Assembly (NCBI GenBank): GCA_964019335.1
Contig: OZ025674.1
Coordinates: 248,001-312,000 of the forward strand
Source of the DNA: Diplonema japonicum
Taxonomy: Eukaryota; Protista; Euglenozoa: Diplonemea
Length of the DNA: 64,000 nt
Reading direction: 5' to 3'
Shown: positions 1 through 64,000 of the stretch, piece after piece
Layout: every line of letters begins with the position of its first letter
How positions within the stretch are numbered: position 1 is the stretch's first letter
Notes under the pieces: generated by a model
What the model saw: only the letters and a program-made list of their open reading frames with translations
Databases searched by the model: none
Told to the model about the DNA's origin: nothing
Program-made: the position numbers and the translations under genes

Positions 1-3000
1 TGAATGTATGGCAACGGGCATCTGTTCCCCTGTCACCGGCCAGTGCTTGTACAAACCACTAGCAGCAAATACCACCTGTGATGACCATCAGCCAACCACT
101 GTCAACGATATCTGTATAAACGGCCAGTGTAACGCGCTGTGTAAGGACGTCGTGTGCTCGGAAGCAACCCAGTGCACCCTTGCAGGTGTGTGTGATGGGC
201 ACACTGGGAGGTGCCATGCAAACAGGTTCATCGATGGCACTTCGTGTGACGACATGAACCCTGACACCACGAATGATGTGTGCCGAGGAGGTGTTTGTGA
301 AGGGCGCACCCTTTGCCAGTTTGTGGTCTGCTCCGCGCTGAACACCTGCCGTGAAGTGGGCACTTGCAACGCCACAACAGGAAGATGCGAGAATCCTATG
401 AAGCAAGACGGCAGCACATGTGATGATGACGACACAACTACCGTTCAGGACCAGTGCGCTGAGGGTTTCTGCAGGGGTCTGAAGGTCTGCTCTAACGGTA
501 TTTGCAGAATACCTCCACAGTGCAGGGAGGCCGTGTGCAGTGCAACAGGGGGCTGCGAGGAAGTCGACCAGGCAGACGGTTCGTTGTGCGACGATGGTGA
601 CAGCGCGACAGACGACAGCTGCCAGGGAGGGGTGTGCGTGGGGTGCCCTGTGTGCATGCCCATGAATGACTGCCATGAGTCTGCTACGTGCAACGTGAAG
701 ACAGGGGTGTGCATCCATAATATCAAGACCGATGGAGCGGCATGTGACGACAGTGATGTGCAGACCCTGAATGATAAGTGCATGCAAGGCGTGTGCGTTG
801 GTCAGCAAAGCTGTGGAGGTGTTCTGTGCCCTATGTCGAAAGACCAATGCCTGGAGCCTATGTGCATAAGCAACAAATGCGACACGGCGCCCGTGCAAGA
901 TGGCACACCCTGCGAGGATGGCAACTACCACACTATCAACGACACTTGCCACAGCGGTGTTTGCGCGGGCATTGCTCCTTGCGCTAATGTGAAGTGCCTG
1001 CCTGTTGATCAATGTCACGGTCCAGGTACCTGTGACCCTGCTACTGGGCAGTGCAGCTCTCCACAGCTAAGTAACGGCGTTCCCTGTGATGACAAAAGTG
1101 CCACCACCCGCTCCGACCACTGCGTAGATGGTGTGTGTGTGGGAACTGACAAGTGTGCGGGTCTGACATGCATAGCCTACTCGGAATGTCACCAAGTAGG
1201 GCACTGCATCCCTGCAACGGGTGTGTGTACAGCTCCTCTGATGCCTGAGGGCATGCCCTGCACTGGCGGCACTTGTCGTAGCGGCACCTGCTCAAGGGGA
1301 GCAAGCTGTAACTCGGTGCAGTGCAAGCCTCTCAGTGATCCATGCAAAACGTACGTGTGCACCGATGGTGCTTGTACGATAGAAAGCAAACCAAATGGTA
1401 CGACGTGCTATGACGGAAGCACCCTCACAATGGACGACAAGTGTGTTTCAGGTGTTTGCGTTGGGCTCGATAAGTGTTTTGGTGTCGTATGCACTCCCAG
1501 CAGCCAATGCATGGAGGCTGGTGTATGCGACCCAACCACTGGTGTATGCAGCTCTCTAATAAGACAGGACGGTGAGGTGTGCAACGACGCCGATTCATTG
1601 ACTGTTAACGACAAGTGCAAGTCAGGGCAATGTGTTGGGCACAGCAAGTGCCATGGTGTAGTGTGCGTTGCTAGTGACGGGTGTCACGGGGTGGGGGCGT
1701 GCGATGAGGCTACTGGTCTGTGTTCGGACCCGCCTCTGCAGGATGGCGTCCCCTGTGATGATGGAATGGTAGAGACAGTAGATGCCAGATGCATGGGTGG
1801 TATCTGCAGTGGCTCAGTGATGTGCGGTGGTAGAGCATGTACAGTCACAGATGCGCGGTGCGGCCGTGCAGCGTGCGACAGCAGCCAGCGATGCATCCAA
1901 GTGGCCCAGCCCGACGCGACGCCTTGTAATGACTTCATGTCGTCCACAGTTAACGACCAGTGCCGGACAGGCTTGTGTGTCGGGCAAAACCTTTGTGAAG
2001 GTGTTGTGTGTACCACAACTGAGCCCTGCCACCAGGCTGGTATCTGCCTTGCTGGGAAATGTACGGATTCCGTGGCCTCCTTTGCGCAGCCATGCGATGA
2101 CAATAACGCAGCCACTACCTCCGACACATGCTTCGCAGGTGTGTGCAGGGGCACCCCAAAATGTAGTGGCGTTATCTGCCCCCGCGAGTCTCAGTGCAAA
2201 GAGACCTCCACCTGCATCCCCGACACGGGCTTGTGCGACAGCACTAATAAGCCTGACGGGACACAATGCAACGACGACAACCCCGCTTCACATTACGACG
2301 TGTGCAAGCAAGGCATATGCATGGGTGTCCCCACCGCTGCCTCGATAGTGCGGGTGGACGTCGGGGTGGCCCTTGCCAAGGACAAGGTTGAGGAGGGGAG
2401 GGTTGGGTTTCTTGGATTGCTGGCGACAGTGCTGGCGGTTAGCGTGGAGACGTTCGAGACCGTCATCGTGAGGAAGGTTGCAGACAGCTCTGAGGTTTCT
2501 GTGTTCGTGAAAGTCACGAATACAACGGGTGAAGACGCGGCTGCCGATTTCAAGGGAAAAGTGCGAGGCGACATTCTAAAGGAGACAGGGGGCGAGCTGC
2601 ACTCTGGGGGGTTTCCACCGACTACTATCGTGACAGAGGTGATGGAGGCACGTGAGGAATGCGGAGTGGTGAAGGTGTGCGAGGAAAACCAGCAGATTTG
2701 CACTGACCCGACACCGTACGTAGGTTACCAGGGGGACTGGTCGTGCTCGTGCAAGGCACCGTTGAAGGGGTCAGCTGTGCTGGGTGCAGCTACATGTGAG
2801 GACCCTCGCCAGAGCGACGTGACTGTGAATGTAGAAGTCAGCTCATCTGCAATTGCTGCATCGCCTTCGTTTGAAAACGAAACCGACCCACTAGCAGCAT
2901 GGACAGCGCGAGTCGCCAGATCTCTCAGCATCGACAGCAGCAACCTGTACGCCACCCTTCAGGGTACCACACCCTCTTCGCACATCGCTGTCGTACTTGC

Positions 3001-3860
3001 CTTCCTTGGAGCAGGTCCTGCTGCTGATCGGCAGGTGTTCGTCACGTCGGCAGCCTGCTGCCCTGCATCCTGCACGACACCCACAGGGAAGGAGTTCTGC
3101 CAGACCTTAGGCATCACCAAGTTGCCCCTTGAGGATATCTCTTGCAAAGAACTACTTCAACCGGATGGCTGTGTCATGAAGTCATCGTGCGTGTGGAACA
3201 CCAACACATGTGATGAAAAGCCTCCCCCTTCGTCGTCGAGCAGCAACGTCCTGTTCATAGTAGTTGCAGCGGCAGGGGGGGTGCTGCTGCTGGCGGGGTG
3301 TGTGGCGATCCGGTGTGCCTCACGAGGGAATGTAGAAGAGAAAACGCTGGAGGGCATACCAGAGGGAGGCCCACCTGCATCCCCTCAAACAGGTGAATAC
3401 GAGGTGATCAGGAACAGTGGGGGTGCGTCTTCTGTCCTTGCTGCTGTTGGATCAGCTGCGGTGCCGCAACGCAGGGCACCGTTGCCTCCCAGCGACTTGG
3501 ACTCGACCACCGACCTCGCCAGCGAAGCGTCTCTTGCAGGGCCAGCAACCCCTCCAGCCCCTTCCTTTCATCAAAATCAAAAGCCGCTCCCTATCCCTCC
3601 TATGCCACCGGTACGGCGGCCAAGCTTCTCTCTCAACCCACTGATGGCAAAACCCCTGCCCAACGTCCCGTCGCAACCGCCAACGGTTTTCCAGCACCCG
3701 GAATTGGTATGAAAAAAAAAAAGAAGAAAAAAAAAAGAAAAAAAAAACCCAGCAGTCGAATTCGGGCCTGTCGGGGGACGATGCCGTCGAGCTGCCACCA
3801 CCCCCTGTGCCGCGGCGGCGGGCGTCTGTTATAAATGAGCAGGGTAAATTGGTGTTTTAG
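1..3860 (+). CDS. Cys-rich repeat single-pass membrane/surface protein (5'-partial); exons <1-3706 and 3753-3860
   Basis: About 25 repeats of type C-x-DG-x-x-C-DD-x-x-x-x-T-x-x-D-x-C-x-x-G-x-C-x-G, a TM segment (VLFIVVAAAGGVLLLAGCVAI) and a Pro-rich tail. The frame is open to the window start. Intron GTATG at 3707 to CAG at 3752 (NAGNAG alternative 3755) extends the tail in frame to TAG at 3860. Confidence 0.85.
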
Positions 3861-3996
3861 AATTCCCTTTTTATTCACCCCCCTGTATTCCATAGATTAT
3901 TATTAGATTATACTACTTTTTTTTATACCCCCTCTCCACCACTACCTTCGAGCTCACACTTCTTTTTTCAGAGTGGGGTTGGTAAGAGCAAAGAAA

Positions 3997-4647
3997 ATGG
4001 GGTCCATGCATGACTTAGAAGACCCAGAGGAGGTGAAAGAAGAAATATGTGGGAAGGAGAAGTTGGACCGGTACTCGGTGTCCGTCCCAGTGGTGGTTTA
4101 CAACATAGCGTGCATGATGTTGAGCTTGGCGGTATTGGTGTGGGTGGCCATTGTGCACACAAGCCGGGATCTGAACGTCTTGGTGGTGGAGGGGGTCCTG
4201 ACGGCCATGGTGGTCACAGAGACCACTGTGCGGATTTTAATAGTCGGGTGCAAGGATTGCTGTAAATACCCGGTTCTTTGGCTTGATGCGTTGTTGTGTT
4301 ACTTCTGCCTAGCCTTATTCTTAGGTGTTGTCCTCCTCCCACACTTGATTTATGACAATGATGACGAATATGAGTCTGCAGCAGCTATCATCTTACTTGT
4401 GCTGCGATTTATTATACAAGTGATACGAGGGGGCGTGCTCGCCCACCGCCAGCAGTCTGCCTTGAAAAGGAGAAGGGTGGGTCGGGAGGAGGTCGTGCTC
4501 GACAGAGCTACGCTTCGACGAGACGAACACGGCCTGGTCATACCCCCTCGCAACGGCCAGTCCTTCTTGACCACAAAATCCCACGCCAGTTACGGGACCT
4601 CGGGTGCCCGTGATAGTGCATTGTCGTTTAGTAGGTATGAGGGGAGG

Positions 4648-4695
<48 letters not shown>

Positions 4696-4816
4696 AAAAG
4701 AAATTGTATTTTTTTTTTTCATCCTCAGATGGTCCTTCACATCTAAGAGCACGGTGGAGCACCCTGACCGTGGTAGTGCCAAGAACTCTATGCACTTCAA
4801 CCCGCTTCTTAAGTGA
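3997..4816 (+). CDS. 4-TM voltage-sensor-like domain protein; exons 3997-4634 and 4729-4816
   Basis: Four hydrophobic helices with S2-like E..E..R (VEGVLTAMVVTETTVR), S3-like WLD and S4-like LRFIIQVIR. Phase-2 intron 4635-4728 joins to ORF 4604-4816. Acceptor-like TCTTTTTTCAG at 3961-3971. Confidence 0.7.
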
Positions 4817-5394
4817 TTGAAAAAAAAGGGGGGGTACCTCCAGCTTTGAAGTTTTCCTCGTTCGTTTTTTTTTTTTTTTTTTTTTCCCCTCTTTTTTCCT
4901 CTTTCTTCCTCTTTTTTTTTCAGTCTTATCTTGCCCTTGGATTTTTCAGTCTGAGTTTTTTTTTTCCCCTTTTTTTTTTTTTTCTCCTTTTGGTGTTTTT
5001 ACCTCCTTTTTCCTTTCTCTATTTTTTCTGAAAAAGAAAGCGAGAGGGGGAGAAGAAGGGGAAACATGTGGGACGTTGTGGGAAGAAGAGACTTGAAGTT
5101 TTGAGAAAAAACAGGGGTGGGGGGCAAGGGGAAAACAAAAAAAGAAAAAAAATAAGAAAGGGAAAATGTGTCATCAAAGTTGGAAACAAAAAACCCCCCC
5201 CTCCGCACTCTCCCCACTCTCCCTTTAATATGAATCTCTGATCTTCAATGATTTCCTTATTTATTCCTTCCCTCTTCCCCTCGTGTATGTACCTTTACTT
5301 TCGAGCGACGGAAGGAAGAAGGAAAAAAAAAAAAGAAACTTCCCCCTCCGTTTTTTTTCTCCTCTTCTTTTCTTTTCTTTTCTTTTTTTTAAAA

Positions 5395-5585
5395 GGTGGG
5401 GATAACATGGAAATATAATCGTCGGGTCATCACCGGTAGCGCCCAGTGGAAGAACTTGCAGATGCTCAGGGTGACGAACAGGCAGCAAACTGCATAAGCA
5501 CACCGCACGCATTAAGGACACGACGCGGAACGCAGAAGAAGCTCGGCCGAGGTGCGCCCCCTGTAATCAAGTAGACAGTTCGTGC
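5395..5585 (-). mobile_element. SINE-like short interspersed element, internally deleted copy (family S)
   Basis: Colinear near-identical blocks shared with 35825-36121, e.g. GCAGATGCTCAGGGTGACGAACAGGCAGCAAACTGCA and CACCGCACGCATTAAGGACACGACGCGGAACGCAGAAGAAGCT. An A-rich tail follows on the minus strand. Confidence 0.7.
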
Positions 5586-5661
5586 TTCGTTGCACACTTA
5601 ACGCCACTTAGTGTAGCAATCAAAGCCCCATTTTTTTTCTTCTTCTTTTTTTTTTTTTTTT

Positions 5662-5699
5662 ACCAACGATTCTAAAGCTACAGTTTCTGTACTTTATTG
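5662..5699 (+). ncRNA. Spliced-leader (mini-exon) sequence, 38 of 39 nt, at the head of a retroposon
   Basis: ACCAACGATTCTAAAGCTACAGTTTCTGTACTTTATTG matches the diplonemid-type SL and contains the conserved euglenozoan 3' block CAGTTTCTGTACT(A/T)TATTG. It is followed by GTAT. Confidence 0.92.
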
Positions 5700-6457
5700 G
5701 TATCGACCGTGCCAAGAAAGTTAAATATCAGAGATCAATCGAGAGAAGTGGAAGTGAAGTGAACAGTCGAAAGTTGAAAGGTTGAAAAGTTGTTCAGAAT
5801 AGGAGTACGAAGTTATAAATTTTTTGAAGTGAACCCCTCCCCACTACATCCCACCCCGCCACCAGCCCAAACATGGACCCTTTTCCAGCCAGGGAACCTC
5901 TTAACCCCGAAACCTCTCACTTGGTACCACAAGAATGGGCTGGCGAAGAAGTACTTCCCAGGCCTAATCCCGTTTATCCTCAAATGGCTGAAAGCCCTCA
6001 AGTGGGGCAAGGACGGTGGGCAGGTGTCCAAGGCGGAACTTGCAGTCAGAAAGGATCCACATGGATGGTGAAGACCTAGCGAGCTGGGCAAGAAAAATCG
6101 GCGGAATCCTAATAGTTTTGGACAGGATTCACCAAAAAGGCACGGGGAGTCACCTGATTCCAGCAGAACCTAAGAAATCAGTACACTCTTTGCGTACCCT
6201 AGGGCTCCACAGCCATTCCATCACTGGGTACTCCACTCGACCGGTCTTCGCATCCCCGAAGGTCACCCACCCTATCCTAGAGGAACAGTTACGAACGCAT
6301 TGCATCCTCAACAACTCGCTAGTTGGTTTCACGCCCAAGCTGCTGATGAGATACCACGACGGGCCTAAGGCACTACCACGACAGAAGGGATCAAACACTA
6401 GATGAGTTGATTGTCGTTAGGCGATCCTGTCACATACTGCAGGTTCCCTCAAAGACA

Positions 6458-6491
<34 letters not shown>
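5662..6491 (+). mobile_element. SL-headed, poly(T)-tailed non-autonomous retroposon (family T, copy A)
   Basis: SL, then about 130 nt purine-rich leader, then a frameshifted ORF remnant (5790-6071 and 6016-6405) homologous to ORF 53315-53821 (WLxALxWGxxGGQVSxxELA; SVHSLRTLG; GYSxRPVFASP). A 3' hairpin lies at 6426-6443 and T32 at 6460-6491. The left flank is also a T-run. Confidence 0.75.
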
Positions 6492-6986
6492 CCATTGATA
6501 CCCGTGTGTCCGCGGTAGAAATAAAGAAAAAAAAGAATCTAAGGAGCGATAGCATTGTTTTGTGAAATTGGCAGCCAGTTACTGTGCTAGACACTGGAAT
6601 ATAAAAAAAAAAAAAAAGAAAAGTACTTTAGCATCTATTGTTCTATCCCCTAAAGAACATTTTCCCGTTCTTATTTGAGGTTAAGTGTTATGTATTTGGT
6701 TTGGACAGCTGGAATTGAAGGTTTTTAGCATTTATCAATTAGTCAACAAGCGCAATGAGTCCCCGTTCATTAGAGGTACTCGTACACAAAAAAAAAAAAA
6801 AAAAAAAAAAAAAAGAAATGTGACATGCCAATTCTGCGGCACTACTGTGACCAGGACTACTTGGCTTACAATATCCCTTCTTTTTTTTTTTTTTCCTCTT
6901 TCTTCCTGTCTATGTTCTGTTATCTGTGGTGTTGATCTTTTTTTTTTTTGTTTTCCTTTCTTTTTTTGGTATAGCCCACTCCCCAA

Positions 6987-7795
6987 GAGAGGCGCCCTTA
7001 CCGTCCTCTTCTAAAAAAAAAAAAAAAGAAATGTGCAGCGCGAATCGCTCCGTGTGTAGAGCAAAGAGTCTATTGTTTTTTTTTTAAAGGTAATAAAAGC
7101 CTTTTCAGGGAAAAAAACTTCTTCTTAAGGAAACGGCCCCAAAAATAAGGAAACCGTTTCCTTATTTTCAAAAAGAAAAGCTTGGAAACGCGTTTCCTTG
7201 CCAACATAGCTCTGGGGGGGGGGGGGGGGGGGGGTCACATGGTAGTGGTAAAATGAGTTTTTAAAAAAGGTAAAAACTTAGAAGTTAACACGGTTTGTAC
7301 CTTTTGAACGCGGCTCTTTAGGACGCCGCTACCGTTTGAACGGCAGAGTACAGTCTTGCGTTGTCGTATTTGCGAACTTTTTTTTTTTTTTTTCCCCGCT
7401 TTTGCTACGTTTTTAAGGGGCGTGTGACCCCCCCGCAGGACATGCTGGTGAGCGCGAAAATGTGAACCTTGAAATGTCTCTTTTTTTTTTTTTCACTTTT
7501 GCTTGAACAAGAGTAACAAAACATTGATTTAATGAATTGTTATTGCTAAAAAAGAGTAGTGGTGGCATTGTTGGCTTATCCTCCTACAGTTAACCCCGGC
7601 TGTGCACAAACAAAAAAAAAAAAAAAAAAGAAAAAAGAGAGAGAGAGAATTGATTTAATGAATTGTTATTCCCCCTTACGAGAGGCGCTCGTACCGTCCT
7701 CTTTTCTCCTTTTTACAATAATAATAATAAAAAAAAAAAGAATAAACGTGAAACGCGAATCGCTCCGTGTGTAGAGCAAAGAGTTTACTGTTTTT
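6987..7795. repeat. Imperfect ~95-bp direct repeat pair (6987-7080 and 7680-7795)
   Basis: Shared GAGAGGCGC...TACCGTCCTCTT and an identical 31-bp core CGCGAATCGCTCCGTGTGTAGAGCAAAGAGT at 7039-7069 and 7754-7784. Confidence 0.8.
7212..7438. mobile_element. Small MITE-like element
   Basis: Inverted termini CTG(G)nGTCACA (7212-7239) and TGTGACCCCCCCGCAG (7423-7438) around a non-coding interior. Confidence 0.5.
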
Positions 7796-8347
7796 GTTGT
7801 ATCTGTCTTCACCCCACCCGACCCCTTTTTTATCTTCCTTGTACTCCTCTCAATGGGCTGAGGGGCAGCTTCGGGGAGAAATGACACCTTCCTTCTAGTG
7901 CTGTGTTATTATTTTTATTTTTTTTCTCTTTTTCCACAAGGCTGCTTCTTCCATAACTTATCCACTGTAGTACTTGACTTTACTATCTCTTTTTTATTTT
8001 TTTTTCCCCCCCTTCTAAAAGTGAGGCGTAATTTTTTTTTTTTAACTCGGGTTTTTCTTTTGAATGCAAGACCCTCATGCAAAGAAAAAATGAAAACGGC
8101 AAAAACGAGAAATCATTCAAAATTATGGCCCATATTCTTTTTTTTTTTTAAAAATACCCCCCCCCCCCCCAGTCATGTAACTTTGGACCTAAGTATTTTT
8201 TTTTTTGGTGAAGGTAGAAAAACAAAAACAAAAAGAAAACCAGCGTTATTATTATATTATGTAGTATTTCCTTCTCTCTTCTCCCCCCTCGCTTTTTTAA
8301 AAATACAAGACACGAGGAAGGGGGGAAATAAATAAAATAAAATAAAA

Positions 8348-9391
8348 ATGTCGTCCGACTCAGTAAGTACGATGGGGTACTACCGTGAGAAGGACGTTCC
8401 AAAATGGATGGAAAGGCAGGCAAAATACCTTTCAGAGGAACAGCCGGAAAATGTGCTGAAGGGGATCCAAAGATGGGTGGAACGAGAAACCGCCATGATG
8501 CTAGAAGAAAACGATTTAAAAAAAGCAAAATTGGGCAGTGTTTTGGGGAAAGGCTCTTTCAGCAAAGTTTTGTTAGGACTGCTGGAAAGCGGTACTTATG
8601 TTGCCGTGAAACAGGTCAGCCTTAACAACGCAGATGGAGAAATAGACATCGAAGAAGAAGTTGAGAAAATACAACTTGAGGTGAAGCTGATGAAAACAGT
8701 CATCCACCCCAATATCGTCCAATGCTACGGGTCAATATTCAATCCGGAACAGCAAACCTTTGAAATCTACATGGAGTACATTGGGGGGAGAACCTTAGCA
8801 GACATGACCCGAAATTTTCACGGGCTGCCTCCTAAAGTAGTAAACGACTACAGCAGACAGATAATAACAGGTGTTGCCGTTCTGCACGAGGCCAACATAT
8901 GTCACCGAGATATCAAACCCGAAAATATTCTGGTAAATCTTCAGCAACAACTGTTGAAATTGTGCGACTTCGGGTGCTCCAAACAAATCGACAAAATTAA
9001 AAGCGGGAAGGCGAATGTATGTTGTGTTTAAAAGAAGAAGAAGAAAAAAGAATTACAGAAATCCTGTGCCACTGTAGCAGGCACGCCTTACTATATGTCT
9101 CCAGAGATTCTTACGGATGATGTAGGGTACGATGGTATGAGGGCCGACATTTGGAGCATTGGTGCTACGGTCATTCAGATGGCGACAGGTGACCTCCCCT
9201 GGCCGAAGTCTAGCAGTGACGTTGCTGCGATCTTCATGATTTCTCAAGCGCAGGGCCCTCCGACTCTCTGCCCTGACAGCTCTGAAATTGGTTCGCCTTG
9301 CTATAACTTCATCTCTTGTTGCTGTGCCATCGACCCCCACGACCGCCCCACCGCCGAAGAGCTTCTCTGCCACCCCTACATTGCACCTTAG
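8348..9391 (+). CDS. Ser/Thr protein kinase, STE11/MAP3K-like; exons 8348-9016 and 9059-9391
   Basis: GKGSFSKV, VAVK, HRDIKPEN and DFG motifs. The 42-nt intron 9017-9058 restores GTPYYMSPE and DIWSIG. Confidence 0.93.
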
Positions 9392-9450
9392 CACGATCTT
9401 TTTTATGTCTTTGTAATTTTCTTTTCTTTTTTTTTTTTTTTTTCTTTTGG

Positions 9451-9483
<33 letters not shown>

Positions 9484-9930
9484 GCTCGTTCTTTGCAACA
9501 CAAGAAAGTTAGATTTCTTTGTTTTTTTCTTTCGTTCCCTTGTCGTCCCTAGCACGCCTGCCAGGCCAGGTTCAAAAAAAAAAAAAAAAAAAAAAAAAAC
9601 ATTCTAAAATCCACTGCTGTCGCTTTTCTTCTCCCTGCCAGGCAGGGATCTTTTGTTGCCGATCAACCTTCCAGACTGTACTGTCTGTGATCTCACCTGT
9701 GTCGAATGGTGCCATCAAATCTGATGAGCTTCCCCCAATTGATTTGTTCGAGGATGCTGGCTACTTGACCCCCAGTGTTGGGCTTGAAGCATCTTGATCG
9801 TGCTGACATCGCGTCACCTCCTTGCATTTGTTCTTGTCCCATGGTCCCCTCGCCCCCGCCTTATCGCCGTGCAGGATACAAAAAAAAAAAAAAGAAGAAG
9901 AAAAAAAAAAAGTATAAAGGAAAGGATGTG

Positions 9931-12009
9931 ATGTCGCTCCACACTGGAGTGTTTTTCTGTTGTCAATGTTGTGAAGGGCTTGCAACGGTGCATTGCTGTG
10001 GGGCGTGTTGCACGGGGAGTGAGTTAGGATGGGGGGTGCAGAGGGTGCTGCATTGCTCGCACCCTTGTGTGAAAGGCGTGAAGAGGCACGACACCAGCAT
10101 AGTGAAGAAAGTGAGGGTGAAGGGGAGAAGCGTTGTGGATGAAGGGTGGGATAGCATGCCGAAAGGGGGTGTGGGGAAATGGTCCTGCTGCGGTGCTGGG
10201 AGCATGGTGGCCACATGTACCCCTGCTGCACCTTCGTCGCCACCTCCGACGCCACAGTACCCGCACTCTGTGTCACCTGTACCCACCATGCCGACCCCTG
10301 CTACTATGCCGTCAGAACAACCCCTCCTCCCTCCCATTCAAACCCAAGTACAACCAGTCCCCCAGATGCGTTCACCCACCACACTCCTCCAGTCCCAGCC
10401 CCAAGCCCTGCGCACCATCTCGCCAGTACCTTACCACGACCCTTCCTCCCTGTGCGAAGAATGTGGCCTCGACGAAGCCACCCTCTGGTGCACCAACTGC
10501 GAGGCGCTCTTCTGTGCCCTGCACTTCAAGCTGACGCATTCCTCGAAAGTGGGCTCTCGACACGTCTCGCTTGCCATTAACTACAAACCTTCGGCTTGCG
10601 AGGAGCACGCAGGGCAGCGGGCCATCCTACACTGCCTGGAGTGCAAGAAGGACGTCTGCAGGATATGCTGCTGCACACCAATGTTCGGTGTGCACAGCAA
10701 ACACAACGTGGTGACCCTCGGGGAGGCAGAGGCCAACGCGGCGCTGGAGCTGAAATCAAAGCTCGCCATTAGCAACGAAAGGAGAAACGAACTAGAGGCG
10801 GGAGTGGCGAAGGTGGGGGAGGAGAAGAGGTTCGCGAAGGAGATGATGGAGCGTGCGAGGCTCACAGTGAATAAAGAGTTTTCAAAGTTCACAGCAGCGA
10901 TATTTAGGGAAATCGAGAGGAGGAAGTCAGAGGTGCTGGGCGAGCTAGATGAGGCAAGTGTGCCCGTCATCGCCTCTCTGATGACTACCGAGGTGGCCAT
11001 GTCACGAGCCGCCCTCGCCTGCAGGGAGGCCTGCGACACCACCACAGCTGTCCTCTCGTCGCACCGTGCCCTGAAATTAAAGGACAACCTCATTACCTTG
11101 TTGGAGGGAGCGGAGGCTTCGACTGCAGCGGTCGCCACACAGCCTTCCCTCCCGAGGCTTGGTGTGAAGACCTTGTTCCCAGACGACGGCACCCTTACGC
11201 ACATTTCGGAGAAGATAGCTGGTTTCGGCAAACTGGAGATCGAGAAACACGTGCAGGGGGGGCAGGGGGACACGAGGGGAAGCACACCAAAAAAGATCGT
11301 ACACACCGTGTCTGCACAAAGGAGCGACCATGCAGACCATGAGCCCGCTCGGCAAGAATCACCAACGGGAGATAAACAAAATACACAGGACGACAAATTT
11401 GCACCTGAGCCTGAACCCGAACCTGAACCTGCAGTTGAACCTGAACCCGAGCCTGTGCTCATCCCAGAGCCCGAGCCTGTAGAGCAGGAGGTGAGTAAGG
11501 TGGTGGTTGACGAAGCGTCCTTCGAAGTTGCTGTACGAGAGGAGGCGCTGCTGAGGGATGCTGTGGCTCTGGCGGAAGGGACAGCCCGTGCATTGGTGGT
11601 GCAGTGTGCAGTGATGGAACACAAGGTGACAGTACAGAAAGAGAAGGACAGGGAACTCGTTGCTGAACCGATTGAAAGAGACACACCCTCTCCCGCTGCG
11701 CGGTCTGAGGACAGCTGCAAGAGTAGTTGCAGCCCAAAGAAAAGCCCCGAACCAGAACAAGAGCCAGAACCAGAAGAAGAAGAGGACCGAGTCCAAACCC
11801 TCTCCCCTGTCGAAGAAGATACCAAAGAAGAAGACCAAGACCAAGACCAAGACCAAGACCAAGGCACTACTCCGGAAAAGCACAGCGACCCCGAAAAGCC
11901 CAAAGAAGATAAGCCAACTGTATTGTGGTGCTCCTTTTGCAACTATGAGAATGAAACGTCGCCGTGCGAGCTGTGCGGGACGGAGTGCATTTTAAAAGAA
12001 GAGCAGTAG
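9931..12009 (+). CDS. B-box zinc finger/coiled-coil (TRIM-like) protein with PE repeats and C-terminal C4 zinc finger
   Basis: CEECxxxxATLWCTNCxxxFCxxHxxxxH and CEEHxxxxxxxHCLECxxxVCxxC B-boxes, a coiled coil, (PE)n and (DQ)n repeats, and WCSFCNYENxxxxCELC. The start codon is uncertain. Confidence 0.82.
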   Translation: MSLHTGVFFCCQCCEGLATVHCCGACCTGSELGWGVQRVLHCSHPCVKGVKRHDTSIVKKVRVKGRSVVDEGWDSMPKGGVGKWSCCGAGSMVATCTPAAPSSPPPTPQYPHSVSPVPTMPTPATMPSEQPLLPPIQTQVQPVPQMRSPTTLLQSQPQALRTISPVPYHDPSSLCEECGLDEATLWCTNCEALFCALHFKLTHSSKVGSRHVSLAINYKPSACEEHAGQRAILHCLECKKDVCRICCCTPMFGVHSKHNVVTLGEAEANAALELKSKLAISNERRNELEAGVAKVGEEKRFAKEMMERARLTVNKEFSKFTAAIFREIERRKSEVLGELDEASVPVIASLMTTEVAMSRAALACREACDTTTAVLSSHRALKLKDNLITLLEGAEASTAAVATQPSLPRLGVKTLFPDDGTLTHISEKIAGFGKLEIEKHVQGGQGDTRGSTPKKIVHTVSAQRSDHADHEPARQESPTGDKQNTQDDKFAPEPEPEPEPAVEPEPEPVLIPEPEPVEQEVSKVVVDEASFEVAVREEALLRDAVALAEGTARALVVQCAVMEHKVTVQKEKDRELVAEPIERDTPSPAARSEDSCKSSCSPKKSPEPEQEPEPEEEEDRVQTLSPVEEDTKEEDQDQDQDQDQGTTPEKHSDPEKPKEDKPTVLWCSFCNYENETSPCELCGTECILKEEQ

Positions 12010-12177
12010 CCCCACCCTTTTCTTTTTCATATATTGTGAAAAGCCGTTTAGATATGTTAGACAGTGTCCCTCCCTGCAACTTTTATGATTATGCATCAAG
12101 AATGAGGGAAGGGAACAAAACAAAACAAAACAAAATAGAAAAAAAGGTGAAGGGGACTTAAGAAAAGTTTAAGGAAA

Positions 12178-12495
12178 ATGGCACGCAGCGTAAATGCAGC
12201 AGATTGTTTGACAGTAGAGGGGGAGGAGAAGTGGGTTCTTTCACCGGCGGAGACAGGGGGGTTGTTGAAGGTGCAGTTTCCTGAGGGGAAACAGGTTCCC
12301 AGCAAGATCGAGCTGGCGAGGTGGACGAGCGACAAACTTGAAGGCGTTCAGGTTCCTGGAATCCCTGACGACACAATCCTGACAGCCCCTGCGGACCTCA
12401 CGGGAGGAAAACTCATGCTACAGCTGAGCAACGAAGCTCGCCAAGCGCTTGGCTCAGGCAGTGTACTGACGCTGATCGATTACTACCGGTGTTAG
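12178..12495 (+). CDS. Small hypothetical protein
   Basis: GC-balanced 105-aa ORF with natural composition between low-complexity spacers; no recognised motif. Confidence 0.65.
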   Translation: MARSVNAADCLTVEGEEKWVLSPAETGGLLKVQFPEGKQVPSKIELARWTSDKLEGVQVPGIPDDTILTAPADLTGGKLMLQLSNEARQALGSGSVLTLIDYYRC

Positions 12496-12685
12496 GAGTT
12501 TTCTCCTCTTTTTTTTTTTTTTTTTTTTTTTTGTTTGTATCTCCAGAACAGGGACAGAGTGGTGTTTCTTTTTTTTTTTTTTTTTTTTTGTTTCTCCCTC
12601 GTGAAACTAACGTTTTTTTTTTTTTAACTCGCCTTCTTCAACGGAAGTTCAAAAAAAAAGAGCCCCCCCCCCCATCCAGAATGAC

Positions 12686-13612
12686 ATGACAGAAAAGCTT
12701 GAAGGATGGAAGGAAGTGGCGATCATCCTGATCTACATCAGCCTCTACTCCGCAGGGGGCTTGCTGACAAAGCTGTCCAAGGGCGATGGTGACTACACAT
12801 ATAACCCGGTGGGAGTCACATTGGTGGTAAGCTGCCTGAAGCTCATCATCTCACTAGCGATGCTGGCCAATCAAGGATGGCCAGCAAACCTCGGCCTGGC
12901 GGGGTCCTGGAGGTTTGCTTACCCAGCAGTGGTGTACGTGATCGACGACAATCTGCAATTTGCTGTTTTGTACTATATCACACCGGGGGAGGCGGCGTTG
13001 TTCTTCAGCTTCAAGGTGCTGAGCACGGCAATGGCATCGAAGATCATGTTGAACAGAGAAATCAGTTCATTGCAATGGTCGGCTCTTATGCTGTTAACAC
13101 TTGGACTGGGGACTTCAAAGATAGGCGGGCAACACTTTCAAGGATTTAACCTAGGCCACGTTCTTGTTGTAGTTGTGTCTACCATAGGCTCGACGGGCGA
13201 TGTCTATAACGAGAAACTGCTTAAAACCGATACCGAAGCTTCAATTCACCTCCAAAACATCAAACTGTACACCTTCAGTGTACTCCTCAATGGGTTGGGC
13301 TACGCTGTGTACGAGAAGCAGGGAACGCTGAACAGCGCAACCTACGGTTGGAATGTGTTTGTTGTAATGCTTGTTTTTGTGAACTCTTTCAACGGGATTG
13401 CCGTTTCCGTCATCTTCAAGTTCCTCGATAATATTGTGAAGGTGCAGGCGGCGGCCGGTGGCATGGTCCTCACCGTCCTTCTCTCCTCTCTGATCTTTGG
13501 AAGAGAACCTTCTCTTGGTTTCTACCTCGGTGTGGGCATTGTCTTCAACGCTCTTTACATCTTCAACTACAAGCACAAACCCATCACATCCGACCCACAA
13601 ATAGAAGCCTGA
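12686..13612 (+). CDS. Nucleotide-sugar transporter (SLC35A-like)
   Basis: About 10 TM helices with AYPAVVYVIDDNLQF, KVLSTA, QWSALMLLTLG, VYNEKLLK, QNIKLY and KFLDNIVK motifs. Confidence 0.9.
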   Translation: MTEKLEGWKEVAIILIYISLYSAGGLLTKLSKGDGDYTYNPVGVTLVVSCLKLIISLAMLANQGWPANLGLAGSWRFAYPAVVYVIDDNLQFAVLYYITPGEAALFFSFKVLSTAMASKIMLNREISSLQWSALMLLTLGLGTSKIGGQHFQGFNLGHVLVVVVSTIGSTGDVYNEKLLKTDTEASIHLQNIKLYTFSVLLNGLGYAVYEKQGTLNSATYGWNVFVVMLVFVNSFNGIAVSVIFKFLDNIVKVQAAAGGMVLTVLLSSLIFGREPSLGFYLGVGIVFNALYIFNYKHKPITSDPQIEA

Positions 13613-13613
13613 G

Positions 13614-13660
<47 letters not shown>

Positions 13661-13698
13661 CCTATTGACAATTTTTTTTTTTTTTTTGAAAGGACATT

Positions 13699-14128
13699 AT
13701 GATTATTAGGGTACAAGGCGACGAGAGTAGTGGGGACAGCTGGGATCTCATTGAGCTGCAAGGGGTTCTCCACCCGTTGGATGGGAAGGGTGGTTTGAGC
13801 GAAAAGAATGTTGGCCAGTTGACATATGTTGACGGTGGACGGGCAGCTATTCAGGTGGGGAACATGTATGTAGAAGGCAATGTAAAAACAATGCCCAAGC
13901 CGTATGTATTGATGGAGAAAGTAGAGGGGCAAGGGGGAGAGGAGGAGGAAGGGGTGGCATCCCACCGCTACAAGGTGGTCGGTGTTGTGAAGCGAAAATT
14001 TCATTTTACGGTACGTGGAAGGGGGGAGAGAGGGGGGGGAAATATATCTTTTTTAAAAGAAATATCAAAAAGAAAAAACTTTTTTTTTTCTCCATCAACA
14101 GACGTCACGCCACAAACCTGTATCTTAG
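13699..14128 (+). CDS. CTF8: Chromosome transmission fidelity protein 8; exons 13699-14010 and 14102-14128
   Basis: LIELQG, VGQL, IQVGNMYVEGNVKTMPKPYVLMEK and YKVVGVVKRKFHF motifs. Intron 14011-14101 gives a short terminal exon TSRHKPVS*. Confidence 0.8.
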
Positions 14129-14468
14129 ATTTTTTTCTTCTTTTTTTTGATGTTTCTTTGTTCTCATATTTCATATGTTTTTATTGACCCTTCCAACCAG
14201 ACCACACACAACAAAAAAAAAGGTGGAAAAAAAAAAAAAAACACAATTTTTCAAAAGAAAATGTCCGTTTGATAGAACTCAGATTTACAGGACGTTCTTC
14301 AATTATTGCAAATAATAATAATAATAAAAAAAGAAAGTAAAATCTAAAAACAACTTGAAAACGTGGAAAAGAAATACAAACAAAGAGAAATTCAAAAAAA
14401 AAAAAGAAAAAAGCGAACAATCTAAAGTAAGAAACACCACCGCCCTCCCGCAGTAGAAGCATAGCACA

Positions 14469-17027
14469 ATGAGGCCTTTAAGCATGTTAACAATGATAGC
14501 GTTGACGGTTGTAGAGGTCCTCGCGCAGACAAGAACGGAAACGATGACGCTTACGCTGCCGACAAGAACAGAGACGATGACGCTGAGCACTTCAGTGTCA
14601 CTGACCGTAGACACTGCAACTGCAACAGTGTCTCTCACGGTCCCTACCCTCACTGCATCAGAAACCGTGTCGCTGACTGTTGGTACAGCAACAGCGAGCA
14701 GCACAGAGACGCTCACTACGTCCCTCACAATGCCCACCCTCACTGCATCAGAAACCGTGTCGCTGACTGTTGGAACCGCAACAGCTAGCGTCACATTGAC
14801 AGTGCCTACCCTTACCGAGACTGCCACAACCAGCATGACACTGCCTACTGCAACAGTTACAGAGACCGTGTCCCTCACTATGGGCACCCCCACAGAAACA
14901 TCCACCGTGTCATCTACGCTGCCCACTGGAACCCAGACTTTTACCATCACCGTGCCCACAGCCACTGCTACGTTCACCACGACCTTCACGCTGCCTACTG
15001 CGACTGAGACATCTACTGTGTCGCAAACGATGCCTACAGCAACCGAAACGCATTCTGAGACTGTCACGCTGCCCACGCCCACAGCCACCTTCACCGTGAG
15101 TGAGACGTCAACTGTGTCGCTCACGATGCCCACGGCAAGCGAAACCCTTTCTGAGACCGTCACGTTGGGAACACCCACCGCGACCTTCACCGAGACAGAA
15201 ACGGCAACCATCTCAGCCACGGTGCCTACACCGACAGAGAGCGCGACAGAGTCGCTCACACTGAACACGCCCACAGAAACCTTCACCCACAGCGAGACGG
15301 AGACGAGAACCGTGTCACTGACCTTACCTACGCCGACGGAGAGTGCTTCTCTCACCATCACGTTACCCACGCCCACGGACACTGCCACTTTTACAGAGAC
15401 CAGCACCATCTCTTTCACTGTCCCGACACCCACGGTGTCTCTTTCGGAGACAGTCACGCTGCGCACTGCGACGGAGTCCGCGACCATCACCTTCACGGTG
15501 CCCACGCCTACGGAGAGTTTGACCGAGTCACTCACCCTGCCGACGCGGACGGAGACCTTCTCACACACACTGTCGGAGACGCTGACATTCTCACTAACGG
15601 TCCCTACGCCGACGGAGAGTGCAACAGAGACGCTCACGCTGCCAACCCCAACAGACACATTTTCATTATCTTTGACTGGGTCCATCTCCGCCTCACTTAC
15701 GTTGCCGACGCCAACAGCAAGCGCAACAGAGACCTTGACGTTGCCCACCCCAACGGAGACGGATTCCACCACACTGTCGGAGACAGCCTCCCTGACCCTG
15801 CCCACGCCCACTCAGTCGGCCTCCACAACGCTGTCTGTGTATCCAACACCCGTCATCACAGCTATCGAGTCAGACGACTGCTCAGAGTACACAGATGTGA
15901 ACGGTGCACACACTGTGTGCAATGCAGGAGAGACGCTCATCACAATTAAGGGGTCAGGCTTCCCCCACACGCTGGACAAGGTCAACGAGGTGGAGTTCGT
16001 GTGGACAGGCGGCAATCCGGAGAATGTAAAGCCGACTTGCGACCCCATAAATCTTGTGTTCACAGGAACAGAGGACTACCTGGTGTGCAACCTCAACGCG
16101 ACGTACAGCTCGGGGGACTACAAGGTACGGTTCTCAGCTTATGTGGTGCATGATCCCGTGTCGGGGTACACAGGACCACTGTGGTCCACTGGGGAGGCCT
16201 TCCTTGAGATGCACGGACCGTGGAGTGCATCCGGAACGGAGTGGTCTGCAGACTTCAGGTCAGGAACGTCATACGCAGAATTGGGCACCACTGTCACCTT
16301 TATGTTAGACACTGTGATGGAGGGGGACCAGCTGGTGCTGGTAAGGAGCGACGCAACAAACTGCACCGACCCAGAGACGCTACTAAATGGGACATTCACG
16401 ACCGTTAAAGGGTCTGGTATAGGGGCCACGGCCACCTTCGACACCAGAGGGATCCCTGACGGGGTGTACTACATGTGCCATGCATCGAACGGGTTGGCGT
16501 TCATTCTGCAAAAGCAGTATCCCGTGTACATAAGGGACACCATCGACCCGTACCAGAGCACAATATGCTGCAGCAACAACACTATGGTGGTTGGGGACAC
16601 AACAACGTGCACCGTCACAGCTGTGGACCGAAACGGGCACCTGACAGGCTCCGTGGACGACGAGTGCCATTTTGGGTTCTCGCATTTCAAGGACGGTGCG
16701 GGTGTCCCCATGTGCGCCGACAGTATCAAGCCCACCAAAACCAACGTCGCTGGAGAGTTCACCTTTGATTTTGTGTCCTTTGCCTCAGGATGCTCGTCTC
16801 GCATTGGTGTCACTTACCGCGGCGTCCTCCTCAGCGGCAAGGTGGCCATGCTCACGTTCCTCCCTCTCACTGCTGTTGATGCCCATGCTACGTCACAGTG
16901 CTCACTCAGCGATGGTGGCTCCTTGCAGTGCGAGATCACAAAGCGTGACACATATAAAAACCCCACAGAAATCTGCACAACCGACTACGGCGTCGACCCT
17001 GGCACAGTGCACTGCGAGAAGCCTTAA
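14469..17027 (+). CDS. Secreted Thr-rich repeat (mucin-like) protein with C-terminal Ig-like domains
   Basis: Signal peptide, about 430 aa of TxTxSLTLPTPT repeats, an IPT/TIG-like PVITAI...ITIKGSGF segment and a filamin-like CTVTAVDRNG segment. Confidence 0.85.
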   Translation: MRPLSMLTMIALTVVEVLAQTRTETMTLTLPTRTETMTLSTSVSLTVDTATATVSLTVPTLTASETVSLTVGTATASSTETLTTSLTMPTLTASETVSLTVGTATASVTLTVPTLTETATTSMTLPTATVTETVSLTMGTPTETSTVSSTLPTGTQTFTITVPTATATFTTTFTLPTATETSTVSQTMPTATETHSETVTLPTPTATFTVSETSTVSLTMPTASETLSETVTLGTPTATFTETETATISATVPTPTESATESLTLNTPTETFTHSETETRTVSLTLPTPTESASLTITLPTPTDTATFTETSTISFTVPTPTVSLSETVTLRTATESATITFTVPTPTESLTESLTLPTRTETFSHTLSETLTFSLTVPTPTESATETLTLPTPTDTFSLSLTGSISASLTLPTPTASATETLTLPTPTETDSTTLSETASLTLPTPTQSASTTLSVYPTPVITAIESDDCSEYTDVNGAHTVCNAGETLITIKGSGFPHTLDKVNEVEFVWTGGNPENVKPTCDPINLVFTGTEDYLVCNLNATYSSGDYKVRFSAYVVHDPVSGYTGPLWSTGEAFLEMHGPWSASGTEWSADFRSGTSYAELGTTVTFMLDTVMEGDQLVLVRSDATNCTDPETLLNGTFTTVKGSGIGATATFDTRGIPDGVYYMCHASNGLAFILQKQYPVYIRDTIDPYQSTICCSNNTMVVGDTTTCTVTAVDRNGHLTGSVDDECHFGFSHFKDGAGVPMCADSIKPTKTNVAGEFTFDFVSFASGCSSRIGVTYRGVLLSGKVAMLTFLPLTAVDAHATSQCSLSDGGSLQCEITKRDTYKNPTEICTTDYGVDPGTVHCEKP

Positions 17028-17216
17028 CTTGGGAAGGCCTTTTTTTTTCTTTTTTTTTTTCTCACTCAGTTTTATGCGAAGGTTCTGGTGACTTCTTCTG
17101 TACTGTTTTCTTCTCAGTTTTGGTCTTTTTTCTTTCTTTCTCAGTTCTTTTATGTGATACATTATACTCCCCACCCCCATTCTTGCAGCATCGATAGTTC
17201 ATCAGCAGGTGTCACC

Positions 17217-18728
17217 ATGGGGAGTGCCGCGGGGGCTATGATGGCCCTGCTCGTGTTAGTAGGTGTGCTGCTGTGCACTATGATGATGCAAGACGAGCAC
17301 AGTGAGACGCCGCGAAGTATAGAAAGCGACCAGAAAGATACAAGCGGCGAGGAACGACCAGGTAAAGCCGACGACCAGAAAGATGCAAGCGGCGAAGCGA
17401 GCGGCAGTTGTCTGCGATTGTGCGTAAGGGACATAGAGGGAAAGGGGGATTTGGATGTGAAGTGTACAAAGTACATCGCAGAGCACTGCTCGGAGAAGGC
17501 TTCGCAACTCACATGGTTCGGCTCTCAATGGCGTGCTGCTGGGAGGGAAACCAGAGAGGCGATCCTCTCCAGCATGAAAACAAAACCTTGCATGTCAGGG
17601 TTCCCGGAGCACTACACCACACTGCTGGACCCCAAGGTACCTTTCTCTCCCGACCCAGAGGCTTTGAGGATACAAGCGAAGATTTATGAACGACAGTTCT
17701 GCTCGTCTTGCAGTTCAGTCCTTTACCAGTACACACGGGTGTTTCAAGGCCTTGGCTCAAGGTACCACACACATCTTTGTGCTTTCGACAACGCGCTACG
17801 TTTGAACAGACCCTTCGTGTCCCTTGATGGTGGTTGGATCTTTGCGAATGTTACAGAATGCAGCTCAACGAACGACCAATGTTATTTCAACAAGTTTACA
17901 AGTTGTCCGTCAGTCTTCTGTGACTCTGCGAAGAACGAAGTGCAGAACTGCGTGCGGTACTCCCCGCCCCCTGCCTCACAGCAATGCGAGAAAACCTGTC
18001 TGTGCGGGAAGTGTGGAAGCACCGACAACGGCCACCACGAGACAGTGTGGGCAAAGCACAGCTGCTCAACGCTTAAAGACATCCCTACCGGGCTCCAGGT
18101 AGGCAACAAGTCGCATCTCTGGTACACATCTCAACTCATCTTTTTCATGATGCAGCCAAATGCAATGATGGGCCGCCATATCGATAAAGACCTTGAGGAT
18201 GGTTTTTTCACCTCGAACGTGGTCAACATGCATGTGAGGAGGGGGAGGTTGAAACAGCCTGAAATGGCGAGATTTTTCGGGCTTGAGGAATACGTGAAGC
18301 TTTCGGAGAGATGGGGCGGTCCAGGCAAGACCTTGAAGTACTTCATCCAAACTAACGACCCGTCAGTTCTAGATGAAGCAAAGAGCCTCCCACAGCACAC
18401 CATGTCATGGACAACGTGGAACCGTACAGGGAAAGATCTGCAGATCCACAACGACCCGAAGAAGAGGAAGAGACGTCTCAAGGCAGGGCAGGTGGTGGAC
18501 CCCACTGCATGGACTGTTCACTCTTTCCGAAACCTGTGGCTCATGCTACGCTCGAAGTACTGGATCTGCACTTACTCCTCGAATTGGTGCCGCCTCGCCC
18601 TTCGCCTTACCTACGCCACCTACGGTACCCTCCCCAAGGCACTCAGCCTTGATGCGTGGTCCTACGACCCTTACACATGGTACACCAACGAGTACATTAA
18701 CGAAGCAATGGCGTCTCATAACTCTTAA
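17217..18728 (+). CDS. Type II membrane glycosyltransferase, alpha-1,6-fucosyltransferase (GT23/FUT8)-like
   Basis: N-terminal TM, GLGSRYH, MHVRRGRLK, FIQTND and ICTYSSNWCR, which resemble the GT23 motifs HVRRTDK and CTFSSxVCR. Confidence 0.75.
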   Translation: MGSAAGAMMALLVLVGVLLCTMMMQDEHSETPRSIESDQKDTSGEERPGKADDQKDASGEASGSCLRLCVRDIEGKGDLDVKCTKYIAEHCSEKASQLTWFGSQWRAAGRETREAILSSMKTKPCMSGFPEHYTTLLDPKVPFSPDPEALRIQAKIYERQFCSSCSSVLYQYTRVFQGLGSRYHTHLCAFDNALRLNRPFVSLDGGWIFANVTECSSTNDQCYFNKFTSCPSVFCDSAKNEVQNCVRYSPPPASQQCEKTCLCGKCGSTDNGHHETVWAKHSCSTLKDIPTGLQVGNKSHLWYTSQLIFFMMQPNAMMGRHIDKDLEDGFFTSNVVNMHVRRGRLKQPEMARFFGLEEYVKLSERWGGPGKTLKYFIQTNDPSVLDEAKSLPQHTMSWTTWNRTGKDLQIHNDPKKRKRRLKAGQVVDPTAWTVHSFRNLWLMLRSKYWICTYSSNWCRLALRLTYATYGTLPKALSLDAWSYDPYTWYTNEYINEAMASHNS

Positions 18729-18806
18729 CATTCCCCCCCTCCCCTCTTTTTCTTTTTTCTTCTCCAAAACTAAACCACAACGAACTGTATTGCTCAAGGT
18801 TCAGAA

Positions 18807-20099
18807 ATGTCTGACGATGGCGTGTGGGCAGAGACAGGGGCAAACTGGAGGGATTGGCACCTGCATGGCCAGCGCAAGCAACCGCAAGACCACAACGAAC
18901 ACAATGAAGTCCAAAAGCTTGAGAGGGAACTGCAGCTGGAGAGGAAACGGAGAATCGAGGTGGAGAATGCCCTGAACTGGTCGGGGTATGCTGTAGGGAA
19001 TCGGAGCGCAGCGTCCCCTGAGGCGACACAAGCCTACGCTTATAGGAGAGGCAAGAGCTTTGCTTTAAGGAAGCAGGAAGAAGGCAAGTGGTACCGATCC
19101 CCTAGCCCACCAGATATGCCCCAATTGCCTTCTAACTCGCCCCAAGCAAGCCCCCCAAGCGCCTTGTGCTACGAGCAGCACGTGCATGCTGAACAAAGCA
19201 ACAGTGCAAGAGAGAAGACGTCAGTGAGAGCAGAAAGGCAACCTGAAAAGGAGCACGCCCCACAACCGGCTAACGACGTCGCTGCACTCCTTGATAAACT
19301 AGAGAGCATGAGATCAGAGCTACTTGAATTGAAACAAAAGGAGATGTCTGAAAAATCACCGTCAAGGCCTCCAGCTCTTAAGCAAGAGAAGTCTACACCA
19401 CCACCACCGCCACCGCAGACACAGGCACAAGAGTTACCGGTTCATCGCCATCACTTTCAGCAGCAACCGCAGCACCATCCGCAACAGCAGCATCCCCAGC
19501 ACCCCCAGCCTATCCTGTCGCCAAGGGTTAACGGGTACAACCCCGCGCCTAGCGAACGTGTGATTGCAAAGGAATCTGGTTGGGAGCGACTTCTGGACGA
19601 GGGGTGGGAGGGGTATAGATACGTTGAAGACCCTGATGAAAAAAGGAGGAAGGCGATGGCAGAGAGGGAAAGGCAACGAGATGAAGGCAACCAGAACAGA
19701 GAAAGGGAGCGGGTGGTAGAGAGAGAGAGGGAAAGAGAAAAAGAGAGAGTGGTAGAGAGAGAGAAGGAAAGAGATAGGGAGAAGAACCGAGAAGGTGATA
19801 GGGACAAGGACAGGAGCAGGCACCACTCGCACAGCAGGCGAAGCACGAGCCGAGGCTCATCGTCGCACCTGTCACCACGAAGCTTGTCGAGGTCCAGAAG
19901 CAAACCAGCAAGCAGCAACTACTACAAGCTCGCCCCGCGTTCTTTTCCCGAGGGCAACAGCGCTTTCGACGCTATGCAGGCGCACTCACCAACCCCGCAC
20001 GGCTCACCGAGCGTCAAGGTGTCTTCACCCAAATCGCCCTCAAGGTCCCCCAGGCGTTCCTCCCCTAGGTCTCGCCGTTCGCTGTCGAGGTCTGCGTGA
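18807..20099 (+). CDS. Hypothetical low-complexity coiled-coil protein with RE/RS-rich C-terminus
   Basis: 430-aa ORF with coiled-coil segments and Q/P-rich and RE/RS/SP repeats. Confidence 0.7.
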   Translation: MSDDGVWAETGANWRDWHLHGQRKQPQDHNEHNEVQKLERELQLERKRRIEVENALNWSGYAVGNRSAASPEATQAYAYRRGKSFALRKQEEGKWYRSPSPPDMPQLPSNSPQASPPSALCYEQHVHAEQSNSAREKTSVRAERQPEKEHAPQPANDVAALLDKLESMRSELLELKQKEMSEKSPSRPPALKQEKSTPPPPPPQTQAQELPVHRHHFQQQPQHHPQQQHPQHPQPILSPRVNGYNPAPSERVIAKESGWERLLDEGWEGYRYVEDPDEKRRKAMAERERQRDEGNQNRERERVVEREREREKERVVEREKERDREKNREGDRDKDRSRHHSHSRRSTSRGSSSHLSPRSLSRSRSKPASSNYYKLAPRSFPEGNSAFDAMQAHSPTPHGSPSVKVSSPKSPSRSPRRSSPRSRRSLSRSA

Positions 20100-20186
20100 A
20101 CAAGTGCCATTGCAGCAACTTTGTATTGTATTTACAATTTCTTCCTTGCTCCTTGCCCCTTTTTATACCAACAGCGCCACACCAAA

Positions 20187-21317
20187 ATGAGCTTTTTAGC
20201 ACCCGTGAACTGGGTCCTCGAAGCTCTTATGATTAAAGATGTTGACGTGGACCCAAGTGAGGAGGAGGCGATGAACAGCGCGCTGAGCTGGGCTGTGTTA
20301 AAGAAACAAGACAGTGCATGCAGCAACACAGTGATCACCGTGCTGGGTGAGTTTCCATCGTTCGTGAAGCTGGCAGCCATGGAAGCGGAGATGCTGCTGC
20401 AGAGAGATAAGGAGGACGACACGAAGCTTGAGAAGGGGATCCAGATCAGCATCGCAAGAGGTGTCCTCGACCCTATCACACCGCCCGCCATCACGAAGAT
20501 CGACGTCAAAGGAAAGACACCAGATGACGTGACGCAGCTCATCCTCTCACAGCTCCCGAAGTCGAACACCGCAGGCTGTGTGGTGGTGCTGCAAGGAATG
20601 AGCGGGACAGGGAAAGGCACCACCGGAACCACACTGCTCTCCAAGCTCCCCAACTGTGTGACGTGGAGCAACGGGAATGTGTTCCGATCCCTCACACTCC
20701 TCGCGGCGACTCATGCCAAACAGGAAGGCATCGACCTCAAGGACAACGCAGAAAAGGTATTCACCTCCTCTCCCCCCTCACGTTCTTTAAAAAAAAAAAA
20801 AAAAACAGGTCCTGACCTCTGAGAATGTTGCGAAATGGATGAAGATGTTGAGCTTCCATAAAACTGGAGACAAGAAGTACGACATCAAGATCCAAGGGTT
20901 GGGGCTTGACGTGAATGTGTCGGAGGTTCAAAACACGCTGCTGAAGGAAACGCTTGTTGCAAAGAACATCCCGACAGTTGCAGAGCAGACACAGGTGTGT
21001 GAAGAGGAGAGAGAACACACCCTAACACACCACCACAGGGCGATGTTGTGAAATTTGCAGCAGCGGCTTTGAAGCAGATGACGGACGATGGGATGAACGT
21101 CATTCTGGAAGGCCGTGCTGCCACTGTTCAGTACGTCCCAACGCCTTACAGGTTCGAACTCATCATGAACGACTCTCAGCTCCTCGGCCAGAGGAGGGCG
21201 GCACAGCGGGTCATGGCAAGCTGCTTCGACGACTTCAAAAAAGGAGGCGAAGTTCCTGGCAAGTCCGCTATTCTGAGAAAAGCAAAATCGTTCTGCGATG
21301 ATTGGGTCAAGGTCTAG
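20187..21317 (+). CDS. Cytidylate kinase-like P-loop NMP kinase, paralog 1; exons 20187-20756, 20809-20994, 21039-21317
   Basis: LQGMSGTGKGT P-loop, SNGNVFR and ILEGR (compare CMK TGxMYR and DGR). Two phase-0 GT-AG introns restore the frame. Confidence 0.8.
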
Positions 21318-21456
21318 ACCTATGACTTTTGCATATATCCGTGACATACACCTTCTAGTTTTCTTGTTTTTTTTTTTTCTTTTTTGTTTTCTCTTTTTTA
21401 AACTAGTGTCTCAAAGAAACCACCAGTAATAATCAGCCAGACCTTATAAGCAAAAG

Positions 21457-22576
21457 ATGGCACACAGAGGTTTCATTAGGGGCAGTAAGGTGCTGCTGGG
21501 TGCGGGCCTTGGTATGGGTGTCAGTGTGCAGGGATTTGCGCAGTCGCCAGACTGCAGCATGACGTGGGAGCTTTTGAAAAACCAGAACAGCAACACCAGC
21601 AACGAGGTGATCAAGTGCATGAGCAATAGCAACGCCTTCGCCACACTGTCGAAGCTCGAAGGCGACCTGATGGTGAAGAGAGACGAGGAGGACGAACAGA
21701 AATTATGGAAAGGCGTTGAAATCAGCATCTCAAGGGGCGTCCTGCAGAAGATCCCACCCCCCGTCGTAACGAAGATCGACGTGGTGGGCAAGACACCCAA
21801 CATGGTGGCAGACTTTATCATCAGCAAGCTCGACACCTCGAAGGGCTGTGTGGTGGTGCTGCAAGGAATGAGCGGGACAGGGAAAGGCACCACCGGAACC
21901 ACACTGCTCTCCAAGCTCCCCAACTGTGTGACGTGGAGCAACGGGAATGTGTTCCGATCCCTCACACTCCTCGCGGCGACTCATGCCAAACAGGAAGGCA
22001 TCGACCTCAAGGACAACGCAGAAAAGGTATTCACCTCCTCTCCCCCCTCACGTTCTTTAAAAAAAAAAAAAAAAAACAGGTCCTGACCTCTGAGAATGTT
22101 GCGAAATGGATGAAGATGTTGAGCTTCCATAAAACTGGAGACAAGAAGTACGACATCAAGATCCAAGGGTTGGGGCTTGACGTGAATGTGTCGGAGGTTC
22201 AAAACACGCTGCTGAAGGAAACGCTTGTTGCAAAGAACATCCCGACAGTTGCAGAGCAGACACAGGTGTGTGAAGAGGAGAGAGAACACACCCTAACACA
22301 CCACCACAGGGCGATGTTGTGAAATTTGCAGCAGCGGCTTTGAAGCAGATGACGGACGATGGGATGAACGTCATTCTGGAAGGCCGTGCTGCCACTGTTC
22401 AGTACGTCCCAACGCCTTACAGGTTCGAACTCATCATTAAAGACTCTAACCTCCTCGGCCAGAGGAGGGCGGCACAGCGGGTCATGGCAGGATGCGAAAT
22501 GCAGCTCGCAAGCAAGGCCACCTCTGAGGAGATCATGTCCCTTGCAGACTCACTCTGCAAGAAATGGACCCAGTAG
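21457..22576 (+). CDS. Cytidylate kinase-like P-loop NMP kinase, paralog 2 (possible mitochondrial presequence); exons 21457-22026, 22080-22265, 22310-22576
   Basis: Same motifs and intron positions as paralog 1. The N-terminus MAHRGFIRGSKVLL is basic and acid-free. Confidence 0.8.
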
Positions 22577-22799
22577 CGCAAAGTACACAGTACGGTTTAA
22601 TATATCAGTGCCTTAGAACTGATTTTTTTAAATCATTTTTTTTCTTCTTCTTTTTTTATCGTACCAAAGGGGGTTCTGTGCCACCTGTAAGCGGCAGCCC
22701 CAACTATGGGGGCCTCTCCTGTGTGTTCATAAGAAACGCATTGCTTTATGCTTTGTTTGGCCTTCTTCCGCATTACGATAACGTGTTTATTCTTCTTCT

Positions 22800-22838
<39 letters not shown>

Positions 22839-23475
22839 TAGTGCAGTTGCTTTCAAGGAAGAATTAAAGTAGTGGAAAAAAGATGAACAAGGAATAACGG
22901 GGTGTTTTTATTTTTCTTTACAAGAGGGTTTGGGTTGATAACATTGCTTTTTTTGTTTTTTTTTCTTTTTTTTTTTCCCCTTCCCCTCCTCCAGAGTGTG
23001 TCCTCTCCTTCCTTCCATCTTTACCTTCATCACCCATGTCCCTCCTTGGTACCTTTGTTTCTCTTTGAACCCTTGAAACCCACTGGTGTTTTTTTTTTTT
23101 TTTTTTCTCTTTTTTTTTTTGATAGTTTTTTTTTTCTTTTCTTTCTTTCTCATTACGTAATAAAACCGTCGATACCGTTCACACAGGCTAGTTTTACTCA
23201 AACTAAAAGAAAAAAAAAACCCCCCCACACATCCCCCCCCCCCCCCCCCCCCCCACTCGCACAGAAAAGAAAAAAAAGAGGGAAAGAAGGAAGGAAGGAA
23301 GCAAAAAGAGGGACAAACAACAACAACAAAGGAAAAAGAAGCGCATGGATACAGAACCTGCCATGCTTACTTTTTAAAAAAAAACTTTTCTTTTTCTTTT
23401 TTTTTTTTCTTTCTTATCTTTTCGTCTCTCCTTAGTTTCCTTCCCCCTTCTGTTCCCTCTAGTATTTTCTTTACC

Positions 23476-24171
23476 ATGGGATGTGCCCCTTCAAATAACC
23501 GAGTAGACCAACAGAGATCAGACACAAAGAGCAAACCGGTGGGTCGGGAGGAGGAAAAATCGGAGGTAAAACCCCCCCAGCCTATTGAGGAAGAGGATAT
23601 CCCGCTGGTAGTTGTTGTCAGGCCTACCATCGTTACACAAGGAGACTGTCCCAAAAAAACAGAGGAAGCACCAGTCTTGCCGTCTGAAGAAGAAATGGAC
23701 GGGCCTGTGACGGCGTCGGAAAAGAAGACTGTAGCAGAAAAAGCTGGGCTAACCCCAGAAGTGCTTGCATTCGACAGTGCCTTTGCACTAGAACAGGTAG
23801 ATGACGATGTTGAGTTCCTTGTGGAGCTCAAGACATCAGTCACAGATCTTCAAAAGGAAACTGATCTCGAGCTTCCTGCAAGCCTCAAGGAAAAAGACTG
23901 GAAGGCAATGTTCGAGAAGGCGCACGGGCTCAAAGGAGCCGTTGCAAACCTCGGAATGGAGCGCCTTCGGCTGCTGGGCCTTAGCCTTGAGCAAACGGGT
24001 AGAATTTTGCATAGCAAGGAGGTATACTTACGAGGGGGAGAAAAAAAAAAGAAAAAAAAAGGGCGAGTCCCAATATTCTGAAAGGGAAATTGCCGTCCTA
24101 CTTGAGCTGGTGCAGGACGAATGGACGCTGTTTAATGAGGTGTGTGTTGACGGGGAATTTTTTTTTTGGGG

Positions 24172-24203
<32 letters not shown>

Positions 24204-24241
24204 AGACTTTCGATGCTGAAATTGAAAAATTGCAAGCGTGA
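23476..24241 (+). CDS. Histidine phosphotransfer (Hpt) domain protein with N-terminal acylation motif; exons 23476-24021, 24062-24139, 24206-24241
   Basis: AHGLKGAVANLG matches the Hpt HxLKGxxxxxG motif and the protein starts MGC. Two introns restore the frame to TGA at 24241. Confidence 0.82.
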
Positions 24242-25045
24242 GGGGTTTCCGAGACTGGGGTGTTGGAAGGGGGGGGGTCAAAAAAGAGACAGGTTTTCTA
24301 ACCTGGGGGTATAATGTTGCCCCGTACTCCTTAGGCATTCTTTGGAAAGAAGATCAAATGTACAGTAAAAATCTTTGGTGGGGGCCCGCTTTAAGAACAG
24401 GATCCCCCTCTCCAATTTCTCCCTTTATGTCAAAAAAAAACCCCCCCCCCAGGGCATTGAAAAAAGAAGTTATAATGAAGAAAACAAAATTATAAGAAAA
24501 TAAAATCAGTCTATTCCCCTCCGTGAAAACTTTTCAGTGCCTTGGGTCAACAGGTTGAAAAGGGAAAATGTGAAGGAGAGAGAAAAAAAGAAGAAGAATA
24601 CAAAAAGTTTTGATATAAAACATATTACCCCCCCCCCCCCCCTCTCTCTTCATTTCTCAACACAGATGTGCGATTCTCATTTATCTATTCATTTATTTCC
24701 CTCCGTTTTTTTTTTTTTTTTTTTTTTTTCAAAGAAAAGAGAATAGGTAAGACATCCACCATAATTTCGTTTCTTTATATCTTGCCGTGTCCTAAATTCC
24801 AAAAAAAAAAAAGTTTGAAAAGTTATAAAAAAAAAAAAAGAAGAAGCAGAAAGGAGTGAGCTGGGAAAGAGAAAGAAAAAAAAAAAGAGAATCAAAAAGA
24901 GGCATTTTTTTTTTGTTCATCTTTTTTTTTTCCTCTTCTCCACCACGTTTTCCTTCACGATAAGGTTTAAAAAAAAAAAAAAGAAAATTCACCACACACA
25001 CTGATATCCCTCTCTCTCTCTGTCCCCCATTTTCTTTTTTTTTTT

Positions 25046-25111
25046 GGCGATCCTGTCACATACTGCAGGTTCCCTTCAAAGACATCTTTTTTTTTTTTTT
25101 TTTTTTTTTTT
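25046..25111 (+). mobile_element. 41-bp 3'-terminal fragment of retroposon family T (copy C) inside a poly(T) tract
   Basis: GGCGATCCTGTCACATACTGCAGGTTCCCTTCAAAGACATC is identical to 6420-6459 except for one extra T. T-runs flank both sides. Confidence 0.85.
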
Positions 25112-25168
25112 GTTAGTGCCCCTCAAGAATTTAAAAAAAAACCACAAAAAAAAAGGGGGAGGGAGGGG

Positions 25169-26668
25169 ATGAAAATAAACCAGAGACTTGCGTCCCCCCT
25201 TTTGTACTTGGGGGGTGCTATACTAGTAACAACGGTGATAAGCAGTGCCATCGAAGGAAGTGCGGGATTTGCCATTGCAGCTGGGCTATGGGCCTGCTGT
25301 GCCGCTGTTACTGAGTACGGACGCCGGGACGTAGCAGTAGGTCTCGGACTCCTAGGGACAGCCTTGATGGACATTGACAGCATATGCCTTGGTGAAGGCA
25401 GAACTTGGATGGCTTCCCTCGTTCTACTCAACACGGGTTTTGTGTGCGACATTCGTCTTGCCACAGGGCTTACGTTCTTCTACCTGTTCCTGACGACCGT
25501 GATCCACGGTACAGTGGACATCAGCCTCACCTCCCTCTCTACCATGTCATGCGCCGCCACCCGTACCATTCACGTTAACAGTGCAATACGTGTTTTCCTC
25601 ATCCAGCTCTCCGCCCTGATCTCCACGTATCTGTGCATTGTTTCTTCCAAGCGTAGGTGCGCTGCCCGCACGCAAGACCTCGAGAACTGTATTGAGACAG
25701 TGACGACGATCAGCGGCCTTGTCACCGACTTCGACACACGTCTTGCTGAACAGTATCTTGAAAGCGATTTGTGTGCCTCGCCTCTTGAGGTGAAGGTCGC
25801 CATGCTGAGCATCGTCAACACAATGCACAAGTACGAACCGTTCCTGACCCCGCTTCCTGGGGATCACCGCGCGGACTGGGTGGACGTGCCCCCTACCACG
25901 GGTGCTGAGGTGGTAGCATCGCTCGCCGTGGTGAACATGGTCAGCAGCATGCGGCTGCTGACAAGAGGATGGGACGGCTTCGCGAGACAGTTCAGTTGGG
26001 TAGTGGGCACTGTGCAGGACGTGGCGCGCATCAGGAACGGCGTGCACGAGGTAGTGGGGGACAAGATCATGATAGGGTTCAACGTCATCAACGAGACAAA
26101 GGAACACTGCAAAACTGCGATGGAAGCAGCAGTAGACATAGTACGGCTTCTGGGACTGAACAACCCAAACAACGTGGCCACCATAGCTGTCGTGTCGGGT
26201 AAGTGCCGTGCAGGGCTAGTAGGAACCGAGTCCTACAAGAAGCTGTGCATTGTAGGCGTGGCACCCACGCTGCTATTTGCTCTTGATCGGTACCTTCGAC
26301 GCCACGGTGTGACGCTGGGATGCGACAAGTCTGTCTTTGCAGAAGTCTTTGACAGTTATGAAATGCACTGCATTACACAGTCTTTGGCATTCACGAGGAA
26401 GAACTTTGGTGAGTTTGTGACTTCTGTGTGGGAAGTCTCCCTCGCAGCGATTGAGGACACAGGGCTTGTCCCGCCTGGCGACCCCCGTGACTGGCGGTAC
26501 GACCAGAAACCTCGCAGCAAGCCAAGCTTTCTTCTCGCACCCAGGCATGGATCGCCCAAGAATGACAGCCCGCTGCCTTCCGTCGAAAGCAAGGCTAGCT
26601 TCACAGCTAACCTCGTTGATGAGCTGGAAGACGTGGAAGAGGTTGAAAAGGTGTACTTCGAATTCTGA
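25169..26668 (+). CDS. Multi-TM protein with degenerate class III nucleotide-cyclase domain
   Basis: Hydrophobic N-terminal half, then VVGDKIMIGF, IAVVSGKCRAGLVGT and KLCIVG cyclase-like motifs. The first metal-binding Asp appears replaced (AVVNM). Confidence 0.7.
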   Translation: MKINQRLASPLLYLGGAILVTTVISSAIEGSAGFAIAAGLWACCAAVTEYGRRDVAVGLGLLGTALMDIDSICLGEGRTWMASLVLLNTGFVCDIRLATGLTFFYLFLTTVIHGTVDISLTSLSTMSCAATRTIHVNSAIRVFLIQLSALISTYLCIVSSKRRCAARTQDLENCIETVTTISGLVTDFDTRLAEQYLESDLCASPLEVKVAMLSIVNTMHKYEPFLTPLPGDHRADWVDVPPTTGAEVVASLAVVNMVSSMRLLTRGWDGFARQFSWVVGTVQDVARIRNGVHEVVGDKIMIGFNVINETKEHCKTAMEAAVDIVRLLGLNNPNNVATIAVVSGKCRAGLVGTESYKKLCIVGVAPTLLFALDRYLRRHGVTLGCDKSVFAEVFDSYEMHCITQSLAFTRKNFGEFVTSVWEVSLAAIEDTGLVPPGDPRDWRYDQKPRSKPSFLLAPRHGSPKNDSPLPSVESKASFTANLVDELEDVEEVEKVYFEF

Positions 26669-26747
26669 GGGATCTGAGGGATTTCTTTTCTTGTCCCTTC
26701 TTCCGAAGGTGCCAAGGAGAGGAAAAAATTTTTTTCTTTTTGAGTGC

Positions 26748-26780
<33 letters not shown>

Positions 26781-27514
26781 CCGACGGGTGGGGGTGCTGC
26801 AGTCTCTCTGCCGGAAGTAAATGAAATCTACCCTCTCCTTCGTCTTCCCCCAGAGGGTCGTGTTTTACGTGTTATTTTCTTCTTTTCTTTTTTATTCTTT
26901 TTCCCTAAGTCAGTATCAGGCTTTCCTTCCCCTCAGTCCGGTACTTTTTCATTTTACAGTACCTTTTTCTTTTTCTTCCTGCAGTAGCTTACACCCTTCC
27001 CGCTCTCCATCCTTTTTTTTTCTTCTTCTTCTTCCTAGTCTCCTCTTAAGCAAGTCAAAAGTGAGAAGGTGTGTCTGTCTCCCTTTGCTCACAGGTACCA
27101 TTGTTTACAGAGGATGGCACAAAAGGAACATCTTGCCAGCATGATCATCTCTCCTTAACATAATTCAAAAATATTTTCTGTTTTCTTTATGCTGCTTTGT
27201 TTGATTCTGGGGAATGATCGCCACTTCCTTTTTTCTGTCCAGCTCCTCGAACTCTCCGTCGTATTGAACGACTAGCTTTCAACTGCTTCTCTCTGCTTGT
27301 CCTACCAAGTGGGATAATTCTTGTACCCTCTGGTATATTTAAATCCGTTCTGGTACACGCAAAAGGGTGAGCTCAGCCCTGCTTGGCACGCCGTTAAAAA
27401 AAGATTCTCGCAGGAACCTTTTCGCAATTCCGTTTTTGTTTGCGACAAATTTAAAAAAAAAAAAAAAAAGGAAGGGAGGGTATCTAAAAAAACCAAAAAG
27501 AAACCAAAGAAAAA

Positions 27515-28698
27515 ATGAAGTATAGCGCGGAGGATGTATGTTAAACAAAAAAAAAAAAAAAAAAAAAAAACAGGCGGAAATTATCATAAAATACGACCTA
27601 TCGTCGACCCATGCCAAATACGTAGATCGCCACATGCTCAACTACCTCATTCAGCACATCGAACAGAGCGGGGTTTGTGAACACACAACACACGTAACAC
27701 ATAGCACAGGTGTACCCGGCTGAGCAGATGCAAACAGCTACACTTGAGATGCTGTGGAAAACCTCCATGATTGACCACTACAAGGCCAAATATATGGAGT
27801 ACAAGGTACCTCATCACCCACATCAAAAGTAATACACCCCGCAGAACATTAAGGAGGACGGCGTACCCCCCGAAGTGAACGAGAAGAGAGAGGCTCTCGT
27901 CAGCAGAATCACCGAGCTCGAGAAGAAGTGCGCACCGTTCCTGAAGGTGTTCTACCCTGGAGATGTGGACGGCAACAACGAGGGCTGGTCCCTGTACCTT
28001 GAACTCGTCTCGAAGCAGGGCGAGGACGGGAAACACATGTTCAACCTGCAGCACCTCCAGGCCACCTACAACATCGAGAAGGAACACTTCGGTATGTTCA
28101 CAACATTTTTTTTTTTTTATATAAATCATTTCCCTTACAGAAAACGTCTACGCCTACGCCAAGGTAATATACGAGACCGGGGACTACTACGGCGCCCAGG
28201 TGCTGCTGAATTACTACCGCAGGATAGGCGATCTCGACAACGACACAGAGGCCAAGTGGGGGAAGTATGCGTCCGAAATCTTGGAGCAGAACTGGGTTAG
28301 CGCCCAGGAGTCCCTGAGAACGCTTCAGGAGTCGATCGACAACGTGACGATGGGCACGCAGATCTACCAGTCAGAGGGTGCGCAGCTGCAGGCCAGAGCG
28401 TGGTTGATGCACTGGTCGCTGTTCGTCTACTTCTTCTACAAAGACGAGGATGAGTTCATGGACGACGGGCTTGACAAGCTGATCGACTCGTGGCTGCCTG
28501 ACATGTACAAAACCCACCAGGAGAAGGAGCACCGCCAGTGGAAATACCTCAGGGTTGTCCAATCCCTGTGCCCCCACCTTTTGAGGTACATCTGCGCCGC
28601 TGTCATCATCGGGTCCGAGGAAAGCGGAAAGCGTCAGTCCGGCCAGGAATCCGGGCACATCAGGATCAAGCAGAGGTTCAAAGATCTCTCCAGGGTAT

Positions 28699-28762
<64 letters not shown>

Positions 28763-30399
28763 CTCGTCCGGACGAAAATGTCAACACTTTTTTTGGGCAC
28801 CTCCGAAAATTTCTTGTTTTGATTATTTAAGCAAAAAAAGGGCAGCATGCAACCATAGGAAGATGACATATATGGTGCACATGGCGCCGTTCTTTCAATT
28901 GCGATGCTTGTTTTGCCATGAGGGTGGCAGGCTCTGCAACCGGCTGCCCCCGGGAAGCGAAAAATAGAGGTCAGAAAAACGGCGAAAAATGTTTAAAATG
29001 CAATTTTATTGCTTAACACGCAGCATCTAGGGTGCATAAAATTGGTGATCAAGCGCACTTGTGACCCCTGGGTACAACCCAGGGTCGGGTTACTGTTAAA
29101 AGTACTTAGCGAAAAATATATGGCGCCCGCATAGCCCCCAAAAATCCGGTTTTTACACCCTATTTTTTGGCTTTTTCAAGGGGTTCCTAAGGGATTTTGG
29201 CCTTTTTCAGAAAAACCAATTCTTAACACTTGCCTGCTCATGCAGAGCTTCGACATTGGTATCTTTGGGGTCAAACTTTCATTCTCTACCCATCTGCTGA
29301 GGTTTTTCCTTTTCTTTTTGCACTCATAATACTTTAAAAGTGAAAATTTTGCTTTTTTAAGGGGTTTTAAAGGGATTTTAGCCTTAAATAGGCCAAAATG
29401 GCACTGTAAGGGAAGTTCTCCCCACCCCATTTTAATAGTGATTTAGAGTCCAGCCCACCCAAAATGACCCCAAAGGTTTCACAGATTTTCAGTCTGCGTC
29501 CATTCCTCCTGTCACTTTTCACGGAAAAACGAAAATAAAAAATGGAGTCTGGGTTATTTGTAACTTCCAAATTGAATCGTTTGCCAAAAGCCATTCTAAA
29601 AAACATGTTTTTGCACGTGCGTTTTAAAAATAAAACAAACGGCGAGCATTTTGACCTATATGGTGTTCAAGCTTAGACTGCATTTCTGCACACAAAGTGG
29701 TGTCGGACTACTTTTTTACTTAGAAATTTAACGGGGGTTTTCCGCCGCATAGGAGGGTCATTTGTTGACATTTTTTTTCCGGACGAGCTCATATTAAAAA
29801 AATAAAAAAAATAATAGTTGATTGACAACGAGTCGCGTTACTACAAGGACCCCATCACGGAGTTCCTGCAGCTGCTTCTCAGCGACTGTGATTTCGACGG
29901 TGCGCACGCGAAGCTGCGCGAGTGTGAGCTGGTCATCCACAACGACTTCTTCCTCCACGAGCATAAGGAGAGGTTCCTCCGACAGGCCAGGAAGATGATC
30001 TTCGAGAACCACTGCAGGATCCACAGTGTGATGGACATCGGCATGGTGGCCAAGAAGCTAAACTACGACACTGAGGAGGCGGCAGAGAGGTACATCGTGA
30101 AGATGATCAGGGGTGCGCACCTCGATGCGAAAATCGATTCCGAGGCCAACCAGGTGCTCCTCGCTTCGCAAGGCGGGTCGATCTACAGGACTGTCAGAGA
30201 GAAGACCAAGCTTGTGAGAGACAAAACTGACCAGTTGATTGAGCGTCTGCAGGACCGCAGGGTGTGTAGGGAAAAAAAAAAAAAAAAAAAAAAAAAAAAA
30301 CAGACCCACCTTGAAAGACCAAACAACAACAACAACAACAACAACAACACTAGCAATTCTGGTCCAAAGGGTGACATGAGCAGATTCAACAGGGCTTAG
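27515..30399 (+). CDS. EIF3E: Eukaryotic translation initiation factor 3 subunit E; exons 27515-27535, 27574-27672, 27710-27805, 27845-28091, 28141-28694, 29818-30261, 30304-30399
   Basis: YDLS...DRH, YAKxxYExGDY, WGKxASEIL, RAWLMHWSLFV, YKDPITEF and PCI-domain IFENHCRIH/LDAKID. Six GT-AG introns restore the frame. The last acceptor could instead be TAG at 30353. Confidence 0.93.
28731..28759. repeat. (TA)n microsatellite at the MITE insertion site
   Basis: Direct reading of the sequence. Confidence 0.9.
28760..29790. mobile_element. 1031-bp non-autonomous TIR DNA transposon in eIF3e intron 5 (GAG...CTC termini, ATAT TSD; Sola-like)
   Basis: Left end GAGCTCGTCCGGACGAAAATGTCAACA versus reverse complement of right end GAGCTCGTCCGGAAAAAAAATGTCAACA. 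ATAT lies on both sides and there is no convincing ORF. Confidence 0.88.
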
Positions 30400-30913
30400 G
30401 TACAACGACCGAGCGGGAGGAGAGAGACAATAATAAAAAAAAAAAGATTTTCAAAATATTTGAATGAAGTGAGTTTAACCTGATGCACACTGTAGCCTAT
30501 CTCCGGGGGAGGAAAGGGGAGGGGTCCTATTTTTTTTTTTTTGCAAGAATGTACCTTCTTGGAGTAAAACCAGGGGGGACCAGAAGTTGTCAGTTAAATC
30601 GGTTCTTTCTGACCCCCCCCCCCCCACCGTGTTTTGCGGGTGCGTTGCACTGTGGCTTTCATCAGGTTTAAAAAAAGAAAAATCATTATTCTACTTTATC
30701 ATTCTGCATTTTTTTTTCCCCCCCTTTTTGAATTTTTTGGCCACCAAATAATCTTTTTTTTTGTGCCCCCTTTTTTCTTTTTTTCCCTCTCTTCGATCAA
30801 GAGTGTTTTAGAAAGAAAGGAAAGAAAGAAAAATAAACAAGAAAATCCTTGGGCTGGGAGCGAAATAAAAATTTCTGCTTCCCCTTGCTTTTCTTTTTTC
30901 GGTTTCTGTCTTT

Positions 30914-30947
<34 letters not shown>

Positions 30948-31209
30948 TACCCAATTTCTTTTGCACTTTTTACCCCCTTCCTTTTTTATTTCTTTTTTTT
31001 TCTGCTTTCACCCACCATGAGACCCCCCTCCTCTGTTTTTTTTTGATTCTATTTTTTTGTTTCTATTTCCCTTTTTTTTTTCTTGGTGGCCGTTTCCTTC
31101 ATAGTGAATTTTTATCTCTCTTTTTTTTCTTCTTCTTTTTTCTAGTACGTTGGAAACATACAAAAAAGAAAAAGGGGGGAAGAAGAGGGGAGAAAAGAAA
31201 AAAATAATA

Positions 31210-31818
31210 ATGCCGCTGTTTCAAAAATTTGGGAAGGAATGCATCTCGAGTGCTAGCCAGACGAAGAGCAGCGAACAGAGAAAGATCCGACAGAAGATTT
31301 TGGACCAATACCCTATGCTGGAAGATCACTTGGAAGACTTCATCGCCCCGAAAGCAACGATCACCGCTGTGAAGTGCCAGGGCCACATTTCCCTTATCAC
31401 AGTGAAGGGTGAAATTTTCTTTTTCAGGGAAAGGGAAGGACCTTACTTTCCTACTCTGAGGCTTCTACACAAGTACCCAGACCTTCTCCCAGTTATGCAG
31501 GTGGACATGGGTGGGTGTAAATTCGTCATTGGTGGTGCGAACGTCATGTGCCCTGGTGTGACATCGGCAGGAGGCTCGATGGCCGAACTCCCTGAACGGG
31601 CACCTTGCCAAATTAAAATTGAGGGAAAGCAGCACGCAGTGGCTCTGGGTATGACAAGTCTTTCCACTGAAGAAATTAGGGAGGTATGGACATGGGGGAG
31701 ATTATTTAAAAGAAAAAAAAAAAAAAAAAAGAAAAAAAAACAGCAAAATAAGGGGTCGTGCATAACTAACTTGCACTACCTAGGAGATGGCCTGTGGCAC
31801 ATGCCTGTCTTGGAATGA
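31210..31818 (+). CDS. MCTS1: MCTS1/Tma20 translation re-initiation factor (PUA domain); exons 31210-31683 and 31744-31818
   Basis: FQKF, KSSEQRKIR, PTLRLLHKYP, KFVIGGANVMCPG and HYLGDGLW motifs. Contains a 60-nt in-frame intron. Confidence 0.93.
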   Translation: MPLFQKFGKECISSASQTKSSEQRKIRQKILDQYPMLEDHLEDFIAPKATITAVKCQGHISLITVKGEIFFFREREGPYFPTLRLLHKYPDLLPVMQVDMGGCKFVIGGANVMCPGVTSAGGSMAELPERAPCQIKIEGKQHAVALGMTSLSTEEIREVWTWGRLFKRKKKKKKKKKQQNKGSCITNLHYLGDGLWHMPVLE

Positions 31819-32330
31819 GATTGCAATGGTTTTTGGCTTTTTTTCTTTTTTTTTTTTTTTTTTTTTAGTGTGTTTCCCCCCCTTTTTTTTTCTACTCTGA
31901 AGGGCGGCCCTCCATGAGGGGGTTTGTCCTGCACTTTGAGTTTTTCTTTTTCTAAAAGAAAGCCCGGCGGTACGATGTGAAAACACCAGGGAAGAGCGGT
32001 TGAATTTCTTTGTCAGGAAGAAAAGGGGACGAGACGAACCCGGACGTAGCCGCAGACTTCGTTGAGGGAGGGAACCCCTCGGCCTTGAACATCGCCTTTT
32101 ATATCAAAAGAAATGTCTTTTTTTTCTTTTTCTTTTTTTTTTTCTTCGTTCTAAATACCCCCCACCCCCCCCCTTTTTTTTCATTCATTCAAACCCTCAC
32201 ACACAAAAACACAAAAACCATTCGTTTCCTCTCAATCGTAACCATCGCGGGAAAGAAAAAAAAAATAAAGGCGGAAGGAGAGAAGGGAGGGGAGAGGGAG
32301 AAGGGAGGAAAAAGAAACAGAAGAAAAAAA

Positions 32331-33497
32331 ATGTATAAATCAATCCGTAACCAGCGCCGGCAAGTTCTGTCGTTTTACGACAAAACGGTAGAGGAGTGCG
32401 CTTCCAAGAAGCCGCTACATGTCACCACAGAGTACATCGTGGATTTCTCGAAAAAGGTGGACCAAAGAAAACTGATCACGCTCAGCAGGTATCTGTACCG
32501 GGAGCTCCCCATACGGCTAGCAAGGACGATCCGAGATATGCAAGGCTTGCCTTACATTGTTGGGGTGAACCCGCACATTGAAAACATTTATGAAGAATAC
32601 TACCAAAGCTTCGAGATCCTGCGGCAGCAACAGGAACCGATTGACTTTGAAAAACACCTCAAGTACTGCGAAGTGGTTACAAAGCGGCTCAATGTACACG
32701 CGAATGTAATTTCGAATCTTTCAAAGGGTATCAAAGAGGTACGGCTCCTACCCGACTCGTCTAGGGTAGACTACACACATTTGGATAAATTTTTGGACAA
32801 GGCTTTGGTGGAACGAGTATCGAGAAGGGTTCTGTCCGAACTGTTGCTGGTTTTAAACAAAAAGGTTACAACCGGTGAGGAAAACTCAAAGAGATTCGGT
32901 GTCTTCACTCTAGTTAAGCCATCAGACATTATAGTAAACTGTATGAATCAAGTCGGATACCTTGCAGAAGAAATGTACGGGGTGTGTCCTGATTTCAATG
33001 TTACCGGTGATGTCGACGCAGAACTGCTTTGTGTTGCATCGCACTTAGAATACATCCTCTTCGAGCTTTGCAAGAACGCAGTTCGAGCAGTCGTTGAACG
33101 GCATATTAAAAACCCACCTTCAATAAGTCTTAAAATCTGTAAAGGTGACAAGATCACAATAATCATTTCCGATCGGGGGGGCGGTATGCCCGAGGAAGCA
33201 AAGGCTTGTTCCTATGGGTATTCCACCTCCCCTCCAACAGCCTCCTCAGATGAGGAGTATTCGGTAAAGTACTCTGCTTCTGATGCAACGCCTCCTACCC
33301 TTAAGTTCGCTGGGTTTGGGTTCGGGCTCCCCCTCTCTCGGGTCTACAGCACTTATTCAGGTGGGTCCTTAGTCTTCAATAGCCTTCCCGGGTACGGGAC
33401 AGATGTGTACCTCTCCATCCCTACCGCCTCTGACGCGCTGCAACAATGGGAAGAAGGCTCCAGAATCGGGACCTTTTACGGTCCATCGTTTTCTTAG
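32331..33497 (+). CDS. Mitochondrial PDK/BCKDK-family kinase (GHKL fold)
   Basis: ELPIRLA, YILFELCKNAVRA, ISDRGGG, AGFGFGLPLSR and GYGTDVY motifs. Confidence 0.92.
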   Translation: MYKSIRNQRRQVLSFYDKTVEECASKKPLHVTTEYIVDFSKKVDQRKLITLSRYLYRELPIRLARTIRDMQGLPYIVGVNPHIENIYEEYYQSFEILRQQQEPIDFEKHLKYCEVVTKRLNVHANVISNLSKGIKEVRLLPDSSRVDYTHLDKFLDKALVERVSRRVLSELLLVLNKKVTTGEENSKRFGVFTLVKPSDIIVNCMNQVGYLAEEMYGVCPDFNVTGDVDAELLCVASHLEYILFELCKNAVRAVVERHIKNPPSISLKICKGDKITIIISDRGGGMPEEAKACSYGYSTSPPTASSDEEYSVKYSASDATPPTLKFAGFGFGLPLSRVYSTYSGGSLVFNSLPGYGTDVYLSIPTASDALQQWEEGSRIGTFYGPSFS

Positions 33498-33819
33498 TAT
33501 TTCTTTTTTTTTTTTTTTTTTTTTCCTGCGTGTGTTCCATTATATAATATTTTTTTGTTGTTTTTTACCCCCCTCCCCCCCCCCCCCCCCCTTATGTGAT
33601 ATTCTGCGTGGTGAACTACCTCCTTTTTCCCCCTTTTTTTTCTCCTTGCTGAATAGAAGCTTTGTATTTATCTTTCATGCACCGGGCGGGGAGGGAACAC
33701 CAGCTACAATATTTTTAAATAAAAGGAGAGAGGAAAGGGGGGGGGAAACGGAAGAACAACAAAAGAAAGAAGGGAAAAAAAAAAAGGAAAAAAAAGGTGC
33801 CCGCACACCCTCCTTAACA

Positions 33820-35201
33820 ATGAACATCGAGATGGAAGACGTGCAGTCGGACGAGACATACACGTGCCAGAATGCGGAAGACGGGGTGGAAGGCCCCGAG
33901 CCTCCGAGGGTGGGGGACAAGGTAATAAGCTGTGTGGACACCACAGTGCCAAAGGGCACGGTGGGGACATTTCAAGGAGTAACAAAGCTCGCTGGGCAGG
34001 TCCTGTGGGAGGTTAAATTCCCAGGCAGGTCCGCGTGGATGGGTGACCCAAAGGACGTGAAACGAGTCGCATCACTGGCGACCGCACCAGAAGCAAAAGA
34101 ACCGACCGATTTATACGGGAAATGCTGCTACTGGTTCAGCTTCCCAATGATCGGGAACTCATACCTAATCTTCAATCGGAGGTGCATGGCGGGGCCGGAC
34201 AGCAACACGTGCTCCGTCTCATATGTACTTTTAATTCTTTTTTCCGTGCTCTTCATCCTGCAAGCAACAGTGGCTGAAGCGGTATTGTGCATCATAGGAG
34301 CTTCAATAGCAGCGATTCTACTTACGATAACGGGAGCAACAGACCCTGGGGTTGTGGTAAGAGGGCAAGGGTCAGCGGAGGGGGTTTGGTGTTCTACATG
34401 TTGCCACCGCCGGCCGCCGAGAGCGTCGCACTGTTTGTACTGCAACAATTGTGTGATGAGGTTTGACCACCACTGCCCTTGGACAGGAACGTGTATCGGG
34501 CTTCGAAACTACAAATATTTTTTCATGTTCATCAGCTCGATATTCTTGCTCACTCTCTGCGGCATTGTGTCGTCTGTCATGAAGCTTGCTTCCTACACTC
34601 CTGACGAAGAGCCTTCTCAAGGCGATGACTCGTCGAACTCAACTTCTGGGATTACAACGTCCTTTTCATCTGCACTGTCGCATATGCCGCTGACGGCAGT
34701 GCTCGTGGCGGGGTTTGTGTTTATATTTCTCCCGGTCACTTTGTTGCTCTGCTTTCACATTTTTCTGATTTCTATAAACCAAACGACGGTGGAGTACCTG
34801 CGGAAAAAGCATCAGAACGGCAATCCGTTCGACACCGGATGCGGGGGGAACACTGCTAGTATTTTGTGCAGTGCACTGCCAAACAGTAAGGTAATAGAGA
34901 AGAGAAAAAAAAAAGGGGGAACCACAAACAAAAAAAAAAAAAAAACAAAACAAAAAAAATTAAAAGGTCACCACCTCCAGTTCTGTGTTCGGATTCCGGT
35001 ACAGCAGCTTCACGAAGGAAGGTACGTAGGGGAAGAAAGGGGAAAAAAAAAAAAAAAAAAAAATACCCGATAGATGATTTCGAAGGGAACAACGACCCTG
35101 TCCTTGCAGAGGACGAGATGGCGAACCACGTCAATTGTTACACTGAAGACGACGGGGAGGAAGATTTTATCGACTCTGACGAAGAGGACGGGCATGCGTA
35201 G
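33820..35201 (+). CDS. DHHC palmitoyltransferase; exons 33820-34890, 34967-35021, 35074-35201
   Basis: TDPG, CxxCxxxRPPRASHC, FDHHCPW, TTVE and NPFD motifs. Two introns give an acidic tail. Confidence 0.92.
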
Positions 35202-35463
35202 TGTTTTCCCTCGAGGATCTCGAGTTAAAGCCTATCCCCTTTTCTTGGTGGACAATGTAAGAACGACTGGTATTAGAAACTGCTGAAAAGCGAGATTTTC
35301 TTGTATTTTTTTTTTCTTGTTTTTGTTTTTGTTTCCAAGAATTTTAGCTTAAAAATGGTAAGGAATGAAGTGTGTAGTAGAAAAGGGATGAACGGCTCGC
35401 ACTTATCCGGTTTTTTGCTTACTTGTTTTGTTTTGTTTTCTTTCTTTTATTTTATTTTATTTA

Positions 35464-35507
<44 letters not shown>

Positions 35508-35824
35508 CTTGTTGGTGGGTCGCGGCCCCCCATCATAAAAAAAAAATGAATTTTCTTTTATCAGATAATAATAATACGGCCTATGTCACTGACGTGATGG
35601 AAAAAAAAAAAAAATCCCAAAATTCAGCCAATTCCCTTCCCAAAAAAAAAAAAAAAACCCCACCATCAGATCCTTTCAGCATTATCGTTGAGAAATTGCA
35701 TTTTCTTTTTCTCCGTGAAATTTTATCTGGTGGGGAAACATGGCCACACCCGAACCCCAGAAGAAGAAGAATAAAAGAAAAAAAAAACACCTGCCGCTTT
35801 TTTTTTTTTTTTTTCCTTTTTTAA

Positions 35825-36121
35825 GGTGGTGGGGATAACATGAAAATATAAGAAAAACATCAGATGTGTTGTTCGCTGTTGACCTACTCGTCGGTCATCA
35901 CCGGTAGCACCCGAGTGGAAGAACGTAACGCAGATGCTCAGGGTGACGAACAGGCAGCAAACTGCACGAGCGCAGAATCTTGAACCCCCGGGACGCCCCG
36001 GCTGGGGTTGAGCTGTACACCGCACGCATTAAGGACACGACGCGGAACGCAGAAGAAGCTACAACTCGGCCGCGGTGCGCCCCCTGTAATCAAGTAGACA
36101 GTTCTTGTGCAGGGCGCCGCC
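35825..36121 (-). mobile_element. SINE-like short interspersed element, longer copy (family S), with poly(A) tail on the minus strand and a possible 12-bp TSD
   Basis: Homologous to 5395-5585. The T-run 35798-35822 is the minus-strand poly(A). Flanks AACACCTGCCGC (35786-35797) and AACACCGGCCTC (36122-36133) match at 10/12. Confidence 0.72.
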
Positions 36122-36302
36122 AACACCGGCCTCCTTTAACTCATATTTTTTTTTCTTTTGGCATCCACCAACATTGGTGACATCCGTCGTAAAATAAAAA
36201 TAAAAAAGGGCTTAGAACCTGCTTTGCGTTTTTCTCTCCCCCACCCCCATTCTTTTTTTTTTTTTTCCCCCTGCCCCCCTTTCCCATTCCCGTATGGTTT
36301 TC

Positions 36303-36333
<31 letters not shown>

Positions 36334-36393
36334 TCATTTTTGTTCTTCCTTCTACAAACGCAATACAGGAGGGAGGGGGGAGGGACGAGAGAG

Positions 36394-38070
36394 ATGCTTA
36401 CCGGAGACTTAGAAGCGATTTCGAAGGAGCTCGGGGAAGATTCCAGAACGGTAACAGACCTTGGAATACTCCTACGCAAACTGGGGATATACTTGAAGGA
36501 GGACCTGCTCCGCCACGTCTTCGGGGTTTTCGGTGGAAATGGAAACGGGAACGTAACTCGAGGAGCCCTACGGGACATGGGCGAGAAGTACCCAACACTA
36601 GTCACAGCAATGGGGTCACGATGCCGCAGCCTCGAGGAGGACCGCAGGCAAACCAACGACATCGAGGACATCAAACAGCAAATTGCAGCGATAGAAAATG
36701 AAATACAAGATATCACAAAAGCAACAGACCGACTGGGCCACCTGAAGCTTACCGCAGAATCCAGCGTCCTGGACTGTGAAATGGATATCGATAGCTACAA
36801 AGTGGAAACCAACGATCTTCAAAAAAACATAGAGGAAGCCCTCCAGGAAAGCGACAACGCTCGACAAGCAGCACAGTCAACAAGACAGAAAATAGACACA
36901 TTGTGGAGTCGAGAGGCGTCATACCGACATGCGCTTGACTGTTGCAGTCGAAAGCTTGAGAAGATGAAGCTTGTCGGAGTAAGAAAAGCACAGAACATGA
37001 GGGAGACCGATTCGCATATCGATGCGTTGGAGCAACAGCTGGACGAGGCGCGTGTTCGACGGGATAGGCAGGACAATGAACTGTTTGAGGTTCGAAGCAA
37101 AATCGAGGAGCTATCTGTCGAAAACGAGCAAAAGACAGCAGATCTCGAAGAGACCCTACGGGAGATAGAAGAACAAGCCACCATGCTCGGCGAGGCAGAG
37201 AAACTTGTTGAGAAAACAGCAAACAAATACAAAGACACCACCAAACTTGTTCCTAAAAACACCGCGAAAACCGAGCGTCAAGTACAAACCCGCGACGCCA
37301 GCAAGGAAATGCTCCGGTCGACGGAGGAGAAGCTTCGGAAACACGCGGACGACATTAAAGCTCTTGAAGCGAACGTTCGTGAGAAGAATCGTTTGGTTGT
37401 GACATTAGAGGGGAAAAACAGTGAATGGAGGTTGCTCCAGAAGCACGAGGCGGACGAGGAGCTGGTCCATCTGGAAACAGAACTCCACCTCAGAATAGAA
37501 AGGGAGAAAATGGAGTCTGAGGAACGTCAGCTCCGCACCGCGGCAGACAGCTTGGCGTCGAAAACACGGCCGAGTTTGCAAATTGCGTCTCCAACTTGCT
37601 CGCCGGCGCCATCGCCGTTGCGAAGCACGCCGCCTACTGCCCATCCCAGCCTTTCGAAATGTTACTCTCCACCCCGTCCTTTGGAATCTGAAAGACTTAC
37701 TTTTGCGGATTGCAATTACGATATAACCAGTTTAGCACGGCCCATCTCCTTGCCAGTGTTTGACAATAAGCCGCATTCCCCGCGGAAGCCGAGCCTCAGC
37801 CCACCCAGAACCTCCCCTTCGAAGCCCCGTAAACGGCGAGCACCCGCGCCTGTCATCCCGCCTGTGGTGTACGGGCGGTCGAAGTACTCCATCGCCATGC
37901 AGGAGAGAAAAGACCACCGCGAGGCCCAACGACAGATACAAGAAGAAGCGGCTAAACAAGAGAAAGCACTTACGCGGAAAAAACGCGGATCGTCAAGACC
38001 GAAACTGATAGACCCGCCTTGCTACCTTGACAAGGCACAGGGCCCGAAGGTCATTCCTATTACGTTATGA
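36394..38070 (+). CDS. Long coiled-coil protein with degenerate N-terminal EF-hand
   Basis: VFGVFGGNGNGNVTRGAL EF-hand-like loop, about 300 aa of heptads and an S/P-rich tail. Confidence 0.8.
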   Translation: MLTGDLEAISKELGEDSRTVTDLGILLRKLGIYLKEDLLRHVFGVFGGNGNGNVTRGALRDMGEKYPTLVTAMGSRCRSLEEDRRQTNDIEDIKQQIAAIENEIQDITKATDRLGHLKLTAESSVLDCEMDIDSYKVETNDLQKNIEEALQESDNARQAAQSTRQKIDTLWSREASYRHALDCCSRKLEKMKLVGVRKAQNMRETDSHIDALEQQLDEARVRRDRQDNELFEVRSKIEELSVENEQKTADLEETLREIEEQATMLGEAEKLVEKTANKYKDTTKLVPKNTAKTERQVQTRDASKEMLRSTEEKLRKHADDIKALEANVREKNRLVVTLEGKNSEWRLLQKHEADEELVHLETELHLRIEREKMESEERQLRTAADSLASKTRPSLQIASPTCSPAPSPLRSTPPTAHPSLSKCYSPPRPLESERLTFADCNYDITSLARPISLPVFDNKPHSPRKPSLSPPRTSPSKPRKRRAPAPVIPPVVYGRSKYSIAMQERKDHREAQRQIQEEAAKQEKALTRKKRGSSRPKLIDPPCYLDKAQGPKVIPITL

Positions 38071-38232
38071 TTTTATTTTATTTTTCCATGTATAGTTTCG
38101 TTTCTGTTTTGCACTTTTTTTTTTTTTTTTTTTTTTTGTACAGCTCTTGTTGTAACATTAGACCTTGTCATTATTATTAGTTTCCCTGTTCTGATATAAC
38201 AACGGCCAAGCAGGAGGGAGGGGAGGGGGGAA

Positions 38233-41200
38233 ATGAACGAATGGGAAATCGATGACCGAACGGGGCTCTGTGTGTACAAAGGTGATGGGAGCGTGATCAA
38301 GGACGTTGGGGATAAAATGAGCGGACTGGGGAAGATACTGCGGCAGCTCGGGCTGCTAATACCCGGTTTGGAAACCGAGAGCAGGGTAAAACATTTACTC
38401 CACAAAATGAGGGTCCTCGGCAGCAGCGAGAGCCTTTACGAAGAGCAGGAACGACCGAAAGAAACTCTACCAGATCTGAAAGCCTGCCTGTATATGTGGG
38501 AGGACTTTTACTCAGACCTCCGCTATGTCACGTCGGAGCAGATTAACATAGCGACAACCGACTGCATGATATTCCTGAAGGAAAACAAAGATGCCATCCT
38601 GGAGCAGTTAAACATCCCTTCTACGGTTCAGAACGTAGAAGCAGGGATAGCGTCTATATTTCTCTTCACGTACCAGCTGCTCGAACCGGTGATCTGGTGC
38701 ATCCTCGACCACGGGACGTGGTCCGTCATGCCGGAGATGCACTTCATCGAAAAGCACTACGACATCTGGATGACCCGCAACGGGAGCAGCATCATTTCTC
38801 TAACCAACGCCACCATCGATTTCGAGACCGAAACATGGAAAGGGAAAGCCGGTGTCATGAAGCCCGTGAAGCGAGTTACAACACAAGACACCGGGATGAA
38901 GTACAAGCAATGTGTATGGTGGGCTGCCGGGTCCATCCGACGGACTACATCTGCAGCGCTAGTACAGGGTGTTTGGAAGGCAAATGTGACATCTATGACC
39001 GAAGCCTGGCTCCAAGCCCCCGATCCCATTAACAACATCCTCGAAGGGCTCTGGACGAGCCAGAGCACACCTTGGGAAATCACCAGCGAAATCCAAGAAT
39101 GGCTGATAAACCCGTTCGAGGGCGGCGGTGATGATGAACAAGGACGCGAACCGGAGCTGACCCCTCTCTCTTCCCCGCGGTTCGCAAGGCGGTCGTCCTC
39201 CCGACACGAAGGCAGCATTTTATGGAACATGCGTTCCGATCTCCCTCCTGAACCGAACCTCAGCTTCCGTAAGGGCAGCCCAACTGCGGCCCACGAACTG
39301 TCATACCTCCAGACCTCGTACGCAAAGAATAAACACAAGAATCGGTTCCCGCCTTTGGTGGTGGTTTTAAAGGCGTTTTACGAGGACGATTTCCCGCTCA
39401 TACGCTCCGCGATACAAGGCTTCGAAGTGGTTCGCACCCACAACGTAACATACTACGTTAACTTCGAAAAGAAGATCATGGTGCAGGAGAGCGCCAGCGA
39501 AGCGATCGTATACGTCTTGGCAGGGAGGCTGTGCTGCCCGCTGAAGGTAGACGTGCCGTTAGAGGCGTCGCAAACGAAAACTGGCAGACAGTGCTTGGAA
39601 GTGGTCCGCACAATGCTGCAATGGGTACCACGAGAAGAGGCATCTGGAATGTGCACGATACCCTCCGGATGGGTAGACAGACCGCTCATGTCGATCATGA
39701 GAAAGGGGAACATTGCGGTGTCATCGGAACTGCTTTTGATGAGGAAGAGTGAGGTGGGCAACATCTCAACAGACATGACGAACATCGAGATCTTGGGGAA
39801 CATGCACAACGTGGCGCAGCTGACGCGCAACGTTCGGGAAGGCAAGATGATTGTTGGGAACATGATTCTGGAGATCGCCGTAGACTTCTCAGAAGCCCTC
39901 GAAAGCCAGGATGTGATCGGCAGTGTGCTGAAAGAGATCTGTGAAGCTGACATCGCGTCAGCACGCTTGCGCCAGCTCCTCGGCGACTGCCTCGACACTC
40001 GTATCATAACCGCGTTGACGTCCGCCATCAACGGCGAGCAGCACATCGCACTTAACTACTCCGACCCCAAGAGCTCCTCACGGAAGTTTCGTATCGATAA
40101 GCAAAAAAACGAAAAGTCCGGTATTTCGGAGCTCATCCCCATCATCGCCTCCTACACACCCCCAGAGGAATGCTCGCAGCCGTCACTCTTCGGCGTTTCT
40201 GTAGAGGATCTGCAAACACCCCACCTGTCAAACGTTCTCATCACAAAGGTCGACCACGATTCTAGCAGCGAACGTGTTGGCATCCGACGCGGCACAATTC
40301 TATCAAAGGTCAACACCATCGCCACAACTAGTGTCGCCCACGCTTCTCGGTGCCTTCGCGAGACTGAGGATATGGTCTTCCTCTCCGTCACCATTATGAA
40401 CCCGGGCAGTGACTATGTGATTTGGGAAATCCGCTCCTCACGCGGGGTATCAAAAGTTGTTTATGAGTCGGCAATCATCGAAAGGGCGTACCAAGTAGCG
40501 CCAACGAAGCCCTTCCGTGTAGACGCTGCACTGAAAAGCGTCTGCGTGGTTCTGAACCCACAGCAAGACGAGTACTACAGCAAGGAACATGTTCCGAAGG
40601 ATCTGTTGGAGACGCTCTCGCTTGAATTTTCGTCGGACGATCAAGTCAAATGGCTTCAAGGGGGACTCCCATCCAAACCCGTGGGGACCATTGTGGGTTG
40701 CTTCAAAAGCTGTATTCAGCTGCAAAGAAAGCCTGCAATGAGGGACGGGAACTCGCACCTCAATCGACTGGGACCTGCCGATGCCACTGGACAGGCAGAG
40801 TTGGGAAAGCTTGCAGAACTCGACCTCACGCACCAAGAATGCCTGGCCAACTTTGAAAAGATCATGCAATACCCTCCTGAAGACCTCGTGGAGGCACGAC
40901 GCGAATTCACAAAAATGCAAAAGCAAGACGATCGCCAACGGTCGGCTGTACTGTTATTAGAAGCGTTCTTCCGATGCACAAAAGCAAAACAGATCGGCAA
41001 AAGCGCGCGACTGAGGGCGTTGTACAACTTTGAACGGTGGTACAAACTGTCGGGCTTAAAGGTGGATCACGGGGTGCTGTACTACTGTGTGTCGCTGGAT
41101 ATCAACAACAGGCTTGTGGTGGTGCACCACTCAGCCGTGCATGTCAAGGACCTCATTGAATACGACTTTATTAAAGGCACGAGGAGGCGGTTTGTGAACA

Positions 41201-44200
41201 GGAACCCGTCGACATGGATGGTGGACGAAATACAAAGGACAGAGATATCAGCATCGAGCGCAGTGGGAGACGCTGGAGTTGAGATCATGGCACGTGCAAT
41301 GACGTACAGCCCCAAAGGAGTGCAGCATCTGTCGTTGGACGGGAACGACTTGTCCAACGACTGTGTCCCACACCTCGTGCGAGCTCTCACCCACAACACG
41401 ATGATACGATCCGTGAAAATAGAAGAGAACCCACGTGTCAAGCACATCCACAAACGATCGTTGAACTGCCTTATAAAATGCAACACCTTCGATTGTGCCA
41501 TCGACCACGAGGACCTCGACTTCCTCGACCTGATTAAGTACGTTCTGCAGAAGCGGCAGGAAGTGCTCCCTGCAAACGACCTACGCACTGTACTTGCCCA
41601 CAATGCTCTGGGGGCCATGTATCAAAAGGGTGCGAAGATGGCGGAAGCAGAAGAACACTTCAAAGAAGCCTGGCGGCAGGCTGAACTGAACTGCAAAGCG
41701 AAGCCGTCCATCGAGGCGACACATGCAATTACAACCATTGTGTACAACCTCGGGACGCTCTACCTTGTGAACGGCGACGTGGACAACGGGAAGGAGGCGA
41801 TGATCAAGTCCTTTGAGTCGATCATTAGTGTCGCGGGACCAAAACACATCAGCGTGTGGCATTCGCTCATCAAAGTGGCGGACTTTTACTGCGAGCAGAG
41901 AGAATTTGAAAGGGCGCTGTTCTGGTACGAGTTCACGACCTCTGAGCTTTGCGCTTCAGAAGGGTTCCGTTGCCCTCTCATCGCACTTGCCAAACAGCAC
42001 GCTGCTTGTGTGCACATCCGCAACGGTGAGATACGCTATGCTCTGTACGACCTGCTGCGTGCCATGAACATGCTCAACTGCCAGCTCAACCTCGATGAGT
42101 ACGAGCTCTTCAACTGCACTCACAAGATCGCGATTACCGCATCCTGCTTAGGCCACCCCCTCAAGGCCTGGGCTCTCAACGATCAAGCCCTCATACGCAT
42201 CGAGTCCAGGTTCCACGAGCGTAAAGTCAGCCTTTCCGTGGTGGCAGAGTGCACCCGGACCCTAGCCGACTACTACAAAGCCACAGGCGAGTGGTACCCC
42301 CCCGGAGTGGATCGAAGCACCGACTTTGACAAGGCAGCTATGCTGTACGAGAAGGCATGGGAGTATTACACACACCTCATCCCTATGCGGCATCCCGAGT
42401 TCCTCGCCGTCATGTTGAACAAAGGGGCTGCCTACCTGCATCTAGGGAAATTTGACGTGGCCCTGCCTCTTTTGGACAAAGCTGCAAAACTGACTGAAGA
42501 AACGCTGAGCTGCAATCACCCAATGTCAGCCATGGCTTTAAAATGGCTCGGGCGTCATTACTGGCTGCTGCATGATTATAAGGAGGCGTGGATTTTGCAA
42601 AAACGGGCTGTTTCATACTTGGACACTGGCGAGGACAAGCCGTGCAAGGTGTTCGGCGACATCCTGTGCGACTTTGGGAGGACATGTGTCATGCGGAACA
42701 TGATGGAGGAAGCAGAGACGGTGCTGCTGCGGTCGTTGAAGATAAGGCAGATCCTGTACGGCATTGACCACGACGATATTGCGACGTCCATGTCAGCCCT
42801 GTCGGACCTGTACTCAAAGATGGGAATGTATGAAGAGGCAGAAGACTTTGCCAAGAGATACGTAACATTAAGGTTCCACAGATACCCTCAGACATCCCTG
42901 CACTTGGTGCACGCTGTGGAGAAACTGGCGCAAATCCGGAAAATACAAGGGAAGCACTTCGAGGCAGCAGAGTTGCAGAAGGTGAAGTCGGTGATCACGA
43001 AAGATGGCATCTTGTTCATGCACCGCCCGCAGTTACAAGCCCAGATAGCGCGGCTGCGAGGACAGCTTAAGGCAGTGGGTGCTCTGTATTTGATGAAGGA
43101 CATCTCGTGGGATGCAAGAATGCAGTACATCAAGACGAAGGCCATACGGTCATACCCCTTAGACTTGATACGGGCTCTGCCTCCCTTTGACCCGTTCAAA
43201 AGGGAACCAGGCGTGCCCATATCAAGCATCGACCAGGCTCTAAAACTGGAGACCATGAAGGGACTTAACAGGTTGGTGAGACACGCCAGAGTCACAGACC
43301 CTTCTAGCAGAGTGTGGGTTGGGGTCAAAGCACTGGAACGAGCCGTCATCACCGCTTCGGAGGTGAAACAACGAAGCACGTTAGAAACCCCAGAGGACGA
43401 GATCCGCCCTGGCATGTTCGGCGCCGACGACGTGCACCCCGTGTGGACCCCACCAGTGGATGAGGACAGCCATGCTTCCAGCAACGTGGATATATTTTTC
43501 TTGAACGAGTTCAGGGAAACGGACATGGAGGACCCCGTAACAGCGGGGTTGGGCTACCTCACAGAGCAGCTTAAAATCAGGACAGCGAGGATGCAGCGTG
43601 AGCTCGCTGAACAGCTGTCCCTCTCAACGATGAAAGGCATCCTCGCTAAGTACTACAGACTCCTCGGTCTCTGGATGCCCATCGCACAGGGGATGTATGT
43701 CTACTTTTTCAAAAAAGAAAAAAAGAGAAAACTGCCAACTAGACACCTAAATTTGGGAAAATGCTCAAAATCAACCCAATGCTCTTTTAGGAGGAAAAAG
43801 TTTCTGACCCGGACCCCAAGGTTTCATAAATGCTTCGAGGTGCTACCCCCCAGGTTTTCAGAAATTCAAACTAAACCCCTGCGTTTTTAAAATGCTTAAA
43901 TTCGGTCCAATCGGGTTCGGGGCGGTAATTGGGCATTCCAGCCAGGAGGGCCCTGGGGCTTGCTAGGAGATCTTTTGGTCAGCTAGGCGATCTCTCTTCT
44001 TATTTCGATTATCTGAAGGCAGCTAAACCAGGCAGGTGGTGACTTCGGGGGGTTCTGCTAACTGCTGTTGGGCATGAACAGCAGCAGATTATTACAGCAT
44101 CAGCAAGCTGCAGTGCATCACCAAAGGCACGCCCAGCACGGAGCAGGTGGCGATCCCTTTAGGTGGGCCTGCACGTAGTCGTGCAATCTGGACATCAGTG

Positions 44201-44567
44201 CACCTTCGATCAAGCTCACGCTACATAGGTGTTCGTAAAGAAGATCGTCGACTGGAACCGAACTGCCACCATATGTAGTTGTTGGGGCATTCTTGGTCAC
44301 AAAAGCACGACTTGCACCAATGGGTTTTTTCTCTCCCTTTTGCATACCCGCAACTTTGTTACCATTGGGCCTGCTCTTTTGAAAACTAAGGGGGCGGGTG
44401 TTTGAGCACTTTGAAAACCAGGGGGCTGACTTGAGCATTATTAAGAACTCTAGGGGTCTAATTTGGGCATTTAGAAACTTGGGGGGTTGGCTTAGAGCAC
44501 TTTGAAAACCGAGGGGGCGGACTTTGAGCATTTCTGAAACTCAGGGGTCTAGTTAGCACTCCACCCA

Positions 44568-44607
<40 letters not shown>

Positions 44608-44832
44608 AGCCGTGAAGCAGAATCCAACCGTGGCATCGACGTTTCCCTTGTCGAGGCCACCCCGAACCTAGCGCTCAACCTCCTCGCACCTAATTTGGCC
44701 AAAGCGCAACAGCAACAGTACGCGAGTCCCGTGGACAAAACCGAGCTGAGCTTAAAAGTCCGACACAAAAAGGAAAGGGCTCTTACGACCCTGAAGAATT
44801 GGAAGGCCGGGTCTGTGAAACCCGCAAAGTAA
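38233..44832 (+). CDS. Large multidomain TPR protein (PDZ-like, LRR, kinesin-light-chain-type TPRs); exons 38233-43694 and 44610-44832
   Basis: PDZ-like VLITKVDHDSSSERVGIRRG, LRR LSLDGNDLS and TPRs (e.g. RSLKIRQILYGIDHDDIATSMSAL). Phase-2 intron 43695-44609 gives an open terminal exon. Confidence 0.85.
43731..44560. mobile_element. Foldback-like TIR element with tandem ~31-bp subrepeats, inside the TPR-gene intron
   Basis: Left ACTGCCAACTAGACACCT...AAATGCTCAAA versus reverse complement of right AGTGCTAACTAGACCCCT...AAATGCTCAAA. About six units of TTTGAAAAC..GGGGG..TTGAGCA lie at 44378-44560, with inverted units at 43740-43905. Confidence 0.75.
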
Positions 44833-44913
44833 AGCGAAAATGTGAATAATTTAACCCCTCCCCCCTTTTTTTTAAACTGATAACAAATACGACATTTCAC
44901 GCAAAGGGACAAG

Positions 44914-46627
44914 ATGGGCAGACATGATGAAGAGAACTCTGGGTTGGTAAACTCGCACGATGGTCTGGTGGATGAGGGGTCCACGGTCATGTGGCTGGCG
45001 CTGCTGGCAACGTCGTGTGCTACTTTCACATTCGGGTTCACCTTGGGGTTCACGTCGCCTGTCTTCACACCGGATGGGAACACCACGTGTTTCGACCCAC
45101 CGTGCAGCTCGCAGTTCGAGCACTACCTAGACAGAGAGATGAACCTCACCGCTGATCAGACCACTTGGTTCTCCTCCGTAGTGAACCTCGGTGCTGGAGG
45201 CTTCGCCATCTTCGGTGGCAATCCCGTCGACCGCTTCGGTAAGAAATGGGGCATGGTCGCAGCGCACCTCCTCTTCCTCACCGGGTGGGCCCTCCTCCTC
45301 TCTGCAAAGTCCGTTCCCGAAGACGACTCGAACACCAGCACCGTCGCACAGCTGTACATGTCGCGTGTCATACAAGGCTTTGGGATTGGTATGGTGTGCT
45401 GCTCCGTCGGTAACTATCAGGTGTGAAACAAAAAAAAAAAAGAAAAGAAAAAAAAAAAAACAAAAAAAAAAAAATCTAGACTGAGATCTGTACCTTGAAA
45501 CTCCGGGGTGTCTTTGGGAGCTGCTTCCAGATCGCAATCGTGCTCGGCATCTTCACTGTCTACGGTTTGGGGCTTAAGATCCAGTATGCCAGTGGGGTGT
45601 TCGAAGAATGAATTTTCCTTTCTCTCCAGTTGGCGCACTCTATGCATGGTTGTAATGTCCGTGGAAGGGGTGGGTCTGTTCCTGACGTTCTTCCTCCCGG
45701 AGTCCCCCGTGTGGCTCCTTGGCAAGGGCAGGAGGGAAGACGCCGAGCTGGCTTTGATGTCCTTCAGGACCAAAGACAGCAGCATCGAGGTATCCCCACC
45801 ACCACCACCACCACCCCACCCCCTTTAGAAAATCATGGCCAACATGGCAGCAGTTGTTGACAAGAACAGCGATAAGAAGGAAGGCGGGTTCAAGGACCTA
45901 CTTGTAGCACCGAGATGTATGAAAACCCCTTAAACAACAACAACACAAGAATAACAACAGTGAAGGCACTGTGCATCGGTGTGGGGCTGATGTTTGTTCA
46001 GCAGCTTTCGGGCATCAACGCTGTGATGTTCTACGCAAACAAGATCCTTGGGAACGTGTGGTCGGACCCTGACACTGTGAACAACTATGCACTGGGAGCA
46101 CAGGGAATGCAGTTGGCAGTGACCGTCGCGGTCTCCCCCTTCATGGACAAGGCGGGGAGGCGGCCCTTGCTGATCGCAGCGTGCGTTGGAATGGTCATCT
46201 CGTGCGGTGTTATGAACGCGTTCTTCTTCTACTCGGACACTACGAAACCCGCCTTTGCGGTTATAGGCTTCTACGCGTACATTGCTTCCTTTGCTATGGG
46301 GATGGGTGCCATTCCTTGGTTCATCATGGGTGAGATCTTCCACCCTGAAGTGAAGGGTATCTCTAGTTCTGTAGCGACTGCTTTCAACTGGTCATTGTCG
46401 TTTGCAGTCACGAAGACCATTCAAAACCTCGTCGACGCCTTTTCTGATGATGAGAATGTGGGCATGGGATGGGTCTTTACTCTCTATGGGTCTGTTTGTT
46501 TCGTTGGTATTGCCTTTGTCTTCTTCTGCATTCCGGAGACAAAGGGCAAGCCTTATGAACAGGTCGAGGCAGAACTCCTGGGGAACACGGGTTACGTTGC
46601 TGTCGAAGCTGACGACGATGAGTACTA

Positions 46628-46628
<1 letters not shown>
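44914..46628 (+). CDS. MFS sugar porter (GLUT8/Tret1-like); exons 44914-45420, 45480-45583, 45630-45789, 45829-45916, 45961-46628
   Basis: GFTLGFTSP, DRFGKK, EI..LRG, PESPxWL, QQLSGINAVMFY, DKAGRR, GAIPW and PETKG motifs. Four introns restore the frame. Confidence 0.93.
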
Positions 46629-46678
<50 letters not shown>

Positions 46679-47210
46679 TTAAGAAAAAGTTGAAACGCTG
46701 AATTACGAATTTTTTTTAAAGAAAATATATTCAATATATTATACAAAAGAAAGAAGAAGAAACAAACAAAAAAAAAAAGTTGAAATGCTGATTTATGAAA
46801 TACTCGAGGGAAGGAGCAATTCCGGAGAGAAAAAAAAGAAGAAAAAAAAAGGGGGCGTGAAAAAAACTAAAAAAATAAAAAAAAGGTTGCATGCCGCCAT
46901 TTGTTGTTTCTTCCCTAAAACACTTCGTTTTTTTTTTTTTTTTTTTTTTTTTTTTGCATCACTCCCCCTCCCCTCTGTCTCGGTTCCCTTGCTATTCATT
47001 TATCTGCGGTGCGTGCATTTCAGAAAGAAAAAAAGGTTAGGGAGAAAAAAAAAAAGGAACCCCTTCCGTCATTGCCAAGTAAGTAGGTTAGTGGGAGGGA
47101 GAAATATCTGTAAAAAGATTGAGCGTTATGTGTCACAAACCGGCTTGAATGAACTTTGTCTAATGTTCCCCCTTTTTTTTTTTTTTTTTTTTTTTTTCTT
47201 TTTTTTTTTT

Positions 47211-47969
47211 TTTTATTTCACTCTTCGTCATTTTCTTCACTCACTAGGGGCCTCATTATTTAGGGGCCTCATTATTTAGGGGCCTCATTATTCAACGCGA
47301 AATGGCCATTATTTAACGCGAAACGGCCATTATTTAACGCGAAATCGCCATTATTTAACTAGTTAAATAATTTTTTTATTTCACTCTTCAGAAATTACTT
47401 CACGCACTGGGGGGCCCATTACTTCACGCTAAATCTCATTACTTCACGGTGAAATAATGGCCTGTTTTCCGTGAAGTAATAGGGGGTTTCCGTTAAATAA
47501 TATGCCTCGGTAGGCCAATTTTTGCCTCGGTTCGGTTCCCAGTGGGGCTACTTTTTCCTCTCAGTTTGCTATTTCCCCCCAGGTTCAGCTCAATTGGCCA
47601 ACTTTTGCCTCGGCTCAGTTCCAAGTTGGACTACTTTTTCCTCCCAATTTGCCCACTTTTGGCTAGGCCTTGTTCCCAGTTTCTGTGGGTAACTCTTCTA
47701 TGGGTAAGGGTAACTTAGTCAGCTTACCCAAGCACCCCAAAAGACTTCAAAATACCGAAGCAGCAGAAAAAAAGGAGCCAGCGTAGGTATGGGAAGGCCT
47801 GATTAGAGATGGTGACAGTGGCAATGCCAGCGACAGCGGCAGCTCTTAGTCAACAAAAGGAGGAAAAACAACTTGTATTGTAACCTTTGTAACCCCTCTC
47901 TTGTTGTACCCCTTGTCACCCTGTTGTGCCCCTCGTGGTGAAGTAATTTCAGAGTGTCGTGAAATAAAA
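47211..47969. repeat. Composite minisatellite/inverted-repeat element
   Basis: 3x16-bp TAGGGGCCTCATTATT (47245-47292), 3x21-bp AACGCGAAAxxGCCATTATT (47293-47355) and a perfect 22-bp palindrome (47350-47371). TTATTTCAC..GAAATTACTTCAC (47377-47403) is inverted at 47938-47969. Confidence 0.75.
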
Positions 47970-47973
47970 CCAC

Positions 47974-48102
47974 TTACCTACCGCCAAGTAATGCTTTACC
48001 GACCTCGAGGTAACGGTAAATACCATCTCGGGCCCTGCGGGCCCTCGACGGTAAAATGCGGAACCTCGAGGTAACGGTAAAGTCATTACTTGTTGGCAGT
48101 AA
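47974..48102. mobile_element. Tiny MITE-like element (~129 bp)
   Basis: Termini TTACCTACCGCCAAGTAATGCTTTACCG and reverse-complement TTACTGCCAACAAGTAATGACTTTACCG. Internal direct repeat ACCTCGAGGTAACGGTAAA occurs twice. Confidence 0.65.
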
Positions 48103-48230
48103 ATAGCTATTTTTTTTTTTTTTTTCCTTCAAAAAATTCGCATCACGTCCGCCAACCCCTACTTTCAGGCGGCTCCGCGTTGGGGGGCGGGGAGGGGGAG
48201 AACGGGAGAAAAAAAAAAGAAAAAAAAAAA

Positions 48231-48593
48231 ATGAGTTCAAACAACAATGACTCGTATGACAATGAAGCGAATCAACCCGCAGCACAATCCAGCGTTGCTG
48301 ACGAGGTACCCTTGATGCACAGCAGCATGAACCCTCCCCCCATGGGGCTCAACCCGTTCATGACTCTGGAACCGTTAAAAAAGAGCTTCGCGAGCTCCAC
48401 GGTAGTGGCTGTTCTGCTAGCCCATTGGGACCCTGTGAGGGGCCCGTCACTAACGATGATATTGAAAGAAGAAGCTTGCGCACTGGAAGAAGATGAAATT
48501 GAATTCGTAGGACGTTTCGCGCTTCTATCAGCAGTACCACAGGGTGAGGTGTCGGGGATAACCTACACGTCCCTACCTCAGCTTAACGTCGGT
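48231..48593 (+). CDS. Longin/uDENN-like protein, C9orf72-like N-terminus (truncated by assembly gap)
   Basis: VVAVLLAHWDPVRGP resembles the C9orf72/longin first-strand motif (AYWDNILGP). The ORF runs into Ns. Confidence 0.55.
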
Positions 48594-48793
48594 NNNNNNN
48601 NNNNNNNNNNNNNNNNNNNNNNNNNNNNNNNNNNNNNNNNNNNNNNNNNNNNNNNNNNNNNNNNNNNNNNNNNNNNNNNNNNNNNNNNNNNNNNNNNNNN
48701 NNNNNNNNNNNNNNNNNNNNNNNNNNNNNNNNNNNNNNNNNNNNNNNNNNNNNNNNNNNNNNNNNNNNNNNNNNNNNNNNNNNNNNNNNNNNN
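48594..48793. other. Assembly gap (200 N)
   Basis: Run of n characters. Confidence 1.
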
Positions 48794-49300
48794 CCCTCCC
48801 CTTCCACCCCCTTTTTTTTTTCCATCGAAACAGCTTGAGGAGGAAAAAGAAAAAGGGGGGGGGGGGTGTTATTTTTTTGAGGTCCCGTGTTTAATGGGGA
48901 GGGAAGTATAATAAATCAGTTGTGACCGAGAGTGCCTTTTTTTTTTTTTTTTTGTGAACACTTGTACAAATATTTTTTTAAGAAGAAAAAAAGAGAGAGA
49001 AAAAGAAGAGAAAGAAGCGAGCTTTTAAAAAAAGAAAATCGGTGTGTCATTTACCTAATTGTAACTATTTGTACAAACGTTTTGGGAAACGGGGAAAAAA
49101 AAAAAAATCAACAGACACAAAAAAAAGAAGGAGGGAAAAAAAAGAATTAAGCGAAAGGCCTTTTTTTATGACTAGCTGGTGGTGGCACGCAAACCTTTTT
49201 TCCCCCCCCCTCCTTCTCTTTTCTTCTTGAAGTCCCTTTTAAACCATATCTCTTCCAAACAGGGGCTTGTCTCTAATTTAAAAAAGAAAAAAAAAAAAGT

Positions 49301-50281
49301 ATGTCTGCAGTAGATAAAACTGCTTGCGCGAAATGTGAGAAGCGCCAGGGGGTGTTCTGGGTGCCAGAGGAGAATGCACCGTGGTGTGCAGTATGCAGTA
49401 AGAAGAAGAAAAATAGGGAAGAGCTGAAGATTGAAAAACCCGTAAACCGAACGGTAACAGAAAAGAAGCGAGCAGTGCACACAAGAGAAGCATATGAATC
49501 AGCAAAGGCTCGAGGCGGGTCCCGAGAGGGGTGGGTAGAAGTAGGGGGGATCATAGGCTTCGCGAAGCTGGGCAGCACCCCCAACCCGAAGGTGCTCAGC
49601 ATCTTCCCAAACTTCAAACACGGAAGTAGAACAGACGGCCTTGGCCTCCCATCCCTCTCCCCGAAGAGCATCGGGCCCATACCTACCAACCAGCCGGCTC
49701 CCTTCCACATGTGCTTGAACCTCGAGAACTTCCACCAAGGCTCAAAATACTTCGGCGACTGCGAAAATCTCCTAACATACATGCAAAGAACACACCAAAG
49801 CGAAACCCTTCCAACCCGCAGCTCGGTAGGGGAAACCCCGGAAGAGTACCTTGCCACCAAAAAAGATACGTTTCTGGACAGTGAACCACACAGGCACAAG
49901 GCTGGGATGCGCGGGAAGGTACCCACATGCTCTGTGTGGCAGGACAGCAACGGCGAGGTGCACTTCATCGATTACGTGCAGTCCAGACAGTTCTACTGTG
50001 TTTACTATGAGAGGTCGTTGACAGGTGTTTACAACGAACTCGGGGAGCGGCACAGACAGGCAGCTGCTGACTATCAGCACCTCTTGGACCTCCAACAGGA
50101 TTCTGTGGACATGAAAATCTGGGGATATGATGGGTACCCCATTGTGCCGACTGCAGCTGCAGTACGTGCGCAGTATCTTGACACCTCGCTGCCTTTCGGG
50201 CACGAAGCGGTTCTCTTCGCAATGTTGGCACTGCCCCCTGCTCAGTGGCCGTGGAAGGAATTCACCACGTTTACATTTTAG
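49301..50281 (+). CDS. Conserved hypothetical protein, paralog 1 (N-terminal C4 zinc ribbon; intronless)
   Basis: CAKC...CAVC followed by LSPKSIGP, NLENFHQGSK, YVQSRQFYCVYYE, GYD and PFGHE shared with paralog 2. Confidence 0.85.
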   Translation: MSAVDKTACAKCEKRQGVFWVPEENAPWCAVCSKKKKNREELKIEKPVNRTVTEKKRAVHTREAYESAKARGGSREGWVEVGGIIGFAKLGSTPNPKVLSIFPNFKHGSRTDGLGLPSLSPKSIGPIPTNQPAPFHMCLNLENFHQGSKYFGDCENLLTYMQRTHQSETLPTRSSVGETPEEYLATKKDTFLDSEPHRHKAGMRGKVPTCSVWQDSNGEVHFIDYVQSRQFYCVYYERSLTGVYNELGERHRQAAADYQHLLDLQQDSVDMKIWGYDGYPIVPTAAAVRAQYLDTSLPFGHEAVLFAMLALPPAQWPWKEFTTFTF

Positions 50282-50408
50282 TCTCTTTCAACTTCCTCCT
50301 GGATGGCTTGCAAGGCACCTAGCCCACTGCCTTTTTACGAGCCTTCCGTTTTCTTTTTTTCTTTATTTTCTTTTTCTTTTTACCAATTCCCTGCCCCCCT
50401 AGGTTGTA

Positions 50409-51281
50409 ATGCCCATGAAAGGGAAAGTGTTGGATAAAGCTGCGACGAAGTTAGCAGCTGCTGAAAAGAAAAGAGCTGCAGCCACACAGTTGGCTTTTGA
50501 TGCAGCGAAGGGAAGGGCTGGTTCGCGGCTGGGAAAGGTACAGTGCGGGGGTTTAAAAGGCAGGTTTGGAGCCCTCAAAGTTGCATCTGACCCTGAGGTG
50601 CTCAGCATCTTCCCAAACTTCAAACACGGAAGTAGAACAGACGGCCTTGGCCTCCCATCCCTCTCCCCGAAGAGCATCGGGCCCATACCTACCAACCAGC
50701 CGGCTCCTTTTGAAATGTGTCAGAACCTCGAGAATTTCCACCAAGGGTCGAAATACTTCGGGGATTGCAACAAGCTCTCCCAGCACATGTGCAAGGCACC
50801 GCGAGCGGTCCCGCCGTGTAAAAAAGACAGAGAAACGCCTGAGAAGTTTCTTGAAACGAAAAAAAACATGTTTCTGGACAGTGAACCACACAGGCACAAG
50901 GCTGGGATGCGCGGGAAGGTACCCACATGCTCTGTGTGGCAGGACAGCAACGGCGAGGTGCACTTCATCGATTACGTGCAGTCCAGACAGTTCTACTGTG
51001 TTTACTATGAGAGGTCGTTGACAGGTGTTTACAACGAACTCGGGGAGCGGCACAGACAGGCAGCTGCTGACTATCAGCACCTCTTGGACCTCCAACAGGA
51101 TTCTGTGGACATGAAAATCTGGGGATATGATGGGTACCCCATTGTGCCGACTGCAGCTGCAGTACGTGCGCAGTATCTTGACACCTCGCTGCCTTTCGGG
51201 CACGAAGCGGTTCTCTTCGCAATGTTGGCACTGCCCCCTGCTCAGTGGCCGTGGAAGGAATTCACCACGTTTATGTTTTGA
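50409..51281 (+). CDS. Conserved hypothetical protein, paralog 2 (intronless)
   Basis: Tandem paralog of 49301-50281 with a different N-terminus. Confidence 0.85.
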   Translation: MPMKGKVLDKAATKLAAAEKKRAAATQLAFDAAKGRAGSRLGKVQCGGLKGRFGALKVASDPEVLSIFPNFKHGSRTDGLGLPSLSPKSIGPIPTNQPAPFEMCQNLENFHQGSKYFGDCNKLSQHMCKAPRAVPPCKKDRETPEKFLETKKNMFLDSEPHRHKAGMRGKVPTCSVWQDSNGEVHFIDYVQSRQFYCVYYERSLTGVYNELGERHRQAAADYQHLLDLQQDSVDMKIWGYDGYPIVPTAAAVRAQYLDTSLPFGHEAVLFAMLALPPAQWPWKEFTTFMF

Positions 51282-51515
51282 TCCTTCTTTTTTTTCTTCT
51301 TCTCTTCGCCTGCGGCTCTCGCGCAGAGTCTGCATGTGACATCGCCTTATTCTTCCGTCTCCCGCTCTACATTTCCTCACGTTCCAACACGTTAATGCGT
51401 GTTGCAAATCGTATTCTTATGGTTGCTTTCTCTTCTTTTTATTATCCTCCATAGGCGTAAGTGCGAACATGTGCTGTTGAATAGTATACGCAAAACGCCT
51501 GCTGTTTTTTGTAAG

Positions 51516-53296
51516 ATGAAGTTGGGTCTTCAGCTTCTAGTTGCACTGCAGATATTACAGGTTGCAGTGGCGTCTAGTATGGTGACGCTGAATGGTGATC
51601 TGGCAGTATGTTTTTTTTTGTTTTTTTATGTTCCTGTGAAACATAATAACACAGAAAACCATTGAAAACGAGATTAATATCAGAAGGTGCCAACACCAAA
51701 GCGGGAAGCTGGTTTGGAGCGACACGCTGGCAAGCAAAGTGGCTATGCAGAGTAAGGTGGCACAAATGTATGACGGCCCCCTTTCAATCAAATTAATATC
51801 AAAAAAAAAAAAAAAGGTGTTCCAGCGGAGCAACGATGCCCACGCCACAATACGGGGAGAATTATGGGGCGTTTTCTGGGAATTTCCCGTCGTCAGCAAA
51901 AAATCGGTACAGTGCGCTGTCTGGCATGATAGACAAGTGGTTCGCTGAGAGTTCGAGCTATATTTTTTACGACAGGAGTTTGAATTCTGCGTCAACGCGA
52001 ATGTTCCAGCAGATGATCTGGAACGCAACCGATGAGGTGGGGTGCGCGGTATGCAACGGGATGAGCTCGTGGAGCATGGCCTGTTGGTTCACCGAACCTT
52101 ACTCCGCGATGACCTCCAAGCAGCAGGCGAACATCTTCGACGAAATCACCTGCAATATCATCTGGGTCCCTGCCACGAATGCCCCAAACACAACGGTCCC
52201 TGACACTCTGTCACCGCCAACTGCCGAACCCACGGCCGAGCCTACAAGTGAACCAACTGCGGGACCCACTACGACACCTTCAAACGAAACTGATACCCCT
52301 CTCACGGATGCCCCCAACACCACTGTCCCAGACACACTCGTTCCCAACACAACAAGTCCAGAAACCCTGTCGCCCGACACGGCAACACCGACAAAGATGG
52401 TTAAGAATGACACGCTCGTCCCTGACACATTGTCCCCTACCAACGCACCTGTGGCGTATAAAGGGTACTGGAAGAGTGTGGGGTTCTATTTCCGTGCAAC
52501 ATGGCCACGCGACGATGTAGACACGTGGGTGGCGAAGCTTGTGAAGACGTTGCAGCTTTCTTGGAGCGTCCAGCCGCGTGGCGTACACGCGGTGTACATC
52601 TGTCCTTTGGTGGATGGCAACAAGCCTGTTGGCGACGAGGCGGAACGGCGATGCATGGTGATGAAGAGCACGAGCAGAACGGCTGTGCTTCTGGGCGAAA
52701 CAATGCAAGAATGGAAGAGCTTGGAGAACAACCCGGACGTAGGTGTGTACTCTGAGATAGTCGTTGAGGACGAGGAGAACATCGTAGACTCCAAAGTGAA
52801 CGACATGACACAAGCACTGGGTGCGTCTATGAAGCAAGAAGCACCTTTGTACAATATGGACCATTTAAGACCAGGGTCGGAGTTTCTTAATATCCAAGCG
52901 ATGGGGTTTGACAATGGTGCGCCTGCAGTGGTGGTGCAAGGGGGTACCCCATCAGGGAGATGGTCCGCAAAGCAATCTCAGGACTGGGCTCCCCCTGAAG
53001 GGGACAAGTCCAGCGTGGTGTGGTGGCTGTGGTTGATCCTCGGTTTTTGTGTTTTCTTCACGTTCGCTGCAATGACCTCCTTCCTCGTCATCAAGAGACA
53101 GCGAGCCACAGGGACTCTTTCAGCCGTCACCGTCTCTGAGTTCTACCGAACAATGCCCGAAGGTTTCCTTCCCGGCCCTATCCCTGAGGAGCACTATTGT
53201 TACAACGATGATCTTACCTCGAGATCTTCTGTTGAGCTTGACAGCGCTCGCAGCTTTAATATGAACTTGGGGATACAACCGATAGGCAGAATATGA
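51516..53296 (+). CDS. CAP/SCP/PR-1 domain type I membrane protein; exons 51516-51605, 51655-51767, 51817-53296
   Basis: Signal peptide; spliced NxxRCQH..LVWSDTLA, GEN, WFAE and FQQMIWNATDEVGCA; PT-rich stalk; TM VWWLWLILGFCVFFTFAAM. Confidence 0.85.
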
Positions 53297-53344
53297 GAAA
53301 CTTTTGAAATTCACATGAGTTGTAGGTGTTTTCTTTTTTTTTTT

Positions 53345-53900
53345 CAACAGTGCCTCCCACGGCTCATCCCGCACGTCATCCGATGGCTCTCTGCCCTTCA
53401 CTGGGGCACGACAGGTGGACAGGTCTCCAGGCTTGAGCTGGCCATAGACTTCATTGCCACGGTGGGACTCTCACCTTGTGAAGAGGGTGAGGACATCCAA
53501 GTGAGCGCGCGTGTAATAGGCCGGGTGATAACGGCACTAGAACGCATCCACACCAGTAAGGGCATAGCGCCCCTCATCCCAGCTGCGTCAGTAGTTTCTG
53601 TCCACTCCCTGCGCACGTTGGGTTACTACAACAGCTCCGTAAGGGGCTACTCCTCTAGACCGGTATTCGCCTCCCCGGTGACCCGCCACATCCTTGAGAA
53701 ACAACTGTACAACTATTGTGTCCTTACCAACTCGGTTGAGGGTTTTATACCTAAGGTACCGAGGAGGGTGAACGAGGGGCCGAAGGCCACACCACAGCAG
53801 AAAGGTTCGATCAAGAGATAGATTGAGACTCTTCAGGCGTCCTGCCACATACCGCAGGTACCCTTAAATGTCTCTTTTTTTTTTTTTTTTTTTTTTTTTT
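53345..53900 (+). mobile_element. 5'-truncated retroposon, family T (copy B, divergent subfamily), poly(T)-tailed
   Basis: The open C-terminal ORF fragment is homologous to 5790-6405. Hairpin CCTGC-CACATACC-GCAGG lies at 53841-53858 and T26 at 53875-53900. A T-run also precedes the 5' junction. Confidence 0.75.
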
Positions 53901-54323
53901 CTTAAGTGAATCGGTTAGTTATACAAGGTTTTTTTCTTTTTTTTTCTCTTTTTTTGTGAATTGAGTTGGGGTTATATACGAACAGGAACGGTGGGGAGGA
54001 AAGCTTGGAAGAAAAAAGAAGCGAAACGAAAACAAACGAAGGGAAAGAATCTTTTTCTTCATTTCTTCCAAAAAGAACCGGTCGCGGGGGGCGGGGGGGT
54101 ATTTTTTTTTTTTCTTCTATTCTCCTTTCCTTCCCCTCCCTTTCTTTGTGTGAGCTTTCTTTTTTTTTATATTTTTTTTTTTATCTTCTACTTTCCCTCT
54201 GTTCCTTTGTCTGTTCTTGTGTCAAAAAAAAAATAAAAAGAAAAAAAAAAAAACGAACTTAGTTACTGCTATTATCCACAAAAAGATTTTTTTTTGTTAC
54301 CTCGAAAATGCAAAAACAGGGGA

Positions 54324-57300
54324 ATGGGGAAGAAAATGCTACGAATCGCATTAGTTGTATGTTTGTATAGTTTTTTTGTAAGTTCAGCGCAAAGCGTAGA
54401 GAGGTACACCATCGAGTACCTCGAGGGAAAGGTTGACGTAGGTGCCACGGTGACAGTCGGAGAGACCACAGTGAAGGGGTACGGGGATAAACCATGGCAT
54501 ATGGACACGATCAATTTCGAAAAATCTGTGGAGTGGAGGGAAGGGATCCACAGGCGGACAGCAAGGCCTCTGACACATGTAGATATGGGCACACCCTGGA
54601 GGGTGGGCAACCACGCCCCATCATTTTCACTCTCTGGTGCCATCATCGAAGTGAAGGAAGACAGCGGCCCTTACAAGTTAGGTGCACAGTTCGCAGTGAA
54701 CATAGTTGACGGGAACATGAACACGCAGACTATTTCGTTTGAGTGCACCAACGACAATACGGAGCTGTTCGTGAAGCAGCCAGACATCGTGGCATGCCCC
54801 ATCAACTTCTGCGTTGGTACTGTCGAGGTCCCCCCAGGCTCCGGCACCCTCATCTTCACCCCTCGCACTGACCGGTTCGGCACCGCGACCATCGACTGCA
54901 AAGCCGTTGACTCGGGTATTGAGTTCCCCGTTTGCGACAACGCCGCTCCACCATGCACCCCTAAACCCTGCGATACCCCCGGTTCCAACTGCAACGAATC
55001 GCCTCACTTACAGTTCATCATAAAGATCACCAAAGTCAACGACCAGCCTGAGTTCATCCACACCGGCGACGTTGTCAGTGTAGAGGACGTCGAGCAGTGC
55101 ATCGACAACTGGGCACAGCAGGTCACATCCGGCGGCTGGGAGGAAGATTACAAAGCCAAGGACAGCCAGGAACTCTACTGGACTGTCAAAAACGACAACC
55201 CCGGGCTCTTCAAGACACAGCCCTACATCAAATACACGCAAGGTTCGCGGACGGGCGACTTGTGCTTCACACCCGCCGATGACAGATCTGGCATCGCAAC
55301 GGCACAGATTTACCTCACAGACTCTGGGGGCAGGCTGGACGGTGGTGTAGACGACAAACCCCCCGAAACCATCACCATAACTATCCTTGAGGTGAACGAC
55401 CCGCCAACCTTCACACCTGGGAACCTCAATGTTGTTGTTGAGGAGGACAGTGGGCACCACGATCTGCCGTGGGCCACTGACCTGTCTCCAGGACCGCTGT
55501 CTGAGGTAAACCAAAACCAGCAGTTAGGAGAATTCGTGTTGGACTTTCTTAACCCTGCCCACAAGGCGCTGTTTAAGATCCTGCCTGTGATCAGTGTGAA
55601 CACAGGACACCTGTCTTTCGAGGTTGCGGACAATGCCAACACGTTCGGCATTGACTGCGCCATCACCGTTCATCTGGTCGACACTGCCGTGCCACCCGCC
55701 ACACCGGCAAACTCGCCAAAACCGTGGCCCGTGCTGCACATTGAAATCACCCCTGTGAACGACCCGCCTTCATTCCTCCCACCGCAACCGCAGAAAGACC
55801 TGACTGTGCTGGAGGGTGAGTCGGTGAGCGGCATGCAGTGGGCACATGACATCTGCGTTGGTGGCAAAGTCCCGAACTGCGTGGTGTCGGAGGGGTTTGC
55901 TGGCGGGGAGGCTCAAGAAGTGTACTTCGTACTGAAGGTAACGAACCCCGAGCTGTTCAAGGTGTCGCCGAAAATATCGCCAAGCGGAGTGCTCTCGTTC
56001 ACGACTGCCGACGACCGCCATGGGACAAGCACCGTGACCGTCGAGCAGTACGACACCGGCCCTGCTCCGAACACAGGTACAGTCATCAGCTTTGCAATTG
56101 CGATCCTCCCTGTCAATGATCAGCCCGTCTTCAGCACGTCGCAGACCCTCATAGAAGTTGATGAAGATGCCGGCGATGTGGTGATCGAGAGGTTCCTTGT
56201 CGACGTGGCACCCGGTCCCCTTGACGAGTGGGATCAACTGTTGAGCTTTCAGGGCACCGTTTCCGATCCCTCTCTCTTCAAGACACTACCAGACGTTTCT
56301 TTCGTCAGCGAGAGGGCAGGTCCGACCTACGGGACCCTCACCTTCACACCTGCGGCTGACAGGTTCGGAGTTGTGGAGCTGAACTTTGCGCTGAAAGACG
56401 ATGGAGGCTTGAAGTACGTGATCAAAGACCAGCTCAAAGTGCAGAAAGACGCAACGGGTGAGATCGGCGTTGGGCTAACGGACTTGGACGTAACAAGGGT
56501 AGACCCAGACGGAACCGGATACAGTGCTGGCTTTAGGGTAGGGATGAAGCTCATCCAGGTATCGGGCGTACATGCCAACAGCAAGCAGCACGCCGACGAG
56601 CTCATCGCAGCAGCACCAGCGACGGGTGAGTTCACAGTCACCATCCAGAACGGCACGGACATAACCTATGGACCCACTGTCAAGATTCACATCAAGCAAG
56701 TGAATGACCCACCATCATTCTTGAAGGGCACAGATGTTGCGGTGCCAGAGGACAACCCTGAAGCCCTTAATGTGTTCCGCTCATGGGTGCACGAGCCCAC
56801 TGCAGGGCCGTTTGAAGACACACTCCAGTACGTGGCGTACAAATGTGTGCACGACCCTCCGGAAGGCCTTACGTCGGACGCAGTGATCAACGAGAATGGA
56901 GACCTGAGTTTCAAGCTCACTCCTGACTTCTATGGAACCATCCTTGTTGAGGTGCGTATTGCTGACTACGATCGCGGTACGAAGGCAGTGCTCACAGACT
57001 GGGGCGCGCCGCAGACGTTCAACATCGTGGTACGCCCTGTCAACGATGCACCACTCTTCGAGATTAATCATGGCCAACTCGAAGTCCAATGGTGCTCCCC
57101 TGACGCAACAGACTTGTGCCAACGTGACTACCCCAACTGGGCATGGGGCGTGAGTGTGGGTCCGGCGAATGAAGCGGATCAAAAGTACGAGTTTCTGATT
57201 GAAGGGGGTGCCGACTTGTTCGAACCGCACCACATGCCCACTGTGTCTACTGACAACATGCTGCACTTTACTCTGAAGAAAGGTCAGCTCCCCACGACAC

Positions 57301-59816
57301 CTGTCGTCCCCTTCAAGGTCATTATGCATGATGACGGTGGCACTGAAGACGGTGGCATTGACAAAAACACGGCGACCTTCTCAATGCGTTTTGTGGTCAA
57401 CACAACATTAGCCCCTTCGGTCCCCTCGGGGCTCATCATTCTCGAACGCACTGCCACAACACCTGGTCAGACCTACGTCGTCCCACCACTGATGCGTGTC
57501 ATCTCGGTTGAGGGTCCAATTGCACTCCCAGTGGGTTCTGTTGTCAAGGCAAACCTGTACTCCGTGTCCGTATCCCCAGAGCGGGTTATTGAGAGCAATC
57601 TGTTCAAAGGTGACGGACTGGAGACTTTCAGAGCGAATGGCACCTCTATTCCTAACAGTGGTCAGTACCAGTTCAGGTACGAGGTACACTTGCCTGATGG
57701 GCACATCTTCTCGGCGTCCGACGACCCCTTCACTATCAAGCCTGCTGGAACAATTGACTCATCTGTGCTACGTGCGTCAGGTGCTGTAATTGCAGACAGG
57801 AACATCAATGAATGGGATCTGAGGGGAGAGGCAGTGACATTAGTGCTCACGACAAAGGGGAACACATGGCTGCAAGCAGCGGTGACTGCGTCTGTGGAAT
57901 TGAGGAGGAGATCAGCGGGTGTCCTGCAGGGAACAAACACGGGGAGTACAGGACAGGCTACGAACCTGACATCGTCAACTGGTGAACAGCTGTCGACACT
58001 GCAGAGCACAGCAACCATCGACTCACCCTCGATGCTTTCCATAAAGATAGCAAGACAGCCTGTGTTGAACCTCATCTCAGAGAGCCAACTAGTTGTCAAC
58101 TTGCCTGTGGGCAGCGTTTCAGGTGTCCTTGCACCTGATCCCATTGTGTTTCCTCTGGACTCAGCCCCTAGCCTGCAGATATCAGTGGTTTCTGTCTCAG
58201 AGCTCGATATCAGGACGACAGGTGCCATTGTCGACTTCCAAATCACAGGGACAACGTGGTCGCCGTCTGTCGAGTACGAGTACTTGATGGATGCTCTCAG
58301 CAGCAGCACTGCTCAGCCTGATGGATTTAACACGCACAAGAACAGGCTACTGAGGGTCACTTCAGTCTCGCCTTGGATCCTTCGCGCAACCCTCGGTCCG
58401 CTTGTTGATTATGATATCACTTTGCAAGAGGTTGTCAGTGTGGACACGGACAAACTGCGCGTAGTGTCCAACATTCGACCTGATTTTGATTTGAACCCGT
58501 CGAGCTTCTTTGTTGCAGTGCATGACACTGCCGTGGTGGCCACCCCGCCGCCTGCTGATGAATACGATGGCTACTACACGGCAGGGTTTGTTCTGAGTGT
58601 GGTTGTCGCCGTGACTGTCTTGGTGACATGCCTTGGACACTCCCCCATGATGCTTGCTTCGCCCCTTGCAGTACCTTTTGTCTTACAGCCGTCCAGCTCT
58701 CGTCCTATGCAGCGGCTGTTTGATGGCATTTCATGGTGGATCCGGCCGAAGGTGCTTAAGCTGGGTGGCGGGCCTGATGATTTGCAATACTCACAGGGTG
58801 CCATGGTGCTGCTCACAGCGGTGATGGTTGGGCTGCTCGTTGTGCATGCGTTAGGCGTCCTGCTGCATTACATGACAAAGAAACCCAGAGCAAGTATCGT
58901 GGAGAGCGACGCCGCGCTGAGGTTTCCAGGAATGTGGCTGTTGGCGTTCTATCCGATGCAGCAGTGCGCGCTGTTCAATTGCATGTACACGATGTTTTCG
59001 GGAGATTCTAGCGGGACATGGAAAGCGATCGGGATTCTTGTGGGTGTGGTGGTGCTCGTGATCGGGTTTGCGGTGGTGGTATTTGTGGCGCAGAGGTACG
59101 CGAGCTTCGCGTGGTCAGAAGGAACGGAAGAACTGGAGATGAGCAACGTTCAGCGTGTTGTGTTATATGAAAGTGTTTGGAAGTCGTACAAAGAAGGAAA
59201 CGTTGGCGGAGTGAGGCGCAAAGGCACGATGCTCGCCTCGTACAGGGAGACAAGGGTGTGGTGGGGCGGGGTGACGTTAGTGTGGTTACTCTCTCTGAAT
59301 ACTCTCTCAGCAATCTCTACGCACACCAGCGGTAAGTTCAACATATGGACACTGCTGGTAACTATCCTATACTTCTTGGGCTTGGTGGTAACGTTCCCTG
59401 GAAGAAGCACTGTCCTTCAATGGTTCCATGCGCTCATCATCGTTCTTTTATGTTTTGTGGCTGCCGACTTCGGCGAGCCCAGTGCGATCTTAGCTGTCAT
59501 CACCCTAATCTGCTTCGTTCTCCTGTTCTTCCTAACGGTCCTTGTGGCCTACCTCACACACCGTTTGTCCTCTGCACAGCCCCCTGCGAGGTCGAAGCAC
59601 ACTCACTACGCTCTTGCGTCACAAAATCCTATTTCGCACCTCTTTCCTGGGCAAGAGCGCCCTCCTACCCTCTCTGAACAACCCCTGGAATCCGATTCAT
59701 ACAAGGAACAGCCCGCAGTGGTTTCTGTGTCATCGTCAGCGACTAGTCATGCCACTTCGCTTGAAAGCCCCTCAGAAAAGCTAAAAGAAGAGCCTCGTGT
59801 CGAGAAAGTAATATGA
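54324..59816 (+). CDS. Large surface receptor-like protein: cadherin/Ig-like VNDxP repeats, inserted PDZ-like domain, multi-TM C-terminus
   Basis: Signal peptide, about seven repeats ending I-x-I-x-x-VND-x-P-x-F with GxLxFTP..DRFG, PDZ-like VTRVDPDGTGYSAGFRVG, and at least seven hydrophobic helices. Intronless. Confidence 0.87.
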   Translation: MGKKMLRIALVVCLYSFFVSSAQSVERYTIEYLEGKVDVGATVTVGETTVKGYGDKPWHMDTINFEKSVEWREGIHRRTARPLTHVDMGTPWRVGNHAPSFSLSGAIIEVKEDSGPYKLGAQFAVNIVDGNMNTQTISFECTNDNTELFVKQPDIVACPINFCVGTVEVPPGSGTLIFTPRTDRFGTATIDCKAVDSGIEFPVCDNAAPPCTPKPCDTPGSNCNESPHLQFIIKITKVNDQPEFIHTGDVVSVEDVEQCIDNWAQQVTSGGWEEDYKAKDSQELYWTVKNDNPGLFKTQPYIKYTQGSRTGDLCFTPADDRSGIATAQIYLTDSGGRLDGGVDDKPPETITITILEVNDPPTFTPGNLNVVVEEDSGHHDLPWATDLSPGPLSEVNQNQQLGEFVLDFLNPAHKALFKILPVISVNTGHLSFEVADNANTFGIDCAITVHLVDTAVPPATPANSPKPWPVLHIEITPVNDPPSFLPPQPQKDLTVLEGESVSGMQWAHDICVGGKVPNCVVSEGFAGGEAQEVYFVLKVTNPELFKVSPKISPSGVLSFTTADDRHGTSTVTVEQYDTGPAPNTGTVISFAIAILPVNDQPVFSTSQTLIEVDEDAGDVVIERFLVDVAPGPLDEWDQLLSFQGTVSDPSLFKTLPDVSFVSERAGPTYGTLTFTPAADRFGVVELNFALKDDGGLKYVIKDQLKVQKDATGEIGVGLTDLDVTRVDPDGTGYSAGFRVGMKLIQVSGVHANSKQHADELIAAAPATGEFTVTIQNGTDITYGPTVKIHIKQVNDPPSFLKGTDVAVPEDNPEALNVFRSWVHEPTAGPFEDTLQYVAYKCVHDPPEGLTSDAVINENGDLSFKLTPDFYGTILVEVRIADYDRGTKAVLTDWGAPQTFNIVVRPVNDAPLFEINHGQLEVQWCSPDATDLCQRDYPNWAWGVSVGPANEADQKYEFLIEGGADLFEPHHMPTVSTDNMLHFTLKKGQLPTTPVVPFKVIMHDDGGTEDGGIDKNTATFSMRFVVNTTLAPSVPSGLIILERTATTPGQTYVVPPLMRVISVEGPIALPVGSVVKANLYSVSVSPERVIESNLFKGDGLETFRANGTSIPNSGQYQFRYEVHLPDGHIFSASDDPFTIKPAGTIDSSVLRASGAVIADRNINEWDLRGEAVTLVLTTKGNTWLQAAVTASVELRRRSAGVLQGTNTGSTGQATNLTSSTGEQLSTLQSTATIDSPSMLSIKIARQPVLNLISESQLVVNLPVGSVSGVLAPDPIVFPLDSAPSLQISVVSVSELDIRTTGAIVDFQITGTTWSPSVEYEYLMDALSSSTAQPDGFNTHKNRLLRVTSVSPWILRATLGPLVDYDITLQEVVSVDTDKLRVVSNIRPDFDLNPSSFFVAVHDTAVVATPPPADEYDGYYTAGFVLSVVVAVTVLVTCLGHSPMMLASPLAVPFVLQPSSSRPMQRLFDGISWWIRPKVLKLGGGPDDLQYSQGAMVLLTAVMVGLLVVHALGVLLHYMTKKPRASIVESDAALRFPGMWLLAFYPMQQCALFNCMYTMFSGDSSGTWKAIGILVGVVVLVIGFAVVVFVAQRYASFAWSEGTEELEMSNVQRVVLYESVWKSYKEGNVGGVRRKGTMLASYRETRVWWGGVTLVWLLSLNTLSAISTHTSGKFNIWTLLVTILYFLGLVVTFPGRSTVLQWFHALIIVLLCFVAADFGEPSAILAVITLICFVLLFFLTVLVAYLTHRLSSAQPPARSKHTHYALASQNPISHLFPGQERPPTLSEQPLESDSYKEQPAVVSVSSSATSHATSLESPSEKLKEEPRVEKVI

Positions 59817-59859
59817 CATTTGTTTGACTTCTTTCCCCCTTAAATGGGATATCACCGAG

Positions 59860-60807
59860 TTATGGTTGTTTGCTTGTTTTATTTGTTATCCCCCCTTCCA
59901 ACCCTTTTCTCGCCACTCTTGTGGCACCAGCCGCCTCCGCCTTTGTGTGTGTGGTGATGTATATACAGTTCCCGTCTCCCGCCACTGGGACCCGTCTCGC
60001 GCCCGTGAACGATATGAGTGCATCCATTGTTGCCCTTCCATCACCCTGGAGGCTTGGCTTGCCCTGCTGGGGCTTCTTCTTCTTCGACTTGGTTTTCCCG
60101 GCACCCGTCTGGTTCGAGCATTCCGGACACTTTTTGCTGCTAGCCGCGCTTATTCCCGGGCAGCTCTCGCATATTCCAAAACCCATCTCCACTACCTGCT
60201 CCGCCGTGATGCCATCTTGCTTCCGCCAGTGACCAGCCATGGTACCGGAGTCCCCCCTTGGTCTTCGCCTTGAAGTCGCAGCTTTTGCACTCGAATGCTG
60301 CCCCTCCTCTCAAGGCACTTCCTGGGAGGGCGACACTGCGTCTCGAGCATGGGGGGGGCTCGGCGGTTGCTTTCAGCCCCTGATGGAAGACTGGGGAAAC
60401 GGAGGAGGAGGGGGTAGTGGAGACGAGGGAGGGAAGTGGGGGTTAGAAGAGTTCCTGCCCCAACCTTGAATGAAGGTCTGCCATCGGCCTTCTACCCACC
60501 CACCTTCTACCCACCCACCTTCTCCTCGTTCTCCTCGTGGGGCGCGACCCTTCCCCTTGTGCACTTGAGTGGCCACCAAGGTCTGGGGCAAAGGCGAGGG
60601 TGACAAGGCAGCATAGAAGGTGGAACAGAATGGGAAGGGCAACCCTCCACCCACTACTCTCCACTTCCCTTTCCGCCTGCCCTTCCTCCAGCCTCCTGCG
60701 CCTCGTTCTTGCTTCCCTCCTGCCTGCGTTCTTCGTTGCCCTTTGCCCAAGGAAAAGAGAAGAAAGAAGAGGTTTTCTAAGTGGCTCCGAAGTTGCTGAT
60801 ATATCAT
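59860..60807 (-). mobile_element. Relic 5' portion of a retroelement-like ORF (C2H2 zinc finger + OTU protease motif), antisense to the gene array
   Basis: The minus strand reads FECKSCDFKAKTKGGLRYH/[frameshift]MAGH, then GFGICESC..CPEC and RRVPVAGDGNCIY (GDGNC at 59965-59979). It is broken by frameshifts and stops. Confidence 0.6.
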
Positions 60808-60842
60808 ATCCTAAACGATTTTCGCATCGATCTCATTCTCGA

Positions 60843-60914
60843 GCCCACCTAGCTCAGCGGTAGAGCGTTGGACCTTTAATCCAATGGTCGTGGGTTCGAT
60901 CCCCACGGTGGGTG
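60843..60914 (+). tRNA. trnK: tRNA-Lys, anticodon TTT (60875-60877), atypical C33
   Basis: Acceptor GCCCACC/GGTGGGT, D arm GCTC-AGCGGTA-GAGC, anticodon arm TTGGA-CCTTTAA-TCCAA, T arm GTGGG-TTCGATC-CCCAC, discriminator G, downstream T4/T5. Confidence 0.9.
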
Positions 60915-60915
60915 C

Positions 60916-60937
60916 TTTTCCCCATTTTTCTCGACAG
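60916..60937 (+). terminator. Pol III T-run terminator overlapping the polypyrimidine/CAG acceptor of the next gene
   Basis: TTTT at 60916-60919, TTTTT at 60925-60929 and CAG at 60935-60937, 26 nt before ATG 60964. Confidence 0.55.
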
Positions 60938-60963
60938 GAAAAAAGAAAAAGAAAAGGGGGGAA

Positions 60964-61866
60964 ATGGCCCAGTTAGGGACGGTGAGTGCAGTGGAACATG
61001 CAGAGTGTCCAATTTGCTTCGAGGATTTGTGCACAAACACGCTCGCGATTTTCGAGGGAAAGGACAAGAAAAGGGTATGTTCTTTTTTTTCCCCTCAAAA
61101 CATTCGAGTTTTTTTCCAGACCTGCCGACACTTCTTCCACTACGATTGTTTGAAGGAGGTTTTTGATTTTGCAACGGGGCACAACTCGGAGCTACAGTGC
61201 CCGGTGTGCAGGGCGGACTGCGACAATATTTTGGAGATGCCGAACATAGTGACGAGTGCAGAGAGGTGGTTTGAGCTAGCGGACACTGATGCGAGCGGAA
61301 ACTTGTCGATTCAGGAGGTCACGGATGTGGTGAGGGCGACGTGCAATATCTCAGATGCTGACGCTGAAAACGTGATTAAAAAGAAGTGGGCGGAGTTTGA
61401 TAAGGATGGGGACCTGGGGATCGACTGGGGCGAGTTTTCAACACTCCTTGCATTCGTGAGGGAGAACATACCCGAATCGCAGAAGGTGGCAGTTCCTTCA
61501 ATCACTGAAAGCAAAGAGAAGTGGTTCAAATTCTGGGACCAAGACAATTCTTCCGCCCTCGAAAAGGACGAAGTCGCACGCGCTCTTATCAAAACCTTCA
61601 GGAAGGATGCCATTGTCAGAGTCCAAGAGCTCCAAGACATCCTGGAATGCGTGTGGCCTCTTTTCGACCCCAACGGCGACAAGATCATCAACTTGGATGA
61701 ATTCCTGAGCGATAACGGGCTCGCAAAAGCAATTGTTGCATGTCTTAACTACACCAACAGACAGCAGGAAAAAAAAGAAAAGGAGTTGGAAAAGCGGGAG
61801 GAAACGAAGGAAGAGGAGAAGACGGAAGAAAAAAAAGAAGAAGAGGAACCAAAGGAAAAAGCATAG
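60964..61866 (+). CDS. RING-H2 finger + EF-hand protein, paralog 1; exons 60964-61074 and 61120-61866
   Basis: CPICFEDL..CRHFFHYDC..CPVCR and four EF-hand loops (DTDASGNLS, DKDGDLGID, DQDNSSALE, DPNGDKIIN). Removing the 45-nt intron restores RING spacing seen in paralog 2. Confidence 0.88.
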   Translation: MAQLGTVSAVEHAECPICFEDLCTNTLAIFEGKDKKRVCSFFSPQNIRVFFQTCRHFFHYDCLKEVFDFATGHNSELQCPVCRADCDNILEMPNIVTSAERWFELADTDASGNLSIQEVTDVVRATCNISDADAENVIKKKWAEFDKDGDLGIDWGEFSTLLAFVRENIPESQKVAVPSITESKEKWFKFWDQDNSSALEKDEVARALIKTFRKDAIVRVQELQDILECVWPLFDPNGDKIINLDEFLSDNGLAKAIVACLNYTNRQQEKKEKELEKREETKEEEKTEEKKEEEEPKEKA

Positions 61867-62499
61867 AAAAGAGAAATAGTAACTTAAACCAGCTCACCCC
61901 CCATTATTTTTTCTTTTCTTTCTCCCCCTCTTTTTTTCAACCAGATCAGTGTTTTCTTTTTTGTTTAGCAAGTTTTTTTTTTTAACCCGACTGAAAGAAA
62001 TGAAAAATAATGAAAAGAGAAAGAAAACGAAGGGGAAAACAAAAAGAAGAAGAAAAAAACTGGAAGACAAGAAAGAGATACGTACGGGGGGTTGCAATGC
62101 CCTCTGCTCTCTTTTTCGGTTTCTTTTTTTTTCTCTTCTTCTTTTTTCCTTCTTGGTCTTTTGTTCTTTTCCCCTCACCCGCCCCCTATTTTTTATTTGT
62201 TTCTTCCATGCTTTCTTCTTCCATTCTTTTCCCCCTCCCTCCAAAAGGAAGAGAGGAAGAAAAGAAAAACGCAGTCACACCAGGAAGGCAGCTTGGCGGT
62301 GTGATCACGCCCTTCCTTAACGCAGCATGAATATGTTCCTTGTATTCCCCCTCCCCCTTTTCCCTGACTTTTAGCTCCGTCCTTCCTTCCTGAAATCTGC
62401 CTTTTTTATTTTACGGGAAGAAAGAGAAGGAGTCATCCGGTAGCCCTCGAGCATTTCTTTTTTTTTTTTTCTTCTTCTTCTTTTTTGCTTTCTTTAAAG

Positions 62500-62530
<31 letters not shown>

Positions 62531-62767
62531 ACAGACTTATTCTTTGAAACTAACACGTCCGGGTTGTCTATCCCATTTATCCCCACATACCCCACTCGTT
62601 TTTTTTTATCTCTTCCCCTGCCCTTTCCCTTCGGTTATCTCCTTTTCTTTAGGCGGCCGACAAAAAAAGAAAATGGCCACCGCTTTTCGTCTCACCCCCC
62701 TCTTTGATCCTTTCTTCATTACGACCCGCCCCGAACGCATGCTATACAAATAAAGAAAGGAGCAAAA

Positions 62768-63772
62768 ATGTCTCGAGAGTGTTGCATCTGCTTCGAAGAT
62801 CTATGCAGCGGTCCAGTTGCGGTGTTCGTGAGCGGAACAGAACCGAGAAGGGTGTGCTGCCATTATTTTCACTACGAATGCGTGAAGGACATGTGCCCCT
62901 TTGTGACGCGTGGGTACGGCCTGGACATGGAGATCGAGGAGACTGAGGAGGGAAAACTGAAATGCCCGATGTGCAGAGAAGAATTCAACAGGGTCGTGAA
63001 GATGCCCGACCCAACACAAGACCCGCGAACTTGGTTCAGACTAAGCGAGAAAAAGGGAACCTTGACAAAAGAAGAGGCTCGACATGTAATTCGCGCCACA
63101 TGTAAAATATCAGAGGAACGCATAACACACCTCATCGAGGCGAGGTTCGGTTCGGGTCTCACGGAAGACGATCTTCCCCATTTCATCACGTTCATGAAAC
63201 GAAACAGTGACCACCCAACAGAAGCAGAGCCCCCGCACATTGTTGGGAACAAGGAAGGATGGTTTTCGTACTGGGACGAGAACGGTTCTGGCGTCTTGAA
63301 CAAGAATCAAGTCGCGCGTGCTCTCATCAAGACGTTCAACAAAAGTGAAAACCGTGTCAGGGAAGTGCAGTCTGTGGTGGAATCTGTGTGGGGTATCTTT
63401 GACCCCACTGACACCAACCGTATCAGCAAGGAGAACTTTCTTGCTACAGACGGTCTTGCAGATACTGTTATTGCGTCTCTTCACTTGCAGCTCGATATCT
63501 CTTTCTCTGCTGTGGCCGACCGTCCTGCGCCTACCACTCCTGTTGCCAACCCAATGACGTCCACGTGGGAGTGCACACGCTGCACCCTCGTCAATTCGTC
63601 CCTCAGCCAGGTCTGCAACGCGTGTGAAACCCCAAAATCTGGGTCGGAGTTCAGTTCCTCCTCTTCGTCTTCTTCATCTTCAACTTCAACTTCAACTTCT
63701 CGATGCTCCCCACCACCTCTTCGAAATGATCCCCTTGGCTTGGACGGCATCACTTTGACCTTTGGTACATAA
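62768..63772 (+). CDS. RING-H2 finger + EF-hand + RanBP2-type zinc finger protein, paralog 2
   Basis: CCICFEDL..CCHYFHYEC..CPMCR, DENGSGVLN and WECTRCTLVN..CNAC. A terminal intron 63765-63820 is possible but unresolved. Confidence 0.87.
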   Translation: MSRECCICFEDLCSGPVAVFVSGTEPRRVCCHYFHYECVKDMCPFVTRGYGLDMEIEETEEGKLKCPMCREEFNRVVKMPDPTQDPRTWFRLSEKKGTLTKEEARHVIRATCKISEERITHLIEARFGSGLTEDDLPHFITFMKRNSDHPTEAEPPHIVGNKEGWFSYWDENGSGVLNKNQVARALIKTFNKSENRVREVQSVVESVWGIFDPTDTNRISKENFLATDGLADTVIASLHLQLDISFSAVADRPAPTTPVANPMTSTWECTRCTLVNSSLSQVCNACETPKSGSEFSSSSSSSSSSTSTSTSRCSPPPLRNDPLGLDGITLTFGT

Positions 63773-64000
63773 GAAAAGCTTAAAAGGACATCGGGCCTTT
63801 TATTTATTTGCTGCTTGCAGCTTCGTGTCATACACGAATTTTGTGAGAACGGGGGGGAGGGGGTACAAAAAATAGACAGAAAAAAAAAAAGAAGAAGAAC
63901 ACACGCACTGCAGCCGAACTTCTTGCCTTTTGTTTAGAATAAAAGTGCAACAATAGAATATTTCCCTTTTTTTTTCCCCCTATGCCAGACCACTGTGTGG

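Follow-up and report, generated by a model that had tools for sequence, protein, structure and literature searches.

The window, a 64,000-nt stretch of Diplonema japonicum DNA (contig OZ025674.1, positions 248,001 to 312,000 of the forward strand), contains at 5662-6491 what sequence comparison identifies as a copy of a ~6.3 kb non-LTR retrotransposon, here termed family T, that is dead and carries internal deletions. The copy encodes no function and has no sibling copies. It starts with the host spliced leader (SL). Its features and those of the related elements in the window are as follows.

5393-5631, + strand: older copy of a SINE-like retroposon (family 4), placed by alignment with loci L032, L050 and L036 and with window 35808-36107
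5632-5661, + strand: T-rich run T8CTTCTTCT16, the family-4 copy's T tail, which is also the insertion tract of the family-T copy
5662-5699, + strand: SL, nucleotides 2-39 of the 39-nt exon, identical to the exon at locus L059 minus its first A
5691-5722, + strand: weakened hairpin across the SL/leader joint (predicted fold, complementarity test)
5700-5873, + strand: LINE 5'UTR (alignment; 89-98% identity to the copy on C15)
5874-5881, + strand: start codon (ATG at 5874) and first codons, ATGGACCC, then the large deletion joint
5882-6405, + strand: C-terminal ORF remnant, frameshifted, with its stop at 6403-6405
6409-6459, + strand: 3'UTR stem-loop closing the element (predicted fold)
6460-6491, + strand: T32, tail or target tract
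25043-25112, + strand: extreme 5'-truncated family-T copy, terminal stem-loop and T25 only, with a T run upstream
53290-53900, + strand: 5'-truncated copy of a related LINE family, with an unbroken C-terminal ORF, a similar stem-loop and T26, and a T run upstream

Every component that a sequence-only reading had named at this locus is present in the sequence: 38 of the 39 SL nucleotides, a purine-rich leader (purine content of 66% across 5700-5830), a frameshifted ORF shared with 53315-53821, a hairpin and T32. The stretch 5662-5699 is an SL of the kinetoplastid/diplonemid type with its first base missing, and it resembles the diplonemid SL. The 19-mer at its 3' end occurs once in the window and had no chance match in 100 shuffles. 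The ORF remnant matches at least 12 copies at 93-96% identity and a second group at ~86%, and window 53290-53830 aligns with it in tblastx pieces of 52-60% identity (E 3e-43). An Rfam scan of the window returned one tRNA and nothing else.

The proposal that the copy sits in a T tract was upheld, the tract being the T tail of the family-4 element. This family-4 copy is decayed, has internal deletions and lacks an SL head; intact family-4 copies elsewhere consist of the SL, ~370 nt and T(n). T runs lie directly upstream of 9 of 11 SL-headed family-T copies, and of 5'-truncated copies too. Since copies are flanked by T runs both upstream and downstream, family T targets T tracts in one orientation; for the same reason, target site duplications (TSDs) are unreadable. 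The long ORFs near the window copy all lie on the + strand, which places the copy in sense orientation within a gene cluster.

Several other properties of the surroundings were observed. The word depth of family 4 in one run was ~3000x that of flanking single-copy DNA, suggesting thousands of copies, and at L032 a family-T-like tail follows a family-4 copy at a distance of ~1 kb. Homopolymers are very dense in the window (28 T runs and 22 A runs of at least 15 nt on the + strand over 64 kb), the T runs including retroposon tails. Two pairs of long direct repeats, 20574-21085/21844-22356 and 49584-50131/50590-51131, are 100% and 91-96% identical, with spacings of ~1270 and ~1000 nt.

Family T and the deletions of the window copy

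Full-length copies of family T consist of the SL, joined directly to a 5'UTR, one long ORF, a stem-loop and T(n). The ORF comprises an N-terminal Q-rich region, tail motifs of an APE-type endonuclease, a reverse transcriptase (RT) and a Cys/His C-terminal domain. The last ~610 nt of the window copy were found with 85-98% identity at 40 scored loci (from 709 first-look candidates), and the matching copies extend upstream into common sequence. A genome search for further copies, as had been suggested, located the SL followed by GTATCGACC at 16 or more loci; at six SL-leader loci (on C72, C83, C34, C87, C48 and C114) the family tail follows 5.0-6.4 kb downstream on the same strand. This pairing excludes independent insertion of the SL and the ORF remnant, and the claim that SL and tail form one element is borne out by full-length copies that run from SL through leader and ORF to tail and T(n).

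The coding capacity was read from individual copies. An open frame of >540 codons on C72 begins MDPHQLV 255 nt behind the SL. The C84 copy, 5'-truncated behind a T40 run, has a ~1190-codon frame with one stop, a Pfam RVT_1 match (E 3e-24), a Cys/His motif and the same C-terminus as the window copy, which has itself lost the RT domain. The endonuclease C-terminal motifs GD-N, RPDYIL and SHR were read by eye at L061; Pfam gave no match to this piece, which is the C-terminal part of the domain without its ~600-nt core. A homolog with 34% identity contains PF03372 and PF00078. A search for homologous proteins yielded seven relatives, the best (52% identity) from a transcriptome, and a protein atlas search gave generic RT/APE clusters only, indicating no clade.

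Family-T copies have variable 5' starts, a fixed 3' end (...CAAAGAC(A/C)(T/C)C followed by T(n)) and no terminal repeats. The poly(A) or A-rich tail and readable TSDs by which LINEs are recognised are absent, the tail being T(n). Many LINE clades lack poly(A), however, and so the T(n) tail does not exclude LINE membership. APE-endonuclease (PF03372) matches number >150 genome-wide, from several LINE families and often in open frames of 1400-2000 codons; family-T copies were absent among the 150 that were scored. For some matches there is an SL site 1.8-2.6 kb upstream on the same strand (C3:788266/790363, C30:604219/602313 and C20:670773/672558), which indicates that intact SL-headed LINEs of other families exist.

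Compared with its closest copies, on C15 and C114, the window copy has lost ~60 nt and 18 nt from its 5'UTR, the shorter segment from between AGTGAA repeats. A large deletion has removed ~5.4 kb, from just after ATGGACCC, where the ORF of full-length copies goes on MDPHQLV..., to ~580 nt before the end. Comparison with L011/C84 places this joint at a GACC microhomology. A further 14 nt are missing at 6046 relative to sister copies, the insert being seen in a run contig, and this loss accounts for the frameshift of the ORF remnant. The origin of the large deletion would be either a template switch while the RNA was being reverse-transcribed or slippage at a later time.

The copy is therefore internally deleted, as had been claimed, with SL, 5'UTR and ATG joined to the last ~580 nt. 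It was further claimed to be a non-autonomous element in the style of RIME or NARTc, and this part did not hold. Although the copy is built from the 5' and 3' ends of an autonomous element, as such elements are, its deletion joint is not shared among many copies: genome-wide, the window locus alone matched across it, and the deleted copies on C15 and C7 have joints that differ from that of the window copy. The uniqueness of the joint leaves the reading as a RIME/NARTc-like family unsupported. Misassembly, which had been named as a refuting outcome, did not occur. A contig of an independent public run from another study bridges the joint across 5851-5932, which argues that the joint is genuine, and other contigs cover 5675-5880. 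These run contigs are Logan contigs of unrecorded run type; SL joints in them that were marked 'between: not known' were taken as approximate.

The 3' stem-loop has the same architecture in the diverged relative at 53811-53874, the differences between the two families preserving pairing. T(n) stands directly behind the conserved stem-loop in all family-T copies, which is not what a polyadenylated mRNA template, giving A(n), predicts. We suggest that the RT binds the stem-loop on an RNA still carrying a downstream U run, whose source would be either a read-through precursor or a transcript terminated at a T run. Priming by a nicked A strand on such a U run would explain the orientation-specific insertion into T tracts.

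The spliced leader at genomic joints

The host SL exon was defined from two tandem SL RNA genes at L059 on contig 15 (C15:777580-780223; gene pair at 1390-1950). It is 39 nt long and starts AACC. The two units, spaced by 352 nt, have a common upstream flank, the 39-nt exon, an intron starting GTACCC / GTACCCAATC, a terminal stem-loop and, ~93 nt past the exon, a T6-9 run. An SL longer than 39 nt was ruled out, relict joints reading ...ATTG|TTTCTG. Exon+intron sites number nine genome-wide, among them sites on C59, C4, C30, C51 and C107; the genes are singletons or pairs 346-352 nt apart, and no large tandem array was seen. At L034 (C2) there is a copy of SL exon and intron that starts at nucleotide 2 and has no promoter, implying that the SL RNA itself gets reverse-transcribed.

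An SL 22-mer occurs 228 times in the genome, on most contigs, while its reversed control does not occur. Only 9 of the 228 sites are of the SL-RNA-gene type. The upstream flanks are unrelated, and at least ten different bodies stand behind the SL, which in retrocopies ends exactly at the exon border: every joint is at the exon end. The claim that the locus is a retrocopy with the SL as its 5' end was confirmed by identity to nucleotides 2-39 of the L059 exon. The missing first nucleotide proved to be a rule across families, since ~24 of 31 SL-headed copies at the loci examined start at nucleotide 2 behind a non-A base and ~3 look complete. Such starts are what would be expected if reverse transcription were blocked at the cap-proximal nucleotide, for which cap modification may be the cause.

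Two kinds of sister copy bear a signature of trans-splicing that the window copy does not have. In the first, the SL is joined at alternative positions: in the family-T copies on C69 and C37 it is joined 28 nt further in, directly behind the AG of ...GGAACCAG in a longer leader, and the copy on C43 has a third joint ~215 nt in. In the second, the SL is followed by a 16-nt relict, TTTCTGTACTTTATTG, and then the body; this arrangement was found at seven loci, one of them a family-T copy (C83) and six others. The relict starts directly behind the SL's own ACAG, and we read these loci as cases in which a new SL was spliced behind the ACAG of an older one. At one further locus the relict SL starts behind AAAG. 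The proposal that trans-splicing defines the 5' end finds considerable support in the alternative joints and relict SLs, unlike the reading as a non-autonomous family.

Re-splicing at the AG inside the relict SL, which would leave a relict of 16 or 22 nt, was seen at 8 of the 228 sites. It had been proposed as the step that closes the replication cycle, and it has happened, including once in family T. It cannot be the main route, however, as ~96% of SL-headed copies have a single clean SL.

Public run contigs also bear on splicing at the locus. The SL depth in them is thousands of times the flanking depth, and they therefore appear to be RNA-derived. In them the SL is joined close to two AGs, one at ~6420 and the other at ~6518 (25 nt past T32), the joints being imprecise; among the joints listed, none is a leader joint. 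The SL joints near ~6420 and ~6518 are consistent with T tracts acting as acceptor signals. Run-contig tails behind 5706 were considered as SL RNA and dropped, SL+GTATCGAGA being absent from the genome within 2 mismatches.

Origin of the spliced-leader head

Family-T copies probably arise by reverse transcription of trans-spliced, SL-capped RNA, the window copy being a deleted example. Family T would be co-transcribed with host genes and its RNA trans-spliced. Translation of the SL-capped mRNA would be followed by reverse transcription from a nicked A strand within a T/A tract. This A-strand primer probably pairs with the U run that adjoins the stem-loop in the RNA, and synthesis would halt one nucleotide before the capped 5' end. 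Insertion into a T tract of the coding strand would place a polypyrimidine tract before each new copy, making a new round of SL addition possible.

A serious rival, compatible with trans-splicing, is that the SL is an inherited and selected 5' module, captured once or a few times by trans-splicing, and that SL plus ~55 nt of leader act as a promoter or start-site determinant. Transcription of each copy would then start within the copy itself, at the first SL nucleotides, and perhaps stop at the T run, with no need for splicing, and the window copy would be a deleted descendant that inherited its SL. We hold this to be possible, at somewhat less than even chances. No SL-less source copy with an AG acceptor before GTATCGACC was found in the assembly, where 14 of 14 exact leader starts stand behind the SL; together with the mere 8 of 228 sites with relicts, this suggests that copies may inherit the SL along with the rest of the element. 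The same SL joint is common to subfamilies whose 5'UTRs are otherwise just 66-86% alike, and the first ~90 nt (SL and ~55 nt) are much better conserved than the rest of the 5'UTR. A similar leader module stands behind the SL in another family (C11, L053), and there are further 82% matches. The trypanosomatid Pr77 element, moreover, binds the SL-RNA-gene factors TBP and SNAP50 (PMC8190864).

Two further properties of the element bear on this question. In full-length family-T leaders, CCAATAAAG lies 13 nt behind the joint and is predicted to give a hairpin of 9-12 bp that spans the donor-like TTG|GTA. This anti-SL complementarity is a perfect 9 bp in full-length copies (matched by 14 of 1000 shuffles for the C15/C72 type); a deletion in the window copy interrupts the anti-SL segment. 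A similar pairing between exon and intron is predicted for the real SL RNA, whose intron carries CAATAAA, comparable to the anti-SL segment. The 5.8 kb interior of the element has no T5+ run and its sense strand is T-poor; against this, ~0.9 such runs are expected, so that the depletion is not significant, and the 5'UTR of subfamily A has a T6 run. Contrary evidence lies in the alternative joints and the relict-SL tandems, which prove splicing onto element RNA.

The SL could also have been added by template switching of the RT from the 5' end of element RNA onto SL RNA, as in U6/L1 chimeras. Among 15 distinct SL joints, 14 begin with G and 8 with GT, a bias that is not explained by simple acceptor choice and could be microhomology with GGU at the exon/intron border of the SL RNA; the promoterless exon+intron copy at L034 likewise speaks for such events. 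Microhomology of 2-3 nt, however, cannot give the precision with which the joint falls at the exon end in every family. No family-T copy contains SL intron, and AG dinucleotides immediately precede both the alternative joint and the relict SLs, in the latter case the SL's own AGs. We regard this route as very improbable. More improbable still is a reading of 5662-5830 as an SL RNA gene, real or decayed, beside an unrelated LINE fragment, or of the arrangement as an assembly artefact. The locus is rich in repeats and the leader begins GTA like the SL intron, but alignment to the L059 genes fails past this third base, which excludes the stretch as an SL RNA gene; this outcome, too, had been named in advance as a refutation. 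In real genes the upstream flank is conserved, the intron is a different one, and a T-run terminator follows the exon at ~93 nt. SL, leader and tail recur together at many loci, and an artefact is at odds with the contigs of other runs over 5675-5880 and 5851-5932.

It is also conceivable, if unlikely, that SL-headed elements mimic an SL RNA gene, with SL-RNA-type Pol II machinery starting at the SL's first nucleotides and stopping at the T run. The parts of such a mimic would be the encoded SL, a GT donor-like joint masked by the anti-SL hairpin, a T-poor body, and the stem-loop with its T run. Were this so, the RNA would already wear the leader needed for translation, and its oligo(U) end would prime reverse transcription on the nicked A tracts of the host's trans-splicing polypyrimidine tracts; trans-splicing would only have seeded, and occasionally reshaped, the SL heads.

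Relation to known systems

Reverse transcription of trans-spliced RNA, the preferred explanation, has a precedent in dinoflagellates, where retrocopies with relict SLs have been attributed to mRNA recycling (Slamovits and Keeling; PMC3229502, PMC6050394). There, as here, the SL heads the genomic copies and stops precisely where the exon ends, and tandem relicts cut at the SL's internal AG stand behind a full SL (7+1 loci here). Tandem relict SLs show cycling from RNA to DNA to RNA. Dinoflagellates recycle the RNAs of host genes, whereas the RNAs recycled here are retrotransposons, namely several LINE families and a SINE-like family. Relict SLs amount to ~3.5% here, compared with 22-25% of SL-bearing transcripts in dinoflagellates. 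The T(n) tails, the euglenozoan host and the 39-nt SL are further differences.

The ingi/RIME and L1Tc/NARTc elements of trypanosomatids are LINEs and their derivatives with the Pr77 5' hallmark (PMC1874656, PMC8190864). Like family T, ingi and L1Tc are LINEs within the polycistronic units of a trans-splicing host, with a short conserved 5' module common to families and with deletion derivatives made of 5' and 3' ends. Pr77 elements, however, are transcribed from an internal promoter into RNA that stays unspliced, and their tail is poly(A), whereas family T starts with the SL and ends in T(n); and RIME and NARTc are families, whereas the deletion in the window copy is a one-off.

SLACS, CRE and CZAR are SL-gene-specific trypanosomatid LINEs that reside inside the exon of SL RNA genes, in arrays, and use a restriction-like endonuclease. 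They share with family T a physical tie to SL sequence. Unlike them, family T has the whole SL as its own 5' end and APE-type motifs, and its loci are not inserted within the SL exon of gene arrays; they are dispersed in T tracts with unrelated flanks. Stringent-type LINEs such as eel UnaL2 have a 3' stem-loop and a simple-repeat tail. The conserved terminal stem-loop directly before a simple tail is alike in family T, and extreme 5' truncation can leave the stem-loop module alone, as at window 25043-25112. Here, in contrast, the tail is a T homopolymer and the target a coding-strand T tract. None of the dinoflagellate, Pr77 and SLACS/CRE/CZAR systems unites an SL that forms the 5' end of the element itself with T tails and insertion into T tracts, and no description of such elements in Euglenozoa turned up in full-text searches or in the Diplonema genome paper.

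Retrotransposons in hosts without gene-specific promoters face the problem of obtaining a translatable full-length RNA. The LINEs of trypanosomatids solve it with the Pr77 promoter/ribozyme. Here, several LINE families and a SINE-like family carry the host SL as their first 38 nt, terminate in T runs and lie in T tracts of the coding strand that probably act as splice-acceptor signals, a different and apparently undescribed solution. Interest lies in this family-wide biology, the window copy itself being dead. SL-headed copies are DNA-level proof of RNA-to-DNA recycling outside dinoflagellates, and the SL head is a natural marker for full-length insertions. The families also pose a puzzle in the regeneration of a single clean SL.

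Two more SL-headed LINE families, with leaders GTCGTTCGTG and GTCGTCTGTG, were observed near many contig ends, pointing outward (L042, L035, L044 and L054, at the ends of C5, C2, C6 and C11). These elements break off at arrays of an 8-nt repeat, which is CCCGCAAA when read outward. The strand whose 3' end points to the contig end is the C-rich one, opposite to the usual telomere polarity. At L054, SL fragments are joined directly to this 8-nt repeat.

Follow-up and report, generated by a model that had tools for sequence, protein, structure and literature searches.

A LINE family of Diplonema japonicum with a spliced-leader head, a conserved 3' stem-loop and a T run at the sense-strand end

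Textbook LINEs end in poly(A) or in a microsatellite. In the 64-kb window analysed here (the whole stretch of Diplonema japonicum DNA, 64,000 nucleotides), three related sequences on the + strand end in T32, T25 and T26, each being preceded by a further T run; the questions raised are to what kind of element they belong and how its sense strand comes to end in T and not in A. The sequence-only reading had located the three copies and their T runs correctly; the start T-run+CAACAG, which it assigned to copy B, belongs to the third copy (53345).

Copies in the window and the family

Features of the three copies (position in the window, strand, description):
5646..5661, +, T16 run directly 5' of copy A; left part of the target tract
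5662..5699, +, spliced-leader head of copy A (38 nt), equal to the SL exon of the tandem SL RNA gene without the exon's first base
5700..5882, +, 5' UTR and first ORF1 codons of copy A (ATG at 5873), A-type, up to an internal deletion junction
5883..6401, +, ORF2 C-terminal coding remnant of copy A; 86% identity to the A-type reference; frame break; stop TAG at 6399-6401
6409..6459, +, three-tier 3' stem-loop of copy A; predicted fold -16.2 kcal/mol, z-score -2.4; element end at 6459
6460..6491, +, T32 tail or tract of copy A
25035..25045, +, T11 run directly 5' of copy B
25046..25086, +, copy B, 41-bp A-type stub; stem-loop module alone, from GGCG; aligned with the final 42 nt of the A-type reference
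25087..25111, +, T25 tail of copy B, 57 nt upstream of the ATG of ORF 25169-26668
53334..53344, +, T11 run directly 5' of copy C
53345..53874, +, copy C, 530 bp, 5'-truncated young C-type; 100% identity to the C-type reference
53875..53900, +, T26 tail of copy C

The hairpin motif (2 mismatches or fewer) gave exactly three matches in the window, copies A, B and C; in 100 shuffles of the window the mean was 0 matches, and none had 3. Copies B and C are separated by an N gap (48594-48793), which is more than 4.5 kb away from both and affects no part of the finding. Copy C comprises the last 158 ORF2 codons, with the stop at 53819-53821, followed by the 3' stem-loop, in which the inner hairpin occupies 53841-53858 (predicted fold -22.4 kcal/mol, z-score -5.0). 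In copy A the ORF1 start is fused near 5882/5883 to the element's final 577 bp; this junction (query positions 220/221) was spanned by no other genomic copy. The proposed pattern of variable 5' ends and a common 3' end was borne out across the family; it did not hold in simple form for copy A, which has a leader head, a 5' UTR and an internal deletion and is not merely 5'-truncated.

Genome-wide, the motif gave 1043 matches in 62.5 Mb (reversed control, 0), dispersed over all large contigs. Copy lengths ranged from 39 bp to 6351 bp with a common 3' end (full copies, 6.2-6.35 kb), and 67 of 69 non-redundant copies aligned with the references right to the 3' end of the element. The full element was found to consist, in order, of a spliced-leader head, 5' UTR, ORF1, ORF2, a three-tier stem-loop of ~60 nt and a T run; ORF2 consists of a short leader with a terminal 2A-like motif, an AP-type endonuclease, a reverse transcriptase (RT) and a C-terminal region with a Cys/His motif alone. 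Domain assignment: residues 687-929, RVT_1 (5.2e-22); residues 98-321, Exo_endo_phos (3.1e-5; 24.3 bits, just below the curated cut-off of 24.5). The endonuclease is on the N-terminal side of the RT, and both domains lie upstream of the 3' end in the same frame and on the same strand, in agreement with the retroelement assignment that had been made from the window. Comparison with solved structures gave L1 ORF2p and R2 reverse transcriptases as the best matches (~1e-13); the ORF2 homologues are diplonemid proteins with PF00078 and PF03372, the latter precomputed on 8 of 9. Two subfamilies, A-type and C-type, were distinguished, the ORF2 C-termini of which are only ~55% identical. The family is a young, abundant APE-type LINE of D. 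japonicum with ~1000 copies. Most copies are extreme 5' truncations: 76 of the 96 T-tailed copies among the first 100 motif matches are stubs of ~42 bp whose 5' end is the stem-loop base, just after TT and before AGGCG.

Spliced leader, stem-loop and gene context

Full-length copies start with the spliced leader (SL exon, then GT); this bears out the link to trans-splicing that had been suspected from the window, and the leader-headed copies give it direct genomic support. In copy L155 the leader is followed by a 16-nt relict part-leader, which starts directly after an AG inside the leader, and then by the element body; a double leader of this kind is the mark expected of trans-splicing onto a DNA-encoded leader, and the sequence of L155 would fit such an event. 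The sequence after the leader differs from the SL RNA gene intron. Nine of 13 C-type 5' ends begin at a T run plus the last 13 nt of the leader, and the first 23-26 nt of the leader are absent in most C-type copies. Elements of the SLACS/CZAR/CRE type, which lie at one fixed position within SL RNA genes, were considered and rejected: the copies are dispersed, the leader belongs to the element as its 5' end and what comes after it is not SL intron.

At the 3' end, a three-tier fold was predicted for both subfamilies (z-scores: C-type, -5.0; A-type, -2.4); in copy A the tiers are outer GAUUGUC/GACAUC, middle AGG/CCU and inner 6426-6443 with an 8-nt loop. The outer stem differs in sequence between the subfamilies and keeps its pairing in both, the structural covariation being that of two lineages only; loop and stems show hardly any variation among 15 diverse copies, and the flanks are almost constant as well. 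The hairpin is kept across divergent subfamilies, as had been claimed, and the 3' module is far better conserved than the coding region. By analogy with stringent-type LINEs, the stem-loop is the predicted recognition signal for the element's ORF2 protein.

Within gene clusters the copies occupy T-tracts of the coding strand: the longest flanking open frame was on the element's strand in 28 of 30 loci (p = 9e-7), in keeping with the sequence-only reading, and only 7 strand switches were counted by hand in 89 neighbouring pairs among the motif matches listed. A runs and T runs of at least 10 nt are about equally numerous on the window's sense strand (55 and 57). The element may minimise harm to the host; in the window this suggestion is backed by one copy, copy B, with its tail 57 nt before an ORF ATG. 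The lifestyle seems fitted to a trans-splicing genome.

Origin of the T runs

Most copies do not end in poly(A) or in random flanks: among the first 100 motif matches a T run was found 3' of 96 and an A run of 1 (L074), and exact C-type ends genome-wide were followed by T4 or more in 362 cases and by non-T in 7 (all C, no A). The L1-like feature of poly(A) after the sense strand is absent from this family. T runs flank both ends in the first 100 matches (5' flanks T-rich), the insertion sites being T or pyrimidine tracts, as supposed. The longest pure T tail in the sample was T47.

Pure T runs are common without elements (16 runs of T20 or more in the window outside the copies), so long tails by themselves prove nothing. 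No target-site duplication with non-T bases was found at 48 inspected junction pairs, the flanks on both sides being T runs, and no empty insertion sites were found; target T's and element T's are therefore inseparable copy by copy. In impure tracts the T run adjoining the element is longer than other runs at the 5' and 3' sides alike, which does not discriminate between tail models.

The two subfamilies differ at the 3' side: the pure T run there has a median length of 18 in C-type copies (n=58) against 8 in A-type copies (n=38; p = 1e-6), and genome-wide a run of T20 or more was found after 138 of the 362 C-type ends but after 18 of the 200 A-type ones (Fisher p = 9e-15). At the 5' side of stubs they do not differ, the median T run being 6 for each (p = 0.6). 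Among young A-type copies that are almost identical, tails of T7, T8 and T18 occur, whereas in 18 C-type copies of at least 98.9% identity the tails are centred on T25-27; copy age therefore does not explain the difference. A subfamily-specific tail length with equal 5' runs favours, and does not prove, pairing of a U-run in the template RNA with the nicked A-strand.

The following course may be envisaged. The element would be transcribed within a polycistron and its 5' end trans-spliced. In the manner of stringent-type LINEs, the ORF2 protein would recognise the 3' stem-loop. The oligo(dA) 3' end set free in the cut T-tract would pair with the RNA U-run after the stem-loop and prime cDNA synthesis, a mirror image of the T-primer of L1 on its poly(A) template. 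The 5' junction would form where the growing cDNA ends in A's able to pair with the upstream target T-tract, which would give truncation hot spots after TT or TTT in the element; the common start of the ~42-bp stubs has been given above, and ultrashort stubs that start right after the TT of the last 11 nt were found in 53 genome copies (control, 0). Insertion would leave an upstream T-tract, a possible acceptor signal for the element, and a downstream T-tract, which could be used by the next gene and become the source of the next U-run. Taken as a whole (APE-type LINE, T-tract target, U-run template on an oligo(dA) primer), this model is considered probable, with a good measure of doubt.

A wider version, in which the whole LINE cycle is built on trans-splicing signals, is offered tentatively, as somewhat short of an even chance: the 5' end would come from the spliced leader; a DNA-encoded U-tract, at the same time a polypyrimidine tract, would take the place of poly(A); priming would be from the A-strand of host T-tracts, the reverse of L1; the acceptor tract would be rebuilt on both sides with each insertion; the template might be a pre-mRNA piece that ends past the U-tract after downstream trans-splicing, and not a polyadenylated mRNA; and the ~42-nt stubs would be intergenic by-product copies.

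The same T runs would be obtained from a LINE without a tail, the RNA of which stops with the final base of the stem-loop region and is copied from an R2-like unpaired start, the flanking T's being a split tract or an all-T duplication. Nearly every copy has T runs on both sides, long T runs are frequent in the background and element-adjoining runs are enriched at both sides; further, the flanks of A-type stubs sum to 6 + 8 = 14, which equals the median, weighted by length, of background T runs from T8 upwards, so that plain splitting of a tract without an added tail fits the A-type. Against this, the 3' T run depends strongly on the subfamily and the 5' run does not, for which two related endonucleases would have to select tracts that differ in length and yet cut them equally far from the left edge; an additional, exact 3' processing step would have to be postulated; and any transcript of a DNA copy already has a U-run able to pair with an A-strand primer. 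This explanation is regarded as rather unlikely.

A U-ended RNA could also arise directly if the element were an autonomous unit resembling an SL RNA gene, with transcription from the first base of the leader to a stop in the T-tract. Kinetoplastid SL RNA transcription terminates in a T-tract, and the SL RNA gene has the same layout as the element (SL exon and GT at the start, hairpin and T run at the end). However, the post-leader sequence is not SL intron, the leader and part-leader of L155 are the mark expected of trans-splicing, most C-type copies are without the first 23-26 nt of the leader and a promoter upstream of the element would not be carried along in its RNA; such a unit is very improbable. 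That the 42-bp module and T run are host sequence or a separate small repeat, just upstream of which a site-specific LINE inserts so that its 3' end is target, is scarcely credible: 76 of 96 motif matches are indeed the module alone between T runs, but the module type always follows the body (A-type with A-type, C-type with C-type), a C subfamily of 89% identity carries its own module variant, the outer stem is formed between the module's final 5-6 nt and upstream sequence inside the element, the ultrashort stubs of the last 11 nt occur (53 versus 0 in the control) and the modules share no left flank but T's.

Relation to known elements and meaning

In Entamoeba elements the endonuclease is restriction-enzyme-like and lies C-terminal to the RT. 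The nearest precedent for the diplonemid LINE is EhLINE1 of Entamoeba histolytica, with its T-rich tail; in EhLINE1/EhSINE1 both the 3' tail and the target region are T-rich (PMC1635306). These two features are common to the diplonemid LINE, which differs in its AP-type, N-terminal endonuclease, its long pure homopolymer tail (up to T47), its spliced-leader head, its near-absolute sense orientation in polycistrons and the predominance of 42-bp stubs. The ends of eel UnaL2 and zebrafish ZfL2 are short microsatellite repeats, in place of which the diplonemid LINE has poly(T). A conserved 3' stem-loop, needed for recognition by their own ORF2 protein, is described for these stringent-type LINEs in passages of PMC1636434 and PMC4176376; the diplonemid LINE has such a stem-loop, which its ORF2 protein may recognise likewise.

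L1-type elements combine an AP-type endonuclease and RT with strong 5' truncation, a homopolymer tail whose sequence complements the nicked strand and 5'-junction microhomology. All of these (AP-type endonuclease and RT, 5' truncation, homopolymer tail, microhomology) recur in the diplonemid LINE; relative to the L1-type TPRT scheme (figure legend in PMC3956500), the polarity of the homopolymer is mirrored, and the diplonemid run would be DNA-encoded and regenerated at each insertion, not post-transcriptional. Dinoflagellate retrogenes are described, in passages of PMC6050394 and PMC12014239, as DNA copies headed by the spliced leader, with relict part-leaders after repeated rounds; L155 has the same leader and relict part-leader mark, but the dinoflagellate cases, as described there, are passively copied host genes, whereas the diplonemid leader heads the retrotransposon itself. 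Plant poly(T) SINEs, which are of Pol III origin, resemble the diplonemid LINE in the poly(T) tail but are short and non-autonomous; a passage of PMC8825457 gives SINE tails as poly A, poly T or other simple sequence.

A literature search brought up no autonomous LINE in which the tail is poly(T). In the D. japonicum genome note the words 'retrotransposon' and 'transposable' occur 0 times and the family is not described; nor does the D. papillatum genome paper describe it in its main text, to which the repeats supplement may add.

If the U-tract does pair with an oligo(dA) primer, the homopolymer pairing step of TPRT would be invertible in an autonomous LINE, and the family would show how a retrotransposon can live in polycistronic trans-spliced units without breaking them. 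The leader-headed copies would be a direct record of reverse-transcribed RNAs. Diplonemids are very abundant ocean protists, and ~1000 copies at splice-acceptor tracts may shape their gene expression signals.

Copies in the window and family membership

Three T-run-ended copies of the element lie in the window, belonging to the A-type and C-type subfamilies:

Copy A: 5662–6491, + strand, A-type
Copy B: 25046–25111, + strand, A-type
Copy C: 53345–53900, + strand, C-type

All three sites were found as the sequence-only reading had described them. Each has an 18-nt hairpin core (five paired bases per side and an 8-nt loop), then 15–17 nt, then a pure T run (T32, T25 and T26), and a T run of 11–16 precedes each copy. 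A hairpin search of the window (≤2 mismatches) returned exactly these three sites; 100 shuffles gave a mean of 0, none reaching three. Against Rfam, 5500–6600 gave only sub-threshold matches, which arose from pairing of the T run with an A run close by; no known RNA family matched.

Every long open frame of the window is on the + strand, a layout resembling a polycistronic gene cluster; the ORF at 48090–48911 is read through the unread letters of an N gap (48594–48793) and is not to be counted as a gene. The gap lies between copies B and C, more than 4.5 kb from either, and has no bearing on the LINE copies. The copy B tail ends 57 nt upstream of the ATG of the ORF at 25169–26668, and is now probably part of the acceptor tract of that gene.

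The assembly (62,535,345 bases, 132 contigs) contained 1043 matches to the hairpin motif (464 forward, 579 reverse; reversed control, 0). The last 158 codons upstream of the copy C hairpin scored at 151 genomic places, some of them within open frames of 1457–1561 residues, and the two subfamilies were seen among eight long loci; the full element measures 6200 bp in C-type (leader truncated) and 6351 bp in A-type, with 13 A-type and 14 C-type 5'-complete copies counted. C-type copies are ~99.9% identical to one another and therefore young; A-type copies comprise very young and older lines; the ORF2 C-termini of the two types share ~55% identity.

Seven of the eight long loci (L061–L067) carry ORF1 (ca. 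540 residues, Q-rich), one stop codon and then a same-frame open frame of 1457–1460 residues; the likely ORF2 start Met lies ca. 60 codons past that stop. ORF2 contains Exo_endo_phos (3e-5) and RVT_1 (5e-22) domains, conserved Cys/His positions near the C-terminus and the motif GDIHPNPGP, which we take to be 2A-like; its best solved-structure relatives are human L1 ORF2p and R2 proteins. Pfam gave no match for ORF1 or the 158-residue C-terminal piece. Nine ORF2 homologues, all of them diplonemid, were recovered at E ≤1e-5 (six EukProt transcriptome proteins, one D. papillatum protein, two unnamed ENA proteins), the closest at 45–47% identity. The family is a genuine AP-endonuclease LINE with its reverse transcriptase upstream on the T-run strand. 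A metagenome scan returned 79 loci, none with the hairpin or, where a 3' end is plausible, with a downstream T run of at least 12; A runs occur in several distant ones. At 19–40% identity they are too distant to bear on a T tail in other diplonemids.

Copy A was considered as a non-autonomous subfamily and rejected: its deletion junction is unique, no other genomic match spanning it. Further leader-headed copies, i.e., copies beginning with the spliced-leader (SL) sequence, are also internally deleted, with breakpoints unlike those of copy A; among them are L098 (G000:C7:48686-48964; ca. 150 bp, made up of the leader, 14 nt and the final ~95 nt of the element) and a copy on contig C15 (G000:C15:625736-627261). 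These deletions suggest that the reverse transcriptase jumped within its RNA template.

3' Ends, stubs and the stem-loop

Of the first 100 motif matches in genome order, taken as the sample, 30 were read as 3-kb loci and 70 as segments of 279 bp. In 96 of 100, a run of at least T4 began 10–24 nt past the hairpin; the exceptions were L138 (T11 earlier, internal deletion), L114 (T3), L126 (C run, then T's) and L074 (A10). The last (G000:C4:436150-436428), the sole sampled copy before an A run, reads hairpin, TTTCCTTC, then A10. Exact C-type ends were followed genome-wide by T4 or more in 362 cases and by non-T, each time C, in 7.

Stubs of about 39–46 bp, defined by 20 upstream nucleotides failing to match the element within 4 edits, accounted for 76 of the 96 copies (49 C-type, 27 A-type), the other 20 being longer. 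Stubs begin with AGGCG, CAGGCG or GGCG; these bases follow TT in the element, and the exact border is thus ambiguous by one to three T's. Nearly all copies, short or long, have a T run or T-rich tract as 5' flank, and at 48 junction pairs inspected for target-site duplication nothing was found beyond T's. A dispersed repeat of another family, ending ...CACACTGAAAYTTTATCGA and a T run, stands directly upstream of four copies (L067, at 60–140; L009; L001; L152), so that copies also land in the T tails of other families and head-to-tail trains result.

In 28 of 30 3-kb loci (binomial p = 9e-7) the element shared its strand with the longest open frame beyond its borders, and a hand count gave 7 strand switches in 89 neighbouring pairs of the 100 matches, all from − to +. 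Outside the copies, the window's sense strand has 57 T runs and 55 A runs at least 10 long; homopolymer placement therefore does not explain the orientation bias.

Folds of 91–96 nt around the 3' end gave a common architecture in A-type and C-type:

Inner stem (predicted, both subfamilies): 5 bp with an 8-nt loop
Two further short stems (predicted, both subfamilies): beginning AGG:CCU
Outer stem (predicted): last 5–6 nt of the element with a stretch ca. 45 nt upstream

The C-type fold has −22.4 kcal/mol (z = −5.0; 0/200 shuffles fold as well), the A-type fold −16.2 kcal/mol (z = −2.4; 4/200). The outer stem differs in its letters and pairs in both (C-type GAGAC/GUCUC, A-type GAUUGUC/GACAUC); the pair adjoining the inner stem changes from U-A in C-type to A-U in A-type, and the C-G versus U-G pair of the sequence-only reading was borne out by comparison of copies. 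The stem-loop, as predicted by two independent folds, covaries across two lineages only, a 1-nt length difference shifting the pairing columns between the subfamilies in the alignment. Stubs start exactly at the AGG:CCU stem base and so comprise the inner structure in full, a 10-nt linker and the T run.

The T run as tail or target

Long T runs are common in the window without the element: outside the copies, 16 runs of T20 or more (some directly after host-gene stop codons) and 11 of A20 or more were counted, which argues against a simple "long tail" argument. Very long pure T (T35–T47) and A (A26–A38) runs occupy intergenic positions with no recognisable element (window 4651, 13618, 22802, 46631 and others), some directly after a stop codon, as the T47 at 46631.

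The two subfamilies differ in their pure 3' T run: median 18 for C-type (n = 58) and 8 for A-type (n = 38; Mann–Whitney p = 1.2e-6); genome-wide, T20 or more follows 138/362 C-type ends against 18/200 A-type ends (Fisher p = 9e-15). The median 5' T run of stubs is 6 for both (n = 44 and 24, p = 0.6). Near-identical A-type copies carry T7, T8 and T18; in 18 C-type copies of at least 98.9% identity the runs span 14–42 and cluster at 25–27. Since young copies of both types keep the difference, age does not explain it. The length of the tail thus acts as a heritable trait of the subfamily, as expected if a U-run of the template RNA is copied.

The flanks were also compared with the background. For A-type stubs the flanks total 6 + 8, the same as the length-weighted median of 14 for background runs at least 8 long, which makes A-type compatible with a plain split of the tract; C-type flanks (6 + 17) exceed it by ca. 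9. In impure tracts the element-adjacent T run exceeds other runs at the 5' and 3' sides alike, so that tail and target are not separated there. A tail-less LINE accommodates the A-type sum and the element-free runs, and leaves the C-type excess and the subfamily difference outstanding; it is the less likely reading of the family. The T run is probably laid down by U-run pairing, the nicked A-strand of a T-tract priming on the U-run of the template RNA, a central step that we infer in a question only partly resolved. The sequence-only reading, which had proposed reversed tail polarity through an oligo(U)-tailed RNA priming on the poly(dA) strand, was largely right, its observation holding at all three window sites and its priming step standing at that same strength.

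Spliced leader, 5' junctions and related elements

The A-type loci L067 and L068 open with a 38-nt leader, as does copy A; L064 has the leader minus its first base. The tandem SL RNA gene of the genome carries the same exon with one extra A at the start, followed by an intron unlike the post-leader sequence of the elements. Capture of the leader from the gene was rejected on this mismatch, which points to trans-splicing of the element RNA as the source of the leader head. The gene (L139; G000:C59:512230-512800, − strand) is tandem, with a 346-bp repeat close to a contig end; it has a 39-nt exon, a GTACCC intron start and, at its end, a hairpin and then a T run.

Seventeen further 5' ends were checked. 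The leader is complete at all 4 A-type ends and at 2 of the 13 C-type ends; another 9 C-type ends begin with a T run and then the final 13 nt of the leader, which follow TTT within it, and 2 begin elsewhere in the leader. A-type L155 reads leader, then the leader's 16 nt after its internal AG, then element body, as would be expected after re-trans-splicing of a leader encoded in DNA; comparable relict leaders are described in dinoflagellate retrogenes (PMC6050394, PMC12014239). At window 5691–5724 and the L067 5' end, the leader end (CTTTATTGG) was seen by eye to be complementary to CCAATAAAG, which lies in the A-type 5' UTR ca. 11 nt further downstream; the C-type match is shorter. This complementarity would place the 3' end of the leader in a putative hairpin. 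Another leader-headed repeat family (leader, then GTCGTTCGTG) occurs at L140 (G000:C3:991840-992560) and L141 (C35:587730-587900), the latter with two tandem leaders 15 nt apart. Leader+GT matches numbered 154, many near contig ends.

Three 5' hot spots share TT or TTT just upstream in the element and a T-tract as flank: the stub start (76/96 copies); an ultrashort class, consisting of the final 11 nt with T runs on both sides (53 matches, control 0), one of which stands directly upstream of a stub (L076); and the truncated C-type leader (9/13). The 5' junction would form as terminal A's of the cDNA pair with the upstream target T-tract; such pairing leaves the heavy use of the stub site over later TT sites unaccounted for. 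The stub start may instead be set at the stem-loop, by cleavage of the RNA or by a protein footprint.

A literature search for an autonomous LINE with a poly(T) tail found none, and the present family was not found described in the D. japonicum genome note (PMC13598402) or in the main text of the D. papillatum genome paper. Poly(T) tails are among the SINE tail types listed in PMC8825457; among known elements, Entamoeba EhLINE1/EhSINE1 come closest. Stringent-type LINEs are defined by their recognition of a 3' stem-loop (PMC4176376, PMC1636434). The family is an AP-type LINE, stem-loop-dependent by analogy, with inverted homopolymer polarity and a spliced-leader head; AP-type, stem-loop-dependent LINEs are already known, and the inverted polarity and the spliced-leader head are new.
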